Part shown: positions 1-64,000 of the stretch, in pieces
How positions within the stretch are numbered: the first letter of the stretch is position 1
Layout: every line of letters begins with the position of its first letter
Program-made: the position numbers and the translations under genes
Virus record (IMG/VR): IMGVR_UViG_3300022902_000006
Reading direction: 5' to 3' (one strand)
DNA length: 64,000 bases
Origin: a virus
Notes under the pieces: generated by a model
Database searches by the model: none
Told to the model about the DNA's origin: nothing
What the model saw: only the letters and a program-made list of their open reading frames with translations

Positions 1-93
1 CAAGAAGGGTCTGCGCCGCTTCCGCAAAACGTCCTCCGCGCCCCCGACTCGCCGAGCCTCCACCGTCGCCGCTGCCCTCGGCCTCATCTCACG

Positions 94-702
94 ATGCCCC
101 TCTTCCAAGTAACAGATGCACGCCTACGCGTCGAACACGCGAAGTGGCACAATGTGTTCAACCGCTACCGTGGCCCTATCCCATTGGGGTTGTGCTTCAC
201 GTGCATGATCGCAGACACCAACGGAAACGCAGCCACCCCCAGAGCACCACGCCTCGAAGGCATCATGGGTATACACCTTCGAGAAGGTCTCAGCATCGGC
301 CTCACGCGTGAAGACTTCGTGAAAGACACCAACAACATCTACGCCTGGTGCACGTACGTCAACGCACTCGCCGATGCGGTGCACACCGCGTACCCAAAAA
401 GGTGGTTACGCGCAGACTACGACTTCTGGAGCGCCGTACGTCTCTACCAACTGCTGGGCGCGCTACACTTCGCCAACTTCCCAAAAAAAGCAACCATCGA
501 AGCCATCGAACAGATGCTGGCTACGAACCCCACCATCGCAGTGTCCCACGTCGTGATCAACAGACAACTCATGGCGCACACAAAACGAGTGCGCACAGCG
601 TGTAAACTACTCGACGGCGCGGACAAAAAAGGATCCGTTTTCTCAACCCGGCCAAATACACTCCCTGGCAACGGATTGCAGCGCTTGGAGGCCACAGCAT
701 GA
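94..702 (+). CDS. hypothetical protein (202 aa)
   Basis: Open frame overlapping the next start (ATGA); no family recognised. Confidence 0.6.
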   Translation: MPLFQVTDARLRVEHAKWHNVFNRYRGPIPLGLCFTCMIADTNGNAATPRAPRLEGIMGIHLREGLSIGLTREDFVKDTNNIYAWCTYVNALADAVHTAYPKRWLRADYDFWSAVRLYQLLGALHFANFPKKATIEAIEQMLATNPTIAVSHVVINRQLMAHTKRVRTACKLLDGADKKGSVFSTRPNTLPGNGLQRLEATA

Positions 703-1493
703 ACACGGAGAAAACAGAAACGGAGGAACTGGCACAGGTAGTACAACGCCTGCTGCCTCCAAAATTCCGCCCTGCAGCAAAAGCAAGTCGTCTGCTCGAA
801 AATATAACAGACCCGGAGCCCACCATGACGCCAACAATCCAAGGTAAGACCGCTGCACTGGTCCTCCTCAAAATCGCAGCCCCCGCCCCGGGACCCTACC
901 AGGACCCCAGCGCCAGCACCGACGCAGGCGACATCACCTCCACGCTCCTTGGGGGCATTCCTGTACTTGGCCCCGCAGCCGCAGGTCTCGCCAGCGGGTA
1001 CATGACTCCACGAAACAACACCAGCGTCGGGGCCATGACCACCGCAGGTAGTGCCTTCGGGCAGGCCGCTGGTGGCATGGGTGGCGCGGCCATCGGTGCG
1101 GGCCTGGGAGCTGGTGGTCTGGCCCTGGCCAAACGCCTGGGCTTCGACCCCGGCATCAGCACGGGTGACGCAGCCGCGATCGGTGGCCTCCTGGGTGGTG
1201 GCCTCGGCATGATCGGCGGTGGAAGCTACGGTGCCAGCCGAGGGCGCGACGCTACCGAGAGCGCGGCCATGAAAAGCGAGATTCGTGGCATTGTCCAAGA
1301 ACAGCTCGCCCAGGCGCGTGAACAGCGTCGTGCCGCGCAGCAACAACGGGCAATCATCGACTCTCGCCGCCAGGGTGCCCAGATTGGTGCCCAGCGTGGG
1401 ATGCAGCTCTACGCCCGGAAGCTCCATGAAGCAATGCGTCAGCGTCAGCAACAGCGTCAGCAACCACAGCAGCAGCCCCAATACTTCCAGTAG
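699..1493 (+). CDS. glycine-zipper protein, putative virion/internal protein
   Basis: GxxxG-rich hydrophobic stretches (GGMGGAAIGAGLGAGGLA; GGLLGGGLGMIGGG) and a Gln-rich coiled C-terminus. Confidence 0.7.
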   Translation: MNTEKTETEELAQVVQRLLPPKFRPAAKASRLLENITDPEPTMTPTIQGKTAALVLLKIAAPAPGPYQDPSASTDAGDITSTLLGGIPVLGPAAAGLASGYMTPRNNTSVGAMTTAGSAFGQAAGGMGGAAIGAGLGAGGLALAKRLGFDPGISTGDAAAIGGLLGGGLGMIGGGSYGASRGRDATESAAMKSEIRGIVQEQLAQAREQRRAAQQQRAIIDSRRQGAQIGAQRGMQLYARKLHEAMRQRQQQRQQPQQQPQYFQ

Positions 1494-1502
1494 GAGAGGC
1501 AG

Positions 1503-1871
1503 ATGGCCCGTGAACTCAAAGTAACCGCCACCGTCGAATGGCCCATGGTCGCAGGTCAGCAGGCCATGAAGATCCCCCTCGCCGTCGCGTTGACGTACGA
1601 AGAGGCCGTCGCCATCGAGAACAAGTACGCCAGTCCAGTTACGGATGAGGCCGTCACGCTCCCCATGACCACTGCCAAGTTCCTTCTCGTACAGTGCACA
1701 GGGGAAAACGCCTCCATCAAGATCAACGGCGGTGGTGCCATCCCCATCACGAAAACCGTGGGCACCACTGGGGGCTTCGCAATGGTCTGGAGCAACGACG
1801 GCGCAATCACAGCCTTGTCTGTCACGCTCGCCGCTGCACCCGCCACCGTCACCATTCTCGCGTTCGCGTAG
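1503..1871 (+). CDS. putative virion structural protein (beta-rich, 122 aa)
   Basis: GGAG RBS; T/V/A-rich beta-type composition; structural-gene context. Confidence 0.65.
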   Translation: MARELKVTATVEWPMVAGQQAMKIPLAVALTYEEAVAIENKYASPVTDEAVTLPMTTAKFLLVQCTGENASIKINGGGAIPITKTVGTTGGFAMVWSNDGAITALSVTLAAAPATVTILAFA

Positions 1872-1882
1872 GGAGAACCACC

Positions 1883-2686
1883 ATGGATAAAATCGCCATC
1901 CGTCAGTTCGCACAAAACCTACTGCGCCGCACGCAGGGGGCGAAGGGGCACATACCCGGTGCAAACCAGCTCAACCTCGCCGCGAGCCCCCAGAACGCCG
2001 CAGCCGGGGGTGGTCTCCTGGGTGGGGCCGCAGGCGCAGCCAGCGGGGACGACTACTCCCTGTCCCGCATCCTCGGAGGCGCAGCAGCGGGCGCGGGTCT
2101 GGGATACGGCGGTGCCAAGGGGTTGAAACACCTGACGGGCCAGCGACACGGGTCGCGCCTACTGGGACCGGGGGTCGGAGTTCCACGACAACCACCCCCT
2201 TCCTCTGGTGCGCCCATCATCACACCTTCACCCGCAGGAGCGGCAGGGGGGACTGCGGCAACCCCCGCGCGCCAAGCAGGCCAAGAAGCGGCGCGGAAGC
2301 AACTCGCGCTGCCTCAACACGCAGGACAGACCCAGCAGGGTGCTGTCGAGCTGGAAGCAGGTCTCCCGTCGCTGGCCGAACGCGCTGCGCCACGCGTCGC
2401 ACCCCCATCCAGCGGACGCCCCATCGAGCTGGGCCAAACCGCAGGCAAGTCTGAGGGCATGGGCGCGGCTGCGAAAAGCTGGATGAACACCCCCGAGGGG
2501 AAGAACCAAATGTTCAACGACCTCCGCCGTAAGATACAAGCTGGTAAGCCGCTCAGTTCACAAGAGCAGGGTCTCGCCCGGCAACTCGGGGTTCCCCCCC
2601 AGAACCTCCCCGGCCCTGGACTCGGACGCATCCCCACTCCACAGCAAGCCCCCACTCCACCAATCTACGGCCCATTCGGCATGTAA
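1883..2686 (+). CDS. Gly/Pro/Ala-rich glycine-zipper protein
   Basis: ATG at 1883 after GGGAGA; GGGLLGGAAGAASG motif. Confidence 0.7.
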   Translation: MDKIAIRQFAQNLLRRTQGAKGHIPGANQLNLAASPQNAAAGGGLLGGAAGAASGDDYSLSRILGGAAAGAGLGYGGAKGLKHLTGQRHGSRLLGPGVGVPRQPPPSSGAPIITPSPAGAAGGTAATPARQAGQEAARKQLALPQHAGQTQQGAVELEAGLPSLAERAAPRVAPPSSGRPIELGQTAGKSEGMGAAAKSWMNTPEGKNQMFNDLRRKIQAGKPLSSQEQGLARQLGVPPQNLPGPGLGRIPTPQQAPTPPIYGPFGM

Positions 2687-2687
2687 G

Positions 2688-2933
2688 GTGCGAAAGCTCG
2701 GGCAAATACACGCACTTGCGTCGCTAGGTTACGGCGTAAAGCACGCAAGTGCGATGATACCCGTCCAGGGATCCAGGGACCCATACAGCGACGTGCAGCG
2801 TAAGTTGACCGACGCCTTCTCTGTTAAGATGCCGAAGTTCGACATCTCCGAATCCCTCTCTCGCATGTTGGGTAACCCATTCAAGCAACCCCAGGATCAA
2901 ATTGCGGGGAAGATAACGCCAGTGAGGATGTGA
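2688..2933 (+). CDS. hypothetical protein
   Basis: Coupled to neighbours; ALxxLG motif shared with neighbours. Confidence 0.6.
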   Translation: MRKLGQIHALASLGYGVKHASAMIPVQGSRDPYSDVQRKLTDAFSVKMPKFDISESLSRMLGNPFKQPQDQIAGKITPVRM

Positions 2934-3718
2934 TGATGCCCTCTCCCTACTACAAATTCGCCACCACCGCACTCGGCATCCTGGCTGAACAGGAGAAGCT
3001 CGCCAAACACAAGCTCTCCCGCCGCATGGACTTCCATGGCCTGAAGATCTCCATCGAGACGGACAAGGGCGAGTTCCGCCACTGGTATGACCCTCACAAC
3101 AAGGAGAAGGGTAAGACCAAGATGTCCCACCCCTACGGCTACATTCGCCGTACAGAGGGTGTGGACGGCGACCACGTGGACGTCTACATAGGCCCCCACC
3201 TCGATGCCCCCTTCGTCTACATCGTGCACCAGATGAAGGCCCCCGACTTCACCGCGTACGACGAAGACAAGTGCATGTTGGGGTTCCAAAACGCTGCTGA
3301 CGCGAAGGCCGCATACCTCACCAACTTCAATGACGACCGTTTCTTTGGTACCATGGACAAATTACCGTTCGCCACTTTCAAGACGAAGGTCATGGCCACG
3401 TTCAACAACCCAAAGAAGGTCACCGGACAGCGCCTCAAGAGCGCCGAACTCGCCTACCAGGTCAAGGTGAGCAACGCATTCACAAACCTGTTCCGGCGCG
3501 CGCCCAAACCTGCTGCTCCTGCTGCCGTACCTGGGATGCCGTCCTCGGCGTGGGCACTCGCCGCTCCCGCTGTAGGTGTCCCACTCGGCCTTGGTGCTGC
3601 ATCAGCGTACACGAATCACCAAGTACCACCCCCACCATCACCTGACCAGAGTGTGGTCACCACAGCGGGTAACTACCTGAAGGACCTATTGGGCGTCGCG
3701 CCCACGACTGAGGATTAG
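2930..3718 (+). CDS. inorganic pyrophosphatase-like (InPase, phage polyvalent-protein type) domain protein
   Basis: GLKISIE...YGYIRRTEGVDGDHVDVYIG...DEDKCMLGF...AKAAY matches the InPase domain signature. Confidence 0.8.
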   Translation: MMMPSPYYKFATTALGILAEQEKLAKHKLSRRMDFHGLKISIETDKGEFRHWYDPHNKEKGKTKMSHPYGYIRRTEGVDGDHVDVYIGPHLDAPFVYIVHQMKAPDFTAYDEDKCMLGFQNAADAKAAYLTNFNDDRFFGTMDKLPFATFKTKVMATFNNPKKVTGQRLKSAELAYQVKVSNAFTNLFRRAPKPAAPAAVPGMPSSAWALAAPAVGVPLGLGAASAYTNHQVPPPPSPDQSVVTTAGNYLKDLLGVAPTTED

Positions 3719-3720
3719 CA

Positions 3721-4584
3721 ATGAACCCACGTGAGCACCAAGCACTACTCATCAAACTCGGACTGGATACAAGCCAGGGTATCCCTGCTGGGTCCATGGA
3801 AGAGCAGCTCCTCGGGTACGGGAAGCCCCTGCTCGCCATCGGTGGTGGCGCTGCTGGTGGTGCCATCCTGGGTGGCTTGGGCGACAAGCTACTGGGGACC
3901 GCACTCAACCGTCAAGACCTCCCACCAATCCTCACCATGTTGGGTATGGCGGGTGGTGGCTACGGCGGGTACCAAGCAGCACAGCCCACCGATGGACAAT
4001 CCAGCTTCTGGGATAAAATCCGCAGGAAGACCAACGACGCCTCGCAGAGCGTCTTCGGTAGCAACTGGACCGAACCCCAAGGCACGGGCGGTGTGGGCGC
4101 AGGGGCATTCAGAGACACCACCTCGAAAGACGCAGCGTTCCTCGGCGACAACGTCCCCAGCATCACCCCTCGGCCTCAACCCCCCATGCCCAACAAGGTG
4201 GCCGCTGCACAACCATCCTTGGGTGACCCCGACTACTGGGCGGGGGGCCAAGCTGAGATCATCAAGCAGCAACTCGCCTCTCAAGGGGGCACTCCGATGC
4301 CCGAGGCCCCTATGCCCGAGGCTTCCGCACCCGGCGGTGCAGAGGGCGGCGGATCCACTGGCGTGGAGCAAGTAGCGGCGCAGCTCCCCCCGGGGTCCTT
4401 CCAGGGACTCAACATCCGTGTGACGCCCGAAGGAAAACGCTCCACGGGCCTGAAGGTCACCCCGGATGCCTTGGCTTCTCCCGAGGTGCTGCAGCAGGTA
4501 TTCCAGACAGAACCCGAAGCCCGCATCGAAATCACCTCACCCGAGACCTCCGCATCCGTGACGAGCTTCAGTGAGCGTGGCTGA
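3721..4584 (+). CDS. glycine-zipper protein, putative virion protein
   Basis: GGGAAGGAILGGLG and LGMAGGGYGGY motifs. Confidence 0.7.
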   Translation: MNPREHQALLIKLGLDTSQGIPAGSMEEQLLGYGKPLLAIGGGAAGGAILGGLGDKLLGTALNRQDLPPILTMLGMAGGGYGGYQAAQPTDGQSSFWDKIRRKTNDASQSVFGSNWTEPQGTGGVGAGAFRDTTSKDAAFLGDNVPSITPRPQPPMPNKVAAAQPSLGDPDYWAGGQAEIIKQQLASQGGTPMPEAPMPEASAPGGAEGGGSTGVEQVAAQLPPGSFQGLNIRVTPEGKRSTGLKVTPDALASPEVLQQVFQTEPEARIEITSPETSASVTSFSERG

Positions 4585-4901
4585 TGTCCCAGCACGCACA
4601 CCATGGGGCCGCTGCCGCCCTTACGAAGCTGGGGTTCAACGTGGGCCTGTACCCCTACTTCCCACGCACTGAGGAAGCCACTCCTCCCACTGCGAAGAAA
4701 CCCGAACGCGACCCCTGGACCAAGGTTCGCATGATGGGTCCCGCCGTCGGAGCAACCACTGGGGGTGTCCTGGGTTTGGTCTCAGCCCTACGCAACCCCC
4801 GCAGCATCGGGAAGACCCTCAAGCACACCCTCGGCGGTGCAGGCACGGGCTCTCTGCTCGGCTGGGCACCCGACTTCTACTCCACCGCATACGAAGCATA
4901 A
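4584..4901 (+). CDS. small glycine-zipper protein
   Basis: TGA/ATG overlap; GGVLGLV and GGAGTGSLLG. Confidence 0.7.
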   Translation: MSQHAHHGAAAALTKLGFNVGLYPYFPRTEEATPPTAKKPERDPWTKVRMMGPAVGATTGGVLGLVSALRNPRSIGKTLKHTLGGAGTGSLLGWAPDFYSTAYEA

Positions 4902-4928
4902 CCCCCTACATTCACGTACATAGCTCCC

Positions 4929-4960
4929 TTGACAGCTACACCATTTGTATGTTTATCTTA
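4929..4960 (+). promoter_or_regulatory. sigma70-like promoter candidate
   Basis: TTGACA at 4930-4935 followed by an AT-rich -10 region upstream of ATG 4966. Confidence 0.4.
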
Positions 4961-4965
4961 CCAAC

Positions 4966-5439
4966 ATGGAAAATGACCACCGACTCATTGTACGCCTACG
5001 CAGCATGGATGCGCCGCCTGCCACACGCAGCCTGATACACCTCCGTGTTTCCCAACTCGGATTCAAGATGGCACGCACCACACGCTTCGAACTCCACGCC
5101 AACGCCGAACGCTTCACCACCATTTTCGAATACGCAGGTGCCCCCCGCCTCCTACCCCCTGACATGGACCGCTGCACCGCCGCGATGTTCATCCTCGCCA
5201 ATGACGCCAGCACCGACCTCATGGTGACCTATGTCGACGCCCAACTGCATATGACCCCCATCGGCCACATCCAGAACCTCGATGTGGTCCTCACCCCTGA
5301 TACCCGCGACGTGAAAATCCGCCTCGTACGTGCTAATGGTGTAGGGCTATCCGACGCCCTCATGGAAGAGATCGCCACTCTCGGCGGCATCGAATTCATG
5401 GTCGACGAAATCGGGGAGACCCCAGAGGAACCTGCGTAA
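4966..5439 (+). CDS. hypothetical protein
   Basis: ORF; TAATG overlap with next gene. Confidence 0.65.
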   Translation: MENDHRLIVRLRSMDAPPATRSLIHLRVSQLGFKMARTTRFELHANAERFTTIFEYAGAPRLLPPDMDRCTAAMFILANDASTDLMVTYVDAQLHMTPIGHIQNLDVVLTPDTRDVKIRLVRANGVGLSDALMEEIATLGGIEFMVDEIGETPEEPA

Positions 5440-5756
5440 TGCCCACCATCATGCAAAACTTCGGCTGTTTGAAATGTGGCCACGTACAGGAAGAGTTGCT
5501 TCACGGCAACTACACCGCTGGTGCGCCCTACACCGCCGACGATGTAAAGTGTGAAGAATGTGGGGGTAAGATGAGCCCTGAAGTACCTGCCACCCACACC
5601 TTCAGTACCATCGTACCCACGACCAACACCAGCAAGCGTCACAAGGCAGGTTATGTTCACCAATACGTGGACCGCCCCGCCGAGAAGACCTCAGTGGGTC
5701 CCATGGGGGGTGTCACCAAGGGAGTGCACAAGGGAACGGGTTGCCTGAATGAATAA
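5439..5756 (+). CDS. FmdB-like zinc-ribbon protein
   Basis: N-terminal CLKCGH and CEECGG knuckles. Confidence 0.65.
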   Translation: MPTIMQNFGCLKCGHVQEELLHGNYTAGAPYTADDVKCEECGGKMSPEVPATHTFSTIVPTTNTSKRHKAGYVHQYVDRPAEKTSVGPMGGVTKGVHKGTGCLNE

Positions 5757-6423
5757 GAAGAAACCTATATCCCGCCCCCTCTTCTGGGTTGAAGGCATCA
5801 TCGGCTGCGGTAAAACCACCTTCTGCCGCGAAGTAGGGAAGCGCCTCAAGCTGCGTGTCATTGAGGAGCCCGTCGCCGAAAACCCGTACCTCGCACCCTT
5901 CTACGACAACCCCGCAGATCACGCCTTCGCCATGCAGATCTTCCTCCTCGGAAAACGACACGCCATGCAGCAGCTCGCCGCGTGGGAGTCCACTGGGGTA
6001 GGCGGATACGGCGGAGCCATGCTTGACCGCTCACTGGCCGGGGACCGTGTCTTCGCCAAGCTGCACCGCGACGCGGGGAACATCACTGCCCTCGACTGGG
6101 AAACCTACGAGATGTGGTACGACATCGCGTGCCGCAACCTCCTGCCGCCCACACGCATCATCTACCTTGACGCGTCCCCTGAGACTGCGCTGGAGCGCAT
6201 CCGCAAGCGCACCGAGGAAGACCCAAAGACACGGGGGTGTGAGTCCAAAATCCTGCTCCCCTATTTGCAACAACTCGAAGCGGGCTACCACGCACTGCTC
6301 GCCGAAGCCCGCGTGGGGTTGCTGCCTTGGGCACACGCCATAACCGTGAAAGAGATGGTGTGGGACCCAATCAACGACCACCCGGACTGGGACCGCATCG
6401 CAAACAATGTGGCCCAGGACTAA
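5749..6423 (+). CDS. deoxynucleoside kinase
   Basis: P-loop EGIIGCGKTT, EEPV, DRS motif, IYLDASPETALERIRKR lid. Confidence 0.9.
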   Translation: MNKKKPISRPLFWVEGIIGCGKTTFCREVGKRLKLRVIEEPVAENPYLAPFYDNPADHAFAMQIFLLGKRHAMQQLAAWESTGVGGYGGAMLDRSLAGDRVFAKLHRDAGNITALDWETYEMWYDIACRNLLPPTRIIYLDASPETALERIRKRTEEDPKTRGCESKILLPYLQQLEAGYHALLAEARVGLLPWAHAITVKEMVWDPINDHPDWDRIANNVAQD

Positions 6424-6424
6424 C

Positions 6425-6640
6425 ATGCGCGGCATCGAATACACGTACCCCCTTGCGCTAGGTGACTTCCTACAAGACCATGGAGACGGGACCTACTCCA
6501 CTTTACGTGGTAAATACCAAGGTGCCCTGACCAACGCTCCTACTGGATACATCCGAAACTTCGTACTAAAAAAATGGGACCTCACTGACCAAGAACGCCG
6601 CGTGCTAACGCGGTACAGCGTAAAGGATAAAGAAAAATGA
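6425..6640 (+). CDS. hypothetical protein
   Basis: Short ORF in operon. Confidence 0.5.
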   Translation: MRGIEYTYPLALGDFLQDHGDGTYSTLRGKYQGALTNAPTGYIRNFVLKKWDLTDQERRVLTRYSVKDKEK

Positions 6641-7230
6641 GTGGAAACCAAGATGGCGACAACCCCTCAGTCAAGATGTCCGCTGGCCCCGGAGATATGT
6701 TCTCCAGCATGCTCGCTGCAGGAGCAGAACGGGATGTGGCCAAAGAGGCGCTTGATGCTGCACTTCGTCGGCTCCCCACACACTACACTGAAGAAGTTGA
6801 TGTGGGTTGCACGGAATTCGGCCAACTGGACCGCAACAACAAAAACACGTTGGGGATGTGCATCTCAAACGACGTGGCCTGCGTACGCCCCCTTGGGGGT
6901 GATGGCCCTGATACTCCACCCAAAACCCTCGTGTGGGTGCCCGTCACAAAGATCGAACTGGAAAGGCGCGAGTGGCCTATTGGTACCCATGGTCCCACGG
7001 ACACAGCAGAGAACCTCGCCGACTCCGTCATTGCAGCCATCACCCACGATGTACTCCAGGTGCTGAACCCCACCTTGAGTAACCTGGAGTTCCGCGTCCT
7101 GCGCATCAGCGTCATCAACGAAACGACGACCCTGTGCTTCTCCAGAGAGGCCGATATCCTCGTCCTCGATGGGGCCATCACCGCCCTCATCTTCACCGTA
7201 TCTGAACCAGAGGTTGACAGCGCGGGGTAA
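6637..7230 (+). CDS. hypothetical protein
   Basis: ATGA overlap; followed by terminator. Confidence 0.65.
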   Translation: MSGNQDGDNPSVKMSAGPGDMFSSMLAAGAERDVAKEALDAALRRLPTHYTEEVDVGCTEFGQLDRNNKNTLGMCISNDVACVRPLGGDGPDTPPKTLVWVPVTKIELERREWPIGTHGPTDTAENLADSVIAAITHDVLQVLNPTLSNLEFRVLRISVINETTTLCFSREADILVLDGAITALIFTVSEPEVDSAG

Positions 7231-7288
7231 GTACCCCTACACTTTACGTCAGCCGTGGTAATAACTCTCCTGTTGGTCAGTAAAAGGT

Positions 7289-7320
7289 AAAGGGCCTGGA
7301 AACGGGCCTTTTGCTTTTTG
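7289..7320 (+). terminator. intrinsic terminator
   Basis: AGGGCC-loop-GGCCTT stem followed by T-rich tract. Confidence 0.6.
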
Positions 7321-7383
7321 GGGTGCACAATGCGTAGCTCCATTGCTCCCATACGCCGCTTCAATAAACAAAACACCTCCCCA

Positions 7384-7893
7384 ATGGACGCACTTCTAGC
7401 GTACTTCGAAGAGCTGCGTGTGCATTGCCGCAACAACGTACAGGGACACATGCTCAACGCGCCTGCAAGTGCGTCTACGGCCACCAGTTGGAAGGTATCG
7501 GTGACTTCCAGCATCATCACTGTGAACGGCGTAACCAAATCCCTCCACAACAGCGGCTCCGACTACATCGTCTACTCAAGTGGCACCCCCATCATAGGGG
7601 CTAACCAATCTTGCGTCGCAGCGTTCATCGCGTATATCAACAGCGGCAGCATCACCCACACCGCCATGCTTGGCACCGCTGCGACTACCGGGGTTGCCCC
7701 CACCGCTGCACAGATCACTTCCGCCCTAACCGAACGCCCCTGGATCCGCCTTGGAGAAACAACACTCCATGATACTGGTGGTGTCATCACGCAGAGCTAC
7801 GACAGCGCTCGCCGCCCCATCCTCGGTGTCACTGTAGCGCCAACGATTGGGGACTGCTCCTTCATTGACCGCCTCAAAGACGCTGGCTTATAA
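7384..7893 (+). CDS. putative structural protein
   Basis: T/S/A/G-rich beta-type composition. Confidence 0.6.
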   Translation: MDALLAYFEELRVHCRNNVQGHMLNAPASASTATSWKVSVTSSIITVNGVTKSLHNSGSDYIVYSSGTPIIGANQSCVAAFIAYINSGSITHTAMLGTAATTGVAPTAAQITSALTERPWIRLGETTLHDTGGVITQSYDSARRPILGVTVAPTIGDCSFIDRLKDAGL

Positions 7894-7900
7894 TCCACAC

Positions 7901-8467
7901 ATGGCTGAGACCGACACCCCAACCCCTCCAAAGAAATCACCCATCACCATCTGGGCAACAGCAATTGCTACGATACTCACCGCTGCCACCGGACTCGTTC
8001 TAGGGCTTGTGGCTGTCTACAGTGGGGAAGATGGAGCTAAAAAAGCGTACACCATCACCAAGGATGTCATCGAACGACAACAGAAGGATATCGAGGACGC
8101 TTGGAAGGATATTGACAAAGCAAACGACCGCATCGACGTGCTCTACGCCATGCTGATCGGTAAGGTCCCTACATCGTCACCTCATCACCGTGTCAAAACA
8201 GAAGTGGAAGAAGAGCGTAGGTCTCCCGCCCATGTGCGTATGCGCATGACCACACGCCGCGTACGCGTCCCCACAGCACACCGCCGCCCCACCCCCGTTG
8301 CTCGCATTGAGACTGCATCTGCAGCGGTCCCCGACACCCGAGACACCCTCAGCCCCGACGCAGGTGTTGGTCCTGACATCACCATGCCCAAGGCCCTCAA
8401 GCGCGTACACCGCGCTCCTCGTCGCCCCAAGAAGGCAATGCCCGCGTGGGGCCAAGTACAACAGTAG
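7901..8467 (+). CDS. membrane-anchored coiled-coil protein
   Basis: One N-terminal hydrophobic helix, then coiled coil and basic tail. Confidence 0.65.
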   Translation: MAETDTPTPPKKSPITIWATAIATILTAATGLVLGLVAVYSGEDGAKKAYTITKDVIERQQKDIEDAWKDIDKANDRIDVLYAMLIGKVPTSSPHHRVKTEVEEERRSPAHVRMRMTTRRVRVPTAHRRPTPVARIETASAAVPDTRDTLSPDAGVGPDITMPKALKRVHRAPRRPKKAMPAWGQVQQ

Positions 8468-8472
8468 GATCT

Positions 8473-8501
8473 AAAAACTCCATGTCGTCCTGACCATGGA
8501 G
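8473..8501 (-). terminator. intrinsic terminator (possibly bidirectional)
   Basis: CTCCATG/CATGGAG stem followed by TTTTT on - strand. Confidence 0.7.
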
Positions 8502-8790
8502 GTAGCACCCACTTGAATCCTTGCAGAGGTATGAGTCCAGTCGTCGAAAGGCGCCTTTCGTACCGTGAGGAATACTTCAATTTGCGTACAAAGCGAATGA
8601 CTTCTTCACCTTTTACAGCGAGTAGTAAATTGAAGTAATCGGAGCGGTACGAAAGGATGCCGATCGTTACTGGAACTCATGTTGGCCTTTGTCGGGAACT
8701 GGTGACTGTAAAAAAGGCCGTCGACGATGTATGGTGAAAATCTCGACGTTACGCCGAGGGGTGATCGTCACATCACACTACTGGGTACTA
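8473..8790 (-). ncRNA. structured non-coding RNA of unknown class (~320 nt)
   Basis: 150-nt rod 8531-8680 (8554-8565 pairs 8645-8656; 8573-8583 pairs 8627-8637), hairpin 8684-8719, upstream GGTATAAG element and downstream terminator on - strand. Confidence 0.65.
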
Positions 8791-8859
8791 CATTTTCTTA
8801 TACCAACCCCTTGACACTAATTCGCACGTGCTTACCCTATAAACACAGAGGAGAAAACG

Positions 8860-9208
8860 ATGCGACCTTGCCCTTGCTAAACACCCCGAGCCCCACAACC
8901 CCCTGACTCACTACATCATCGTGCGCCGAGATATCCCCCGAGGCGTGCAAGCTGCCCAGATTACCCACGCAGCAGGTGAGTCCAGCCCTGGCGACCTTGC
9001 CAGCGGCACCTACGCAGTCGTGCTAACCGTCCCTGACGAAGCCGAGCTGCGTGCCCTCAGCGCCCGTCTACACACCAAAGAGATTCGCCACAGGACCATC
9101 TGTGAGAACGCACCTGCGTACGCTGGCCAGGCCATGGCCATCGGCGCCGAGCCTGCGCCCCGCAGCGTACTGAGGAGGCACTTCAGCAGCTTACCGCTGC
9201 TTCGATAA
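8860..9208 (+). CDS. peptidyl-tRNA hydrolase type 2 (Pth2)-like protein; start out of frame
   Basis: HYIIVRRDIPRGVQAAQITHAAGES, VVLTVPDE, AMAIG resemble Pth2; the strong RBS+ATG at 8860 reads MRPCPC* one base out of frame. Confidence 0.65.
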
Positions 9209-9218
9209 GTAGTACCCC

Positions 9219-17979: not shown

Positions 17980-18540
17980 ATGACCCACATCGGAAAGATT
18001 CTGACCAAGGCACGCCCCACCATCCAACACTTCCGCGCACACATCCTCCTGGTGTGCCTCGCAGCCATGCTCGTCGCTTGCCCCGCTGGGATGTCCGTCT
18101 ATGACCACATGCGCAACGTGCTCAGCTACCAGGATGTGGGCACCGCGTTCTCCGACGCCATCGTGAAGCGTTGGATGTCCAAGCAGACCGACGAGGCCAA
18201 GAAAGCCGAGGTCCAGGCCAAGTACGACAAGATCAAGCTGAGCACCCTCAAGGGCATCGCCGCCCTGGAGGCGACCATCGATACCGCTGAGAACGCCGGG
18301 ACCGGAGGTGACCCCAAGAAGCTGCGCGAGGACGTCAAGAAGCTCGTGGCCAAGCTCCTGGACTTCGGCCTGTCGCTGGAGAGCGCCATCACGCCCGTGG
18401 ACCCACTGCCTGCGACCCCTGCGCCCGACACTGCCACACCTGCATCTGCGCCGAACAGCAACTACCTGGACGTGGTGCGCGAACGTAACCGGATCCTGGC
18501 CAGGATCGACGCGGACTTCGAGCGCCGGTTCAACTTGTAG
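17980..18540 (+). CDS. putative lipoprotein (helical)
   Basis: Signal-like ILLVCLAAMLVAC; strong C3 codon bias. Confidence 0.65.
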   Translation: MTHIGKILTKARPTIQHFRAHILLVCLAAMLVACPAGMSVYDHMRNVLSYQDVGTAFSDAIVKRWMSKQTDEAKKAEVQAKYDKIKLSTLKGIAALEATIDTAENAGTGGDPKKLREDVKKLVAKLLDFGLSLESAITPVDPLPATPAPDTATPASAPNSNYLDVVRERNRILARIDADFERRFNL

Positions 18541-18569
18541 CGCCCGCACGCCCCGCCTATAATGCTGGC

Positions 18570-19184
18570 ATGTACACTGCTGGCCACCACCACGCCCTCA
18601 CACAACTCGGTCTCGAAAAAAGCGCCGGGCTCGCCGACACCATCCAAGCAGGGAAGACCTTCCTTGCGGGATTCAAGGATAAGGCACGCGCCGCGTCAGA
18701 TGCTTTGAGCACAGGCACAGCCACTACGCTCCCCGGCGTAAGGCGAGGTGCTGTACCCACCCCTGTGGGACACAACCCACAACAGACAGCAGACGCCCTC
18801 CACCGTGCGAGCGCTTCGGGGTACCCTATCGCTCACCGTGCGCATAAAGGCGTGATGCTGCCCTTCCACCCCACCGATAACCTGGTGTACATGAATGGGC
18901 GTTGGGTCAACCCAGATGAAGGGCTCGCCGCGTTCCGCAAAATAAACGTACGTGAGGGGCTACGGCACTCAGCACAAGCACCTCACCCCGTATCCCGGCC
19001 CATGGGTCCCGTGACATCCAGCGCACCCCCACAAGCAACCACGATGGGGGAGAACGGGCTATCCATGACAGGAGCCATCACGCCGAAAGCAGAGAACATG
19101 CTCCTGCGTGACATCGAGCTGGCACGACTAGGGGCTGCTGCAAAGATGGGGTCGTACAACGCACTCGCTGCTCTGGGGTTCTAA
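18570..19184 (+). CDS. putative virion protein with ALxxLG motifs
   Basis: GHHHALTQLGLEKSA and NALAALGF, like the 0.7-4.9 kb genes. Confidence 0.65.
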   Translation: MYTAGHHHALTQLGLEKSAGLADTIQAGKTFLAGFKDKARAASDALSTGTATTLPGVRRGAVPTPVGHNPQQTADALHRASASGYPIAHRAHKGVMLPFHPTDNLVYMNGRWVNPDEGLAAFRKINVREGLRHSAQAPHPVSRPMGPVTSSAPPQATTMGENGLSMTGAITPKAENMLLRDIELARLGAAAKMGSYNALAALGF

Positions 19185-19192
19185 GCCACCAC

Positions 19193-19441
19193 GTGGAACT
19201 AACCCGCTGCGACGATAAAAACTTCGGCCCGTCGTCCGCACCTGTGGGTACCTGGATACCATGGACCCATGGAAGCACCTACCTCAAGACCGCCGCTCTA
19301 CGTTGTCCCACGTGTGGCCACATCTTCTGCCTCGCGGAACACACCATGGATGAGGACGGCGCCGTATCCCCTTCCGTGGTGTGTCCCCGTAAATGTGGCT
19401 TTCACGTGTTCATGTGCTTGGTGGGGTGGTCTCCTACCTGA
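19193..19441 (+). CDS. small zinc-finger protein
   Basis: CPTCG...H...SVVCP..CGFH. Confidence 0.6.
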   Translation: MELTRCDDKNFGPSSAPVGTWIPWTHGSTYLKTAALRCPTCGHIFCLAEHTMDEDGAVSPSVVCPRKCGFHVFMCLVGWSPT

Positions 19442-19733
19442 GTGCGTCCAGCGCAGCCTGCTGTCTTGCCAACTCCACCTCGCGATCATGCTCCGCATCC
19501 CGCAACATCGCCCCCAGGGCCTCCAACACCACCCGAAACTGATCCGGGGTGCACACCAGCACCGTCGTCGCGCACTGCACCGTGTAACCACCTGGGCACG
19601 CTTCGAAGCACGCCTCCGTCCCACACTCGAACTCCACCTGCATGGACGTAGCGTTCCCGCTGTGCTTGAACCCGACAGCGGTTGACTTCTTCACCGCCGC
19701 CCGTAGTTTTGCCATGGTAGGGCCATCAGGCAC
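19434..19733 (-). CDS. hypothetical protein
   Basis: ORF in operon. Confidence 0.6.
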   Translation of the reverse strand: MPDGPTMAKLRAAVKKSTAVGFKHSGNATSMQVEFECGTEACFEACPGGYTVQCATTVLVCTPDQFRVVLEALGAMLRDAEHDREVELARQQAALDALR

Positions 19734-20598
19734 ACTGCACCTCCTTCTGAAGTATCGCCTCTTGCTCTTTGTCCTGCTGCTGCTCCAGCTTCATGTCGAA
19801 CACCGCGCGCATCCTCTCAGCGTCCGCATACCGCCGCTCCTTCGCAGCCTGCAGCATCAGCGTCTCCAGGCGCTTCATGCGTGCACCCTCAGAGATGTGG
19901 CGTCCTCGGAGACCACCCTCGGGTACCGTATGACGTAACTCGTGACTCCCGATGTTGTTGAGGCCGTGCGTGCCCACCTTGACCCACCACATGTTGTTGA
20001 TGTTGTGCTCAGCGATACCAACGCCCCAGCGCTTGTCCCAACCCAGGAAGAAAACACGCTCCCCGTTGCGAATCACCCCATCTTGCCCTTTGCTGTTGTA
20101 CGGGGAAATCTCCGCATTGTTGTAGACGCTACGCCCACGCCCAAAGGTCTCGTGCTCCGCTCTATAGTCCAGGAACTCATCCACGGTAGCGTCGAGGGCG
20201 CCGTACTTCGGTTTGGAGTCTTTGTACGTGTACTCAGTGTTTTCACGACACCACGCCACGAACTGTTGTATTTCGTACTTCACGCGCACCTTCAACAGAT
20301 ACGGCATCTTGCGCAACTTGTCGTGCTCGTACTTCCCACCGCTGGGGTGTTTGCAATGCCGGTGTCCGTTACGCAAGCAACGATGGTGCTTCAGGATGTT
20401 CTTATCCTGCCGCACAGACCACCCGCGTCGCCGCAGCAAGCGAATAATGGGGTGCAGAATATCGTACTCGAACCCCTTGTCGTACTGCGGCCAATTCGCC
20501 TGCATCTCCTCCCGCGTGGGCTCCTCCCACACATGAAACGACGCATACTCCATGAACACCCGCACCTCACCCGGGGGACGCTGCGCCAGGGCCTTCAC
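19726..20598 (-). CDS. hypothetical phage protein
   Basis: 290-aa ORF; GIAEHNINNMWWV motif. Confidence 0.7.
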   Translation of the reverse strand: MKALAQRPPGEVRVFMEYASFHVWEEPTREEMQANWPQYDKGFEYDILHPIIRLLRRRGWSVRQDKNILKHHRCLRNGHRHCKHPSGGKYEHDKLRKMPYLLKVRVKYEIQQFVAWCRENTEYTYKDSKPKYGALDATVDEFLDYRAEHETFGRGRSVYNNAEISPYNSKGQDGVIRNGERVFFLGWDKRWGVGIAEHNINNMWWVKVGTHGLNNIGSHELRHTVPEGGLRGRHISEGARMKRLETLMLQAAKERRYADAERMRAVFDMKLEQQQDKEQEAILQKEVQCA

Positions 20599-20996
20599 TT
20601 CTTCACCTCTGGCATCGCATCCTCTGGCACGCGCTCACCGTCTGCGACCTTCACCTCGTAATCCTTCATCTGGTGCCCGCCGCCTGTCTTCTTATGGCCC
20701 AGCCACTTAACGATCATCGGGTCTCCAACCTGTGCTGGCGACACATCCACAAGCTGCACCAGCTTCATCCCTGTGAGCATGTACGAACCACCCTGGGGCA
20801 CGTGCAGAATGATGACCGTGTACTCGCCGAAGGTGCCGTTCTGTACCGTCTGGCCACCGTAGTAGCCCACCAGCTCGTCGCCCTCTTCAGGGTCCCAACG
20901 CTGGGCCTTGGTAACCTTCTTCCAGTTGTAGCGTGCTCGCAGCTCCTCGGCTGCGGTCTGTGCAGGGATGTCAGGGAGCGGAGCTGGATCAGCCAT
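20595..20996 (-). CDS. possible OB-fold/ssDNA-binding protein
   Basis: W.PEEGDEL.GYY...G.F......LTG...L.....A.VGD...VKWLG.KKT pattern. Confidence 0.4.
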   Translation of the reverse strand: MADPAPLPDIPAQTAAEELRARYNWKKVTKAQRWDPEEGDELVGYYGGQTVQNGTFGEYTVIILHVPQGGSYMLTGMKLVQLVDVSPAQVGDPMIVKWLGHKKTGGGHQMKDYEVKVADGERVPEDAMPEVKK

Positions 20997-21276
20997 CAGC
21001 GGGTTCCTCCTCCTTGGTCGTGTCGATGTCCAACTTGCGCTCCTCGTCGAATGTCATGTTATCGAGATTCAGCGCCCTGCAACTACTCGGCTCCCACGGC
21101 TCACCATCGGTGACCGTCAGGTCCAGGTTCTCCCGCTTGTCGGGGTCCTCCAACACATCCTGCACTGCGTTCTCCGCCAGCGTGTGCGCCTGTTTTAGGT
21201 CAGGCGCATCCACGCGCACAGTAACCGTGGTCCGTACGAGTGCTTCGAGTTCGACCTCTACGTCGATGATTGGCAT
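20989..21276 (-). CDS. small acidic hypothetical protein
   Basis: ORF in operon. Confidence 0.6.
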   Translation of the reverse strand: MPIIDVEVELEALVRTTVTVRVDAPDLKQAHTLAENAVQDVLEDPDKRENLDLTVTDGEPWEPSSCRALNLDNMTFDEERKLDIDTTKEEEPADG

Positions 21277-22113
21277 TTATTGATCTCCCTCACCCCAGAA
21301 TTCACCCACAACACGATCCATATCCTCCAGTACACAAGAAGAGAACCACTCCCCGTGCAAACGGAACGCGTCAAAAATGGTATGTAAGTATCGCTCCAGT
21401 GCTTTAGGTCCCGTGTACTGTTTGACCACCGTAAGTTCTACAGAGCTATGCGTCCGCAACGTCGACAGGCGCTTCTTGAGTTGTGTCGTGTACCCAATCT
21501 TAACATTGCCCACTTCTGAAGCCTGGACGACGTAAATTGTTTGTGTATCCGCAGAGTTCTCAGGGAAGCCGAAACACAACAAGTGGTTACACACCCGCTG
21601 ATGAAAACGCTCCCCCTTCCCAAAGGCTTTCAAAATATCCAAAAGCAGTTCTTTAATGAAGTGTACGCCCGAAGCCTCTATGACATCCAATGTCACACAG
21701 GTCCCATGATCAGAGGTACATCTCACATGGCTAACGCGCCCGGTGGCCAGGTGAATAATGGCACTATCCAATTCCGTGAGTTCAATGACGTCGTTGCACA
21801 CATCACAACCCACACGTAGTGACCTGCGCATTGGATACTTAGTCCAGTATTCCAGCCACGCCTTCTGTAACGCGTCCACAACTTGCTCGGATTGTTGTGA
21901 CTTCCGCCGTACGTACTTATACCAATCCCAGTAACTCCACCCCCAACACGCACCTTCCTCCACAGCAGCGTCACGCTGCGCATCACTCGCCAAATCTCCG
22001 ACAACATCATCACGCGTCAGACTACCTAGCAACCACGGAAGGAAGGAGCCACCTTCGGCCTTAGCGCGCACCCTGGCGTTACGTAGTGCGGTCTTACTAC
22101 GGCAAGTACCCAA
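21277..22113 (-). CDS. YozE-like SAM domain fused to GIY-YIG (T5orf172-type) domain
   Basis: N-term FLPWL...DDVVGDLASDA...AWLEY; C-term IYVVQ...VKIGYT...RL..L...E..LH..F...RLHGEWF. Confidence 0.7.
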   Translation of the reverse strand: MGTCRSKTALRNARVRAKAEGGSFLPWLLGSLTRDDVVGDLASDAQRDAAVEEGACWGWSYWDWYKYVRRKSQQSEQVVDALQKAWLEYWTKYPMRRSLRVGCDVCNDVIELTELDSAIIHLATGRVSHVRCTSDHGTCVTLDVIEASGVHFIKELLLDILKAFGKGERFHQRVCNHLLCFGFPENSADTQTIYVVQASEVGNVKIGYTTQLKKRLSTLRTHSSVELTVVKQYTGPKALERYLHTIFDAFRLHGEWFSSCVLEDMDRVVGEFWGEGDQ

Positions 22114-22552
22114 GCAACCGTCCGATGCCCCGCGCCATCGCGTTGGAGGGCTCCTTGATGTCGTGCATCATCGTCCTGTTGTACATGTACATGGCGAGGT
22201 CTTCCCAGAAGTCCAGGCCACTATGCATCGAGACCACGCTGTCTGCGTCCACGCCGAGCATCGACCCGATGAACAGCTTCTCAGCGTCTTCCATGGGGCC
22301 GTAGTAGGTCTGGTCCCCGGAGTCGAACAGTTCAACCTCTTGCACTTGTATGTCCGCGATATCTGCGGGCAAATAGCTGCTCGCGTCCATAGCTGTGCGT
22401 AGCGTACTCGCGTCCATGGTACTGGGGCCGTCCTTGATGAGAAACTCAACAACGAAGCGGCGGCGTACCGATTTACCGCGTAAAGGCAGTGCTGCAGTAC
22501 GGAACGGAGGACTCAGCGGGGCACTTTCTGGTTCATCGAGGATGCTACCCAT
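22097..22552 (-). CDS. hypothetical protein
   Basis: TGATG overlap. Confidence 0.6.
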   Translation of the reverse strand: MGSILDEPESAPLSPPFRTAALPLRGKSVRRRFVVEFLIKDGPSTMDASTLRTAMDASSYLPADIADIQVQEVELFDSGDQTYYGPMEDAEKLFIGSMLGVDADSVVSMHSGLDFWEDLAMYMYNRTMMHDIKEPSNAMARGIGRLLGYLP

Positions 22553-23940
22553 CAGCGTTTCTCCTTGACAAGACGGGGAAGAAGCTCCCCATACATTCGT
22601 GCTCGGAACTCTTTGCGCACCACCTCCGACTCGTTCAGGATCGCCTGGTGGATGCTCCCGTCGAAGCAAGCATCAATGGCTCTGCGCGCCAGGCTGCGAA
22701 GCACTTGGGGGTCCAGAGCATCAAGCTCCCAGGCGTCGTTCCCAGCCCAACCGTGGTCCCGCACGTACTTCGCATGGCGCGTCGACGTCGGCTTCGCCCA
22801 GAAGGGCGGAGGGCTGTACTGCTGGATCTGGTTCTTGTTAAGCGCCATACGCTCCACCGTGAAGGGCACGATGACGCCCTCGCGAACCTGGATAATCTTG
22901 AGGCGCCGCTCCAGGTCCAGAGGGATCTCCATCCCATCGGGGTCATGGTCGCCGAAGTACAGAATCTTGATCTCTTGATTGCTACCCTCGTGCCACTCCA
23001 GCCCTGTCAGCTTGCCGTATCCGTACCGCTTGATGCCACCGTGAGTACCCTCTTCGCGTGAGTCAACAGGGATGTCGTCCTCATCCTCTTCGGCCCAGTC
23101 CACGTAGTTCTCTAACTGGTCAATCGCGTCCTCGTGGTTGACCAACAACCGCGCCAACCCCTTGGGTGTTGTGGGGTCATGCTCCTGCGCCTCACTGAAA
23201 CCCAGCGAGAAGAGATCATTTTGATCCTGTATTGAACTGTTCATCACCGACGCCATCATCAGGTGGAGCTGATGCAAGATGGACACCGAGGGATAGCCCT
23301 TCGTCGCCAACCAGGACACACCGAGCTTCTGGCACGGAGGGCCGAAGACATTGGATAACGCCTCTTTCTCGAACAGCACGAAGGGGATGATGGGCTGGCG
23401 AAACCAGCGACTCACCTGCACGAAGAACTGATCCAGCTTGGGAATCCAGTCCCCGGCTGACTCCAACGCACGCTCTTGATTCAGGTCGAAGCGCATCACG
23501 TCTCCGTAATGCAGCGTGCGGGATGCATCGGACAACAGTTCGAGAGGGAAGTCCCCTTTGATCCTCGCCGCCGACAAGGTGTTCTTGACCCGGTTGTACT
23601 CCGCCTGCCCCGAAGGGATGTATCCACGACTGACGAGCTGGTAATACATGCCCCTGACGGTAAGGCTCATACCGTCCTGCTGGTACTTCAGAGCGATGCT
23701 GTTGCACACATCCAAGAGCTGCTGCTTCGTGAGGTATGTGACGCCTTTGAGCCTGGCCCGGAACTGCGGCGTCATCTTGTTAACTGCGCACTCTTCGAAA
23801 GGGGGTGTGTCCTTGCCGTCGACAGCACGAGCCTTGGCAGCACGCGCATACGCCTCCAACAACGCCTCCTCACCCTTCTTGCCCTTGACCTCGATGTTCC
23901 ATGCTTCCCCATCAGGAAAGCGCACGTGGAATTTGGGCAT
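22552..23940 (-). CDS. Topoisomerase VI subunit A/JetD-like winged-helix + TOPRIM protein
   Basis: LTVRGMYYQLV, FEKEAL, TKGYPS, ILYFGDHDPDG, WELDAL. Confidence 0.8.
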   Translation of the reverse strand: MPKFHVRFPDGEAWNIEVKGKKGEEALLEAYARAAKARAVDGKDTPPFEECAVNKMTPQFRARLKGVTYLTKQQLLDVCNSIALKYQQDGMSLTVRGMYYQLVSRGYIPSGQAEYNRVKNTLSAARIKGDFPLELLSDASRTLHYGDVMRFDLNQERALESAGDWIPKLDQFFVQVSRWFRQPIIPFVLFEKEALSNVFGPPCQKLGVSWLATKGYPSVSILHQLHLMMASVMNSSIQDQNDLFSLGFSEAQEHDPTTPKGLARLLVNHEDAIDQLENYVDWAEEDEDDIPVDSREEGTHGGIKRYGYGKLTGLEWHEGSNQEIKILYFGDHDPDGMEIPLDLERRLKIIQVREGVIVPFTVERMALNKNQIQQYSPPPFWAKPTSTRHAKYVRDHGWAGNDAWELDALDPQVLRSLARRAIDACFDGSIHQAILNESEVVRKEFRARMYGELLPRLVKEKR

Positions 23941-24212
23941 CAGTCTCGGAACGCCTCGGGGCAGCTTTCCTGCATCCGCTCCAGCATGAACTGCGCCGAC
24001 GGGCAGTTGCCCACCCCTGCACGGGTCTCCAAACTCTTACGAAGCATCAAGACCGCCGCACCGTAGCTATTGCCTTGAGCTTCAGCCAAGACACCCAGCG
24101 ACAGCCTCAAATCTTGCGTCGGGCTATCTGTACCCCGCACCATCCATTGCACTGGCATGAACACGCCACCCACGACGTCGAACGCCGCGAGCAAATAAGC
24201 TGTGTGATCCAC
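23940..24212 (-). CDS. hypothetical protein
   Basis: GGAGG RBS, GTG start. Confidence 0.6.
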   Translation of the reverse strand: MDHTAYLLAAFDVVGGVFMPVQWMVRGTDSPTQDLRLSLGVLAEAQGNSYGAAVLMLRKSLETRAGVGNCPSAQFMLERMQESCPEAFRD

Positions 24213-24310
24213 ACTTCCTCCTTGGGCAAAAAAAGAGATAAATGAAACCCACTACTAAGCTAGTAGGGGCCTCTGTGTTTTCTTATACCTGATATGTATT
24301 GGGATTTCGG

Positions 24311-24385
24311 TCGGGGTGAGAGGATTTGAACCTCCGACATCCTGCTCCCAAAGCAGGCGCGCTGACCAGACTGCGCTACACCCCG
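24311..24385 (-). tRNA. tRNA-Pro (TGG)
   Basis: CGGGGTG/CACCCCG acceptor, loop TT-TGG-GA, canonical T-arm. Confidence 0.95.
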
Positions 24386-24622
24386 TGAACCGCAGAATAG
24401 AGCCCTCTACAGCCCACTGTCAAACCTTCGTGATGTACCGCTCGCCGAGCCACACTTTGCATATACCACAGGGGCAAGGCTTCCCGAAGCGGTCTGCGGC
24501 CAGATGTGCAGCGTGGTCCACGACCCAGTCAACAACCTGGAAGATGCGCCACAAAGGGAACAGCGTCCCGTAGGTACAGAACGCCCCACCTCGGAGCTTG
24601 AAGTATCTGGGTCCGCGTAGCT

Positions 24623-25102
24623 TCATATCATCTCACTCTCGAAGTATCGCACGTCGAACTCGTAACGTGAACACACATGTGGAAAGAGGCGCTGCGCCGT
24701 ACGCCACATCGTCAGGAAGTCATGCCTGCCCCGCATCATGAATCCGCTGTTACAACCCCCACGCCCATCCACGGAACGGTCCCAGAAGGAGATGAGCGTC
24801 CAGTGCTTCTTCGACGAGTACGTAACACGCACCAGGCCCTCTGTCTGAATCCGTGACCGCTCTGCACGGCGACCACGCACCCGAGAACCAGGGCAGTGGC
24901 CCCCATCCAACCGAGGGAACGCCTCCCACATCTCTTTGCCCACACCGTCGCCCATCGACGGCGAATTCATGAACTGGTCCCACAAGTAGTGACCCGCGCT
25001 CTCGATGCACCCGAAGTAGTACATCACTCTGCGCTCGTCCATCGCTATCTGCGCTGCCCCGGGAACCGCGCGCTTACCCCGCTCCACCTCACCAAGACGC
25101 AC
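24623..25102 (-). CDS. hypothetical phage protein
   Basis: YYFGC...GHY...LDG...WT..SFWDRSVD.R.GCNS pattern. Confidence 0.65.
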   Translation of the reverse strand: MRLGEVERGKRAVPGAAQIAMDERRVMYYFGCIESAGHYLWDQFMNSPSMGDGVGKEMWEAFPRLDGGHCPGSRVRGRRAERSRIQTEGLVRVTYSSKKHWTLISFWDRSVDGRGGCNSGFMMRGRHDFLTMWRTAQRLFPHVCSRYEFDVRYFESEMI

Positions 25103-25192
25103 CGCGCTCGCCTACAGCGCAGCAGCGAAGTCACGCAGCGACAGGTTGTACTTCACGCGCAGGGCACGCAGCTCGTGGCCGAAGGGCATCGA

Positions 25193-25381
25193 TCAGTCTT
25201 CCTCAGACTCAGCCAACGCCTCCTCTTCCTGCGCGGCCAGGTCCTCTTCCCCCGCCGCAAGCGCATCCGCGATGCGCCCCTGAATGATCTTCAAACCATC
25301 GCAATACTCCTGAAGGGAACACTTCACCTTCGTAGCAGCCTGCGCCGCCTCTTCACCGATTGCTTCGAATTTCTCATCCAT
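25193..25381 (-). CDS. small acidic helical protein
   Basis: GAGAGAG RBS. Confidence 0.55.
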   Translation of the reverse strand: MDEKFEAIGEEAAQAATKVKCSLQEYCDGLKIIQGRIADALAAGEEDLAAQEEEALAESEED

Positions 25382-26022
25382 CAGCTCTCTCCTCCTATCG
25401 CCATTAGCATTCGATACAGTGTATCTGCTTCTGAAAGCACCAGCGCACGTTTGTAGTTGGGGTACCAGGATTCCGAAGTCTGCTTCTGGTTCCACTGTTC
25501 GAGGAAGGCGTGCAGCTCCATCTCATCTGTCAGGTACGCGCCCTCCCAATGGTCATCGAGCGCCTCTTCCCGGCATCGGTCGAAGTCCACTGAAGGGCTC
25601 TCCGACGTACACGTCCACACGTACCCAGGAACGTCCCGTCCGTCGTCGTTGCACACCTCAAGAAGTAGCCCCACGTTCTCAAAGAACCCCTCGTTCCAAT
25701 TGGACAACGCCTCACAATACACCGGGCCGCTCCACTCGTGGACCTTGTCGGCTACCATGAAGCGCTCCACCTCTCGCGCTGCATTGCGGTCGTGCGTCGA
25801 ATCTGCGAAGCACTGTGGGCATAAGCACTGGTGTGCTCGATCATGTTCCGCACCACAGGTATCACACACCCAGGGGCCACAATGGCCCTCTGCGTGCTCC
25901 CGTGCCCCGTCATCACCACTATTCTTAACCGACCCAACGACGCTGCCACACCCGCCACACGCGTACGCGATGACCTTGTCTGTACCTTGCTTCGTCAGCG
26001 CTATCGGGGGCGCCTTATCCAT
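25381..26022 (-). CDS. zinc-finger hypothetical protein
   Basis: CGGCG, CDTCG, CPQC. Confidence 0.65.
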   Translation of the reverse strand: MDKAPPIALTKQGTDKVIAYACGGCGSVVGSVKNSGDDGAREHAEGHCGPWVCDTCGAEHDRAHQCLCPQCFADSTHDRNAAREVERFMVADKVHEWSGPVYCEALSNWNEGFFENVGLLLEVCNDDGRDVPGYVWTCTSESPSVDFDRCREEALDDHWEGAYLTDEMELHAFLEQWNQKQTSESWYPNYKRALVLSEADTLYRMLMAIGGES

Positions 26023-26421
26023 CGAGGACCCACCGTAGCAGCGTTCCCTTCTCGATGTCCTCCACGCTCGCCGGACGGTGTGCCCCGCCGTCCAGAACGA
26101 CAGCCACCAACGGCACTGAAACGGTGCACCCAGGAGTGGGGCACTTCCTTCTCGCGTACAGCGGTGACTCCTGCACAAACTCCAACGCCACGTTACATTT
26201 CCCGCAGTTCATCTTCGCTCCCTCTGTTGGGTGCGTCCCACCCGATAGCTTTGCTCGCCGCTACGTGACCACCCTGACCCACCTCTCGCTTCTTCGTACC
26301 CATCACTTTTATGTAGTGCTGTCCCGTTTCCCCCTGGAACACCGGGTCCCCAAGAGGGGCGAACCGCCACCGTCGCAGAAGATCTTCGTAGCTCGCTGCG
26401 TCGATCCATGCTTTGTCGCTC

Positions 26422-27134
26422 TCACTCATCACGACTCTCCATGTCCAACCCCTTAGCCTCAAACACATCGTACAGTGCGTCGTGCAGCGCCTTAGCCTCG
26501 GGGGATACATCGCTATTCATCGGCGTGTGCTCCAGGATCTCCATGAGCAGAGCCTGGTCCTTCTCATCGATGGCGTCGACGACATCGAGCAGCTTCTTCT
26601 TCACCTCGGGCTCAGGCATCTCAACTTCCTCTGGTTCGGGTTCAGGTTCGGGTGGTGGAGGTGGGAGCGGGGGCTCAGGTTCCGACTCTATTGCAAACTC
26701 TTCCAAGAGAGCGATGGCACCTTTCAACTTCAACAACGCACGCACCTCCACTTGCCGTATGCGCTCCCTGGTCAAGTTGAGGATCTCCCCTACTTCCTCA
26801 AGTGTAAGACCCTCCCCATCAACACCACCTGCAACAACCAGAACACAAGTGTGCGCCATTTCATGGACTTCCAGATGTGGGAAGTTCAGCTTGAGGGAGC
26901 CGGTATTGGGATTCACGTCCGTGTAGATGTGGTATTTGCACGAGACATAAGGGCACGGTCCCGTCTTGTCACACTCGCCCCACGTACGCGGTTTACGCGG
27001 TAAATTAAAAGCACTGAGTGCAGCACCCTCCAGTAGCTCTGCACGTGATAGCTTTTTTGCGGCAAGGTCTTAGCGCGTGGCCCCCGCGTCTCACGACGAT
27101 GCTGCCGTGTAGGGTGTTTGCGTTCGCTATCCAC
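26422..27134 (-). CDS. sigma70 region-4 HTH protein, frame broken near 27053-27066
   Basis: [29 protein letters not shown]; its frame extends up through [21 protein letters not shown] to a TAA, and the GTG start at 27134 is in another frame. Confidence 0.75.
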
Positions 27135-27546
27135 CGCGCGCCTTCACCTTTCCCGGAGGTGTGTACTGCGCCTCAAGTGCCCTCTTATCCGCCGCACTCA
27201 GCTCCAACGTACGCCCTTTGCCGTGTGCACATTTGTACACCTTCTTGGCAGGTTTCTTCGCTGCATTCTTCGCTGCCTTCTTGGCGCGCTTCTTCTTCTT
27301 GGGGGGCTTCCGTTTCACCTTCTTCGCGTAGCGCTCCTTGTGTTCCTTCAACAACATGAGCCACCCTTGTCGTTCATCGCCCTCGGAAGCCATCACATTC
27401 CAGTGCAGTATGGTCCCGACGCGGTCGTGCCACGCCAAGTCGAAGTCACAAGACTTGCACCAGGCAAACCACTTATTGGTGTTGCTATCCATGATCTCAG
27501 GCTTATGCCTGCAGATAGGACACGGCTTGATGATGGGTGGTGGCAT
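27127..27546 (-). CDS. Lar-like zinc-finger protein with Lys-rich tail
   Basis: KPCPIC...CKSC...WN; KKPAKK repeats. Confidence 0.5.
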   Translation of the reverse strand: MPPPIIKPCPICRHKPEIMDSNTNKWFAWCKSCDFDLAWHDRVGTILHWNVMASEGDERQGWLMLLKEHKERYAKKVKRKPPKKKKRAKKAAKNAAKKPAKKVYKCAHGKGRTLELSAADKRALEAQYTPPGKVKARGG

Positions 27547-28605
27547 CAGCGCGGGAACAGACGCATCGGCACGGAGCGCAGCACGGCGTCGCCGCCGTGA
27601 CCATATTCCTCCATGACCCCATTCTTGTAGTCCATGCAGATCAGGTCACACTTGTCACCCGCCTTGAACGCGCCGAAGTCGACCTTGAAAATCACGTCGG
27701 CGTACTGGAAGCACTGCTCGTCAACTTCTTCGACATCGTTGTGGGATGTGTGCTCGAAAATCTCGTCAACCATCTTTGGACTCCTTGGCCATATTCTCTG
27801 TAGTGGTGTCCGTCCCCCAATCCCGAGAACCGCAACACGAGCACCGTGGCAGAGGCACCGGCTCTGGTTCTTCCTTCACCGAATGTATTTTCCAAGTGCG
27901 CGGACCAATTTTCTCAAACCAGACCGGCATCCCCGGTGCTATAGCCCTGCTCATGGTTTCTCCGTGTCCGCAGTGGTTGATTATGGCATGTCCATGGGCC
28001 AAATCAGCCGCCCAAAAATGTGACGTTCCGCCTCGGACACAATGTTGGCGATCTTTTCGTCTCCCTGATCCCGCCCTTCCTCAACAGGATCAATGTCCAC
28101 ATAGATTTTATCCGGCGGCGGGGGAGGTGCATGCCGTCTCATTGTGGCCAAGACTTTCCTGGTACTCCAGAACACAATCGGCGCGGCCTCTTTGCACCAC
28201 GGCGAACAGTGGTGAAGGAGGGGGGTCAATCTCGCTGTACCTGATCGCTTTTCCGCACGCCAGGCAGTCCCTCTTTTTATACATGCCGCTTGCCGCTCCC
28301 TGTTGATTGCAGCACGGCAGACGGTCGCATCATGCTTACGTGATCCACTCCATCCTCTGCGTCACCCAGACACGGGGACTTGTCTTTGCCTGTCAGTAAC
28401 GACGTAGCTGCATCATACCCCGCCTTGTACAACACAAACGTCTTCTTCGATTGACACCCGCCGCACGTCACCTCTGCGGGGTCCTTGCTCACCCGCAACG
28501 CGGAACGTGTGTACCCGGGATGTGGTCCGCGCCCCGGGATCTTGCCACCGCACGCACTCTTCTTCGCACCATAATCGAGGTGTACCTTCTCACTTGAGGA
28601 CATCG
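27546..28605 (-). other. run of about four short hypothetical CDS (27546-27773, 27766-28002, 27981-28229, 28277-~28605)
   Basis: Overlapping start/stop junctions. Confidence 0.5.
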
Positions 28606-28913
28606 CGCAGCACCTCCGGTTCCTCCAACCAGCGAACCGGCTTACCGTGGTCCAGCGCATAGCGGTACTCGCGCCGCGTCCCGTTGCCGATGTAGCCACC
28701 CGGGTTGATGACCAGCACCTCGTTGCACAGGTCAATCTTGCGCAGGTGTAGCTCGTTCAGCGCTCGCCGCTCCTTGTCATCCTTCGGGTGGAAGTCCTTG
28801 AACACCCCAACAGTAAGCACGATGTTCCCTGCCAACGTCTCTGCACGGTTCGCAGCGTGGAACGCCTCTTCGAAGCGGGTGCTGCCGATGAGACAGACGA
28901 TCTTTGTTGTCAC
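28590..28913 (-). CDS. nucleoside 2-deoxyribosyltransferase-like (DUF4406-like) protein
   Basis: IVCLIGSTRF...LHLRKIDLC.EVLVIN.GGYIG.GT.RE..YA...GKPV. Confidence 0.7.
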   Translation of the reverse strand: MTTKIVCLIGSTRFEEAFHAANRAETLAGNIVLTVGVFKDFHPKDDKERRALNELHLRKIDLCNEVLVINPGGYIGNGTRREYRYALDHGKPVRWLEEPEVLRDVLK

Positions 28914-31900
28914 CCCACCACCTCCTTCCAGTCCTCACGCATTCGTTTCAGCTCCTCCAGCACACCATCCCGCAGATCGTACAAATCCTCGCAGAGTCGG
29001 ACCCAGGTCACACAGTACGCACGCTCCCAAACGAAGAGTGTGATGGAATGCGCCCCCACCTCTACACCGTAGCCCCGCTGGTTCTCACCCCGGGGAATCC
29101 ACCCGCGCATCACCCACTCACCTCTTATCTTTGGCATCTTTGCCCTCCTCAACGGCACGTCGGAACGCCGCCGTCAACTCCTGCCACTGCTTCAGCAACC
29201 CCTGCTGCTTGGCCCAGCGCTTCTCCTTGAGGATGGCGAGCCGGTCAGCCTTGAGCCCCTGCATGTTGTACTTGGTCATCTCTCCCCCTCCGTGCCTCCA
29301 GTGGTTGGATTCGGTTCGTGTTGCTTCTCCACCTCGCCGTACAGGTAGGCGTCTGAGCACTCATCTGAGCACCACACCAAGGGGATGCCCGGATACCAGT
29401 GCCACCCCGCCTTCTTGTCCCATGGCTCGCGCTTACCGCATGTCCCGCAGGTGTAGGTCACTTGCTGGATCCGGTCAGATCGTGTGCCCCCTTGAGTGCC
29501 AGGTACCGCTCCTGTTCGCCACTGACCCGCTCCCTCAGCCGCTCAATCTCGGCGTCCTTCTCCTCTGCCACCTCAATAATCCTGTCCTTGAGCGCGGTAA
29601 TCTCACGCTGCATTTTTCGTTGACTATCCATTTTTCTCTCCATCTTTGAGCGCCCGCACGATGTCCTGATACAGGGTCTCGTCGTGGCTCTTGGCTAGTG
29701 GTATGCACCTGGTCAACAGTGCGCAGGTAACGGTCATGGCGGCTACACGCTTCCGAACACGGGCCAGCTCCACGTTCAGCGCATCCACGTTATCAGCCTC
29801 TATGCCGGCCCACTTTCGCACGCCCTTAACCTCGGATCGGAGCGCATCACGTTCTTTATCCAGGGCCTCAACCCCCGCCTCAACCCGACTCCCCGAAACA
29901 ATCCGCCACACGGTAGCCAGATCTGCGACGGCCTGCTCTGGAGCCCACCCGTTGCAGTTGCGGATGTGGTTGCGCTCCAGGCGCTGTAGTGCCAGCGGTG
30001 CATCGCCGTCCGATCCATCTTGACGCCCGGACACGAGCCGGGTCAGGGTCGCGAGGGCTTCCAGGGTTTCTGCCTTGGGGTGTATGCCGAGTCGGCCTGT
30101 CGCGTTGATATAGTGCCGCACGGTGTCCAGCGCCCGCAGCCCGTCGCGCTCCTGGTCCTGGTTAGGCCTCCGATCTCGGCTGTTAGGTTTTGGATTCATT
30201 TCTCGTCTCCCCCTTGCTGCAAGCGGTAAGAAGTGGGCGTTTTAGAAAGCACCACGCGATACTGGTTTTATGGGGGTCATGGTATGCAGACACCAACTCC
30301 CACCCCTCTGCGCCTAATTCATTCAACAATGCTTCGATACATTCACCAGGGTGCTCGCACGTCGTTTTATACTCCCACTTCATGGCTGCTCCTTAGTGGT
30401 GGGAAGCGGACGCCCCATTGAGTCGACGGTCGGCTCAGAGCAAAGCTTGTCCATTAATTTGCGGAGGCGCTTCCTGTTGGTCTCAGAGCACTTGCCGCAC
30501 CGAGTCTTCCCAGGGTGCCCGGGCATGGCTTCGGCGTATTCCATTCCGTGTTTTTTACAGATCATGACTGCCCCTTAGATCTGGCTCGGCGTTCCAGGTC
30601 GCACATCTCGCCCTCTTCCCTGACCTGATAGAACGCGCCCTGCCAGAAGATGGATATCTTGCTCTTGGCTTTGTGTTTTATTTCCCCAAATACCACCCCG
30701 CGCCCCAACGACAAGCCAAGGGTGAAAGCCACCAAGATCAAAATACCGCCGATTGTGTAGAGAGTTATCACGTCACTTCTCCTGTCCGGATCCGGCCTTC
30801 GCCTTTAGTTCTGCCTTCTGTTTCGCCCTGGCCAACGGCCCGCGCCGCTTGTGCGTGCCCTTGCGCCATCCAAGGTGGCGGCGGATCACGCTGTGATGGA
30901 TGCCTATGATTTTCTGAATCTTCGGCCATGAGCAACTCCACACTCAACCAAATCAGCCACCGCGCACCCGGCAAACCCAGCGCCTGGATCCGCAACCATG
31001 TGCCGGTCGCCGCGCCAGTGGTTCGGGTCGCCGTCGTAGGGTATGCCGCACGTGGAGCAGCGGTGGACGCAGGCCCCGCACACCGCCAGCACCAGGACCG
31101 CGTCCCGTTTTAGCTCGGCGAACCTGTGACAGACGGGACACCAGCCCCATCCGCACTCCGGGCACGTCGGGCGGTGGTCATCGGCCTCGCGCTGGAACTT
31201 GTGGCCGCAGTGGTCGCATGTGTCGCGGACTGGCGGCGGGGCGTCGTAGGGGTAGCCGGTCACGAGACCGCCCCCAAGTGCCACAGGAGCCGCCAGGCGA
31301 TCCCCTCGTGCGCGTACCTGGTCTCCTCACAGCCTGGTGTCGCGCAGGAGCCGCCCCAGAGGCCGTCCTTGGGTCTGAACTCATGATCGAGCCGCGGGGC
31401 CAGGAGGGTGCTCAGGGCGCGGTAGGTGGCCAGGCGTCTGGCGTATGCCTTCAGGCGGGCGCCGTTGCCTTGTTGGTGGGTTGTGCTATTCTGTTTGGAC
31501 ATCTGATCTCCTTGTTTCAAGCCAGGCCCTGTTCACGCGGGGCCTGGTGTACCTGAGTAATACGCGTCGTACGTCCAGTGCATCCTGTACTCGTCGGGAC
31601 CGAACCTTTCGAGGCCGTGATCGTAGCTGCCGCTGGTGTTGTATCTACCCATCACCACCTCCTCACGCGTAGTGCGCATGGTCTGGGCAATAATGCCACT
31701 CAAACCTAGCGGACCCAGGACCCCCGGGGGGTTCTATCTGCACACGCTTCATCCACCCGCTACTGCTAATCTCCGGATGCGGTTTAATCGTGGCGTCACA
31801 AGCGTCACACTCCAGTCGCACAAGAAACCTCCTGCCGGTACCCTCTTCAACTGCGTAGACCTTAGCCATCGATCGGCCCCTGCGGCAGAAGCGCCCAGTG

Positions 31901-32056
31901 TTTGCCGTCCCAGTAATACCACCCCAGGTCAGTCTCGACGTACCAAGCGTTGCGCTCCGTGTTGTAGCGCATGGAAAGAACCTCCTTACCGGGAGGATCA
32001 GAGAAGCTGTACTGTTTGAGAATACGTGCATGGTGCTCCGTCATCCGCATCGTCAT
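28910..32056 (-). other. dense run of short hypothetical early-type CDS (largest 29624-30199)
   Basis: About 12 coupled ORFs of 60-190 aa with GGAG RBSs. Confidence 0.5.
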
Positions 32057-32781
32057 GCCTCCTCCTCCTCATGTGCAGGAAGTTGTAGCTTCTCCCCCAC
32101 CGCCAGCGCGTGCAACTGCCGAATAGACGAAAGGCCAAGACGCATCACCGCTGACATCGTGAACGCCTCAATCTCCGCCTTGCCTGCCACGACAACCTTC
32201 TCCGCAGCCTCCTTGAAGGACTCAACGGCAAAGGGGCGGTTGGCCTCCACCTCGCGCATCACGTACTCCAGGACACCTCGTAAGTGCTCGCGGTCTCCCT
32301 TACCGATGCGTGACTTCCTGAGTAGCGACAGCCCGTGGTCAACCTTCGCCCGGAGCTTATCGACGATCTCCGCCTGGTCCTCAACGAAGCCACGCACAAC
32401 CCTCTCAACCTCTGTCTTCATCGACGGTGCGATGCCTGGCACAGATTCACCACCGAGACGCGAAAGCGTACAGGGGACACCCTCTCCCATGTTGGGCGTC
32501 GTAAGGAACTCTGCGTATTGTGCTTGGCTCAGGTGCACTTCAACGATGTTGCGCCCCGAGGAAAACCAATACCTCAAGAGGTGAAACCGTCGCTTGCTGT
32601 GTTTGATTTTGATGCAGATGAAAGTACCGTGGTCTTCGATTGCGGAGCCATACAGCTTGGCGTGGCCCTGCACGCGAGTCACACTGATCTGTCCGTACGC
32701 CGGATGTGTCTCCAGCTCTTCAGTCTCTCCTGGAGTAGTGCCCGGGACCTTGGTGATCTTCGGTTCGCGAGTGGGGGTCAT
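32053..32781 (-). CDS. conserved-type phage hypothetical protein
   Basis: HPAYGQI...LYGS...EV.LS.AQ.AE...PN.G.GVPCT pattern. Confidence 0.7.
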   Translation of the reverse strand: MTPTREPKITKVPGTTPGETEELETHPAYGQISVTRVQGHAKLYGSAIEDHGTFICIKIKHSKRRFHLLRYWFSSGRNIVEVHLSQAQYAEFLTTPNMGEGVPCTLSRLGGESVPGIAPSMKTEVERVVRGFVEDQAEIVDKLRAKVDHGLSLLRKSRIGKGDREHLRGVLEYVMREVEANRPFAVESFKEAAEKVVVAGKAEIEAFTMSAVMRLGLSSIRQLHALAVGEKLQLPAHEEEEA

Positions 32782-33070
32782 CAGCGCAGCTCAGCTATTA
32801 CGTCGGATGAGTTCATCGACCCTCTCTGCCTTTGTGGGACCCTCGCTCCAACCCTTCTCCGGATCAGGGGCCTCAATTTGTTGTACTCGGTTCAGCGTCG
32901 TGGGGTGGAGAATCCACAAGCTCCCATCCGCGAATCGCTTCCGGGGCCACGACGATCTCTTCTTCGCACGATCCCGCGTGAGGCGGTCCAGCGCACGTTT
33001 CAACGACGCACGCCGCTGCTCCTTCGACTTTCTCTTGGGCATCTATTCCTTTTTTAGCTTAAAGTGGTGT

Positions 33071-33898
33071 ATGGCCAAAGATCATGTAACCAAATTCGAC
33101 GCTGTAGCGGGTGGTATCGTAACAGTAACAACCTCCGACAACATCGAAGATTGTACCAACGCCGCAGATGTCGTGGCAGTCAACGATGTTGTTTACCTCA
33201 ACGCGGACAACCAAGTAGCCAAGGCAAGTGCCACTAGCGCGCACAGGGTATTTGGGATCGTCTTTGAGATAACCGACTCCACGCATTGTCGTGTTATCAC
33301 AGGCGGATTGATTGAAGGCTTCAGCACTGGAATGTCAATCGGCGACGACTACTTCCTGGCGGAGAATGGTGCACTGCACCTGGTCCCCGACCCCTACCAC
33401 CACCGCATCGGTTTTGCGTTCAACGCTACGGACCTGTTCCTCCGCATCGAGAAGCCCCAAGCAGTTGTCATGGGCTCGTGTCTGGTCACCACTCTCGGGG
33501 GAATAACGTTAACCACAAAAGATACGTGGTACTCGTGGACGGGGCTTTCTCCTGCGGTGTGGGCGGATGTAGATGAGGACTTGTTCACTCACGCGGATGG
33601 CGTCCTAACCCACATCGGCGGTGCACATTGCTGGGCGCTGTGTTCCTGCCACATCTACGCTTCATCCACTACGATAGGGCCGTACCACCTCGGTATTTCA
33701 CACAACGGGGATGACCCTGACCTCTACAGCACCATGCGCTTAGCTGGAACAGCTAACAGCTTCACCATGCAAAGAGCCATTTATGTGGCAGAGGGCGACA
33801 CATTGGAACTTATGATGCAGAAGCCCGGTGTAGACGGCTGTTGGGTACAGGTCAATACCGGGTCCTGGTTCTCTGCGGTGGGCTTGAATCTGAAGTAG
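33071..33898 (+). CDS. capsid decoration/fibre-like structural protein
   Basis: VAVNDVVYL...V.KA....FGIV...C.VIT.G...G...G..YFL...G.L...IGFA..AT.L module plus beta-rich C-domain. Confidence 0.6.
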   Translation: MAKDHVTKFDAVAGGIVTVTTSDNIEDCTNAADVVAVNDVVYLNADNQVAKASATSAHRVFGIVFEITDSTHCRVITGGLIEGFSTGMSIGDDYFLAENGALHLVPDPYHHRIGFAFNATDLFLRIEKPQAVVMGSCLVTTLGGITLTTKDTWYSWTGLSPAVWADVDEDLFTHADGVLTHIGGAHCWALCSCHIYASSTTIGPYHLGISHNGDDPDLYSTMRLAGTANSFTMQRAIYVAEGDTLELMMQKPGVDGCWVQVNTGSWFSAVGLNLK

Positions 33899-33973
33899 CA
33901 ACCCCAACGGGATTTGAACCCGTGTCACCGGCGTGAAAGGCCGGTGTCCTTGGCCATGCTAGACGATGGGGTC
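33899..33973 (-). tRNA. tRNA-Glu (TTC)
   Basis: GACCCCA/TGGGGTT acceptor, loop CT-TTC-AC, T-arm ACGGG-TTCAAAT-CCCGT. Confidence 0.9.
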
Positions 33974-34131
33974 TAAACAACAGGGGGAACTCCTCCCCTG
34001 CTGCGGCAGTTTACAGCATGAACATCATTCCGATCCAGAGCGCGATGACGACAGCGCCACCAACGGTCTGAACCAACTCTTGTTTGTCTTCCCGCGTCAT
34101 GTACAGTCCTCCGGGCATTCTCTTGTACCCG

Positions 34132-34386
34132 TTAGAAGCGTTTCTTTGTGACGTACACGCGGTCCTCGTTGTCCCAATCCTCCCACGTATCGCCGTTGTC
34201 CAACTCCAGACTACGCACGAACTCAGTGGGGTGCTTGATGACCTTGATGACCGTCAGACACTCACTCTTTTTCGGCGGTGTGTCTGTGGTGAGCGTAACG
34301 AGCATGTCACCCTTCTTGACCTTCTCTACCTTCTTCAGGGTGAGACCAGCGGGGAGCTTGGATGTCTTAGTTTTGCGTTTCGCCAT
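34132..34386 (-). CDS. small basic hypothetical protein
   Basis: GGGAG RBS. Confidence 0.6.
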   Translation of the reverse strand: MAKRKTKTSKLPAGLTLKKVEKVKKGDMLVTLTTDTPPKKSECLTVIKVIKHPTEFVRSLELDNGDTWEDWDNEDRVYVTKKRF

Positions 34387-34666
34387 CTGGCTCTCCCACG
34401 AGGTGGCTCAAAAGCTGATGACACTTCTGCTCATATGTCTGGATCCGCTCTTCAAGAGAACGCACCAGCGCCACATCCTTCGTGATGCCCGCCTCCAGCT
34501 CCATGAACTGGCGCAACCGTTGAAAACGATCAGTGGTTGACACATCAAGGCCCAACTCCTTCGCGCGTATGTGCACACGCGGGTCCCACCCACCATTGAG
34601 CTGCGACGCCTGTACGACGACAACCTTCGGTCCTGTACTGGTATCCGCCATCAGCCCACCTTCCAT
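34367..34666 (-). CDS. hypothetical protein
   Basis: ORF in operon. Confidence 0.55.
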   Translation of the reverse strand: MEGGLMADTSTGPKVVVVQASQLNGGWDPRVHIRAKELGLDVSTTDRFQRLRQFMELEAGITKDVALVRSLEERIQTYEQKCHQLLSHLVGEPDGETQN

Positions 34667-35073
34667 TCGTTGGGTTTTGTCGCCATGGTACCACCACGCG
34701 TCATGGGCAGACCCCCGGGCGCGTGATCACGATAGAACGTCGCAATAGCGTTCTTGCAGTGCTGACTGCCTGGCGTGAAGTCCCGGCACACCTTGGGGCG
34801 CCCCTCGTAGACATCGCAGCGACAATCCACGAGGACACGCCCCTTGAGCGCGATGCACGCGGGGCCGTCTGGGTGTGACTTGTTCACCCGAAGACCTTGG
34901 TAGAAGTGTCCATGCAGGTCAGGAGAGCACACGTAACGCTGGTACGCCTCGGGGAGTCGCTCCAAGTCCGCGTCAGTCACCTCAGCGTAGTAGTTGCTGG
35001 CGTGACCGCCGCTCGCCGGAATGTCGGAGAGGCAGCAGATGCCACACTCTTGGCAGTTGAATTCCTCTGGCAT
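34651..35073 (-). CDS. YkgJ/FliB-type Cys-cluster (Zn or Fe-S) protein
   Basis: CQECGICC...CIAL...C.C.VYEGRP.VCRDF. Confidence 0.85.
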   Translation of the reverse strand: MPEEFNCQECGICCLSDIPASGGHASNYYAEVTDADLERLPEAYQRYVCSPDLHGHFYQGLRVNKSHPDGPACIALKGRVLVDCRCDVYEGRPKVCRDFTPGSQHCKNAIATFYRDHAPGGLPMTRGGTMATKPNEWKVG

Positions 35074-35075
35074 GA

Positions 35076-36026
35076 CTACGCCAGCTCGTCGAGGTAGCGC
35101 TGGACGAAACCCTGCTCGTGGCCCAAGGCAACCCACTTCCAGAAGCCACGACTCAGCTCAGCGGCGTCGACGCGCGCCAGGAACTCGGTGCACTCCTTGT
35201 CGTGCTGCGCCACCACGCGCTCACCCGCGTCCTGCAGCGTATCCACCAACTGCTTCACCACCCCGTTCTCCCGCCGCAGCCGGTACACCTCATCCTGCAG
35301 CGCGTTGACGTCCTCGGGGATGTTGTTCCCCTCAGCCCAGAGCGCGCGGGTTTCCTCATCCATGGGCTCCTCGGGGGACTCGCTGGTGACACCCGCGTAC
35401 ATGGACTCAGCCGAGTCATTCGCCTGAATGGCCGCGTTGTGGTCCACGTGATCCACGGAGGACGCATGCATCTCCGCCTCCTGCTCGGGGGTGAGGAGCT
35501 TCTTGAGAGGGGCGTTCTTCACCGCCTCAGTGATCTCCGCGCCCTTGCCCGTGCCGACGTTGAGTGCCATCGCCTTGAGCTTGTTGCTCTCCCACTTCCT
35601 CTTGCACACCTGGAAGTACGCCTTGCTGACCGGGCACTCACCCTTGAACGCCGCGACCCACCACCCGGAGAAATCCTCGAAGGTGAGGGTGGGATCCGTG
35701 TCCAGGTACCGGTGGATCATCTTCGCCTGGGAGTCACCCTTCTGCGGCTGCACCTTGGTCTTGGGGGTAAACCCTGGCTCCTTCTGAGGGAGCACCGCCG
35801 CTTCCTCACCCAGCAACTCGATACGCTGCTTCTTGTACATGCTCTTGGCCTGGATGTAATACTTCTTCTTCACCGGGCAGATAGCGCGCTTGCCCTTACC
35901 CTGGGCCTTGCGCCACTCGTTGGTGAACTGCACGTAGTTCATCTTGACCCACGTACCATCTGCCGCGTGCTCATTGAGCACATCCCACACCTGCTGCTGC
36001 AGGCTCGGTCCTTTCTTCTTTTTCAT
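35076..36026 (-). CDS. hypothetical protein with two repeated helical domains and coiled coil
   Basis: F..EW.K..G....CP....YY.Q.K and F..WW..AF.GECP....YFQ..K. Confidence 0.7.
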   Translation of the reverse strand: MKKKKGPSLQQQVWDVLNEHAADGTWVKMNYVQFTNEWRKAQGKGKRAICPVKKKYYIQAKSMYKKQRIELLGEEAAVLPQKEPGFTPKTKVQPQKGDSQAKMIHRYLDTDPTLTFEDFSGWWVAAFKGECPVSKAYFQVCKRKWESNKLKAMALNVGTGKGAEITEAVKNAPLKKLLTPEQEAEMHASSVDHVDHNAAIQANDSAESMYAGVTSESPEEPMDEETRALWAEGNNIPEDVNALQDEVYRLRRENGVVKQLVDTLQDAGERVVAQHDKECTEFLARVDAAELSRGFWKWVALGHEQGFVQRYLDELA

Positions 36027-36028
36027 TT

Positions 36029-36850
36029 CTACGTCTCCGGATGGTTGTACGGCTGATACGTCGCCGCGTAGTTCTTCGCCACAGGCAGCTCTTCGAACTG
36101 ACGCCATTCGCGCCACAAATCCTCAAGGAACCGCTGCAACATGTAACGCTTCGCCGCTTTGTCCCGGTGGCTTCCATTCATACCCCAGGGGGCGGGTCCA
36201 CCTGACCCACCGCAGTTGCGACACTCGTGTCCGTAGAATGTACCCTTGCCTTTGCAAGCCATGCAGATGGGGACCATGGTGGTCTCCTTCCGCTGCTTGT
36301 AGTTGTTGTAGTGTGTGACGTACGGCTCTGTGCCGTGCTGCAGGAACTGATTCGCGATGCGGTCTGAACGGCACTTGCGGTACGAGGATACCTGGGTAGC
36401 AGGGAGTGCACGCCCGTTGCGGGGTGCTACGCCCCACCAGGCCCACAGGGATGAGGGGTGTGGGGCCTTGCTAATATCGATCTCCCCAATCAGCGCAGCG
36501 CCGAGCGCCGGGCCAATCCCTTTGATGTCCCGCAACCAGTGCTGCCAGAACTCCTCTTCCTTGAGCGCCAGATGCATCCGTCGGTACAGGTCCTTCTCCG
36601 ACACATTCGCAACGTGGATCATCTCCCGCGCGAAGACCGGCGTACGCCCCTTACCCACCACCTTGAGCAGCTCGATACGACACTGCTGGGTGTGGTGGTA
36701 GACACGCGCCACCTGAGCCAGCTCCGAGTAAATGCTCTTCTTGACCACCACCTTGCGCACTCTGGTTGCCCTCTTCTTGGGCGCCACCTTCTTCTTGGGC
36801 CTCATGGCATTTAGGGCCTCCTCTGCCCTCGCTCTTCCGGCGTCAAACAA
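36029..36850 (-). CDS. IS110/IS116-family C-terminal (Transposase_20-like) domain protein with inserted zinc finger
   Basis: IKGIGPALGAALIGEI, SLWAWWGVAP, CMAC..CRNC, H..AKRYM...FL..LW. Confidence 0.65.
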   Translation of the reverse strand: MFDAGRARAEEALNAMRPKKKVAPKKRATRVRKVVVKKSIYSELAQVARVYHHTQQCRIELLKVVGKGRTPVFAREMIHVANVSEKDLYRRMHLALKEEEFWQHWLRDIKGIGPALGAALIGEIDISKAPHPSSLWAWWGVAPRNGRALPATQVSSYRKCRSDRIANQFLQHGTEPYVTHYNNYKQRKETTMVPICMACKGKGTFYGHECRNCGGSGGPAPWGMNGSHRDKAAKRYMLQRFLEDLWREWRQFEELPVAKNYAATYQPYNHPET

Positions 36851-37986
36851 CTCGCCGGGTGCTCCATCTCATCATACTGCTTGTCCGAGATTCTTCCGTC
36901 TTTGCACAAGCCGTCTGTGAAATCGTTGAACGCCTCGCACCGTGCTACGTAGTCAATCTTTCTATCCTGCTCGTAGGTGTCACGCACACCCGGAAGTACG
37001 CACTGCGTGAACTCGCGAACCACCTGGGTCCACGTCATGTAACGACTCACATCCCTCCTACAAAGAAAACGTGCACCGCCCCCGTATCCTGCCGTCCCCG
37101 CAGGGACGACGAGTTGGACATAAGGGGCAGTGCACCGATGGGATAACGACCTCCGCGCGATCCGTGATGCGTCGCCGGGGGTTGGGAGTGGCGCGCAGAC
37201 TCTTCCGGAGATACGGGCTAATGTCAGCCCCGCACAAAGCCTACGGCCCCCACGTGTTAGGGCTCGCTGGGTCGACGCTCGCCGGTCTTGGAGCGTCGCC
37301 TTTGAGTGGCGAGTTACTGCGGTACTACTTCTCCTCCTCGTTGTGATGTCGTGTAAAGGTGATTCCGGACTCCCCGGATACCACCCGCCGCTCCCACCAC
37401 ACCCGCCGAAGCAGGTGCAGTGAGGGCGGTCTTGTCTTGTTGGTCGTCGCACCCGCTACGCGGGGGCCTCCTCCGTCTCCAGCGGACCCTCGAACGGCGT
37501 CTCCACGACCTCCTCCTCCTCCTTGGGCGGCACGCTGGTGGGGTACATCCACAGGGACGGCGCCTCCAGGTCGCGGTCGCCGAAAACGACGCAGGGGATG
37601 TTCTCGTCCGGGTCCGCGTCGCCCGTGGGGATGACGACACCGTGACCCGAAGCAGCGGACACCGTGCCAGCGGCAGCGAGAGACACACCACGCTCGGCCT
37701 TGGTGGAGGCGAAGTCCAGCTTCACCGACGCCCATGCGCACGCCTTGCCCATCATGCGGAAAACGAACCCCAGGGCGGCGAGCACCATCGCCGGGACCCC
37801 GAAGACGAAGGCACCCATCATGCACAGCACGACCGCCACGACGGCCACGATGACCAGCACCATGCTGAAGGAGTACGCCAGGCCACGCAGGGCCACAAAC
37901 TTCGCACTGAGTTCTTTCTTCATAATTCCCTCCGTAGGAATGTGGTTGAAGAATGGCTGCTCATCTTCTCGCGGTAACGAGAACAC
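36811..37986 (-). other. short hypothetical CDS including a membrane protein (37456-37923)
   Basis: Two hydrophobic helices in the 37456 ORF. Confidence 0.5.
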
Positions 37987-38084
37987 TTATTACGGTGTGG
38001 GGTCGAGTTGATGAGCGAATTAAGACACTCGACCTTACTTTCTTGTACCTGTTTGGGTGGTTATTTTTGAACGATTTACGGCAT

Positions 38085-38111
38085 AAAAAAACGGGGGTTA
38101 CGGCCCCCGTT
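38085..38111 (-). terminator. intrinsic terminator
   Basis: AACGGGGG/CCCCCGTT stem followed by T-tract on - strand, downstream of 38134 gene. Confidence 0.7.
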
Positions 38112-38133
38112 GTACTGCTCACACCAGCCCGCG

Positions 38134-38535
38134 CTAATGCACCTGCACCCAGCGCCAGGGCTGAGGCGTGGTGTAGTCACGCGGGTCGAACGCCCCGAAG
38201 ATGGGCTCATCCATGTTCACGCGACGACGCAACCCGTACCGCGTGGACGAGAAGGACTGCGTGTCCTCCAGGATGACGCTGTCAATGCCCAGCAGCACCT
38301 CGGCCATGAAGAAAAGGGACCGGGTATTGCGCACGTCGCTCTCGCGCCGCTCGTACAGCTTGTGCAACAGCGGAACCATGTCTGGGTTCACCAGCAGGAC
38401 CTGGGTGAGCGCCTGCTCAACCACAGCACCCTTCGCCGCCAGGTAACGGTTGTCCGATGCCCCAACAACCTTGAACCACGCCTGCTCAGCGCCATACTGG
38501 ATGATATCCAGAACCAACTCTGCTACATCTTTCAT
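38134..38535 (-). CDS. hypothetical protein
   Basis: GAGGAG RBS; bracketed by promoter-like element and terminator. Confidence 0.7.
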   Translation of the reverse strand: MKDVAELVLDIIQYGAEQAWFKVVGASDNRYLAAKGAVVEQALTQVLLVNPDMVPLLHKLYERRESDVRNTRSLFFMAEVLLGIDSVILEDTQSFSSTRYGLRRRVNMDEPIFGAFDPRDYTTPQPWRWVQVH

Positions 38536-39034
38536 GATGTATTGCTCCTCTCTCCGGATGAGAGATCATTACGCCTCGTCACTCTATAAGGGCACGGTCG
38601 ATAAGACGAGACGTGTTCAATGGTTGAACACTCGACCGCATATTCTTGTACCTGTTTGAGTATCATATTTTTAGGATCTAAAAAGCGGCGTGGGAGCGCC
38701 GCAGTGATGCCTTATGTAATGGGGCCAGAGACCAACTTCGAGGTGCAAGCTCGAAGTTGGTCTCAGCAGGCAGTAATAGCATCTCCCTCACCCCGGAGAT
38801 GCCGAGCACTGCCGAAGGTCTAATACCGACGTTGCGCCGGTCGCTCTAGGAGCACGCATCACTTGTTGGTACTTACTTACTACAAACAACCACGATACTT
38901 GAATCTCCCGCTCCTGCTGGTGTGGGACAGTTTTGTGGGGTAGTACGTAGGCCACCCCACAAAGTCTCGTGACCATCCCGCCAGGCTTGGTGGGGTGGGT
39001 AAGAACGCCCCACGGCGCAGTATGTGCCTAATAC

Positions 39035-40456
39035 GTGGGCGTAGCACCCACACGCCGCCAGGACGTACTATCGTGGTGATTCCTTCAGTTGACGATCCAG
39101 GTGGGGTTCACGAGGTGGGGACTAACCTCGTGAGCTTCACCCAGTCGCCGTAGTGCCCGGTACACGACCTTCGGTCGTAGTCCGGGTCAGGCATTTGTTA
39201 CTACTCCCTGCGAGCGTGTCGCTCGCCGTGCATGCTAGTACACACGAATCACCGGTCTCACTTCACTATCCCTCAGAGGGTTCTTTTAATAAGGCGTGCG
39301 CCGCGATGTTTGTGGAAGGGATGTCGCGTAGGCATGGGTGTAGTCACTTTGTCAAAGTGTCTGTACCCAGGGCGTCCACGTGACATCACTCCACGTGTAT
39401 CAGCGAAGCTACCCCGTGGGCGGTGCGCCCACCACTTACGTCGTGCGTTGAGACCTAGTTTTGAACTAACGCGCTTACTTGTCTGTCACCGGAGATTGAC
39501 CTATTCGGCTGAGGTGTTGGTGGAGTCCGGCACGAGCCGGACGCCCAACATATTCAGCGATGTCGCCCTTTTCGTTTATATGGGTGTAGCACCCACCACG
39601 TATCAACAACCACTAAGCGCGAGTTGCTAGAGCTAGAGAATGTGGCGAATCACTTCGTCGCGCCCTCTGCTTCGTGGGGTGTGACATCGGCGCGCGGCAC
39701 CTTGCGCGACAATGTCGCATATCGTGAACCGGAGTTCAGTACCGTATGTGGGCGTTGCACCCACGCCACGTCCTGTGAACCAACTACACGCTTTCGTATG
39801 TACCTTATTCGCTTATTGGTGAGGAGGGAGCCCTCCTCGTCGTTAAAGGTGCAAATACACACCCGCCGAACAACCCTCGCATGTATTTGTACCGTAACGC
39901 GGGGGAGGTGCGTACGCCCGAACAACTCACCGAGGTTTCTACCACTCTACGGTGTCGTTTCAACACCTGTGAATTCGTTGACCGAATAAGGAAACGCTCA
40001 CTAACAATTTTGACAGGGCGGAGTCGCGTAGGCTTCGGGAGACTCAGTGTTCCGAAGTCTAGGTGGCTCCGCACAAAGATGTTCTGGGTTCGGATACGGT
40101 GGAGGAGCCTCGCTTTATCGGCGCCGCCTTAGCAAGCTGATTGAGGCGACGATATCCGAAGCTCCACCGCGTATCGTGTACCTGGCGACGTTTCGTCACC
40201 ACCACGTCTGTGACGTGTACTGAGCGTTCAGGTTGTTGCTTTGGATTAGGACCCCAGTGGAGAGCGAATCGCAAGTTCGGATCACGTGATGACAGTGCTT
40301 TTGAGCACAGACTCAAAGGGATCCGTGCGCAGCGAGTCGCGATATCTTGATGAATGATCTAACTGCACGTCCAAGACGTAGTCGTCGGACTGCACCAGAG
40401 GGAAGTTAGATCAGACGGCAAGATCTCCTGAGCAATCACGTGGGCGTAGCACCCAC
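39035..40456. repeat. five copies of 17-bp quasi-palindrome GTGGGYG-N3-CRCCCAC in a 2.5-kb non-coding block
   Basis: Copies at 39035, 39416, 39580, 39748, 40440. Confidence 0.8.
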
Positions 40457-41063
40457 ACGCGCGCAGCGTACCAACAACCAGTTTACGGCGTAAATCGTAC
40501 CTTATCCTCACTAGGGGCTGTCATCGACCAAGATGACCTATTGCTGAGTGTGGGACGCGCTAGGCGAAGCCTGAGCGGCGTACCGCATGTAGCGTGTGCT
40601 GCTTACTACTTGTGGTGGCGGTGCGCCACCTATGTAACCGACGTCGGTTAACGACTGAGGACAAAACACTCGCTTGAGTCTCTAAAAGGTGTTGTTCAAG
40701 CACGGCAATTGAAGGGGTCAAAACACGCTTTGCACCGCCGCAGCGGGGCAGTGTTTTGGGAACTACAACTGTCGGGGATGGATATAACACCTCTAACAGT
40801 AATGGTGGTGTTGCACCACCGCCTGACCTGATCAGGTTTACCGAGTGTGTACTGTGAAGCGCTGACTTCATTTTACGATAGAAACAGATAGTGGGATGTC
40901 ACACGACATCCGCTTTGGTGTGGCGGTCATCTCCGGGTGTCCCCGGGGACTGGCCTACCGCTACGGCGGAGACACTACTGTGTGGACTGCTCTTATCCCG
41001 CGCATCCTTCCGCTGACGTTACGTCAGCTCCCTGGGAACCTGGCCAGGCTTTCTCAGCGCTAC

Positions 41064-41792
41064 TTACTTCTTGTTGAACATCGCCACCATATCGGCGTAC
41101 GAGGAGGGCTTGAACTGCTTGAGGATATCGAAGGAATTGTCTTGTAGGATGGAGAGTCCCATGAGTGTGACCGTGGGAAGTGTTCCAGGAGCCATCACGC
41201 CACCTTGCCCCGCCGCACGCATAAATGCGACCGACGACTTGAGCACATGAGCCTCTGCCTCAGTGGTGTCTGGAGTAGCCACGGTGTGCCCTGAATCCTT
41301 GGCGCAGTCCTCGGCGGGGGAGATGACGCAGTGGAAGCGACACATCGCCGGGCGGTACTTGTAGATGGTGCAGTCGTGTGTCTTCTCATCCACGAACCCA
41401 CACATATTGTTGCTATCGAACCAATCTACTGCAGATACCTTATCCTGGAACTTGGCCTGGAATTCCAGCACGGACAGGAGCGACATCAACTTCTCTTTTG
41501 GGTAAAGTTTGAGGAGGTAGCGAGCGATAACCAACCCTTCGGCGACCGTGGCAAGGACCTGCTGCTTACAACATGCAGTGCACCCACGCGTGCAGGAGAC
41601 GGTTTCACCCTGTGCCTCCTCGAATGCTTGTATCTTGCGCAGAAAGCGCTGATGCACGAGGTCCAACATATCCTCGAACACGTCAAGAAGTAGGTTCAGC
41701 TCTCCACAAGGTGCGTAGTGCCCGCGCTTGGTCAGTCTTCTGCTCTTGTAGCCCTTCGGCTTCTTCCTCGGCTTCTTTGTCTTCTTGGGCAC
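41064..41792 (-). CDS. YkgJ/FliB-type Cys-cluster protein
   Basis: CTRGCTACC...CGF...CTIY.YRPAMCR; GGAGG RBS before GTG 41792. Confidence 0.85.
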   Translation of the reverse strand: MPKKTKKPRKKPKGYKSRRLTKRGHYAPCGELNLLLDVFEDMLDLVHQRFLRKIQAFEEAQGETVSCTRGCTACCKQQVLATVAEGLVIARYLLKLYPKEKLMSLLSVLEFQAKFQDKVSAVDWFDSNNMCGFVDEKTHDCTIYKYRPAMCRFHCVISPAEDCAKDSGHTVATPDTTEAEAHVLKSSVAFMRAAGQGGVMAPGTLPTVTLMGLSILQDNSFDILKQFKPSSYADMVAMFNKK

Positions 41793-42477
41793 GCCACTCC
41801 TCCCTGAGTTTGTCGTATTCCTTTCGCATGCTGTGAAACCGTCGACCTCCATCAGGTCTCTGGTTGTCTTTAGGGTCCGACAATATACGCCAACCCGCGT
41901 CGTCCTCCGTTCCACGCCCACAGAACCACGCCTGGCACGTAATGGGCCTCGTAGCGTAGATGGAGCAGCGGCAACCCTTGAGGAAGGGACAATCCCCGTC
42001 ATCGAAGTGCTTGAGGTACGTGTATGTGTTGGGGCGAAACACCCCAAAGCCCGACGCAAGGTTAGGCGTCTCCTTCTCCCCGGGCTCTGGTGCCATGGAA
42101 GCGTTGCGTATGAGCCCCCGGAAACGCCACAACCTGTCCCGAGGATACACGCACACCTCGAACACACGGCAGCAGCGAGCGTCGCACGTCGCACACACCT
42201 CGTGGGATGTCTTGTTGTCGTGGGAGAATGCACTGTGGGGCCAGCGGTCATCAGGGCCAATCTCGTGGTCGTCGAAGTCGGACTCCACGATTGTTTTTAG
42301 CCTCTCCACAAGCTCTGGCTCTTCAGCCTCCACCTCTTGGACGGCCTTAATGCACTCTTGCAGCTCCACCATCTCGTCTGGGGTGATGACGCCACGAGGG
42401 GTGATGGTGTCCTCTTCGCTAAGTGCTTGTTGCTCCCCCTTGAATGTTTTGAGAGACATGAAGACACCGTCAGCCAT
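41683..42477 (-). CDS. YkgJ/FliB-type Cys-cluster protein
   Basis: CATCDARCC...CPFL...CSIY..RP.TC..WFC. Confidence 0.85.
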   Translation of the reverse strand: MADGVFMSLKTFKGEQQALSEEDTITPRGVITPDEMVELQECIKAVQEVEAEEPELVERLKTIVESDFDDHEIGPDDRWPHSAFSHDNKTSHEVCATCDARCCRVFEVCVYPRDRLWRFRGLIRNASMAPEPGEKETPNLASGFGVFRPNTYTYLKHFDDGDCPFLKGCRCSIYATRPITCQAWFCGRGTEDDAGWRILSDPKDNQRPDGGRRFHSMRKEYDKLREEWRAQEDKEAEEEAEGLQEQKTDQARALRTLWRAEPTS

Positions 42478-43081
42478 CGAGCATCTCCAGCACGCTCTCC
42501 GCCAGAAGCGCAGCACCCTTGACTCGTAGGGGGTCTCGGTTGTCCTGCGCCAACGTGGAAACCTCTTCAGCCAGCTTGCGCAGCAGCTCGTGTTCCATGG
42601 TTAGGCGTGTGGCCCACACCAACGTGTCGTAGTGTGCATCGAAGAGCCGAATAGCGTCTGCCTGGGTCTCCGGCTCCTCCCCCTTGCACAAATCGCCGAA
42701 GAACTCCTCCGCGTAGAACCTAAGTGCCTTCTTGGTAGCGTCGAGAGCACCCTGCACACCTTTGGACCACTTCACAGGGCATTGAGGAGAACCCACAGGT
42801 CCCTTTTGCCCCTCTGAAGCAGGAGTATGGTAGTACATCGCCTTCACGGAGCCCTCGTACAACCCAGGCCAACACGCTGGGCACGGTTTTCCGTAAAGGA
42901 AGCGGTTGTGCTTGGCGCAGCACGCATCGGCGGGGGTATTGAAGCGGTGACTCTTCAACAGGTCCACGTCGAGCTGAAAGCCAGGCAGGTGCACGCCACA
43001 TATAATACACATGACCTCCGTGGGGCTTCGGAACGCCGCGCTGCCAATGGGGTGGCCGCAGGGGAGTAATACATTACTCAT
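42470..43081 (-). CDS. zinc-finger hypothetical protein
   Basis: PCGH, CIIC, C.KH, CPAC. Confidence 0.6.
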   Translation of the reverse strand: MSNVLLPCGHPIGSAAFRSPTEVMCIICGVHLPGFQLDVDLLKSHRFNTPADACCAKHNRFLYGKPCPACWPGLYEGSVKAMYYHTPASEGQKGPVGSPQCPVKWSKGVQGALDATKKALRFYAEEFFGDLCKGEEPETQADAIRLFDAHYDTLVWATRLTMEHELLRKLAEEVSTLAQDNRDPLRVKGAALLAESVLEMLDG

Positions 43082-43460
43082 GGCGAGCCACCTCCAACGC
43101 TTCCTGCTGCTGCATGTACGCCGCCACACCCTTCAAAGTACCAAACACCGGGATACCACACATAGTTGCCCGCGCACTCTCCGCCCGTGCACCCGCCGAC
43201 GCCTCCCAGTTGGGGAGTAGCACCATGATGTCGCACCGCTCCAGCAGCTCCACAGTCCCGGCCAACCAAAACTCCTCTGTCAACTGCCCGAAAAAGAGAT
43301 GGGTGTTGGCATGGGGAATGAGGGGCATCACCCCCAGCTTCGCTACCTCCAGGGCAAGCTCCTCCGCTCGCCGCACATTCTGTGCGATGTCCCAGGTCGT
43401 TTCACCAGTGAACGGGCCTGCGATGTAAGCGATCTTCAACCGCCTCTTCGTCTTTGCCAC
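43074..43460 (-). CDS. nucleoside deoxyribosyltransferase-like (DUF4406/DUF1937-like) protein
   Basis: AYIAGPFTG, PLIPH, CD..VLLP.WE.S.GA..E. Confidence 0.75.
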   Translation of the reverse strand: MAKTKRRLKIAYIAGPFTGETTWDIAQNVRRAEELALEVAKLGVMPLIPHANTHLFFGQLTEEFWLAGTVELLERCDIMVLLPNWEASAGARAESARATMCGIPVFGTLKGVAAYMQQQEALEVARHE

Positions 43461-44948
43461 TCTGCTCCCTCCGTTGGGTAAATATTTCGTCGCTGCAGCG
43501 TACATGCACAGCGCACCTTCTAGTACCACTACGTAGTACGTATTTGTGAGTGGTACACCGTACTACGGAGCGCCGTCCTTGTCCGACTCCCGGTGCGGAG
43601 CGTCGAGCACGTCATCCACGGCGACGAGCCCACGCTGCAGTGCACGCCACCCGCCGACCACGAACTTGAAGCCCAGCACGATGGTGAGGAGCGCAGCCAC
43701 AATCAGCGCGTACACCCCCCAGAAGAACACCACACCACCTCTCGTGGCTTGTGGTTCAGAATCCTGCACCATCAATCACCTCCAGAATTCACGACCTGGG
43801 CACCCAGCGCAGCGCTGACAGCCTGTGGATGCCCCACGGGTGGTCTGGCCAGGGAGGGGGTAAACCAGACGCGTAGGTCGCCGCTCGCCGGGACGGCGTC
43901 GATGAGGCCCCGGTGAAAAGATACGGCGAGCAGTGAATCAAACATCTACACCAGCGATATCATTATATAATCCCATCTATTTTGAAGACTCGGAGCACAC
44001 TCTACTCATAAAATCATACACTTAGCGGTATAAGTGTGAGAGTGGCCTGGCCCCTCCTGACCGCCCCATGACCCAATACAAGGAGTGGATAGGAGGGATA
44101 AGTGCAGTCAACTCTTGATGTTTCTGGCTCTTGTTCTAGCCCGGCGAGCGACCTCTTCCCCTCTTCCATCCTTCCGGAATCACTACATATACCTAGCTAC
44201 TGTGCACTGCTCGGCGAGCGTCAATCAACTAGCATACTATAATATACTATACATGTAGAAGAGTTAAGTAGTAGTAGTAGGGAGACTGATGGGTTGAGGA
44301 CAGCGATGTGATTATGTTGTAGTTACGTGGAGTTATCGAATCCTGTTCCAATATATTGATAAATGACGGGCACCCCCTACTTACATAATGGGGCACCGGG
44401 CAACGGTTCTATAAAGCTACGCTGCACCAATCAATACGTGCGGTTTTCGCCTGGACTATTGTGATTCTGCCGGGTTACACCCTACCTCTCCTCGTGCATT
44501 AAGGGAGTTCCCGCCGCCAGCGCCTTTTTACACCTACACGCACACACATGCTCTCCTGGTCACTGTGACAAATACGCCCACCGACTGTGACTAACACGCA
44601 CACATGCTGTGCCGAGACGCGCGGTGTAGTATGATTCCACACCCCACCTCACATGCACATACTCCTCCAGCTCGCTGCCCAGGTCTCAGCCCCCTCTCAA
44701 CCATTCCGCTGCCCGGTTTGTTTACTATGTAGTAGTGGGTCGCCGTCATTTATCGTTGCGTACAAAGAGGAGCATCACACTGCTGAGAATCATGGGCTTT
44801 TCTCACCCCTGTCCTCAACCCGACACTTTTGCCTTGACCCACCCCCTAACACTGTGTTTGTTATGTTTTATCGGATGTGACGGACCACACGACAAAAACC
44901 ACGCAGGCTCAGTTTACGAGAGTCTGCTGAAATGACAAGGAGTTAGAG

Positions 44949-47189
44949 ATGCGCGACCGTTGGTACGGTGTCACCCTCCCCGACGAGGATTACGTAAAGA
45001 TTACAAAGCTCAAGAAGTTATTGCGCTACGTAAAGAACAGCAAGAACACGCCGCTCACTGGGCGCTTCTACAACGACACAATGGGCATGATTTACTGGCC
45101 ACACGTCTTCGCAAACAAGCGATTTCTTGACTACTTCGCGGATATTGTGCTCCCCCGCAACCAGATGGAGGCCGAGGCACACAAGCTGTGTCCTGTGCAC
45201 CACGTCCGCAAGCACAACGACTTCATCACCTGGCTGCAGCAGCGCACGCGTATGTTCACAGAGCACCTGCTGGGCTCCCTGCTCGTCCCAGCGGCCACGC
45301 CCCCTGGCGTGGTATGCATGGAGTACGCGGCGGCTCACGGCGAGCCCAGCGAGCCCATGCACAATCGGGCCAACTACACCACGTTCCGGCGGCTCACCAT
45401 CACCGACAAGGCACTGGCACGTGTACTGCAGACTCCCGACACGCGGTACGAGCTGGCAGTGCATGAGTTACCAGACCCACTGCGCCTGATACACCACGCC
45501 TGGAAGGCGCTGACGCAGCGGGCCACCAACGCCTACGACCCCACGCAGGTGGGCATCGAGTACACCCACACCGGCTGCATGTTCATCAACTGGGATATCT
45601 TCCGCGTCTCCTCCCGCTGGCCCAAGGAGGTTGGCTGCTCGGCAGCGAGCGCCATGTTGGATATCGAAAAACTGTCCAGCTCCCACACCCTGCGCAATGG
45701 TATGGCCACCCGGGACCTGGACCCCACGGTGGACCGCATCGGGCGCTTCCGCACCCGGGTGTACAAGAGCGATTATGTGCGCCAGGCCATGTCCACCGAC
45801 CTGTTCGTGGCCCCCACCGCAGACGACAGCGACTACATCCCCTCCGCCACCGTCATCGACCCACTGTACCTGGTAAAGCGCCAGCATTTGTTCGATGGAA
45901 CCTGGCACTACCAGCAGCGCAGTAAGCAGCTCAACGCCAAGCGGCGTAGCCGGGTGTCCCGGGACTCACCGGAGGCTGAGGCCACCGCCACTACCAAGGT
46001 CTACTCCTTCATGTTCAAGCCGGTGGATCACCTCAAGGACATCATCACAGAGCACCAGCTCGCGCTGTGGTTTGACCCCAACCACGAGGAGCGTGTGTAC
46101 GGTATCCGACGCAAGAAGGCGATGCTCTTCACCCGCCCAGAGCTGCTCGGCCAGGCAAGGCAGGACTGCCCCGCAGAGGTGGAGGTGTGGCTGCGCGCCG
46201 TGGACTCCCTCAAGCTGGTGGAGTCGTACCGTGATGACGGTGCCGTGGGCAACATCCAGGAGCAGCTCCGCTCTGAGTTCTACAAGCAAGCTCGCCAAGA
46301 GCATCTCAACGAGATTGGTCCCCAGGTTCTGGAGCACTTCGTGAGCTACGAGCTGCTGTCCAAGGACGAACAGTACCAGGTGCGTGAAGCAGCGAAGCGC
46401 CTGCATCGGGACCGGAGCGGAGACGAAGGTGCTGTCCCTGGCCGGTGGTGGCTGGACAAGACCGCGCAGCTCGCCCGTGAGTTCGTCAAGGCAGATACCA
46501 TCCGGCGCATTGTCAATGTGACGCTGCCCGGCGAGCGGAGTGTTAGCACCCAACACTTCTACACCCCCGAGGCAATCAAGCTGTTTCAAACCTTCACCCA
46601 GGGAGCCATGGGTTCCCCTTCTGGGGACGTCGCACCCGACAGCCATATGGAGCGGGCGACCATGAACCAGCTTGCCCCGACGCCGTATCTGCTGGCGTGG
46701 ACCCGCTTCTGCCTGGGTATGCAGGGCAAGGCCAACTCCTTCGCCATCAAGGAGGAGCACCAGCGTTGGACACCCGCAGAAGACATCGTCCTCGCACAGC
46801 ACATCCACATCAACCAACCGAGGATGTCCCGCACCCAGTGGGGCAAGCTGCTCGCGGCTCTGCCAGCACGCAATGAGTCTGCGTGCCGGTACCGCGCTCG
46901 TACGGTGAATCTGTTGCTCGCCAAGGGGCTGACCGCTGCTCAGCGAGCGAAGTATCGTATGGGCAATGTGGAGCTGAAGACGGACCAGGCGATGGCGCGC
47001 AAGACCATTTTCATCTACGGGTACCTGATGTACTACCAGCGGTCGGGCCGCAAGCTGTTGCGTACCTTGCCCGGTGTGCGCAATATCCTTAAATTGACAG
47101 GACCTCAGTTGGAGCGCTTGCCGCTGCCCACATCCTACGCCGGTGACTTCTTCTCCACGTTCGGTGAGGCGTCACCATCGTTCTCTTGA
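44949..47189 (+). CDS. 746-aa protein with C-terminal Myb/SANT-like helix-turn-helix
   Basis: RWTPAEDIVL...W..L...LPARNESACRYR. Confidence 0.75.
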   Translation: MRDRWYGVTLPDEDYVKITKLKKLLRYVKNSKNTPLTGRFYNDTMGMIYWPHVFANKRFLDYFADIVLPRNQMEAEAHKLCPVHHVRKHNDFITWLQQRTRMFTEHLLGSLLVPAATPPGVVCMEYAAAHGEPSEPMHNRANYTTFRRLTITDKALARVLQTPDTRYELAVHELPDPLRLIHHAWKALTQRATNAYDPTQVGIEYTHTGCMFINWDIFRVSSRWPKEVGCSAASAMLDIEKLSSSHTLRNGMATRDLDPTVDRIGRFRTRVYKSDYVRQAMSTDLFVAPTADDSDYIPSATVIDPLYLVKRQHLFDGTWHYQQRSKQLNAKRRSRVSRDSPEAEATATTKVYSFMFKPVDHLKDIITEHQLALWFDPNHEERVYGIRRKKAMLFTRPELLGQARQDCPAEVEVWLRAVDSLKLVESYRDDGAVGNIQEQLRSEFYKQARQEHLNEIGPQVLEHFVSYELLSKDEQYQVREAAKRLHRDRSGDEGAVPGRWWLDKTAQLAREFVKADTIRRIVNVTLPGERSVSTQHFYTPEAIKLFQTFTQGAMGSPSGDVAPDSHMERATMNQLAPTPYLLAWTRFCLGMQGKANSFAIKEEHQRWTPAEDIVLAQHIHINQPRMSRTQWGKLLAALPARNESACRYRARTVNLLLAKGLTAAQRAKYRMGNVELKTDQAMARKTIFIYGYLMYYQRSGRKLLRTLPGVRNILKLTGPQLERLPLPTSYAGDFFSTFGEASPSFS

Positions 47190-48163
47190 TGCGTCTTCAC
47201 ACGCAGGTCAAGCATCAGCGCGGAGGCGACGTAGCGGTCCCACGTGCACATCTTCTTGTCGTGCATGTACAGCCGTTTGTGGTGTGCCCGTTCCTCTATG
47301 GAGTAAGCGCCGAAGGGCTGCTTCTCCCCCCGCTTGTCTTTCGAACGTACGTTATGTGGGTTGGTGGTGATGTTGGTGCCCCACCGAGACCAGAAGCCGT
47401 ACCCGTTCGATGTGTCGTGGAGGATGGGAACCCGTGAAGTATTGATGTTGAGTTCCTCCCCCACGATGCGTACGAGCGGGATGGTGAGGCAGTCCGTTTT
47501 GCCGAGGAACTGCGTGGTGCCGTTCGCCAACGTTGTTTCGTACGGATTACGGTTGAAGGCCCAGCACCCAATGGCACCTTTGCGTATGTACAGCTCCTGA
47601 CCCAAGAGGGTCTCCGGGCTAGGGCGGCGGTGGTCGTAGTTCCCCACGTGCTGAGCCACGGCGTACGCCCGCGTCCACGCGCTCTCTTTCAATGGGCTAT
47701 GTATCGTTTCATCTTTGCGCATCACGTCGCACATGTACCGTACGCCACCGTATTGAAAATGGACCACCCCACACCGAGCGCAGATCCTCATGGTGAAGAA
47801 GCGGACTGCGCTCGGTGGAATCACCTTCGTCATGCACACAATTTGTAGTGGGCATTTGAAACAGTCGGTTTGTAGTGTGGGAGGTGTGGTCAGGTACGGG
47901 AAGAAGTCGCAGTGCGGGTCATGCTCCAGGTCGAAGTTCTTCAGTTCCTCCTCCAAGACGAGATCATCCAAGACGTGTATTTGTGTGACGGTGCTTGGGC
48001 CTGTGGGGGCACCTTGAACGATGACGGGCTGCGCCGACCCCATGGTGTACACGTGTTGCAAGTTCCTGGGAGGGCTTACCGTAATGGTCTGTAGGTGGCC
48101 CACGGGTTTGCCACCAATGACGATGACACCCTTCCCTTTGTTTGTAACTTTTACAGTTGACAC
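47135..48163 (-). CDS. hypothetical protein containing one copy of the Cys-rich module
   Basis: CFKCPLQIVC...ICARC. Confidence 0.65.
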   Translation of the reverse strand: MSTVKVTNKGKGVIVIGGKPVGHLQTITVSPPRNLQHVYTMGSAQPVIVQGAPTGPSTVTQIHVLDDLVLEEELKNFDLEHDPHCDFFPYLTTPPTLQTDCFKCPLQIVCMTKVIPPSAVRFFTMRICARCGVVHFQYGGVRYMCDVMRKDETIHSPLKESAWTRAYAVAQHVGNYDHRRPSPETLLGQELYIRKGAIGCWAFNRNPYETTLANGTTQFLGKTDCLTIPLVRIVGEELNINTSRVPILHDTSNGYGFWSRWGTNITTNPHNVRSKDKRGEKQPFGAYSIEERAHHKRLYMHDKKMCTWDRYVASALMLDLRVKTHQENDGDASPNVEKKSPA

Positions 48164-48337
48164 GCCACTACTTTGCCATGACCATCAGCCCTTCAATCAA
48201 ACCACCCGCCGACAGGTTCCCCGGCGGCTTCGGCCCGAGAGGCAACCCCGCCGGGAGGTTTGAGCGTCCTCGGATTTCACTGTCCCTGGGCGCTTTTTTA
48301 TATCCTTCGTTGGGTGCCCTGATTTACGGCGTAAACT

Positions 48338-48757
48338 CTATTTGGGTGGCACCTTCCGGAAGACCACCGGGAGCCAGTGCGGTTTTTTGTAGCCCTTCGC
48401 AGGAGGCTTCTGCACGATTGGAAAGTTTAACATCCCTCCATCCACCATGTAGACGAGTGTCGTCGTGGGGTGGGATTCCAAACCGGGCGCGTCGCACAGC
48501 GCACTTGTAACTTCCAGAAACTGAGCACTAACACCTGCCCAGAAAATGATGTTGGGATCTTTTTCCGAGACCCTAACGTAGTCACCGGGGACTTCAAAAC
48601 TGTCTTCGAACAAGTACATCAACTCCTGGTACGAAACGTTATCCAATGTGCGTACGTACAGCAGCGCCATCTCCTGATACTTCTCCTCTTTTTGCAGGGC
48701 GCGTAGTTCTTCGCGTATCTCCAGCGGGGCACGGTCTATACCACTAGCGCGGTTCAC
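48338..48757 (-). CDS. hypothetical phage protein
   Basis: GTGA overlap; NIIFW.G.S.EF...YM.DGG.L..P...WLPV. Confidence 0.65.
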   Translation of the reverse strand: MNRASGIDRAPLEIREELRALQKEEKYQEMALLYVRTLDNVSYQELMYLFEDSFEVPGDYVRVSEKDPNIIFWAGVSAQFLEVTSALCDAPGLESHPTTTLVYMVDGGMLNFPIVQKPPAKGYKKPHWLPVVFRKVPPK

Positions 48758-49314
48758 CTGGATGTACCGCTGTCGTAGCGGTCCTGTGACTCGATGGCGG
48801 CAATGGCGAGCGCCGCAACACGAATCATGTACTTGCGGAACCCAGCACGCCGCGCAGTTGTGCGATTGCACTCTGTGAGCTGCTTGCGGATGAAGGTAAT
48901 CCATTCATGGAATGCGTGGTTGTCGTCGTGCTCTGGACCACCCCACTGCTCATCCTGTGCAATGCGCTCAGCGAGGATGTCCTGGAACACACGGTTGCTG
49001 GCCCCGGGGACCACGAGCACATCCGGGTTCTTCACCTGGACGTCTTCATCAGCACACTGCTGCGCCACTAACCCCCCATGCACAAGCGCGGTCTTCGCCT
49101 TCAGGCTCGCGATGAGCCAGTTGAGGTACCAGACAGCCTTTTCTAGGTCCTTGACGCCGTCGACGTCCCGCCAGCGAGCGATGTACTTCAGGGCGTTGCC
49201 ATCACAGAAACCTGCGCCCCATGCCATGATGACCTTGATTGCTTCGTACGTGGTGTCACCACCGTAGTGGTTAGGGTGGTTGATCTGCTCTTCACCTTTG
49301 TTGTCGCCGCTCAT
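48754..49314 (-). CDS. DUF3310-domain protein fused to MazG-like helical domain
   Basis: INHP.HY...GNALKY..R....DLEKA.WYL; then I.AER..QD..WG...IRVAALAIAAIE. Confidence 0.75.
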   Translation of the reverse strand: MSGDNKGEEQINHPNHYGGDTTYEAIKVIMAWGAGFCDGNALKYIARWRDVDGVKDLEKAVWYLNWLIASLKAKTALVHGGLVAQQCADEDVQVKNPDVLVVPGASNRVFQDILAERIAQDEQWGGPEHDDNHAFHEWITFIRKQLTECNRTTARRAGFRKYMIRVAALAIAAIESQDRYDSGTSR

Positions 49315-49708
49315 ACTGCCTTTGGCCTCCTTATGCGTTTTTGTAATATGAGTTCGTCGTACTGTGGTTGGGCTGGTGGATCAGTGGGTAGCACCCACCT
49401 TTCGGGCTGGAAGAACCCGGCGCTCGCGCTCCTATTGTCTGGTAAATCAGCCACTACACGTCGGCCAGTATGGTGTGGGAACATACTTCTACCATCTGCA
49501 TCAAAAACATGTCCCCGCGCCTTGGGTCTACAGTGATTACCCTCGAAGTCTCTCCCACCGTATAGAAACCAGTCACCTGGATTCAAGTCCCCAATTTGGA
49601 CTGGGGTACCGTAGTGTTTTAGATGGCAGCGGGTACATATTCCGTAATAAGAGTCAGCGCCCCCACCACACTCACAGCACGGAACGACTACTGAGCCCTC
49701 CATAACCA

Positions 49709-50397
49709 TCAGGGCAGCAACACCGGGAGGTGCTCCACGAACAGGTCGCGCACCTGGTTCATGATGTCGCGGATCTCCCACTGGGCGTGGGGGTCGCAGC
49801 GCATCTTGAACACGTGGAGCCACTGGCGCAGGTTGAAGGTGGTGTACACGGCGGTCGCCGTTGCCGTGTGGGCAGGGAGAAGCGAGCGTCCTCAGCGGGG
49901 ATACCCAACTCACGGAGGCGCTTGTACATCACGTAGTCCATGCGGGAGGTGTGCAGGAAGGCGTACAGCGCTGAGTTAAGGGGTGTGGACTCCAGGAAGT
50001 ACTCGGAGATCATGCCGTCCTCGGGGAGGCAGTGTTCATCCTTGCCCATGATGCTCGGCGGAACGATGATCTTCAGCGCGTCGTGCTTGTCGGTGTTGGA
50101 GTAGTCGCAGTAGCGCATGGACTCCTGCGTGAAGGCAGCGAGACGGTGCCGGACGAGCTGGTGGCTCATGGCCCGGGACCCGGTGAACAGCACCGTGATG
50201 GAGGCGTGTTCCAGAATGCTCTCGTGGCCCATCTTCATGGCCACCTTGGCGATGAACTTCTCGGCGCTGCCTTCCCTGATGCGACCCTCGCTGCGGTGGC
50301 TAACACGGCCACACTCCTCACACAGCTCCAGCAGCTTGTGCCAGGTGGACACGTCGGGGGTGATGACTTCAGCGCTCGGTTTGATGATTTGCAGCAT
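49709..50397 (-). CDS. thyX: FAD-dependent thymidylate synthase, frame broken near 49870
   Basis: GHESILEH, RHRLAAFTQESMRY signature; C-terminal TFNLRQW.H....RC..HAQWEIR lies in the -1 frame. Confidence 0.9.
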
Positions 50398-50426
50398 ATC
50401 TCTTCGACTCCTGAGTTTGTTAGTGT

Positions 50427-50747
50427 TTATGAAAACAACAACGCGATGGTGAGCACGGCGCACAGCACGCCCAACCCGATGGTTGCGTAGACCCAGAGAC
50501 GTGTGAACTGGCCCTGCGTCGTCATCGCGTCCTCGAATGCTTGGCGCTCTATTCTCGCGACGGCGGTGTTTTCGTTGAGTGTTTGCACCGCATTCTTGTA
50601 GTTGAACTCCGTTACCCGCAGCGCATCACTCAGCTTTCGCACTTCAGCCAGGGCTTCACCGCGCTCACGGTGGCATCGCTTCCCATCTCCCTGCGCAGTG
50701 TGGAGGTCCTTTCGCAGCTCTCGGATTATTTCATCCTTGCTCGGCAT
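50427..50747 (-). CDS. coiled-coil protein with C-terminal membrane helix
   Basis: LWVYATIGLGVLCAVLTIALLF. Confidence 0.6.
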   Translation of the reverse strand: MPSKDEIIRELRKDLHTAQGDGKRCHRERGEALAEVRKLSDALRVTEFNYKNAVQTLNENTAVARIERQAFEDAMTTQGQFTRLWVYATIGLGVLCAVLTIALLFS

Positions 50748-50749
50748 GA

Positions 50750-51145
50750 CTACTTCCCTCGTCTCTGGTAAGCGCGCACTCTATCACTCTTGGGGGCCAA
50801 TTCGTCCAGCCATTCCGTCAAGACCTTACGCACCTTCTTGCTCTGCGCAGTCTTGTTCGTGGGCATACGCTCCTCGACCCACTGCCCGGCGATCAGTGCA
50901 GCGTTGAACCTATCACCCCACACCAGACCTTTGGGGTCCACGGGGAGCATGATGAGCGTGTGTACCTGCTCGGAACTCTTCACCAGGATGCGACCCTTGT
51001 CGCCCGCCTTGTTCACGAAGAGGACGGCTTGTCCTGGCTTCAGTTTGTACTGGCTGGAAGTGAGGTGCATCGTGTTGGCTTGCCAACTCACCGTGCGCAG
51101 ATCTGTTGGGCGCACGACAGTCTTGATGACCCATTCGTGGGACAT
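50750..51145 (-). CDS. IS66 Orf2-like small protein (tentative)
   Basis: PTDLR...G.A.LFVNK...K..IL resembles the IS66 accessory protein; AAGGAG RBS. Confidence 0.4.
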   Translation of the reverse strand: MSHEWVIKTVVRPTDLRTVSWQANTMHLTSSQYKLKPGQAVLFVNKAGDKGRILVKSSEQVHTLIMLPVDPKGLVWGDRFNAALIAGQWVEERMPTNKTAQSKKVRKVLTEWLDELAPKSDRVRAYQRRGK

Positions 51146-51197
51146 GAGGCTCCTTCTTTTTTAGGGTGGTGGGGGTAGTAACAAGCAAGTGGGGCAC

Positions 51198-52524
51198 GTC
51201 ACAGATATGAAGCCTCTGTGCTGGCGTGGGAGACATTGGCCGTTGTCGCCAGTACAAGGCCCTGGCGCTGGCGTAACGACGTGTATCGCTCGTCACAAAT
51301 ACAAAGCCCCTGTGCTGGCGTAGCGTCAATCGTTTCAAGTCACAAATACTAAGCCTTTGTGCTGGCATAATGGTATCTGGCTTAGGGGCACAAATACAAA
51401 GCCTCTGCGCTGGCGTTGCCACCTATGTTGCACGTCATCAGTATAAAGCCCTGACGCTGGCCCTTAGATACGTTCAGCGTTGGGGGCACAGATATCAAGC
51501 CTCTGCGCTGGCATAAGTGCACTCCAGACCTGGGTCACGAATACGAAGCCTCCGTGTTGGCATTATCCAGGTACGTCCATCGGCGTCAGTACAAGGCCCT
51601 GACGCGGGCGTAGGAGAGAAGTCTGGATCACAGATACAAAACCTCTGCGCGGGTGTAAAGACGACTGCGAGGTCGGCGCAGAAACAAAGCCTCTGCGCTG
51701 GCGTGAAGAAACTATACAAGGCGCTACAGATACGAAGCCTCTGTATCGGCGTCAAACCAACCCATGTGCTTATCACGAGTATGAGGCCCCCGTGCTGGCA
51801 TGGAAGTAGAATCCTAGATCAAGGCGGTAGTACAAAGCCCCATCGCTGGCATTATTGATCAGGCAATTCTATCGCAGATACCAAGCCTCCGCGCTGGCGT
51901 TATCGATTTCCTCAATGGCGCAGATACAACGCCCCTGCGCTGGCACAGCATGTTCATGATGGCGGTCACAGATACAAAGCCTCTGCGCTGGCGTATACAA
52001 AGCGAAGTACGTTGTGGGTACGAAGCCCCCGCGCTGGCACAGACGTTCAAGAAGGCGTCGTCAGTACAAAGCCCCAACGTTGGTGTAGGAGAGAAGCCTG
52101 AGTCACAGATACGAAGCCTCTGTGTTGGCGCAACAGCAGGGCGGTTAATGTCGTCGGTACAACGCCCCGACGCGGGCACGGTTCCGTTTGGGGGTAGGTC
52201 GTCGGTACAACGCCCCAACGCGGGCACTGAACAAGTTGGAATTCGGTCACAGATACGAAGCCTCTGCGCTGGCATAGGGAGCTATGTCTATCGTTGTCAG
52301 TACAAAGCCCTGGCGCGGGCGTAATGCTCATGGTGGCGGTCACAGATACAAAGCCACCGTGCTGGCGTATAACATAGCGTTCATCATAGGCGCAGATACG
52401 AAGCCTTCGCGCTGGCACAGATTAGTGTAGTAGTTTCACAGGCTGCTTGTCACAGATACCAAGCCTCTGTGCGGGCACCACCAGGAGTCCCACATGGGCA
52501 CAAGTACAAAGCCCTCATGCTGGC
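51198..52524 (-). CRISPR. CRISPR array: 28 degenerate 28-nt repeats (30 nt with a conserved RY), 27 spacers
   Basis: - strand consensus (RY)GCCAG-CRCAGA-GGCTTYGTA-TCTGYG-AC; spacers 17-23 nt (one 32); starts 4 nt after the cas stop codon. Confidence 0.9.
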
Positions 52525-52528
52525 GTTG

Positions 52529-54295
52529 TTATGCATTTTTCGTGTGGCGCTTTGCCCACTTCGCTTGGCGGGGTGCGGTATTTACGGCGTAATCCTTGAC
52601 CTTGGTGGGCACAGCTTCCTTAGCCCCCTGCTGGTGTTCGTCCCAGCGAAGCAGCAGGTTGTGCGCTGCGTTAGCGTCCTGATCCCAGTTTGCCTGGCAC
52701 TCGCTGCATGTGTGCATCACCTCTTTTGAGGCGTCCCAGGGTTCTTCCGGGTGGTCGCCACACACCGCACAATCCTGTGTGGTCATCGCTGCATTCACCT
52801 CAGCGACGGCGCCGAGACGCATCGCAAACCCATTGATGAGGTTGCTACGCAGTACCGAACACGCGGCGTCCCGTTGGTACAACCGGGCAGAAGCGATCTC
52901 TCCCTTATCAGACTCGGGGAGGACGTGCCGTTGCATTACGCTCAAATCGAACTGTTCCAGGACAAGAGTGTGGTACTTCCGCGAGAGGCGAGCGGCGATG
53001 TTACGGTACTGGTCCTTGCGGCGAGCGAGGCTCTTGTCACGTTGATTTGCTTCCCAGGACAACAGGTGCTTATCCTGCTTACGCCAGTCTTCCAAGCGCG
53101 GGTAGGCCAGGGTGTCACCTGCGAAGCGGGAGTCCCGCCACGTACGTGCAAGCGCCGCTAGGCGTGCCGTTGAACGCCAAGCATGCAACGTCGTTGCAGC
53201 CTCAATCAACCAGTCAGGGAGCGACGCCCCTTGTTTCGTTTGGCGGCGCATCCACGCAGCCAGCCAATCACGCTCAATGTTGAAGTTCTTGTCACGTGTG
53301 CTGCGCAGGTCCTCGACCTTGCGGAACCCAGAGCGGACAGCCCCCTCAAGGAGGATCTCCTCCTCATATCCTTGGTTGTCACGGAAGTACGCGACACGGA
53401 GGAGTCCACTGGGACGCACACGCCACCCAATGTCCACGGCCACAGTGCCAGTGCCACATGTTTCGCGGCGCCAGCCATCAGGGAGCGACAATGTAAAGTG
53501 GACGCTCCAGCGATCCTTGCCCGCCAGGCGTTCACGCAGAACTTTGACATCCTTGATCGTGGCCACCCGAGGCAGAGGACGGTGCAGGATGAGCGGCCAG
53601 GTTGCCCAGATGGGCGTCGTTTTGCCCTGCACGGTACCAACACGCATCTTCAACTCAGAGCGCTTCGGGTTCGAACCGACGAAGATGCGCAGAAGTGTAC
53701 TGTCACAGGCTAGTGCCTCAAAACTACTCAACCCTTTTTGTATCTGTACAGCGACGGCACCATGCCCCGTCCAACGCCGAAAGTGGGGGTCCACAAACGC
53801 AGCTTTGCGTGCTGCATCCACGGCCTTCTCAATAATTAGATATGTACCCCAGTAGCAACCACAGATTGCGCGTTCTTTCCGGATAGTAGCCTGCGCACTT
53901 TCATTCACCTTGTTGATGGCTGTCTGTACCGCCGTGTCATCCTTGAGTGCAGCTTTAGCCTTGCGCAGTTCCGCACGCACTGTCTTGAGCTGCTGCCGTG
54001 CAATCTTCACACGCTTCCGTTGCTCCTTGGTGGAAGAACGTGAACGTGATGCTCTGTGTGTCGCCCGGAGATCAGCGATTGCAGCATCAACGACTGCTTT
54101 TTTCGCTGTCGCTTCTTCTTCGAGAGGTTCTACCGTCGGATGGACACCCATGATGGCGCGTACCTTCTTACGGCGGTCACGTTCAATCTCGATGAGTTTG
54201 TTGTAATACTGATGTGCCAAATGTATCTGGTCGGATACGAGATCCACGTTTTCACACGGGGGTCTAAGCCCGTAGCGATACACTAGAATGGGCAT
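52529..54295 (-). CDS. cas12m: miniature type V effector of the Cas12m (V-U1) clade, 588 aa
   Basis: GAGGAG RBS; YRYGL..P...LAH, YWGTY, RRW.G.G...VQ, LHRPLP, RuvC-I VDIGWR, RuvC-II LVLEQ, two CxxC, RuvC-III DQDANAA; adjacent array. Confidence 0.8.
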   Translation of the reverse strand: MPILVYRYGLRPPCENVDLVSDQIHLAHQYYNKLIEIERDRRKKVRAIMGVHPTVEPLEEEATAKKAVVDAAIADLRATHRASRSRSSTKEQRKRVKIARQQLKTVRAELRKAKAALKDDTAVQTAINKVNESAQATIRKERAICGCYWGTYLIIEKAVDAARKAAFVDPHFRRWTGHGAVAVQIQKGLSSFEALACDSTLLRIFVGSNPKRSELKMRVGTVQGKTTPIWATWPLILHRPLPRVATIKDVKVLRERLAGKDRWSVHFTLSLPDGWRRETCGTGTVAVDIGWRVRPSGLLRVAYFRDNQGYEEEILLEGAVRSGFRKVEDLRSTRDKNFNIERDWLAAWMRRQTKQGASLPDWLIEAATTLHAWRSTARLAALARTWRDSRFAGDTLAYPRLEDWRKQDKHLLSWEANQRDKSLARRKDQYRNIAARLSRKYHTLVLEQFDLSVMQRHVLPESDKGEIASARLYQRDAACSVLRSNLINGFAMRLGAVAEVNAAMTTQDCAVCGDHPEEPWDASKEVMHTCSECQANWDQDANAAHNLLLRWDEHQQGAKEAVPTKVKDYAVNTAPRQAKWAKRHTKNA

Positions 54296-54314
54296 GCTGC
54301 TCCTCTTTTTTAGA

Positions 54315-54773
54315 TCAGATGATTTCGTCGTCAGGGTGTCGTAGTGGGGGTTCAACGATGTGTACGGCGTGGGCGCAGTCTTGGGTGTCAACACCCAGGT
54401 TGCCACGTAGGAACATGGCGTAGCGCTCGTCAGGACCAACGGCTGTGACGTGTCGCCCTCGGCGGATCATCTGGAGGGGGTGCACCGTTTTGTAGTGGAC
54501 AGCGCAGCCTTTGGTGACTGTGTGGATGCCTCGGGTGTTCTTCATATAAACGTGGATTGAAACCCCTTCCGGGATTGGTGCATGTTGTCCGTGGCGCATC
54601 TTAGTGCAGACGTACACATGTTCGTAGATGTTGAAGAGGAGGCAGAAGCAACGGTTACAATAGCGCACACGGTACATGCGCTGCACCTTGGAGGGGAACT
54701 TCTGTTGCTGGAGGCAGGGGATTGCCAGAGCACAGTGTCCACAGGCTTTGTCGGTGGTGAGGATGGTTCTCAT
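54315..54773 (-). CDS. Cys-rich paralogue 11 (divergent)
   Basis: CGHCALAIPC...CNRC...C. Confidence 0.7.
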   Translation of the reverse strand: MRTILTTDKACGHCALAIPCLQQQKFPSKVQRMYRVRYCNRCFCLLFNIYEHVYVCTKMRHGQHAPIPEGVSIHVYMKNTRGIHTVTKGCAVHYKTVHPLQMIRRGRHVTAVGPDERYAMFLRGNLGVDTQDCAHAVHIVEPPLRHPDDEII

Positions 54774-55216
54774 GGCTTCTTTATGGGGAGGGAGAAGGCC
54801 CCTGATTGCAACGCGTGGAGCGTCTCATCGAGGAACTCTTCGTCCATGTCATGGATTGGTGTTTGGAAGTCGTACCCCCCTTTGTGCAGGATACAACTGG
54901 GGCACACTCCCGCGTTTATGTAGATGCCGAGGACAGGGTCTTTGATGCGCGTCTCAGGGGTGCCTGTGGCGTTCGCCGCAGCGACGTAGTTTGGCACACA
55001 AGAGGAGTCGGTCATGCTGCGCCGCTCACACCTGAACATCACCACCTTCTTGACTCGGGGTATGTGGGTGCGAGACTGCATTGATTCAGGTACGGGGTAG
55101 GTTTCTTTAAGGACGAAGCGTGTACACCTCACGCACAGGAAGGTTTCACTGTTGTTCATCTTGAACAACGCCCCGGAGAGGCAAGCGACGGCGAAGGGAC
55201 AGCGCTTACATTTCAT
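54770..55216 (-). CDS. Cys-rich paralogue 10
   Basis: MKCKRCPFAVAC...LCVRC...CERR...DP...CPSC. Confidence 0.85.
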   Translation of the reverse strand: MKCKRCPFAVACLSGALFKMNNSETFLCVRCTRFVLKETYPVPESMQSRTHIPRVKKVVMFRCERRSMTDSSCVPNYVAAANATGTPETRIKDPVLGIYINAGVCPSCILHKGGYDFQTPIHDMDEEFLDETLHALQSGAFSLPIKKP

Positions 55217-55590
55217 CCGATCTTCTTCCGGTGATCCTGCGCAGCGGCTTGTTGTAGTTCCTCCGACACACACGTGGAACACTTGCCCAACGGGATGTCG
55301 GTACCTGTCATTGGGTCCGTGACGTACGCAATAGTGTTTCTCGATGTAACAGCCTCGGACACTTGTTCGTGCACAAAATTGGACTCTGGGGGGCTGCGTT
55401 TCTCACAAAGGAATTCCACTATACGTTTGGGTTGTGGGATGACACGCACACACACTGTTTCCGCCACAGGGGGATTCTCAATGATGATGAGGCGGGAACA
55501 TTTAGCGCACAGACACACGTAGCTGCTGTTTATTTTGAACAGCGCCCCGGACATGCACGCAACCACGAAAGGACAGCGCTTACACTTCAT
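55213..55590 (-). CDS. Cys-rich paralogue 9
   Basis: MKCKRCPFVVAC...LCAKC...CEKR...DP...CSTC. Confidence 0.85.
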   Translation of the reverse strand: MKCKRCPFVVACMSGALFKINSSYVCLCAKCSRLIIIENPPVAETVCVRVIPQPKRIVEFLCEKRSPPESNFVHEQVSEAVTSRNTIAYVTDPMTGTDIPLGKCSTCVSEELQQAAAQDHRKKIG

Positions 55591-56041
55591 CGAGGTGCTC
55601 CACGGCGTATACCTCCTTGTCCCCAATGGCTTGGGGCACGGCGCCTTTGCATTCCTCACATTTGGTAATCTTGATGTGGCTCGTACCTCCCGGCGACATC
55701 GGGTCTATGGGCTCACCCAAGGCTCCTGATGATAATTTATCCAGGTTGAAGACGTCTACCTGGGGGATGTCGTAGATATCCAGGAACGCACGGTCCAGCT
55801 TCTCACAGTGGAGGTATCGACGCGCGGCAACGGCTACTTCTGTTTGCCATACACGCAGAGGGTTGTCGGGTGGTGACCCGGGAGCAGGGTCCACGTCGAT
55901 GAGTTCGTAGGATGTGACCTGCAACCGCGCGCACTCACGACAAAGGAGGATTGTGATGCTGCTCCCTATCACTGCGCCCACCTCTGATTGGAGCTTTCCC
56001 GCCATGCACAGCAGCACATAAGGACACCGGCTACACTTCAC
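55580..56041 (-). CDS. Cys-rich paralogue 8
   Basis: (V)KCSRCPYVLLC...LCREC...CEK...DP...CEEC. Confidence 0.85.
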   Translation of the reverse strand: MKCSRCPYVLLCMAGKLQSEVGAVIGSSITILLCRECARLQVTSYELIDVDPAPGSPPDNPLRVWQTEVAVAARRYLHCEKLDRAFLDIYDIPQVDVFNLDKLSSGALGEPIDPMSPGGTSHIKITKCEECKGAVPQAIGDKEVYAVEHLDEV

Positions 56042-56585
56042 GCCCGTCCTTTCCTTTGATCCCCCAGGGGTGCACCAGCGCTTCCATTGCCCCACTGTCC
56101 CGCGCTCGCTTGAACGCCAGCTCGTCGTCCAGGTTCACGATGCGGTAGGCGCTGAAGGCACCATGCCTGCGCTCCTCACAATTACAGCGGTTGCAAACCT
56201 GCATGCGGAGAACTGTTCCACCTACGGGGTCCACGACGTTCATTGTGATGGGCTCCGCCAAGGAAGACATGTGGTCTCCCGGGTCACCCACGGTAGATGT
56301 GGCAATACCTTTGCCTTCCGCAGTGTTCCGTACCCGATCAACAATATCCGCGTAGCTTCGCTTCTCACAGATGAGGTAGGTCAGCGTCCCATCGTAGGGC
56401 AACACACCATGAAACTGCCGATAGAATTCAACAGTGTCAGCGGGTTCATTAGGCCCCGGACCAGCCTTGGCGTGCACAAGCTCAAGGCGCCGACACCGAT
56501 AGCAGAGCGACGCAGTGCGGTCCTTGGAGTGCAGGAGCGTTCCACCGAGGCACGGCAAGACGAGAGGGCACTCTTTACATTTCAT
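56031..56585 (-). CDS. Cys-rich paralogue 7
   Basis: MKCKECPLVLPC...LCYRC...CEKR...DP...CNRC. Confidence 0.85.
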   Translation of the reverse strand: MKCKECPLVLPCLGGTLLHSKDRTASLCYRCRRLELVHAKAGPGPNEPADTVEFYRQFHGVLPYDGTLTYLICEKRSYADIVDRVRNTAEGKGIATSTVGDPGDHMSSLAEPITMNVVDPVGGTVLRMQVCNRCNCEERRHGAFSAYRIVNLDDELAFKRARDSGAMEALVHPWGIKGKDGREV

Positions 56586-57067
56586 GGCGTGTCTCCCGTG
56601 GGGACGATGATCTTTCGCAGCTCACTCTCCTCCCGCAGTCTCTCTCGGATGAGGTTGCCCCCAGCCTGCCCCACCGCTTCAAAGATGGCCACCGTCTGCT
56701 TCGCCATCATCTCTGTGATTGCAGGGTCAGTGAAGGTGACCTTCCGGGAGTCCAGGTCCTCGTGCAGCTTAATGCGGTAAGGGAGAACACGGCGGTCCTC
56801 GGGGTCACACATGGTGCAGCCCGAGACGAGCAGTGGGCCACCGTCCACAGGGTCCACGAGCTGAACACCACGACGTACCTCCGGAGCGGCGCGGTACTGG
56901 AACTGCAGCACGTCAAGGTTCCTCTTCTCACACACGAAGTGCAAGCTGCGGGGCTCCTGCACGAGTAGTTCGAGACGCCCACACTGAGGACATAGGCGCA
57001 TAACGATGGCGCTGTGGAAGGTACCCTGCATGCATGGTAGGGCGACGGGGCAGTGTTTGCATTTCAT
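56582..57067 (-). CDS. Cys-rich paralogue 6
   Basis: MKCKHCPVALPC...LCPQC...CEKR...DP...CTMC. Confidence 0.85.
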   Translation of the reverse strand: MKCKHCPVALPCMQGTFHSAIVMRLCPQCGRLELLVQEPRSLHFVCEKRNLDVLQFQYRAAPEVRRGVQLVDPVDGGPLLVSGCTMCDPEDRRVLPYRIKLHEDLDSRKVTFTDPAITEMMAKQTVAIFEAVGQAGGNLIRERLREESELRKIIVPTGDTP

Positions 57068-57624
57068 GATTTCTTCTCTTTGTCACCAAGGATGTACTCT
57101 GGTGGCACACCCGTACCTCGTATCATGAGATTGAGCGTAGCATCGTATCGCTCACGCATGGTGTTTGTCTTACGTACTTGGCGTAGTGTTTTTAGGAGCA
57201 CACTTCTTTTCTTAGCCATCTCAGCATCGGGGTCCTTTGCTGAAAAGGTGATTCGCTGCATGTCGAGGTCCTCGTACATTTCTACCACGTACAGATTGTG
57301 CCGAGGTCCGTCACACCGGATGCAAGCAGACACAGGCAGGAAACCGCCGGACACTGGGTCGACAACCTGAATGCCTCTTCCATCCTTGGGAGCATCAATA
57401 ATAGCTTGTTGCAATGTAAGCAGGTTCCTCTTCTCACACCGGAAGTACAGCGCGCGCTTTACGCGGTAAACTGGGCCGTTGAGAGCACCACGCGTTTTAA
57501 CGGGGAGCACCTCAAATAGCCCACATACTTGGCACAAGTTGATGATGACTGCGAAGGCGTGGTGATTGTCGAACCACACCCCCTGCATACACGGCAAGGC
57601 CAGGGGACAGTTTCCACACTTCAA
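57064..57624 (-). CDS. Cys-rich paralogue 5
   Basis: TTG start; KCGNCPLALPC...LCQVC...CEKR...DP...CIRC. Confidence 0.85.
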   Translation of the reverse strand: MKCGNCPLALPCMQGVWFDNHHAFAVIINLCQVCGLFEVLPVKTRGALNGPVYRVKRALYFRCEKRNLLTLQQAIIDAPKDGRGIQVVDPVSGGFLPVSACIRCDGPRHNLYVVEMYEDLDMQRITFSAKDPDAEMAKKRSVLLKTLRQVRKTNTMRERYDATLNLMIRGTGVPPEYILGDKEKKS

Positions 57625-58028
57625 AACAAAGACCCTCCTGGCCCTGCTCCTGGACCGAAAATGAGGTTGTGAACCTCGTTGATGAGTTCCGTCGCGCACT
57701 CTTCACACAGGGTTACGAGGAAGTCTTTCCCTAGAACAACAGGAACGTGACTGTACGAAAAGCGTTGCACCTCCTCCCGCTTCCTTTTCACCACGCGTCG
57801 GATGGCATTTTCGAAGGCCCCCTTGAGTTTGTTGGCAGAGTAGTTTTCACTTTGTACGCAGATAGGTAGGAGGTCCCACACCTCGTGGATCTCAGCTTGC
57901 CCCACTCGCAATACTTGCACCTTGTTACATGTTGGACACACCACGATCCCGCGCACTGGTTCCTTTCCCGCCAGACATGCTAGAGCGTGGGGGCATTTGG
58001 CACAGGCTGATGTTATTTCATGAATCAT
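57621..58028 (-). CDS. Cys-rich paralogue 4
   Basis: CAKCPHALAC...VCPTC...C...CEEC. Confidence 0.8.
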   Translation of the reverse strand: MIHEITSACAKCPHALACLAGKEPVRGIVVCPTCNKVQVLRVGQAEIHEVWDLLPICVQSENYSANKLKGAFENAIRRVVKRKREEVQRFSYSHVPVVLGKDFLVTLCEECATELINEVHNLIFGPGAGPGGSLF

Positions 58029-58483
58029 GATCCATAGCTACCGGGCCGAGACACCACCCCCACGTTCTCGTGGATGGTGCTAGGGTCGTAGCCTCGCAGA
58101 GCATCAGGGTGGTCGTCCACATCAATGTACAAGACGCGTGTGCTCCGGTTGAAGTATTTGCTCTGTCCGAAGATAGCATCACAGAGGCCACACGTTTCGT
58201 CCTCGTTCCGCTGCATCGCTGCCTTACGTACGAGCTTATACCCTGTGATGTAGGGGCGATCGGCAGGTTCCATGCTTTTGACCGGAGGGCACTCGAAGAT
58301 CCAAACGATGTCGTGTAACACCAATATCTCAGGTACCCCATTTTTCCCTGGGATACGGATGTGCCTGTCTCCACGTGGGGCAAGTACGGCGGTACGCTCA
58401 CACCCCTCGCACAGATGCATAAACCCAGGTGGCTCCCCATTCTGCATGCACGGGATAGCGAAAGGGCATCTACGACAATCCAC
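58025..58483 (-). CDS. Cys-rich paralogue 3
   Basis: GTG start; CRRCPFAIPC...LCEGC...C...CGLC. Confidence 0.8.
   Translation of the reverse strand: MDCRRCPFAIPCMQNGEPPGFMHLCEGCERTAVLAPRGDRHIRIPGKNGVPEILVLHDIVWIFECPPVKSMEPADRPYITGYKLVRKAAMQRNEDETCGLCDAIFGQSKYFNRSTRVLYIDVDDHPDALRGYDPSTIHENVGVVSRPGSYGS

Positions 58484-64000: not shown

Follow-up and report, generated by a model that had tools for sequence, protein, structure and literature searches.

An evenly dispersed 13-letter palindrome as the putative loading site of an orphan ParB in a large environmental phage

The analysed stretch of phage DNA, hereafter the window (64,000 nucleotides), carries a dispersed 13-letter palindrome, TTTAC-N3-GTAAA, partly inside genes, which raises the question of what binds it and why it recurs along the genome. 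The source phage is large, uncultured and marine. All eight perfect copies named in the initial annotation were found at exactly the positions given there, with the centres GTG, GCG, CGC and GGC as reported. Dinucleotide shuffles gave an expectation of 0.01 copies and none of 100 shuffles reached eight. The one-mismatch copies at 38075 and 52581 were real, and four more were detected at 2728, 45865, 60129 and 60296. The sites in the window were as follows.

Perfect, TTTACGTGGTAAA, 6502..6514: in a 71-aa ORF, 6425-6640 (+), read T-L-R-G-K
Perfect, TTTACGCGGTAAA, 11774..11786: in CDS 11296-11898 (-), read L-Y-R-V-K
Perfect, TTTACCGCGTAAA, 16298..16310: intergenic, ~190 nt upstream of a minus-strand tRNA-Gln/tRNA-Ala pair
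Perfect, TTTACCGCGTAAA, 22472..22484: in CDS 22097-22552 (-), 68 nt from the CDS start
Perfect, TTTACGCGGTAAA, 26992..27004: intergenic, 75 nt upstream of a Sigma70_r4 gene, 26422-26916 (-)
Perfect, TTTACGGCGTAAA, 40482..40494: in an ORF-free stretch from ~38.5 to 41.1 kb
Perfect, TTTACGGCGTAAA, 48323..48335: intergenic, 2 nt from the stop of gene 48338-48757 (-)
Perfect, TTTACGCGGTAAA, 57458..57470: in CDS 57064-57588 (-), read V-Y-R-V-K
One mismatch, GTTACGGCGTAAA, 2728..2740: intergenic, at the mid-point of an 8.0-kb gap between perfect sites
One mismatch, TTTACGGCATAAA, 38075..38087: in a 13.5-kb gap, right arm doubling as the T-tail of a minus-strand terminator
One mismatch, TGTACCTGGTAAA, 45865..45877: within a gene for a 746-aa protein
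One mismatch, TTTACGGCGTAAT, 52581..52593: close to the 3' end of a Cas12f/TnpB-like gene, 52529-54247 (-), halfway through a 9.1-kb gap
One mismatch, TTTACTTTGTAAT, 60129..60141: in an 8.3-kb gap
One mismatch, TGTACCTTGTAAA, 60296-60308: in the same 8.3-kb gap

The site at 38075 was the least certain member, because its right arm also serves as the terminator T-tail. By the present gene calls, four of the eight perfect copies were coding (6502, 11774, 22472 and 57458) and four non-coding, and not six inside CDS as previously counted. Sites had also been assigned to a methyltransferase and a cas12 gene; the Cas12f/TnpB-like gene held the one-mismatch copy at 52581 only, and no methyltransferase gene was found at any of the sites.

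The whole 180-kb phage genome (G000) comprised 28 perfect and 10 one-mismatch copies. With 38 sites and a mean gap of 4.7 kb, the spacing of about 5 kb noted for the window extended to the genome. The spacer was exclusively three letters long: 28 of the 95 TTTAC pentamers of the genome sat in the palindrome, and spacers of 0-2 and 4-7 letters yielded 0 copies. The arms were invariant and the flanks held no information past +/-1. A sense-strand bias of the centre (GGC/GCC or GCG/CGC) was absent, and the sites had no orientation relative to genes. Folded as an RNA hairpin, the palindrome reached -0.5 kcal/mol in G000 and -2.0 kcal/mol in the form of the related genome G008, with no T-run on the 3' side. 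An intrinsic terminator or structured RNA hairpin was rejected on the grounds of the weak stem, the missing T-run and arms that never vary instead of co-varying.

The sites were spaced far more evenly than random placement predicts. The coefficient of variation (CV) of the gaps ranged from 0.39 to 0.67 in four genomes, compared with ~0.94 for random placement, and was 0.44 in G000 with the one-mismatch sites included. One-mismatch sites fell where gaps were largest: a perfect site lay at a median distance of 3.5-6.3 kb from them, versus 1.7-2.5 kb at random, and this gap-filling test gave P<=0.03 in each of the four genomes. In clade C, which also bears a ParB gene, perfect sites were few (1-6) and the evenness was weaker, with a CV of 0.64-0.73.

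Intergenic positions were occupied by 12 of the 28 perfect sites in G000, with 16 intragenic, and by 17 of 23 in G008. Sites at gene junctions, where they were enriched, often overlapped a TAA stop or preceded a start by a few nucleotides. This intergenic enrichment means that a regulatory role also fits. The site could accordingly be a transcription signal, i.e. a promoter, operator or stoperator, pause or termination element, for the multisubunit RNA polymerase of the phage and its sigma-like factor. The phage does encode RNAP beta-like subunits and a sigma factor, the latter being core in all relatives, and one site, located in the divergent region that separates the helicase gene from the gene at 60144, was kept in G000, G011, G016 and G015. 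Such a signal was nevertheless considered improbable. The symmetry is perfect and asymmetric flanks are absent, and the 16 intragenic sites of G000 sit in conserved genes, at distances from both gene ends that in some cases exceed 1 kb. Strand-switch junctions were not enriched for sites, even spacing with gap-filling by weak sites is unexpected for promoters, and the hairpin lacks the strength and T-run of a terminator. The promoter-like elements that the initial annotation had described beside 16298 and 38075 could not be recovered either: a simple scan of these two copies gave no adjoining sigma-70-like site, and 38075 overlaps the terminator T-tail.

Selection on the DNA appeared to override coding constraints. 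In a codon-preserving shuffle, proposed earlier as a check on the enrichment, 17 intragenic copies were observed against a shuffle mean of 0.21 and a maximum of 2 (n=300), and the enrichment thus persisted. Intragenic sites used rare codons, among them TTA, which accounts for 2.1% of Leu codons. At genome position 82924, GANGR was replaced by GLRGK, a residue change common to G000 and G008. The majority of intragenic sites were missing at the equivalent place in relatives. The G008 homologue of the ORF at 6425-6640 reads LLRGK at the same place from DNA without the site, and the G008 homologue of CDS 11296-11898 aligns over the site position and also lacks it. The primase gene holds a site in G008, G011 and G016, and G000 has a site in PolA instead. 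Judged from these alignments, protein sequences are altered to accommodate sites, and intragenic sites shift between relatives while the spacing stays. The target of selection is most likely that sites are present and regularly spaced, and not where they lie with respect to individual genes.

In three related clades of phages, TTTAC-N3-GTAAA ranked first among palindromes. Clades whose canonical ParB is of type A, B or C carried TTTAC/GTAAA with 1-28 perfect copies and 13-38 copies at <=1 mismatch. Three lineages with another ParB type had one-letter or one-step variants of the same 5-N3-5 geometry: TTCAC/GTGAA (seven copies) in G010 with ParB type E, a TTTAC/GTGAA hybrid (seven copies) in G025 and TTCC/GGAA (18 copies) in G023. 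Counts were 0-2 in five genomes that either lack a ParB-like protein or have a very divergent one only, and the dispersed intragenic palindrome was absent from lineages without canonical ParB. This co-variation of ParB type and half-site was established over 16 genomes. In a gene profile of 220 G000 proteins, only ParB was present in all palindrome-bearing genomes and missed by tblastn in the five lacking the palindrome; the ParB of G010 was detected by HMM only. Genomes whose ParB-like protein is divergent, as well as G010 with its type-E ParB and G015, in which no such protein was detectable, carried two to seven copies of a related motif, gTTTAY-N3-RTAAAc. Its copies were nearly always intergenic and mostly directly upstream of gene starts, a position that would also suit the transcription signal discussed above. 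Some members of this palindrome family are thus present where canonical ParB is lacking, and they may serve another factor as promoter or operator.

The arms are invariant, the flanks are unconserved past +/-1, the spacing is even, intragenic copies are forced into proteins and the half-site co-varies with ParB type, and for these reasons the palindrome was read as the site of a dimeric protein. The genome-wide, parS- or matS-like logic suggested in the initial annotation was thus favoured by the comparative evidence; its proposed binder and the promoter or operator link at 16298 and 38075 were not. That binder, a 746-aa 'Myb-like' protein, had no Pfam match and was dismissed, as homologues were confined to the closest clade and two other clades carry 21 sites each.

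The candidate binder is ParB, encoded outside the window at G000:C1:52535-53482 on the minus strand (315 aa). It was the single protein of G000 with ParB_N and HTH_ParB domains, and hmmscan against all of Pfam gave only these two: ParB_N (PF02195, E 5e-15), in which AGERRWRAAK with an intact GERRWRA aligns to GERRYRA of Thermus Spo0J, and the ParB HTH (PF17762, E 2e-11). The top Foldseek matches of the structural model were ParB-CTP, Noc and ParB-parS structures (E 5e-14 to 1e-11). A homodimer was predicted via the C-terminal helices 246-315 with an ipSAE of 0.48 (best of three controls, 0.00), a mark reached by 20 of 30 solved homodimers and one of 23 solved single chains, although part of this pass may reflect likeness to ParB dimers already solved. 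The runs agreed in at least 77% of contacts, with pLDDT of at least 70. The canonical ParB C-terminal Pfam family did not match the G000 protein. ParA (PF13614, PF01656) had no match at E<=1 in the genome, and control profiles matched in 14 of 14 genomes; the protein is therefore an orphan ParB and not part of a ParABS system. The ParA-interacting motif of the LG[KR]GL type, as defined in PMC12704722, was not seen at the ParB N-terminus when read from the alignment.

Taken together, TTTAC-N3-GTAAA is proposed, with a probability of roughly 0.6 and from sequence comparison, as the loading site (parS/OB-type) of the phage's own orphan ParB. The palindrome could instead belong to another dimeric DNA-binding protein, either an unannotated core phage protein or a host nucleoid protein or repressor, with ParB co-occurring by descent. 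Most conserved or core phage proteins had no family assignment, and an unrecognised binder with changed specificity is conceivable. G015 has the gTTTAY-N3-RTAAAc relatives, and no ParB-like protein was found there. In the tree, canonical ParB and the dispersed palindrome were probably lost in one evolutionary event, and such a joint loss makes their association partly phylogenetic. This explanation was rated as unlikely. ParB is the sole identifiable sequence-specific dimeric HTH protein that tracks the palindrome across clades, and the half-site changes precisely in the lineages where the ParB type changes, a change in step with a phage gene that would be unexpected between related phages for a host-factor site. 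The 746-aa protein, for its part, is limited to one clade.

Another possibility is that the sites mark DNA transactions and not a bound clamp: nicking at specific sequences, known from phage T5, modification of bases, recombination or packaging. Regular spacing over the whole genome would suit periodic nicks or packaging-related signals, and the centre triplet on the plus strand of G000 was GGC eight times and GCC never, a possible hint of polarity. This polarity was absent in clade B, however, and palindromic arms favour a symmetric binder over a strand-specific nickase. No Tet/JBP dioxygenase was present and no nicking, modification, recombination or packaging enzyme tracked the motif in the gene profile, so that this was regarded as the least probable explanation, with a very small share.

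As a loading site for ParB, each palindrome would be bound by ParB dimers, which would close into a CTP-dependent clamp and then slide off it. Since the sites are close and even, the grid of ~4.7 kb would load ParB along the entire phage chromosome. Such loading would probably serve to organise or condense the genome as a whole, or to silence or time transcription; with ParA absent, ParA-driven segregation is unlikely. A broader picture is tentative and held at somewhat less than even odds. A clade of large environmental phages would use an orphan CTP-type ParB as a whole-genome coat, with ~20-40 sites ~5 kb apart under selection strong enough to rewrite proteins. The clamps would cover the chromosome, and the phage would thereby have a chromatin or condensate of its own for organising, shielding or globally timing its DNA, and specificity would drift with ParB in single-letter steps (TTTAC, TTCAC, the asymmetric hybrid, TTCC).

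The closest known layout was that of KorB and its OB sites on the IncP-1 plasmid RK2. The OB core, TTTAGCGGCTAAA, is palindromic over 13 bp, has TTTA...TAAA arms and occurs 12 times on the 60-kb plasmid, in some cases promoter-proximal and in others far from promoters or within genes, and KorB is a ParB-family CTP clamp that slides from these sites with a reported reach of up to 1.5 kb (PMC11790492). The phage site, TTTAC-SNS-GTAAA, has the same TTTA...TAAA arms and is also 13 bp long. Both replicons hold about one site per 5 kb (12 in 60 kb for RK2, ~38 in 180 kb for the phage), and the perfect phage sites lie both between (12) and within (16) genes. The match is a resemblance of layout, not membership. 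Unlike KorB, the phage protein belongs to the chromosomal Spo0J/Noc type of ParB, with a PDB match to KorB at E 1.8e-7 versus 3e-20 to Spo0J, and the KorB domain PF08535 had no match in the phage genome. Unlike RK2, the phage is a large replicon that encodes its own RNA polymerase and is apparently lytic. It has no IncC/ParA partner, no KorA-like partner was identified, and its sites are statistically even and written into protein-coding sequence.

Chromosomal ParB binds parS, TGTTNCACGTGAAACA, and Noc binds the NBS, ATTTCCCGGGAAAT. The phage protein shares with both the ParB_N domain with GERRxRA, the ParB HTH, a predicted C-terminal dimerisation region and the fold. Its sites are likewise palindromic with T-rich outer arms, and the variants TTCAC/GTGAA and TTTCC/GGAAA of the relatives contain the parS and NBS half-site cores. 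As with Noc, the protein is an orphan with many dispersed sites. In contrast to parS and NBS, the phage half-sites are 3 bp apart and the density is about ten times that of NBS; in contrast to chromosomal ParB, the phage has no ParA, no LG[KR]GL-type motif and no ParB C-terminal Pfam match.

ParB clamps are known in chromosome and plasmid segregation, nucleoid occlusion and KorB-type silencing. A genome-wide layout of ParB-type sites, about one per 5 kb, is known from RK2, and a description for phages was not found in the literature. Orphan ParBs are common in phages, with largely unknown roles (PMC12704722). For the one described here there is a well-defined set of candidate sites together with a quantitative rule, even spacing of ~5 kb, which is of the same order as the KorB sliding reach (up to 1.5 kb, PMC11790492). 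The relatives offer a natural series of specificity variants, which would make a compact system for studying the evolution of ParB-site specificity and the way in which selection for a DNA motif prevails over coding constraints, and function is directly testable in vitro without host culture.

Three further systems share single features with the phage sites. The linear plasmid-prophage N15 has dispersed centromere sites, IR1-4, for SopB (as cited in PMC7205306). Both genomes carry several separate palindromic sites for their own ParB-family protein, a role that is proposed for those of the phage. N15 differs in that it has four sites, pairs SopB with the ParA protein SopA and lives as a plasmid-prophage, which requires partition; the phage has ~38 even sites, lacks ParA and shows no hint of living as a plasmid. 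The matS site, GTGACRNYGTCAC, is a 13-bp palindrome of 5-N3-5 geometry, and MatP/matS organise the Ter macrodomains of enterobacteria. The geometry and the many dispersed copies, which for matS organise a DNA domain, are shared. The half-site differs, the phage sites span the whole replicon, and MatP (PF06303) had no match in the phage genome. The stoperators of cluster A mycobacteriophages such as L5 are 13-bp repressor sites, some 25-30 per genome and also in genes, that are asymmetric, oriented with transcription and bound by the immunity repressor. Stoperator-type repressor sites were ruled out for the phage by the symmetric arms and the missing sense-strand centre bias. Both kinds are short sites, in the phage candidate protein-binding sites, dispersed over a phage genome including the interior of genes; unlike stoperators, those described here are palindromic, unoriented relative to genes and evenly spaced.

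The palindrome TTTAC-N3-GTAAA, as in TTTACGCGGTAAA, was enriched far beyond chance. A search with the pattern TTTACNNNGTAAA found eight perfect copies in the window, at exactly the coordinates reported in the initial annotation, against 0.01 expected from dinucleotide-preserving shuffles. The whole genome of this phage (G000; IMG/VR record, 180,179 bp, 58% GC, CheckV completeness 100%), of which the window covers bases 107239-171238, held 28 perfect copies. Synonymous codons were permuted within each gene, 300 times, and the enrichment stayed, with 17 intragenic copies observed against a mean of 0.21 and a maximum of 2. The spacer length was strict. No copy of TTTAC-Nk-GTAAA occurred in G000 at k=0-2 and 4-7, and 28 of the 95 TTTAC pentamers of the genome lay inside a palindrome. 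Our confidence that the copies form a grid of protein-binding sites kept by selection is about 0.9. The perfect copies in the window were located as follows.

Perfect palindrome copies in the window
6502, coding
11774, coding
16298, non-coding, upstream of two tRNAs
22472, coding
26992, non-coding, upstream of a Sigma70_r4 gene
40482, non-coding, in an ORF-free stretch
48323, non-coding
57458, coding

Gene positions were taken from a crude codon-usage gene caller, so that individual starts may be wrong; by these calls, four perfect copies were coding and four non-coding, and not six in coding sequences as had been claimed. Copies had also been assigned to the cas12 and methyltransferase genes. 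The former came down to a single one-mismatch copy at 52581, in a Cas12f/TnpB-like gene, and no methyltransferase was found at any site. Promoter-like elements said to lie beside the copies at 16298 and 38075 did not appear in a simple scan for sigma-70-like elements. The copy at 38075 shares its right arm with the T-tail of a terminator.

The ten arm positions carried the information content; beyond them there was only a preference for G/C at both outer positions of the centre and a weak symmetric one at -1/+1, which was A...T in G000 and C...G in its relative G008. The centres GGC and GCC were present at a ratio of 8:0 on the plus strand of G000, not tied to gene strand; the copies at 40482 and 48323 are examples from the window. 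The centre GGC was also found 4:0 on the plus strand of G008, though most G008 genes are inverted relative to G000. The polarity was not seen in clade B (G011 and G016). On the sense strand, neither GGC/GCC nor GCG/CGC centres were biased, and there was thus no orientation with transcription. A hairpin or terminator acting as RNA or single-stranded DNA was considered and rejected, with a folding energy of -0.5 kcal/mol, no U-run and arms without compensatory change.

The gaps between perfect sites had a CV of 0.63, 0.39, 0.67 and 0.59 in G000 and three relatives, compared with about 0.94 for random placement, and gaps below 2.5 kb were almost absent in these four genomes. Ten one-mismatch copies were present in G000, with the mismatch mostly at the outermost arm position. 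They sat within the largest gaps and remote from perfect sites, at a median distance of 3.5 kb versus 1.7 kb for random positions (P = 0.005). The 22-kb gap at 3.3-25.3 kb was divided by the one-mismatch copies 9788 and 18316. Gap-filling of this kind was repeated in G008, G011 and G016. Perfect and one-mismatch copies together amounted to 38 sites in G000, on average 4.7 kb apart (CV of the gaps 0.44). At the sequence level, the sites were shown to form an evenly spaced, selected and palindromic set. In the complete genome of G011, the one-mismatch site GTTACCGCGTAAA was present in both direct terminal repeats, at positions 81 and 179240.

Comparison with relatives indicated that selection acts on the DNA of the site, over the protein sequence. 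The genes holding intragenic sites were conserved, with homologues aligning straight across the site, and the same place in relatives was usually without a site. Intragenic sites employed rare codons, TTA accounting for 2.1% of leucine codons, and the peptides LRGK, LRRK, IYGVN and LYRVK recurred at them. In the conserved gene at 36789-37799, G000 had ATT TAC GGC GTA AAT, compared with GTC TAC GGC GTA CCC in G017. At genome position 82924, a site common to G000 and G008 coincided with GLRGK or PLRGK in the protein, versus GANGR in all other relatives. A site in the primase gene, about 1.9 kb from the gene start, was present in G008, G011 and G016. G000 lacked it and instead had sites in the adjoining PolA and nuclease genes. 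Site positions thus turn over with the spacing kept.

Non-coding DNA comprised 13-17%, yet held 12 of 28 sites in G000 and 17 of 23 in G008. Intergenic sites frequently overlapped a TAA stop or lay a few bases ahead of the next start. Strand-switch regions were not enriched in sites, and divergent and convergent junctions were not preferred over each other. The intergenic excess is read mainly as the cheapest place for a site; a share of it may be regulatory.

No cultured relative and no host were found by nucleotide and protein comparison with cultured phages. The nucleotide search gave no match, and protein matches were distant, with 23-25% identity for PolA and 31-38% for ParB over half of its length. 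A single-protein locus search for relatives gave none either. The related phage genomes were reached via alignment of PolA homologues, and 15 of them were read whole or to the record end. In a tree of nine core proteins, G000 and G008 formed clade A, to which G001-G007 were affiliated by PolA and ParB similarity. Clade B (G011, G016) and clade C (G013, G017, G019, G020) stood next to it. Opposite these clades was a grade of G023, G025, G010, G015 and G018, followed by a group of G014, G012 and G009.

When all 5-Nk-5 palindromes were scanned de novo, TTTAC-N3-GTAAA ranked first in clades A and B (21-28 copies each) and, among the four members of clade C, in G017 and G020 (5-6 copies). Clade C genomes held 1-6 perfect copies and 13-29 at up to one mismatch. 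All members of the three clades encoded a ParB of canonical type, which shared about 24-41% identity with the G000 protein. The basal members of the opposite branch, G010, G025 and G023, encoded another ParB type, and each had its own one-letter variant of the site with unchanged geometry.

Site variants in the basal members of the opposite branch
G010, TTCAC-N3-GTGAA, 7 copies, 4 intragenic
G025, TTTAC-N3-GTGAA, asymmetric hybrid, 7 copies, both symmetric forms absent
G023, TTCC-N3-GGAA, 18 copies in 72 kb, all intragenic

The hybrid copies of G025 were located at, for example, 16051, 40060, 53960, 69679 and 93427; such asymmetry is odd if the binder is a homodimer. G018, G009, G012 and G014 encoded only a highly divergent ParB-like protein (motif GRSRVRAA or GRGRVRKA), and no ParB-like protein was found in G015. 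These five genomes had 0-2 copies of any palindrome form. When all 220 G000 proteins were compared with all genomes, only ParB was present in every palindrome-bearing genome and without a tblastn match in the five others; the ParB of G010 was detected by HMM only. A retron-type RT, its neighbour and a pyrophosphatase tracked clades A-C only. In this genome set, ParB type and half-site were shown to co-vary.

A simple co-occurrence count based on ParB_N only was set aside. In that count, all 13 genomes with three or more sites had ParB and nine without ParB had 0-2 sites, which was too simple because four of the 'ParB-less' genomes encode the divergent ParB-like protein and carry a related motif between genes. 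The tree and the site variants served as the new basis of the argument. The canonical ParB and the dispersed palindrome were probably lost in one event on the tree, which makes the association suggestive and not decisive.

G000 encoded one ParB_N protein, located at genome 52535-53482 on the minus strand, with 315 aa and ParB_N and HTH_ParB domains. It is predicted, with somewhat better than even confidence, to be the binder of the palindrome. Domain and motif analysis showed a single orphan ParB with an intact HTH and an intact nucleotide-binding motif, AGERRWRAAK. Its best solved relatives by sequence were Spo0J (3e-20), Noc and Caulobacter ParB, with KorB far weaker (1.8e-7). The AlphaFold model (pLDDT 84) matched ParB-CTP, Noc and ParB-parS structures. 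The C-terminal 70 residues had no family match. A homodimer was predicted through these residues with an ipSAE of 0.48, versus 0.00 for the best of three controls. Of solved structures, 20 of 30 homodimers attained this mark, as did 1 of 23 single chains; since ParB dimers have already been solved, likeness may contribute to this result. At least 77% of contacts agreed between the dimer runs, with pLDDT of at least 70. A search of G000 revealed no ParA, MatP, KorB-domain protein or Tet/JBP dioxygenase, and inspection of the ParB N-terminus revealed no ParA-interacting motif of the LG[KR]GL type, as defined in PMC12704722.

The 746-aa 'Myb-like' protein, put forward in the initial annotation as the binder, belonged to no Pfam family and had homologues only in G008, and was dropped. 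The only other recognisable DNA-binding core protein was the phage sigma factor, which is not expected to need a perfect palindrome. Most core proteins of these phages carried no annotation.

ParB proteins are loaded as clamps at parS in a CTP-dependent manner and then slide. Following this established biology, ParB dimers would load at each palindrome of G000 and slide from there, and the 4.7-kb grid would then load ParB along the whole chromosome. Such loading might condense the DNA or form a compartment, keep out host proteins or nucleases, silence or time transcription globally in the manner of KorB, or aid packaging. KorB, the ParB-family clamp of plasmid RK2, reaches promoters up to 1.5 kb away (PMC11790492).

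RK2 was also closest in layout, with 12 OB sites on 60 kb, and its OB core TTTAGCGGCTAAA matches the phage site in length and in the TTTA...TAAA arms. Unlike KorB, the G000 protein is a chromosomal ParB/Noc-type orphan. Phage N15 likewise has dispersed ParB-family sites (IR1-4; PMC7205306), but it differs in having four sites only, a partner ParA and the lifestyle of a plasmid. As a class, phage orphan ParBs are already known (PMC12704722). Another subclass of phage ParBs activates thymine dioxygenases and lacks a DNA-binding domain (PMC13229309); these 5mYOX-activating proteins need a dioxygenase partner and do not represent the G000 case. No phage ParB with a grid of sites spaced evenly over the whole genome was found in the literature searched.

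A related motif, gTTTAY-N3-RTAAAc, was present with 2-7 copies per genome in G010, G015, G018, G009, G012 and G014 (for example at 140886, 155641 and 161291 in G018). It was nearly always intergenic, most copies lying 0-35 nt ahead of a start codon, and sometimes directly after a terminator. It was found whether the genome encoded a ParB of type E, a divergent ParB-like protein or neither, so this family of palindromes can occur in the absence of the canonical ParB. We regard the motif as an element of its own, promoter- or operator-like, which may serve the phage's own transcription system. At least one site, located where the helicase gene and the gene at 60144 diverge, was common to G000 through G015.

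Further genes of G000 were identified in and outside the window.

Further features of G000
genome 43172-46081, minus strand, DNA polymerase I fused to a family-4 uracil-DNA glycosylase domain (PF03167 and PF00476)
genome 51702-52538, plus strand, Sigma70 region 4 protein, phrog_351 RNA polymerase sigma factor
genome 63944-68527 and 72204-73997, outside the window, RNA polymerase beta-like proteins of the multisubunit type (PHROG matches)
window 9219-9446, tRNA gene region
window 15896-16112, tRNA gene region
window 24309-24385, tRNA gene region
window 26422-26916, minus strand, Sigma70 region 4 protein
window 33898-33973, tRNA gene region
window 36029-36805, minus strand, IS110-family transposase domain (PF02371, E 5e-6) with a weak DnaJ-type zinc-finger match
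window 52529-54247, minus strand, Cas12f1-like TNB domain protein (PF07282, E 5.5e-9)

The polymerase matches indicate that G000 has its own transcription machinery. The phrog_351 gene, the convergent neighbour of the ParB gene, was core in 12 of 12 relatives compared, and the PolA/uracil-DNA glycosylase fusion was kept across the whole phage group. The six tRNA genes in the window were Thr, Leu, Ala, Gln, Pro and Glu, two of them called long (80-87 nt).

Sequencing runs with matches to the window were all from seawater and available as contigs only, one being a small RNA run. Their populations were almost identical to the window (1 difference in 20 kb), and their RNA contigs had no bearing on the palindrome sites. 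Metatranscriptome contigs mapped at window 51967-52340, inside the stretch 51198-52524 that adjoins the Cas12f1-like gene. Contigs from RNA libraries also mapped to the ORF-free stretch, at window 38320-39784 and 41860-42020, which suggests that it is transcribed, although the contigs may also stem from DNA carry-over.

What the first reader, a model, noticed from the sequence alone, without database searches (positions are those of the whole stretch)
51198..52524. CRISPR repeats diversified with compensatory changes: structure conserved, sequence not
Seen: nearly every repeat differs, yet the 6-bp stem is retained through different perfect pairings (+ strand CACAGA/TCTGTG, CGCCAG/CTGGCG, CACAAA/TTTGTG, CGTCAG/CTGACG, TACAGA/TCTGTA, CGCAGA/TCTGCG, CGTCGG/CCGACG). 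Most imperfect stems become G.U pairs on the - strand, which fixes the orientation. The 5-prime GCC can pair with loop GGC as a pseudoknot, and repeat 10 (51627) changes both to ACC/GGT. Established: Cas1-Cas2 copying keeps repeats near-identical. Inference: a long-lived, acquisition-independent guide library selected for function, with divergence limiting recombinational loss. Standard CRISPR finders may miss it.
Basis: partly seen in the sequence, partly recalled or inferred. Interest (0 to 1): 0.9.

Follow-up and report, generated by a model that had tools for sequence, protein, structure and literature searches.

The report
Compact, scrambled-repeat Cas12m guide array
A 180-kb phage carries a small DNA-binding CRISPR enzyme (Cas12m) followed by 28 guide-RNA units, each trimmed to the size of one finished guide RNA, whose repeats have all drifted apart in sequence while keeping the RNA fold the enzyme grips. 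It looks like a fixed, inherited guide set rather than an updatable immune memory.

Summary
Window 51195-52527 (minus strand) holds 28 units with a 45-51 nt period (one of 60). All 28 repeats differ, with mean pairwise identity 70.8%. The 6-bp helix and the 3-bp GCC/GGC pseudoknot pair in 96.8% of cells, and all six helix pairs show double compensatory changes.

The array starts 2 nt after the stop codon of a 588-aa Cas12m gene (52529-54295, minus; PDB Cas12m E 2.6e-75; D-E-D RuvC triad). The complete phage genome has no Cas1, Cas2 or Cas4.

The fold matches solved Cas12m crRNA scaffolds nucleotide for nucleotide. Each unit has a ~31-nt handle and a 16-17-nt guide, the size of one mature Cas12m crRNA. 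What is missing relative to the family's usual 72-73-nt unit is the segment normally trimmed off.

Among 37 related arrays, five others are compact, four of them also diversified. They are scattered on the Cas12m tree, and two show the change along the array.

I could not show any targets, expression, or selection for recombination-proofing.

This scan has noted similar scrambled Cas12m arrays in other phages. I found no published description.

The parts
52529..54295 (-). cas12m gene, 588 aa (type V-M effector) with RuvC motifs D288, E447 and D540
   Evidence: PDB 23vw Cas12m E 2.6e-75; Cas12m2 8hhl E 1e-19. Pfam Cas12f1-like_TNB. The called product P0001 is 100% identical. Triad columns were read.
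51195..52527 (-). Array of 28 guide units. Each has a ~31-nt handle (N-R-Y + GCCAG + 6-nt arm + 9-nt loop starting GGC + 6-nt arm + AC) followed by a guide of mostly 16-17 nt. It begins 2 nt after the cas12m stop codon.
   Evidence: The covariance model R1 scores all 28 units at 35-48 bits; the next best hit in the 180-kb genome scores 17.8 bits.
51962..51995 (-). Unit r12, identical to the array consensus (GCCAG CGCAGA GGCTTTGTA TCTGTG AC)
   Evidence: 28/28 to consensus; best R1 score, 48.2 bits.
51627..51654 (-). The pseudoknot changed on both sides, to ACC/GGT.
   Evidence: pair 4-17: AU in 1 unit.
52057..52084 (-). Unit r10: ACC at the 5' end but GGC in the loop, the single broken pseudoknot pair
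   Evidence: pair 4-17: other in 1 unit.
52417..52448 (-). The only long spacer (32 nt; unit period 60), second unit from the gene
52085..52101 (-). Guide s09 (TCAGGCTTCTCTCCTAC), related to guide s19 at 51610-51626 (CCAGACTTCTCTCCTAC; 15 of 17)
   Evidence: The flanking repeats are also related (family D7, 78% over 78 nt).
52321..52338 (-). Guide s04 (CGCCACCATGAGCATTAC), related to guide s12 at 51945-51964 (13 of the first 16). The differences at positions 6 and 12 would be synonymous in the frame R-H-H-E-H.
   Evidence: the codon reading is my inference.
51178..51197 (-). Last guide-like segment after unit 28. It ends in TAC as the others do, but no repeat follows.
50750..51145 (-). Next gene on the same strand (131 aa, no family hit), with a strong GAAGGAG ribosome-binding site 53 nt after the last repeat
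54315..59473 (-). Context: a run of tandem paralogous Cys-rich small genes ending 19 nt before the cas12m start
   Evidence: gene calls. Eight members aligned (54315 to about 58030): shared MKCKxCP..C, C..C, CEKR, DPV.G and C..C motifs. No Pfam or PHROG hit for the two tested. The outer limit of 59473 comes from scan note e1-5813795 and was not checked.

Best explanation
This is the guide-RNA array of a phage-borne type V-M (Cas12m) CRISPR system, in an aged and streamlined state.

How it most likely works:
- The array is transcribed with cas12m as its 3' extension.
- Cas12m recognises each handle by shape. The handle is a 6-bp helix stacked on a 3-bp pseudoknot, with a few fixed bases: C-27, C-26, G-17, G-16, T-13 and T-10.
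- Cas12m cuts the transcript into about 47-48-nt crRNAs.
- It uses the 16-17-nt guides to bind matching DNA next to a PAM. This blocks transcription or replication of a host or rival-element target. Cleavage cannot be excluded because the RuvC triad is D-E-D.

How it most likely got this way:
- The phage has no adaptation genes, so the array stopped turning over.
- Without new leader-end repeats being copied in, the 28 repeats drifted apart. Selection for Cas12m binding kept every helix paired through compensatory changes.
- Small deletions removed the part of each unit that maturation discards anyway: spacer nucleotides beyond about 17, plus the first ~5 nt of the next repeat.
- Some units arose by internal duplication followed by point divergence of repeat and guide.

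Shown: the identity of the effector, the fold, the covariation, the unit size, the absence of Cas1/2/4, and the recurrence in relatives.

Inferred: transcription, processing, DNA binding, deletion as the route to compaction, and the age of the array.
For: Effector:
- PDB Cas12m E 2.6e-75.
- TNB domain.
- Intact D-E-D triad.

Fold:
- 96.8% of cells are paired, all 6 helix pairs have double changes, and the shuffle and slide controls are far lower.
- RNAalifold predicts the same helix.
- The numbering matches solved structures. In PmCas12m, G(-28)-C(-26) pairs with G(-15)-C(-17) and the helix runs from -23 to -3 (10.64898/2026.03.26.714355). Cas12m2 has a pseudoknot plus stem, a G.A closing pair, a disordered 5' end and a 17-bp heteroduplex (PMC10442227).
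- The pseudoknot covaries between orthologous arrays found without any fold criterion: GCC/GGC, AGA/TCT and CCCG/CGGG. It also covaries inside L086 and L008.

Unit size:
- The handle is about 31 nt, with R at -30 in 27/27 units and Y at -29 in 26/27. Guide length has its mode at 16-17 nt.
- Mature PmCas12m crRNA is about 33 nt of repeat plus about 17 nt of guide. Cuts fall after repeat nt 2-3 and at guide nt 17-18, and 17 nt is the optimal guide length.

No adaptation, no tracrRNA:
- No Cas1, Cas2 or Cas4 in a record that CheckV rates 100% complete.
- No anti-repeat.

Ageing model:
- Relatives normally have 36-nt repeats, about 36-nt spacers and a 72-73 nt period.
- L086 starts with 4 identical 72-nt units and continues with 47-54-nt diversified ones. 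L053 grades from 72 to about 52 nt.
- Short-period units are 85.6% identical to their array consensus; long-period units are 95.3% identical.
- Compact arrays need at least 3 origins on the Cas12m tree.

Duplication:
- Two guide pairs are related beyond chance, and their flanking repeats are related too.

Stability:
- The array is identical in three other assemblies.
Against: - No guide has a target. There is nothing in the phage's own genome. There are no exact 20-22-mers for the three longest guides tried in IMG/VR, or for the one tried in GTDB genomes. Matches in phage and plasmid collections are at chance level.
No promoter or terminator signal exceeds chance.
- All assemblies examined are identical, so nothing dates the divergence.
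- The only close relative (83% identical Cas12m) had no retrievable DNA.
- 7 helix cells and 1 pseudoknot cell are unpaired.
- The shuffle control ignores relatedness among units.
- My survey of relatives found units by their fold, which biases it towards folded units. Its unit-level test treats units as independent.
- The tree is the quick version.
- Deletion as the route to compaction is an inference from two mixed arrays.
Confidence: 0.72

Rival explanations
1. Diversity itself is the selected trait. Repeat sequences were driven apart because identical repeats in a phage genome invite recombination or replication slippage that would delete guides. The structure-neutral changes are therefore adaptive rather than mere drift.
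For: - No two of the 28 repeats are identical.
- The longest exact direct repeat in 1.3 kb is 23 nt, and the median shared run between units is 7 nt.
- Identity does not fall with distance along the array, so there is no sign of recent tandem copying except r07/r08.
- Variation nearly saturates the positions that can change without breaking the fold.
Against: - Drift without turnover predicts the same picture.
- L053 is compact yet 90% identical, and L063 is 82% identical, so long arrays persist without strong diversification.
- Conventional relatives keep 20-46 near-identical repeats.
- No test here separates rate from time.
Confidence: 0.2
2. The array is a decaying relic. It lost function when acquisition stopped and is simply mutating away. 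Its apparent structure conservation reflects shared ancestry and composition.
For: - No targets were found for any guide.
- Repeat identity is far below that of working arrays.
- Degenerate distal repeats are common in ordinary arrays (L009).
Against: - 45 doubly changed cells keep pairing, and only 7 of 168 helix cells are unpaired. This is not expected from neutral decay at about 30% divergence.
- Six positions are invariant in all 28 units (C-27, C-26, G-17, G-16, T-13, T-10); solved Cas12m structures place pairing or protein contacts in this part of the scaffold.
- Guide length is held at the functional optimum.
- cas12m is intact.
- The 1.3 kb is retained unchanged in a complete phage genome.
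Confidence: 0.1
3. The array is a mosaic, assembled by recombination from several Cas12m arrays of co-infecting elements. On this view the repeat types reflect different sources rather than divergence in place.
For: - Two broad stem classes exist: CRCAGA/TCTGYG and CGTCAG/CTGACG-like.
- Related phages carry several arrays (L114, L117).
- An earlier scan note describes a mosaic array.
Against: - There are 23 different stem pairs among the 28 units rather than a few discrete types.
- Intermediates linked by single transitions and G.U pairs are frequent.
- The loop and flank consensus is uniform across units.
- None of the non-consensus stems was seen as the consensus of a surveyed relative.
Confidence: 0.08
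4. The units are RNA decoys (an RNA anti-CRISPR). The handles soak up a host or rival Cas12m, and the spacers are irrelevant filler.
For: - Solitary Cas12m-type handles occur in other phages, some on records where no cas12m was detected (L109, L113, L115).
- Phage repeat-derived anti-CRISPR RNAs are known for other types (PMC11656645).
Against: - The array is fused to the phage's own intact cas12m.
- Filler would not be held at 16-17 nt, nor be unique in all 28 units.
- This genome has no dispersed copies.
Confidence: 0.04

Closest known systems
Type V-M CRISPR-Cas (Cas12m; formerly V-U1): MmCas12m2, GoCas12m, PmCas12m
   Same: - The effector is homologous (E 2.6e-75 to a solved Cas12m).
- A single crRNA is used, with no tracrRNA candidate.
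- The handle has the same helix plus pseudoknot at the same nucleotide numbers.
- The guide is about 17 nt.
- There are no adaptation genes.
- The system is carried by a mobile element.
   Different: - Described arrays have one consensus 36-nt repeat and spacers of about 36 nt.
- Here every repeat differs (70.8% identity), the unit is 47-48 nt, and there is no trimmed segment and no leader.
- The RuvC triad is D-E-D, not the H-D-D or N-D-D of the structurally explained non-cutters. D-E-D Cas12m proteins tested by Bigelyte et al. also failed to cut.
MvCas12m of myxophage MV-1 (bioRxiv 10.64898/2026.09.14.751636)
   Same: It is a phage-encoded Cas12m with an adjacent array, no cas1/2/4, D-E-D residues and no protospacers found.
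   Different: MV-1 is reported with one consensus repeat and eight spacers. No repeat diversification or compaction is described.
Virus Rctr197k (KX853510), the only relative in the phage collection
   Same: It is a large phage (197 kb partial) with a Cas12m homologue (33.6% identity) followed at once by its array. The handle layout is the same.
   Different: Its array is conventional: a 36-nt repeat, a 72-nt period, and eight identical leader-end repeats. Only mild variation appears towards the far end.
Engineered non-repetitive guide arrays (for example extra-long sgRNA arrays with diversified handles; from my own knowledge, not checked here)
   Same: Many guides sit in one locus. Handle sequences are varied under a structural constraint, so long exact repeats are absent.
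   Different: Those arrays are designed for genetic stability. Here the diversity is natural and its cause (drift or selection) is not established.
Phage mini-arrays and solitary repeat units (PMC11656645)
   Same: Phage-borne CRISPR parts without adaptation genes, thought to act in competition between elements.
   Different: Those are 1-3 units that usually borrow host Cas proteins. This is a 28-unit array with its own effector.

Membership tests
Type V-M CRISPR-Cas (Cas12m) | Effector is a compact (~600 aa) Cas12m-clade protein with a C-terminal RuvC and a zinc-ribbon (TNB) domain | tested here: met
   588 aa. PDB 23vw Cas12m E 2.6e-75 over residues 51-597 of the 636-aa ORF; Cas12m2 and GoCas12m E 1e-19. 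Pfam PF07282. CxxC...CxxC is conserved.
Type V-M CRISPR-Cas (Cas12m) | Repeat-derived handle folds into a helix plus pseudoknot: -28..-26 pairs with -17..-15, and a helix ends at -3, followed by 2 nt | tested here: met
   Covariation in 28 units. Between-ortholog covariation of the pseudoknot. The numbering is identical to PmCas12m and close to Cas12m2.
Type V-M CRISPR-Cas (Cas12m) | crRNA-only guide, with no tracrRNA | tested here: met
   No sequence complementary to the repeats near the locus or elsewhere in the genome beyond chance. R1 finds no extra copies. The absence of a structured tracrRNA cannot be proven by sequence alone.
Type V-M CRISPR-Cas (Cas12m) | No adaptation module in the locus | tested here: met
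   Pfam Cas1, Cas2 and Cas4 profiles find nothing in the 180,179-bp record, which CheckV rates 100% complete. The same searches hit the control genomes.
Type V-M CRISPR-Cas (Cas12m) | PAM-dependent dsDNA binding without cleavage; silencing of transcription or replication | not testable with these tools
   The triad is D288-E447-D540. D-E-D Cas12m variants tested by Bigelyte et al. did not cut. Omura et al. suggest that D-E-D clades might cut.
Canonical CRISPR array | Near-identical direct repeats separated by unique spacers of uniform length | tested here: not met
   Spacers are unique and regular, but the repeats are 70.8% identical on average and none is repeated. TRF finds nothing. It is a CRISPR array by descent and layout, not by the usual detection criterion.
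TIGR-Tas arrays | Array associated with a Nop-domain Tas protein; dual-spacer units | tested here: not met
   The neighbouring gene is Cas12m, not a Nop-domain protein. Each unit has a single guide.

The most novel reading that the evidence does not exclude
Cas12m arrays on phages follow a repeatable life course from adaptive memory to hard-wired guide set. Once spacer intake stops, units are whittled down to exactly one mature crRNA each. Repeats become free to vary under a purely structural constraint. New specificities then arise by unit duplication and point mutation of guides rather than by acquisition. On this reading the 28 guides are a heritable repression programme aimed at conserved host or rival-phage genes. 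The diversified handles also define, from natural data, which handle positions Cas12m actually reads.
Probability: 0.4. Interest if true: 0.78.

Novelty: new variant of a known kind. Interest (0 to 1): 0.66.

Why it matters
- It would be a natural example of a CRISPR array that works as a germline-encoded, non-adaptive guide library and evolves by mutation and duplication. That bears on how CRISPR parts are re-used by mobile elements.
- The 28 natural handle variants, plus those in L008, L033, L063 and L086, are a ready-made mutational scan of the Cas12m scaffold. They show six invariant positions and free choice of helix sequence. This is directly useful for building non-repetitive multiplex Cas12m arrays for repression and base or epigenome editing.
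- The unit equals the mature crRNA, which suggests that minimal 47-48-nt units can be concatenated without spacers to be trimmed.
- Repeat-identity-based CRISPR finders will overlook such arrays. Phage-encoded CRISPR systems, and the share of them that is fixed rather than adaptive, are therefore probably undercounted.

Tried and rejected
- **Targets.** Guides against the phage's own genome gave chance-level matches only. Exact 20-mers of the three longest guides in IMG/VR gave none. A 22-mer of the 32-nt guide in GTDB genomes gave none. The whole array by blastn against the phage and plasmid collections gave E >= 1 only.
- **Orthologous units in other phages.** Searches for a handle end plus a guide, for two guide families, found none.
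- **Dispersed solitary handles**, as earlier scan notes reported for other phages: none in this genome.
- **Promoter and terminator scan:** nothing above chance.
- **Closest relative** (83% identical Cas12m, 2,096-bp contig): no DNA retrievable. The 52% relative's contig ends 49 nt after the gene.
- **Host.** Relatives cannot be drawn for a virus record. MAG contigs carrying Cas12m relatives come from many phyla and give no host. PHROG scans of large ORFs gave only an RNA polymerase beta-like hit.
- **Rejected readings.** A TIGR-Tas array (wrong neighbouring protein). Iterons or an origin (strand-specific G.U pattern and the Cas12m handle fold). A coding region (the ORFs over the array are repeat artefacts). 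A tracrRNA-dependent system (no anti-repeat).
- **Literature.** Searches of the held papers found no description of structure-preserving repeat diversification or compaction in V-M arrays. Wu et al. 2022 is not held, so this is not exhaustive.

Full report
**What is there.** Window 51198-52524 holds 28 copies of a 28-nt element spaced 45-51 nt apart, with one gap of 60 nt. Tandem Repeats Finder reports nothing. All 28 repeats differ from one another. Mean pairwise identity is 70.8% (11-27 of 28 positions), and similarity does not depend on distance along the array. The longest exact direct repeat in the 1.3 kb is 23 nt. The median longest run shared by two units is 7 nt.

**Is the structure real?** I aligned the units on the minus strand (A1) and tested the helix (columns 9-14 with 24-29) plus the pseudoknot (columns 4-6 with 15-17).
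- 96.8% of 252 cells pair.
- Shuffled partners give 84.2 +/- 1.3% (0 of 500 reach the observed value).
- Partners slid by 1-3 columns give 33-48%.
- All six helix pairs show changes on both sides, 45 cells in total.
- RNAalifold predicts the same helix.
- The helix has 21 G.U cells on the minus strand. Only 6 C.A cells would be G.U on the plus strand. The RNA is therefore the minus strand, the same strand as the adjacent gene.
- The pseudoknot is GCC/GGC in 26 units, ACC/GGU in one, and broken (ACC with GGC) in one.

**What it belongs to.** The array starts 2 nt after the TAA stop codon of a minus-strand gene at 52529-54295 (588 aa).
- The product matches a solved Cas12m structure at E 2.6e-75, and Cas12m2 and GoCas12m at about 1e-19.
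- It carries the Cas12f1-like TNB domain.
- It has the RuvC motifs D288, E447 and D540.
- The window is part of a 180,179-bp IMG/VR virus record that CheckV rates 100% complete.
- Profiles for Cas1, Cas2 and Cas4 find nothing in that record, although the same searches hit the control genomes.
- No anti-repeat exists.
- A covariance model built from the 28 units finds exactly those 28 in the whole genome (35-48 bits; next best 17.8 bits). Unlike some other Cas12m phages, this one has no scattered solitary handles.
- The same phage appears in at least three other assemblies with identical sequence through the locus.

**Agreement with solved Cas12m RNAs.**
- In PmCas12m, G(-28)-C(-26) pair with G(-15)-C(-17), and the helix runs from -23 to -3.
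- Its mature crRNA is about 33 nt of repeat plus about 17 nt of guide.
- Processing cuts after repeat nt 2-3 and at guide nt 17-18, and 17 nt is the optimal guide length (10.64898/2026.03.26.714355).
- In Cas12m2, the first seven repeat nucleotides are disordered, a G.A pair closes the helix, and the heteroduplex is 17 bp (PMC10442227).
- GoCas12m uses a crRNA of about 50 nt with a handle of about 30 nt forming a triplex and pseudoknot (PMC11013384).
- The window repeat has GCC at -28..-26, GGC at -17..-15, the helix at -23..-18 with -8..-3, and G(-24) opposite A or C at -2.
- The three positions before each repeat are also conserved: a purine at -30 in 27 of 27 units and a pyrimidine at -29 in 26 of 27. 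The handle is therefore about 31 nt, and the truly variable guide is mostly 16-17 nt.
- Each 47-48-nt unit is thus the size of one mature crRNA.

**Comparison with relatives.** Relatives in phage, viral and metagenome collections (32-52% identical proteins) normally have a 36-nt repeat, spacers of about 36 nt and a period of 72-73 nt. Their repeats are near-identical, and the array follows the gene after 18-35 nt.
- Their handles share the layout AAY-GCC-NN-helix-GGC...-helix-AC.
- The pseudoknot covaries between them: GCC/GGC, AGA/TCT in Rctr197k, and CCCG/CGGG in L002.
- A fold-based survey of the fetched loci found 37 arrays.
- Five besides this one are compact: L063 (36 units, period 46-47, 82% identity), L033 (68%), an array upstream of the gene in L008 (67%, with repeated ACC/GGU versus GCC/GGC covariation), L086 (74.5%) and L053.
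- L086 begins with four identical 72-nt units and continues with 47-54-nt diversified units whose pseudoknot switches among GGC/GCC, GCC/GGC and AGC/GCU.
- L053 grades from about 72 nt near the gene to about 52 nt at the far end.
- Across arrays, short-period units are 85.6% identical to their array consensus and long-period units 95.3% (Mann-Whitney p about 2e-23; the units are not independent).
- On a quick Cas12m tree the compact arrays are scattered and need at least three origins.
- The difference between a conventional and a compact unit is about 25 nt. That equals spacer nt 18-36 plus the first ~5 repeat nucleotides. These are contiguous in the DNA, and they are the piece discarded during maturation.

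**Most likely history and mechanism.**
- Shown: a Cas12m locus without adaptation genes; handles kept foldable through many compensatory changes; invariant bases at six positions; guides held at the functional length; recurrence of the same state in unrelated Cas12m loci.
- Inferred: the array is co-transcribed with cas12m, since no separate promoter or terminator stands out.
- Inferred: it is processed into 28 crRNAs and used for PAM-dependent DNA binding that silences a host or rival-element target.
- Inferred: the array stopped acquiring spacers. Repeats were then no longer refreshed by copying, and they drifted under structural selection.
- Inferred: the non-functional inter-unit segment was lost by small deletions.
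- Inferred: some units arose by duplication. Guides s09/s19 match at 15 of 17 positions and s04/s12 at 13 of the first 16, and their flanking repeats are also related. The two differences between s04 and s12 at positions 6 and 12 would be synonymous in one frame. This hints at a protein-coding target, but it is only a hint.

**What remains open.**
- No target was found for any guide, and no orthologous unit in other phages.
- With 17-nt guides, single matches in large databases are uninformative, and the host is unknown.
- Expression could not be examined.
L053 and L063 show that compact arrays can persist with more uniform repeats.
- Whether this D-E-D Cas12m cuts DNA is unknown. Tested D-E-D orthologues did not.

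**Novelty.**
- Type V-M systems, their pseudoknotted handle and their lack of adaptation genes are known. Prophage and phage carriage has been mentioned (PMC11656645; 10.64898/2026.09.14.751636).
- I found no paper describing V-M arrays whose repeats are all different yet structurally conserved, or whose units are reduced to mature-crRNA size. The search is not exhaustive, and Wu et al. 2022 is not held.
- Earlier follow-ups in this scan reported the same kind of scrambled Cas12m array in other phage genomes.
- Within this project it is therefore a repeat sighting, and here a particularly clean and extreme one. I rate it a new variant of a known kind.

Noticed in passing
window 54315-59473 (-): Tandem, closely packed paralogous genes for small Cys-rich proteins (MKCKxCP..C, C..C, CEKR, DPV.G, C..C) end 19 nt before cas12m. 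The two tested had no Pfam or PHROG family. They may be functionally linked to the Cas12m operon.
   Followed up: partly
L008:3560-3960 and L008:5812-5920: A relative whose Cas12m is 46% identical has two arrays. A compact, diversified mini-array (about 7 units, period 46-51, ACC/GGT and GCC/GGC handles) lies upstream of the gene. A conventional array (identical 36-nt repeats, period 73) lies downstream.
   Followed up: partly
window 51899-51916 (-); L068 near 7717; L024 near 5202: Guide s13 (ATTGAGGAAATCGATAA) resembles guides in two unrelated Cas12m arrays (ATGGAGGAATTCAATAG and CTGGAGGAGGTCGATAG). The differences look codon-like, as [ILM]-E-E-[IFV]-[DN]. This may be convergent targeting of one conserved gene, but it could be chance.
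   Followed up: no
L110, L112, L114, L117 (IMGVR_UViG_3300023202_000205, 179 kb); L109, L111, L113, L115, L116: Other large phages carry handles almost identical to this array's consensus. One has several arrays and scattered copies. Others have solitary copies, and in three records (two of them incomplete) no cas12m was detected.
   Followed up: partly
G000:C1:72309-73997 (L015:12609-14297): The phage encodes a protein resembling a multisubunit RNA polymerase beta subunit (phrog_3015, E 5e-20), as in jumbo phages that have their own RNA polymerases.
   Followed up: no
window 9219-9444, 15897-16112, 24311-24385, 33899-33973: Six tRNA genes are scattered through the window (Rfam). A ThyX gene (49759-50463) and a DUF3310 nucleotide-kinase-like gene lie just downstream of the locus.
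   Followed up: no
L007, L008, and many contigs listed: Contigs of many Cas12m relatives end within about 50-150 nt after the gene, presumably because assemblies break at identical repeats. Diversified arrays assemble through. Surveys of assembled contigs will therefore over-represent diversified arrays relative to homogeneous ones.
   Followed up: no

Follow-up and report, generated by a model that had tools for sequence, protein, structure and literature searches.

The locus described here lies in a 64,000-nt stretch of viral DNA, referred to below as the window. It belongs to a phage genome represented by a 180,179-bp IMG/VR virus record, which CheckV rated as 100% complete. The genome encodes DNA polymerase, primase, helicases, ribonucleotide reductase and a head protease, as well as multisubunit RNA polymerase genes that are split in the manner of jumbo phages, and a DNA-polymerase scan revealed no close phage relatives. 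The window and the genome record differ at two single bases, 5218 (C/A) and 10309 (G/A). At the locus itself, a gene for a 588-aa protein is followed on the same strand by an array of drifted repeats and very short spacers (Table 1). The array sits inside a string of genes, and gene calls on identical contigs placed the 131-aa gene, then a 106-aa ORF and then thyX after it. It has no leader of its own, and a scan of the region for promoters and terminators gave no signal above background. A run of small minus-strand genes (54315–59473) lies directly upstream of cas12m; two of them (54315–54773 and 54770–55282) had no match to a Pfam family.

Judged from its sequence, the effector adjoining the array is a Cas12m. 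Pfam PF07282, the Cas12f1-like TNB domain, was detected in the 588-aa product above the cut-off (E 6e-9), and residues 5–549 matched the Cas12m structure PDB 23vw_A (E 4e-75), with weaker PDB matches to Cas12m2 8hhl/8hio and to 8pm4 (E ~1e-19). A preliminary description of this DNA had invoked a Cas12 effector for the short spacers, and the TNB domain and the match to 23vw_A identify the neighbouring gene as such an effector, namely Cas12m. The longest ORF extends to 54439; the start of cas12m was set at 54295 on the basis of homologues and of an identical database protein, P0001. The protein carries the RuvC D-E-D triad and four zinc-finger cysteines, all of which are kept across 30 homologues, and its gene is the only one of Cas12 type in the 180-kb genome. 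Cas1 (PF01867) and Cas2 (PF09827) were absent from the complete 180-kb record, in searches in which the positive controls were detected.

Table 1 Positions of the features of the Cas12m locus within the window
Feature	Position	Strand	Remarks
cas12m	52529-54295	minus	588 aa
Compact CRISPR array, 28 repeats and 27 spacers	51198-52526	minus	begins 2 nt past the cas12m stop codon
Next same-strand gene, 131 aa, no family	50750-51145	minus	starts 52 nt past the last repeat
Repeat copy identical to the array consensus	51965-51994	minus	best covariance-model score, 48.1 bits
Spacer of unit 1, 18 nt	52479-52496	minus	antisense to a Shine-Dalgarno sequence, 6-nt gap and ATG
Spacer of unit 2, the only long one, 30 nt	52419-52448	minus	near the ~34-nt spacers of related arrays
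Spacer of unit 4 (24 in the preliminary description)	52323-52338	minus	related to the unit 12 spacer, 13/16
Spacer of unit 9 (19 in the preliminary description)	52087-52101	minus	related to the unit 19 spacer, 13/15
Spacer of unit 12 (16 in the preliminary description)	51947-51964	minus	partner of the unit 4 spacer; marginal likeness to unit 10 (18 in the preliminary description)
Spacer of unit 19 (9 in the preliminary description)	51612-51626	minus	related to the unit 9 spacer, 13/15

Structure of the array

All 28 repeat starts fall between 51198 and 52497, and the units, which we numbered from the cas12m end and therefore in the opposite order to the spacer numbers of the preliminary description, recur with a period of 45–51 nt except for two (60 and 50). 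The repeat is 30 nt long including a conserved RY dinucleotide, of which R was present in 28/28 copies and Y in 27/28. The same two bases directly precede GCC in the 36-nt repeats of related loci, and RY was therefore assigned to the repeat. Measured in this way the spacers are 15–21 nt long, with a mode of 18 (10 of the 27), plus one of 30 nt; with RY counted as spacer, as had been done before, they measure 17–23 nt and one of 32. The very short spacers first reported (17–23 nt, or 15–21 nt without RY) were thus confirmed, the true length being 15–21 nt. All spacers are unique. The mean likeness between repeats is 20.9 of 30 positions (~70%), and no copy of the repeat was found outside this one array anywhere in the 180-kb genome. 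A known RNA family and a tandem repeat were considered and rejected, as neither Rfam nor Tandem Repeats Finder reported the array region; both miss the array because its copies average only 20.9/30 identical positions.

Fold and strand of the repeats

Read on the minus strand, each unit is laid out as RY, GCCAG, a 6-nt stem, a 9-nt loop opening with GGC, the second 6-nt strand of the stem, AC and then the spacer. Counted from the spacer, stem II pairs positions -23 to -18 with -8 to -3 and stem I pairs -28 to -26 with -17 to -15; stem I joins the GCC ahead of the 6-nt stem to the GGC at the start of the loop. This register is the same as that of the PmCas12m crRNA pseudoknot (bioRxiv 10.64898/2026.03.26.714355). 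Across the 28 copies, 96.8% of the cells of the stem alignment were paired, and 45 cells were changed on both sides. None of 500 shuffles equalled the observed pairing, and pairing fell to 33–48% when the partner was slid by 1–3 columns. Covariation was present in all six pairs of stem II and in one pair of stem I. The bases of the loop and of stem I were invariant, save in one copy with a compensatory stem I of ACC/GGT. The results demonstrated that the repeats keep the Cas12m pseudoknot despite their drift, through compensatory changes.

The strand was assigned from the same pairs. On the minus strand the six stem pairs (168 cells) comprised 140 Watson–Crick pairs, 21 G–U pairs and 7 mismatches; the same pairs on the plus strand gave 140, 6 and 22, respectively, and in units 5 and 11 the plus strand would give the better pairing. 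From the 28 copies of the window we built a covariance model and applied it to related phage loci. It found arrays on the cas12m strand, nearly all of them downstream of the gene, in ~40 of these loci, and their main arrays begin with the same architecture of GCC, stem, GGC, stem and AC. A plus-strand reading was rejected on account of the G–U wobbles (21 on minus versus 6 on plus) and of the strand of the main arrays in the relatives.

Origin and targets of the spacers

The pooled GC content of the spacers was 47%, compared with 58.2 ± 2.0% in sets of random phage segments (0/5000 sets as low). By their composition, the spacers do not appear to be local filler and look like real guides of foreign origin. 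Within the 180-kb genome of the phage itself, no spacer matched at one mismatch or fewer and no 12-nt seed match was found, and both matches at 2–3 mismatches and seeds of 11–13 nt were at or below the level of shuffled controls. Self-targeting and autoregulation were rejected on these chance-level self and seed matches across the genome.

Searches outside the genome were equally without a target. Whole-array blastn against the INPHARED isolate phages gave only matches of E ~5, exact scans with the 30-, 21-, 20- and 19-nt spacers gave no match in IMG/VR or in metagenome contigs, and 14 Cas12m-bearing phage records and five MAGs with relatives gave repeat-to-repeat matches only. Taken over all sequences searched (self, INPHARED, IMG/VR, metagenome contigs, 17 phage records and 5 MAGs), no PAM-consistent target was found beyond chance, and guides of 15–21 nt carry too little information for a blind search of a large collection. 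As no target was found, a PAM is not deducible.

Individual spacers gave three observations. The 18 bases of unit 1 are also present at the starts of genes in REQ3-like Rhodococcus phages and in a single unrelated phage contig of 44% GC. We rejected these gene starts as a target because the number of hits was about that expected by chance for an 18-mer. This reading was also disfavoured by the generic nature of the sequence, a ribosome-binding site plus ATG, by the lack of matches to any other spacer in those genomes, and by the PAM position of the matches, which reads GGC or GGT, unlike the known T- or C-rich PAMs of Cas12m. CTCC, the complement of the Shine-Dalgarno core, was found in 5 of the 27 guides against 2.1 expected (P 0.045), two of the five being a related pair; the enrichment is mild and is taken as a lead only. 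The first 14 nt of the unit 18 spacer are complementary to a repeat variant in the array of a related locus, L077 (6075–6088 and 6147–6160; E ~0.02 per spacer). As a target this 14-nt match was rejected as being at chance level; anti-array targeting of this type would be interesting were such matches to recur.

The missing targets bear on an alternative reading, in which the repeats would be sites where Cas12m docks on or cuts the phage transcript, or a sponge for Cas12m (the phage's or the host's), and the spacers would be linkers. In its favour are the lack of a target for any spacer and the position of the array in a gene string without a leader; linkers give no reason, however, for a spacer length held tightly at that of the Cas12m duplex (15–21 nt, mode 18) or for a GC content 11 points under that of the genome. 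Related phages (G008, G013, L002, L007 and L082) do scatter single repeats between genes, but the genome of the window has none scattered, and its cognate effector gene is adjacent and intact. On this balance we regard docking sites or a sponge as improbable, and guides as the better account of the spacers.

Guide length and DNA cleavage

In Cas12a and Cas9, truncating the guide uncouples DNA binding from cleavage, and the window Cas12m has its RuvC D-E-D triad intact. Both points favour the version put forward in the preliminary description, in which a cutting-competent Cas12 would be made into a repressor by guides too short to license cleavage.

GoCas12m reads 18 bp of guide–target duplex (PMC11013384), and PmCas12m forms a 17-bp duplex and has an optimum guide of 17 nt; the ~35-nt spacers of PmCas12m are trimmed to ~17 nt in its crRNAs (bioRxiv 10.64898/2026.03.26.714355). 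In the Cas12m2 structure, crRNA positions -36 to -30 and 16–20 are disordered (PMC10442227), and these are essentially the parts that are missing from the units of the window. Each unit of ~48 nt has the size of a mature crRNA. Because Cas12m reads 17–18 nt and no more, the guides of the window are full length for this family and not truncated; six of them, at only 15–16 nt, are under the reported 17-nt optimum. Guide length is therefore not what stops cutting.

All tested Cas12m proteins bind DNA and silence without cutting, D-E-D types included (PMC11013384, PMC10442227), and PAM-dependent DNA binding without dsDNA cleavage was reported for eight orthologues, again with D-E-D types among them (PMC11013384). 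Non-cutting is thus a property of the Cas12m family and not an effect of guide length. With the D-E-D triad kept, the window Cas12m may nevertheless be capable of some cutting or nicking. The earlier claim that short guides favour binding and silencing over cutting therefore holds in its outcome, as the tested orthologues silence without cutting, and fails in its cause, as the guides are not truncated. D-E-D orthologues spare dsDNA even with guides of normal length (PMC11013384), and mature Cas12m guides are ~17 nt even when they derive from ~35-nt spacers (bioRxiv 10.64898/2026.03.26.714355); we consider a repressor produced by too-short guides highly unlikely.

Relatedness of spacers and stability of the array

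We found that some spacers resemble one another, as first described. The spacers of units 9 and 19 match at 13/15 after trimming (15/17 with RY; P ~0.003 versus shuffled spacers), and this relationship was upheld. Three further spacers, those of units 12, 10 and 4, had been said to share a core. This proved correct for units 4 and 12 (13/16; 0/300 shuffles gave a second-best pair that good), but the match between units 10 and 12 was marginal (11/16, P ~0.03). A GTATA start that had been noted in two spacers (numbers 17 and 25 of the preliminary description) consists of two repeat bases and three bases shared by chance, and has no meaning.

The flanking repeats bear on how such pairs arose. The repeats serving units 4 and 12 as 5′ handles agree at 27/30 positions, which places them in the top 3% of repeat pairs, and this pair fits copying of a whole unit. 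Two of the three differences between its spacers lie 6 nt apart and would be synonymous in one frame, an outcome with about a one-in-three chance to which no weight was given. For units 9 and 19 the flanking repeats show no more than average likeness (22/30 for the 5′ handles and 23/30 on the other side), and block duplication as the source of this pair was set aside as unsupported by them; the two might just as well be independent guides to related targets. The proposal that guides grow by duplication and point mutation thus fits units 4 and 12 only. For the further idea that the guides track targets in a host or competitor, the collections searched gave no PAM-consistent match.

The array was base-for-base identical in contigs from other samples; the phage occurs in ENA ERZ27250163 and SRA SRR7624570. 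The least probable reading of the locus, a decaying, non-functional array with eroding repeats and spacers, could appeal to repeats only ~70% alike, spacers shorter than those of relatives and the lack of adaptation genes, but we give it almost no credence, since erosion would break the hairpin, whereas the 45 cells changed on both sides keep its pairing and the loop and stem I are invariant. The units are also of uniform length, the cas12m gene is undamaged, and independent samples carry one and the same array.

Related phage Cas12m loci

IMG/VR contained 79 or more viral loci that encode a relative of the window Cas12m, many of them on contigs of 100–245 kb; hundreds more relatives, among them the 83%-identical P0002, were present in protein data, and relatives also occur in MAGs of many phyla. 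Most of the loci have 36-nt repeats with a period of 71–76 nt, and short units only sporadically. The arrays of L004, L030, L029, L067, L006 and L082 are like that of the window in repeat architecture, strand and compensatory stem changes. Occasional spacers of 12–25 nt and duplicated or related spacers, as in L001, are also shared with the window; compensatory stem variants, occasional short spacers and duplicated spacers are all common, as L001, L029, L030 and L067 show. Among the arrays seen, no other is compact over its whole length, apart from small ones that precede cas12m in L006 and follow it in L082; of these compact arrays, that of the window is the largest. With 27 units, all but one of them short, it forms the extreme of a trend.

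Several relatives showed features of their own. In L006, whose Cas12m is 46% identical to that of the window, the compact upstream array (3514–3975) has drifted repeats, spacers of 12–24 nt and a promoter-like TTGACA...TATAC stretch in its middle, and a canonical array of 36 + 34 nt units lies downstream of cas12m (5818–5920); the two arrays suggest two functional guide classes in one locus. In L082 (4850–5500), five drifted compact repeats are followed by a small ORF and two more repeats, so that repeats are interleaved with a gene. The distant relatives L002 (4924–4987) and L007 (3872–3901) carry one or two Cas12m repeats just upstream of the cas12m start, and in L002 the last of these runs directly into the ribosome-binding region of cas12m; these upstream repeats may serve autoregulation. 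G008 and G013, the records of L073 and L046, have many solitary repeat copies scattered genome-wide (in G013, for example, at 36.8–40.1, 59.9, 72.6–72.9, 91.5 and 106 kb), whereas the phage of the window has none. Assemblies often break 50–150 nt past cas12m, at the start of the array (as at the contig ends of L003 and L006), and in L005 a gene caller placed a 272-aa 'protein' across the array (5768–6586). As a result of such breaks and miscalled ORFs, arrays of this type go unannotated.

Discussion

Taken as a whole, we consider it probable that the window carries a compact type V-M guide array that silences DNA outside the phage. That the locus is a Cas12m crRNA array we hold with high confidence; for the silencing of DNA outside the phage, taken by itself, we lean only modestly in favour. 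This second part is inferred from the behaviour of the tested orthologues, which bind without cutting, together with the lack of self-matches. In the model that we favour, the array would be co-transcribed with cas12m and the downstream genes, and one cut per unit would yield ~27 ready-made crRNAs of mature size. Loaded with these, Cas12m would bind matching DNA next to a PAM, belonging to the host or to rival mobile elements and not to the phage itself, and would block transcription or replication there without cutting.

The absence of cas1 and cas2 would mean that the array is not refreshed by adaptation, and the drift of the repeats may be explained on that ground, with selection acting on their structure only. 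Drift with a kept fold is what would be expected once adaptation has ceased to homogenise an array that is still under selection. Such drift would also remove the long identical stretches that let recombination delete units, and new units would arise, at least sometimes, by unit copying and mutation. The drift implies that guides are retained for long periods, which is more in keeping with conserved targets than with a rapid arms race. The array looks like a fixed gene-silencing guide set rather than an adaptive immune memory, and the earlier comparison with a set of repressors is, with no cas1/cas2 and drifted repeats, a reasonable one if the 'repressor set' is taken as fixed. A more specific version, which we put forward as speculation and think rather doubtful, is a hard-wired multiplexed interference programme, in which each of ~27 minimal guides would silence a conserved locus of the host or of a rival, some perhaps at gene starts, as the antisense match of guide 1 to a ribosome-binding site plus ATG and the mild excess of CTCC might hint, and the set would grow by copying and mutation of whole units without Cas1–Cas2.

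If the guides are active, the array would be a natural counterpart of engineered non-repetitive multiplex guide arrays, with 28 handles of one fold and differing sequence and guides cut to precisely what the protein reads. The 28 copies also amount to a mutational map of what the handle tolerates (invariant GCC/GGC and loop T's, free stem sequence), which would help in planning constructs for stable multiplex repression by Cas12m. The usual CRISPR finders demand that repeats be near-identical and spacers no shorter than 25 nt (for example, the settings in PMC12607003); drifted compact arrays are therefore missed, and surveys of phage CRISPR undercount them. The locus also prompts one to ask how a set of guides can form and persist in the absence of adaptation genes, and what advantage ~27 fixed silencing guides would give a phage.

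Within what was searched, the literature covers the Cas12m arrays of bacteria and a single phage Cas12m, whose array is conventional (bioRxiv 10.64898/2026.09.14.751636); no account of the compact drifted form was found there. With the bacterial type V-M systems (MmCas12m2, GoCas12m, MsCas12m and PmCas12m), the locus shares effector homology, including the same fold with RuvC and TNB zinc finger (PMC10442227, PMC11013384), and a crRNA that runs from repeat to spacer, with the same pseudoknot register in its handle and an effective guide of 17–18 nt (bioRxiv 10.64898/2026.03.26.714355). Those systems usually lack adaptation genes and silence by binding, and the window array is likewise without cas1/cas2 or any adaptation module. 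It differs from them in its repeats, which are 30 nt long and ~70% alike instead of 36 nt and near-identical, in its spacers of 15–21 nt instead of ~35 nt, and in its carrier, a 180-kb phage of lytic type. In its carriage by a phage the locus resembles MvCas12m of myxophage MV-1, reported as the first phage Cas12m, which is also a D-E-D Cas12m next to its array; neither cas1/2/4 nor a tracrRNA is present there, and a search for targets likewise gave none (bioRxiv 10.64898/2026.09.14.751636). The MV-1 array has one consensus repeat and eight spacers and was recovered by a standard CRISPR finder, whereas the 28 drifted repeats of the window would escape such tools. With at least 79 viral loci in IMG/VR, phage Cas12m is common rather than exceptional.

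Short, fixed guides are known from other settings. CRISPR-associated transposons use short atypical crRNAs, in one or two units, for attachment-site targeting. Regulatory mini-arrays and crRNA-like RNAs also have degenerate repeats, short or partly matching spacers and fixed, non-immune targeting (bioRxiv 10.1101/2023.03.03.530964). They consist of one or two units aimed at a promoter of their own locus; the window array, by contrast, has 27 units without a self-match, and its 11–13 nt self-seeds are at or below chance. It is also unlike solitary-repeat RNA anti-CRISPRs, which mimic the repeat of a host system in a virus that lacks the cognate cas gene, in that the cognate cas12m is adjacent and the genome holds no solitary copies. 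A functional model for the proposed reading is TldR, a phage-encoded, TnpB-derived relative of Cas12 on mobile elements that represses with short guides instead of cutting (bioRxiv 10.1101/2023.11.30.569447; PMC13418256). TldR has a mutated, inactivated RuvC, and each gene comes with a single long, fixed guide RNA that overlaps the 3′ end of that gene; the known target of TldR is host flagellin, whereas the window locus combines an intact D-E-D triad with a CRISPR array of 27 guides.

Follow-up and report, generated by a model that had tools for sequence, protein, structure and literature searches.

A virus-borne type V-M locus combining a D-E-D Cas12m with a compact array of 28 dissimilar repeats: probable DNA binding without cleavage

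The window, the 64,000-nucleotide stretch analyzed here, belongs to a virus record of 180,179 bp in IMG/VR (IMGVR_UViG_3300022902_000006) that is 100% complete according to CheckV and carries genes for DNA polymerase, primase, ribonucleotide reductase, thymidylate synthase, and topoisomerase, together with six tRNAs. The best matches of the viral DNA polymerase did not exceed 28% identity and were spread over phages of many different hosts, and a megablast search of the locus against GenBank phages returned no match. On the minus strand, the cas12m reading frame extends from an ATG at 54295 to a TAA stop at 52529-52531, its start agreeing with the N-termini of homologues, and a CRISPR array begins directly behind the stop codon (Table 1). 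The gene upstream of cas12m has its stop at 54315, the array is placed within a long minus-strand operon, and a scan for promoter and terminator signals found none above chance. The locus was 100% identical in two further assemblies, with the reading frame intact and the same in all three; being identical, these assemblies are uninformative on spacer turnover. The first-pass annotation had described the effector as unaccompanied by cas1, cas2, or cas4, and this was borne out, with no Pfam match to Cas1, Cas2, or Cas4 at E ≤ 1 across the entire record.

A near-identical start context, TAAAAAAGA(G/A)GGAGC followed by 3 nt and ATG, was observed at cas12m (54296-54315) and at the first gene after the array (51146-51165). 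Cysteine-rich tandem paralogues occupy positions 54315-59473 of the window, immediately upstream of cas12m. Neither these paralogues nor the two genes downstream had a tblastn match in nine related Cas12m loci, and they are therefore not conserved partners of the effector.

Table 1. Positions of the cas12m gene, the array, and the functional residues in the window
Feature	Position	Strand	Basis or remark
cas12m gene (P0001), 588 aa	52529..54295	-	Full-length matches to PDB Cas12m sequences and AF2 model
Shine-Dalgarno sequence GAGGAG, 4 nt ahead of the cas12m ATG	54300..54305	-	Sequence
H238-R239 codons	53579..53584	-	Align with H269-R270 of MmCas12m2; nearly invariant in the homologue alignment
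D288 codon, RuvC-I	53432..53434	-	Aligns with H317 of MmCas12m2 and H322 of GoCas12m
E447 codon, RuvC-II	52955..52957	-	Alignment
TNB zinc ribbon, C509/C512 ... C530/C533	52697..52771	-	Pfam PF07282, residues 495-547, E 5.8e-9; cysteine columns
D540 codon, RuvC-III	52676..52678	-	Invariant in the 59-sequence alignment
CRISPR array, 28 units, directly after the TAA stop of cas12m	51178..52528	-	Repeats, covariation, covariance model
Sole long (32-nt) spacer, unit 2	52417..52448	-	Reading of the array

Judged by sequence comparison and a predicted structure, the window protein is a true Cas12m (type V-M, formerly V-U1) and not a TnpB, in agreement with the family first proposed for it. The best match among PDB sequences was 23vw (E 4e-75, residues 5-549 of the window protein), and UnCas12m4a, MmCas12m2, and GoCas12m were matched at E of about 1e-20. 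A profile of 59 homologues matched all five PDB Cas12m sequences over their full length (positions ~4-572; E 1.7e-172 to 4.4e-78), whereas TnpB, Cas12f, and Fanzor aligned over its last ~130 positions only, at E 4e-15 or weaker. The AlphaFold (AF2) model (pLDDT 91.5, pTM 0.84) gave Foldseek TM scores of 0.77 to 8hhl, 0.80 to 8pm4, and 0.75 to 8hio, against ~0.4 to TnpB and Cas12f. The long helices at residues 17-165 correspond in the model to the Cas12m REC coiled coil, and the model and TM scores together assign the protein the bilobed Cas12m fold with coiled-coil REC insertion, WED, RuvC, and TNB zinc ribbon.

The RuvC triad comprises D288 (VAVDIGWR), E447 (TLVLEQF), and D540 (WDQDANAAHN), so that the VDIGWR, VLEQ, and DQD motifs and the D-E-D state read initially from the sequence are indeed present. 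In HMMER and local alignments D288 pairs with aspartate in 23vw and UnCas12m4a and with histidine in MmCas12m2 (..ALHLGWR) and GoCas12m, and in HMMER alignments E447 and D540 occupy the columns of the second and third catalytic residues. In the model, D288 lies in strand 284-293, E447 ends strand 443-448, and D540 starts helix 539-555, which we take to be the usual RuvC positions. The counterparts of H238-R239 in MmCas12m2, H269 and R270, read C(-1) and a G:A pair of the crRNA handle (PMC10442227). Four clades of Cas12m have been distinguished, of which clades 3 (DED, NED) and 4 (DED, DND, NED) keep the canonical triad (PMC10442227), and the D-E-D state of the window protein falls within the range of these two clades. 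The first-pass annotation had further held that characterized Cas12m proteins carry H/D substitutions; this is correct for MmCas12m2 and GoCas12m only, whereas the D-E-D clades 3 and 4 had been described and four D-E-D proteins tested (PMC10442227 and PMC11013384).

The triad state was common among relatives. Of 98 homologues from a search of 5.8 billion proteins, 57 were D-E-D, and the remainder showed NED, NDD, DTD, NGD, DND, HDD, and similar states or lacked the C-terminus. All nine closest relatives (P0002-P0010, 45-83% identity, with P0002 at 83%) were D-E-D. In a FastTree tree the window protein was placed within a well-supported, mostly D-E-D clade of 22 members; across the tree, parsimony required the triad to change from or to D-E-D at least 12 times, and an array persists at P0024, a relative whose triad is DTD. 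A motif scan of IMG/VR returned 67 loci with 50 distinct readable Cas12m proteins, 39 of which were D-E-D, and at most of these viral loci an array was located directly downstream. Among 47 related viral records, 15 of them with a completeness of 90% or more, Cas1 was found in none. The contigs of seven metagenomic relatives were inspected, and in every case the gene had phage-like neighbors, whose Pfam matches included no Cas1, Cas2, or Cas4. A phage setting, a D-E-D triad, and missing cas1/2/4 make up the default state of virus-borne Cas12m and not a transitional form. The suggestion that the D-E-D triad marks an intermediate accordingly falls away, since a state that is held by the majority and has switched at least 12 times is no marker of an intermediate. 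Its retention in the nine closest relatives and in 39 of the 50 viral proteins suggests that these residues matter for something.

Two further observations were made among the relatives. A well-supported subclade of 16 Cas12m-like proteins of 499-575 aa (P0027, P0028, P0033-P0035, P0039, P0049, P0050, P0052, P0060, P0064, P0066, P0068, P0069, P0072, and P0080) is devoid of the zinc ribbon and the third RuvC motif, the first two positions being D/N and E. The complete viral genome IMGVR_UViG_3300032770_000005 (152,857 bp) carries two different D-E-D cas12m genes (L065 and L078) ~49 kb apart, and an array was detected behind the second gene only.

Each repeat of the window array has 28 nt, composed of GCC, N3, a 6-nt stem arm, GGC, a loop (T..GTA), the other stem arm, and AC. 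Four semi-conserved nucleotides (YWRY) precede each repeat on its 5' side and correspond to the last nucleotides of an 8-nt extension that the 36-nt repeats of relatives carry at their 5' end. One unit spans 60 nt, and the others recur at a period of 45-51 nt. If the repeat is taken as 28 nt, the spacers measure 17-23 nt, apart from one of 32 nt, as the initial reading had it; with YWRY counted in the repeat they measure 13-19 and 28 nt.

All 28 repeats differ from one another, with GCC/GGC invariant and the terminal AC kept. Positions 1-3 pair with 12-14 in stem I and 6-11 with 21-26 in stem II, at the positions reported for PmCas12m, in whose handle -28 to -26 pair with -17 to -15, and close to those of MmCas12m2. 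Stem cells were paired in 96.8% of cases, compared with 84.3% in shuffled repeats (a value of 96.8% was reached in 0 of 500 shuffles) and 33-48% with the partner slid. In stem II each of the six pairs varied at both partners, and the G.U pairs were compatible with the minus strand only. The repeats are under selection to keep the two-stem (pseudoknot) handle of Cas12m. A covariance model of the repeat recovered exactly the 28 array copies in the genome and no solitary units elsewhere; on both strands of the 180-kb genome, examined for a tracrRNA, no further copy was found at E ≤ 0.1, a search that a diverged anti-repeat could escape.

Spacers 4 and 12, and likewise 9 and 19, are diverged duplicates, which suggests growth of the array by duplication. 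The arrays of relatives have, almost without exception, periods of 71-76 nt, compared with 45-51 nt here. PmCas12m has a guide optimum of 17 nt and forms a 17-bp heteroduplex, by which measure a unit of the window array has about the length of a mature crRNA; with YWRY counted in the repeat, some guides are shorter than this optimum. A silencer tuned by guide length, as was first suggested, is not needed to explain these spacers, since 17 nt is both the reported optimum and the length of the heteroduplex. Among the features of the locus, only the array stands out, being compact and fully diversified.

A comparable block was observed in a second phage (IMGVR_UViG_3300031965_000004, L043:3557-3925), where eight diversified short units with a period of 47-55 nt and a nearly identical repeat core lie upstream of cas12m and an ordinary array of 72-76-nt units lies downstream of the same gene. 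In the small array behind the DTD relative P0024 (L016:8160-8412), compensatory repeat changes were found in stem I (GCC/GGC versus GCG/CGC) and in stem II.

Spacer targets were sought at several levels. In the virus's own array-masked genome of 180 kb no spacer had a match with fewer than three mismatches, and two matches of 17-18 nt with three mismatches were at chance level. Exact scans found no match for spacers 2, 15, 22, 7, and 8 in IMG/VR, for spacers 2 and 15 in GTDB genomes, or for spacers 2 and 22 in JGI metagenomes; these negatives are weak, because such scans tolerate no mismatch. No spacer match of at least 15 nt was present in 710 kb of related loci, and the arrays of relatives matched this genome just within the cas12m gene itself and a tRNA. 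The GC content of the spacers was 0.49 compared with 0.58 for the genome, approximately 4 standard deviations lower, which fits foreign DNA or AT-rich control regions.

Taken as a virus-borne type V-M module of an effector and a 28-unit array without adaptation genes, the locus most likely serves RNA-guided binding and silencing of DNA without cleavage. In the proposed sequence of events, Cas12m itself would process the operon transcript, releasing crRNAs of ~45-50 nt that comprise a handle of 28-32 nt and a guide of 13-20 nt. The Cas12m-crRNA complex would bind PAM-flanked double-stranded DNA and open an R-loop of ~17 bp, and the bound complex would block transcription or replication of its target, in the host or in a competing mobile element, while the target stays uncut. 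The conserved acidic residues would probably hold the displaced strand through metal ions rather than act in catalysis. Binding without cleavage is favored because D-E-D relatives that have been tested do not cut double-stranded DNA and because the triad was repeatedly lost in the family. Eight Cas12m proteins have been assayed, four of them D-E-D (Ms, Ap, Tf, and Un, the last from an IMG/VR contig), and cleavage of double-stranded DNA was detected for none (PMC11013384). Purified MsCas12m left target DNA and RNA intact and lacked collateral activity, its D274A variant processed pre-crRNA unaffected, and TfCas12m aimed at a plasmid origin of replication caused plasmid interference by binding (PMC11013384). 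Conversion of the HDD triad of Cas12m2 to DED did not restore cleavage (PMC10442227). The nearest solved structure, 23vw, has D/E/D and was deposited as a DNA-binding protein. The triad also proved dispensable on the tree, given the switches counted above and the array persisting in the DTD relative P0024.

The main competing explanation is an active RNA-guided nuclease or nickase, in which D-E-D would cleave the target or displaced strand, possibly with particular guide lengths or substrates only. In its favor, a confident model shows the intact triad in canonical position, the nearest relatives retain it, and DNA hydrolysis by clades 3 and 4 has been raised as a possibility (PMC10442227). 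Against these points stand the published results just given, from the four D-E-D proteins without double-stranded DNA cleavage and the inactive MsCas12m to the HDD-to-DED conversion, as well as the repeated changes of the triad in a family whose arrays persist, and cleavage or nicking by the window protein is considered unlikely. A second question is whether the protein is a CRISPR effector at all or a transposon-associated TnpB (IS200/IS605) working with an omega RNA. Pfam and NCBIfam detect just a TnpB-type C-terminal domain in the 588-aa protein, and a GenBank relative is labeled as similar to transposase. IS200/IS605 TnpB proteins such as that of ISDra2 (8h1j) have the RuvC and zinc-ribbon core in common with the window protein, but they are of ~400 aa, without the REC coiled-coil insertion, and use omega RNA, whereas the window protein has 588 aa, the REC helices at 17-165, and an array (TM 0.42 between the two). 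Alignment with TnpB is confined to the last ~130 residues (positions ~430-565), so that grouping with IS605 TnpB, which the first-pass annotation had named among the findings that would overturn its reading, was looked for and not seen. With the C-terminal-only profile match, the TM of ~0.4, and 28 covarying repeats directly behind the gene, identity as an IS200/IS605 TnpB is refuted, and the chance that it holds is practically negligible.

Two other accounts concern the array and leave the effector as Cas12m. The array could be a decaying relic that no longer guides the effector, as might be read from the difference of every repeat, the missing adaptation genes, the search for targets that found none, and the units that are diverged duplicates. 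Decay is, however, hard to reconcile with compensatory changes that keep 96.8% of stem cells paired (0 of 500 shuffles), with the retained GCC/GGC and terminal AC, with an RNA-reading H-R pair kept in the protein, and with a reading frame intact and identical in three assemblies, and this account is regarded as very improbable. Alternatively, the guides might bind the phage's own genome and time its transcription. The position of the array inside a long minus-strand operon, in which neither promoter nor terminator signals exceeded chance, is in keeping with such a role; the lack of own-genome matches with fewer than three mismatches, the chance level of those with three, the absence of solitary repeat units elsewhere in the genome, and the lower GC of the spacers speak against it, and self-regulation is likewise regarded as very improbable.

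Beyond the preferred reading of binding and silencing without cleavage, a more speculative role of the array can tentatively be put forward. It may possibly be a hard-wired set of guides and not an immune memory, made up of 28 units of about mature-crRNA size whose repeats were individually recoded with the fold kept, perhaps against recombination or repeat-directed countermeasures, and to which new units would apparently be added by duplication and mutation. The D-E-D Cas12m would then be a multiplex silencer of fixed genes of the host or of rivals, and its triad might support an activity missed by published assays.

Because the combination of features is usual and the D-E-D relatives that were tested bind their DNA but leave it uncut, there is nothing out of the ordinary in the effector. 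Its value is mainly negative, a D-E-D phage Cas12m without cas1/2/4 being the default, and a cleavage assay on the window protein would for this reason likely repeat published negatives. Importance could lie in the array, a natural, dense, and perhaps recombination-resistant multiplex cassette with 28 different but equivalent handles and guides of 13-20 nt. It would lend itself directly to the design of compact Cas12m multiplexing and offers a case for studying the evolution of CRISPR arrays without adaptation machinery.

In comparison with known systems, 23vw ("CRISPR-associated DNA-binding protein Cas12m") shares D-E-D, the zinc ribbon, and the approximate length with the window protein; it is bacterial, whereas the window protein is viral, and about a third of their residues are in common. 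Since its D and E at 316 and 469 correspond to 306 and 459 of TfCas12m plus 10, and its length to 567 plus 10, 23vw is probably TfCas12m (Thermoanaerobacterium fracticalcis, 567 aa, D306/E459/D550) with a 10-residue tag. MsCas12m (Meiothermus silvanus), ApCas12m, and UnCas12m, compared by description, have the same D-E-D triad; they work with one crRNA and no tracrRNA, do not need RuvC to process their own pre-crRNA, and leave bound DNA uncut. Their arrays have ordinary identical 36-nt repeats, in contrast to the window array, in which all repeats differ. As UnCas12m comes from an IMG/VR contig, a virus-derived D-E-D Cas12m has already been tested. The clade 2 proteins MmCas12m2 (8hhl and 8hio) and GoCas12m (8pm4) share with the window protein the fold (TM 0.75-0.80), the handle-reading H-R pair, and a pseudoknotted crRNA handle ending in AC; their triad is H-D-D, with H for the first D and D for the E of the window protein, at E of about 1e-20.

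Phage D-E-D Cas12m with an adjacent array, as at the window locus, is also found in the myxophage MV-1, for which no cas1/2/4 was reported (bioRxiv 10.64898/2026.09.14.751636), and in Virus Rctr197k (GenBank KX853510.1, L013). In the latter, the gene (112351-114219) is entered as a misc_feature "similar to similar to transposase" and adjoins an annotated CRISPR repeat region, with no cas1/2/4 annotated within the 11.7-kb stretch viewed. The triad spacing of MvCas12m, 158/92, is close to the 159/93 of the window protein. The arrays differ: in MV-1 a single consensus repeat is combined with 8 spacers, and in Rctr197k the units measure ~72 nt, compared with 28 units of 45-51 nt in the window array, each with a repeat of its own.
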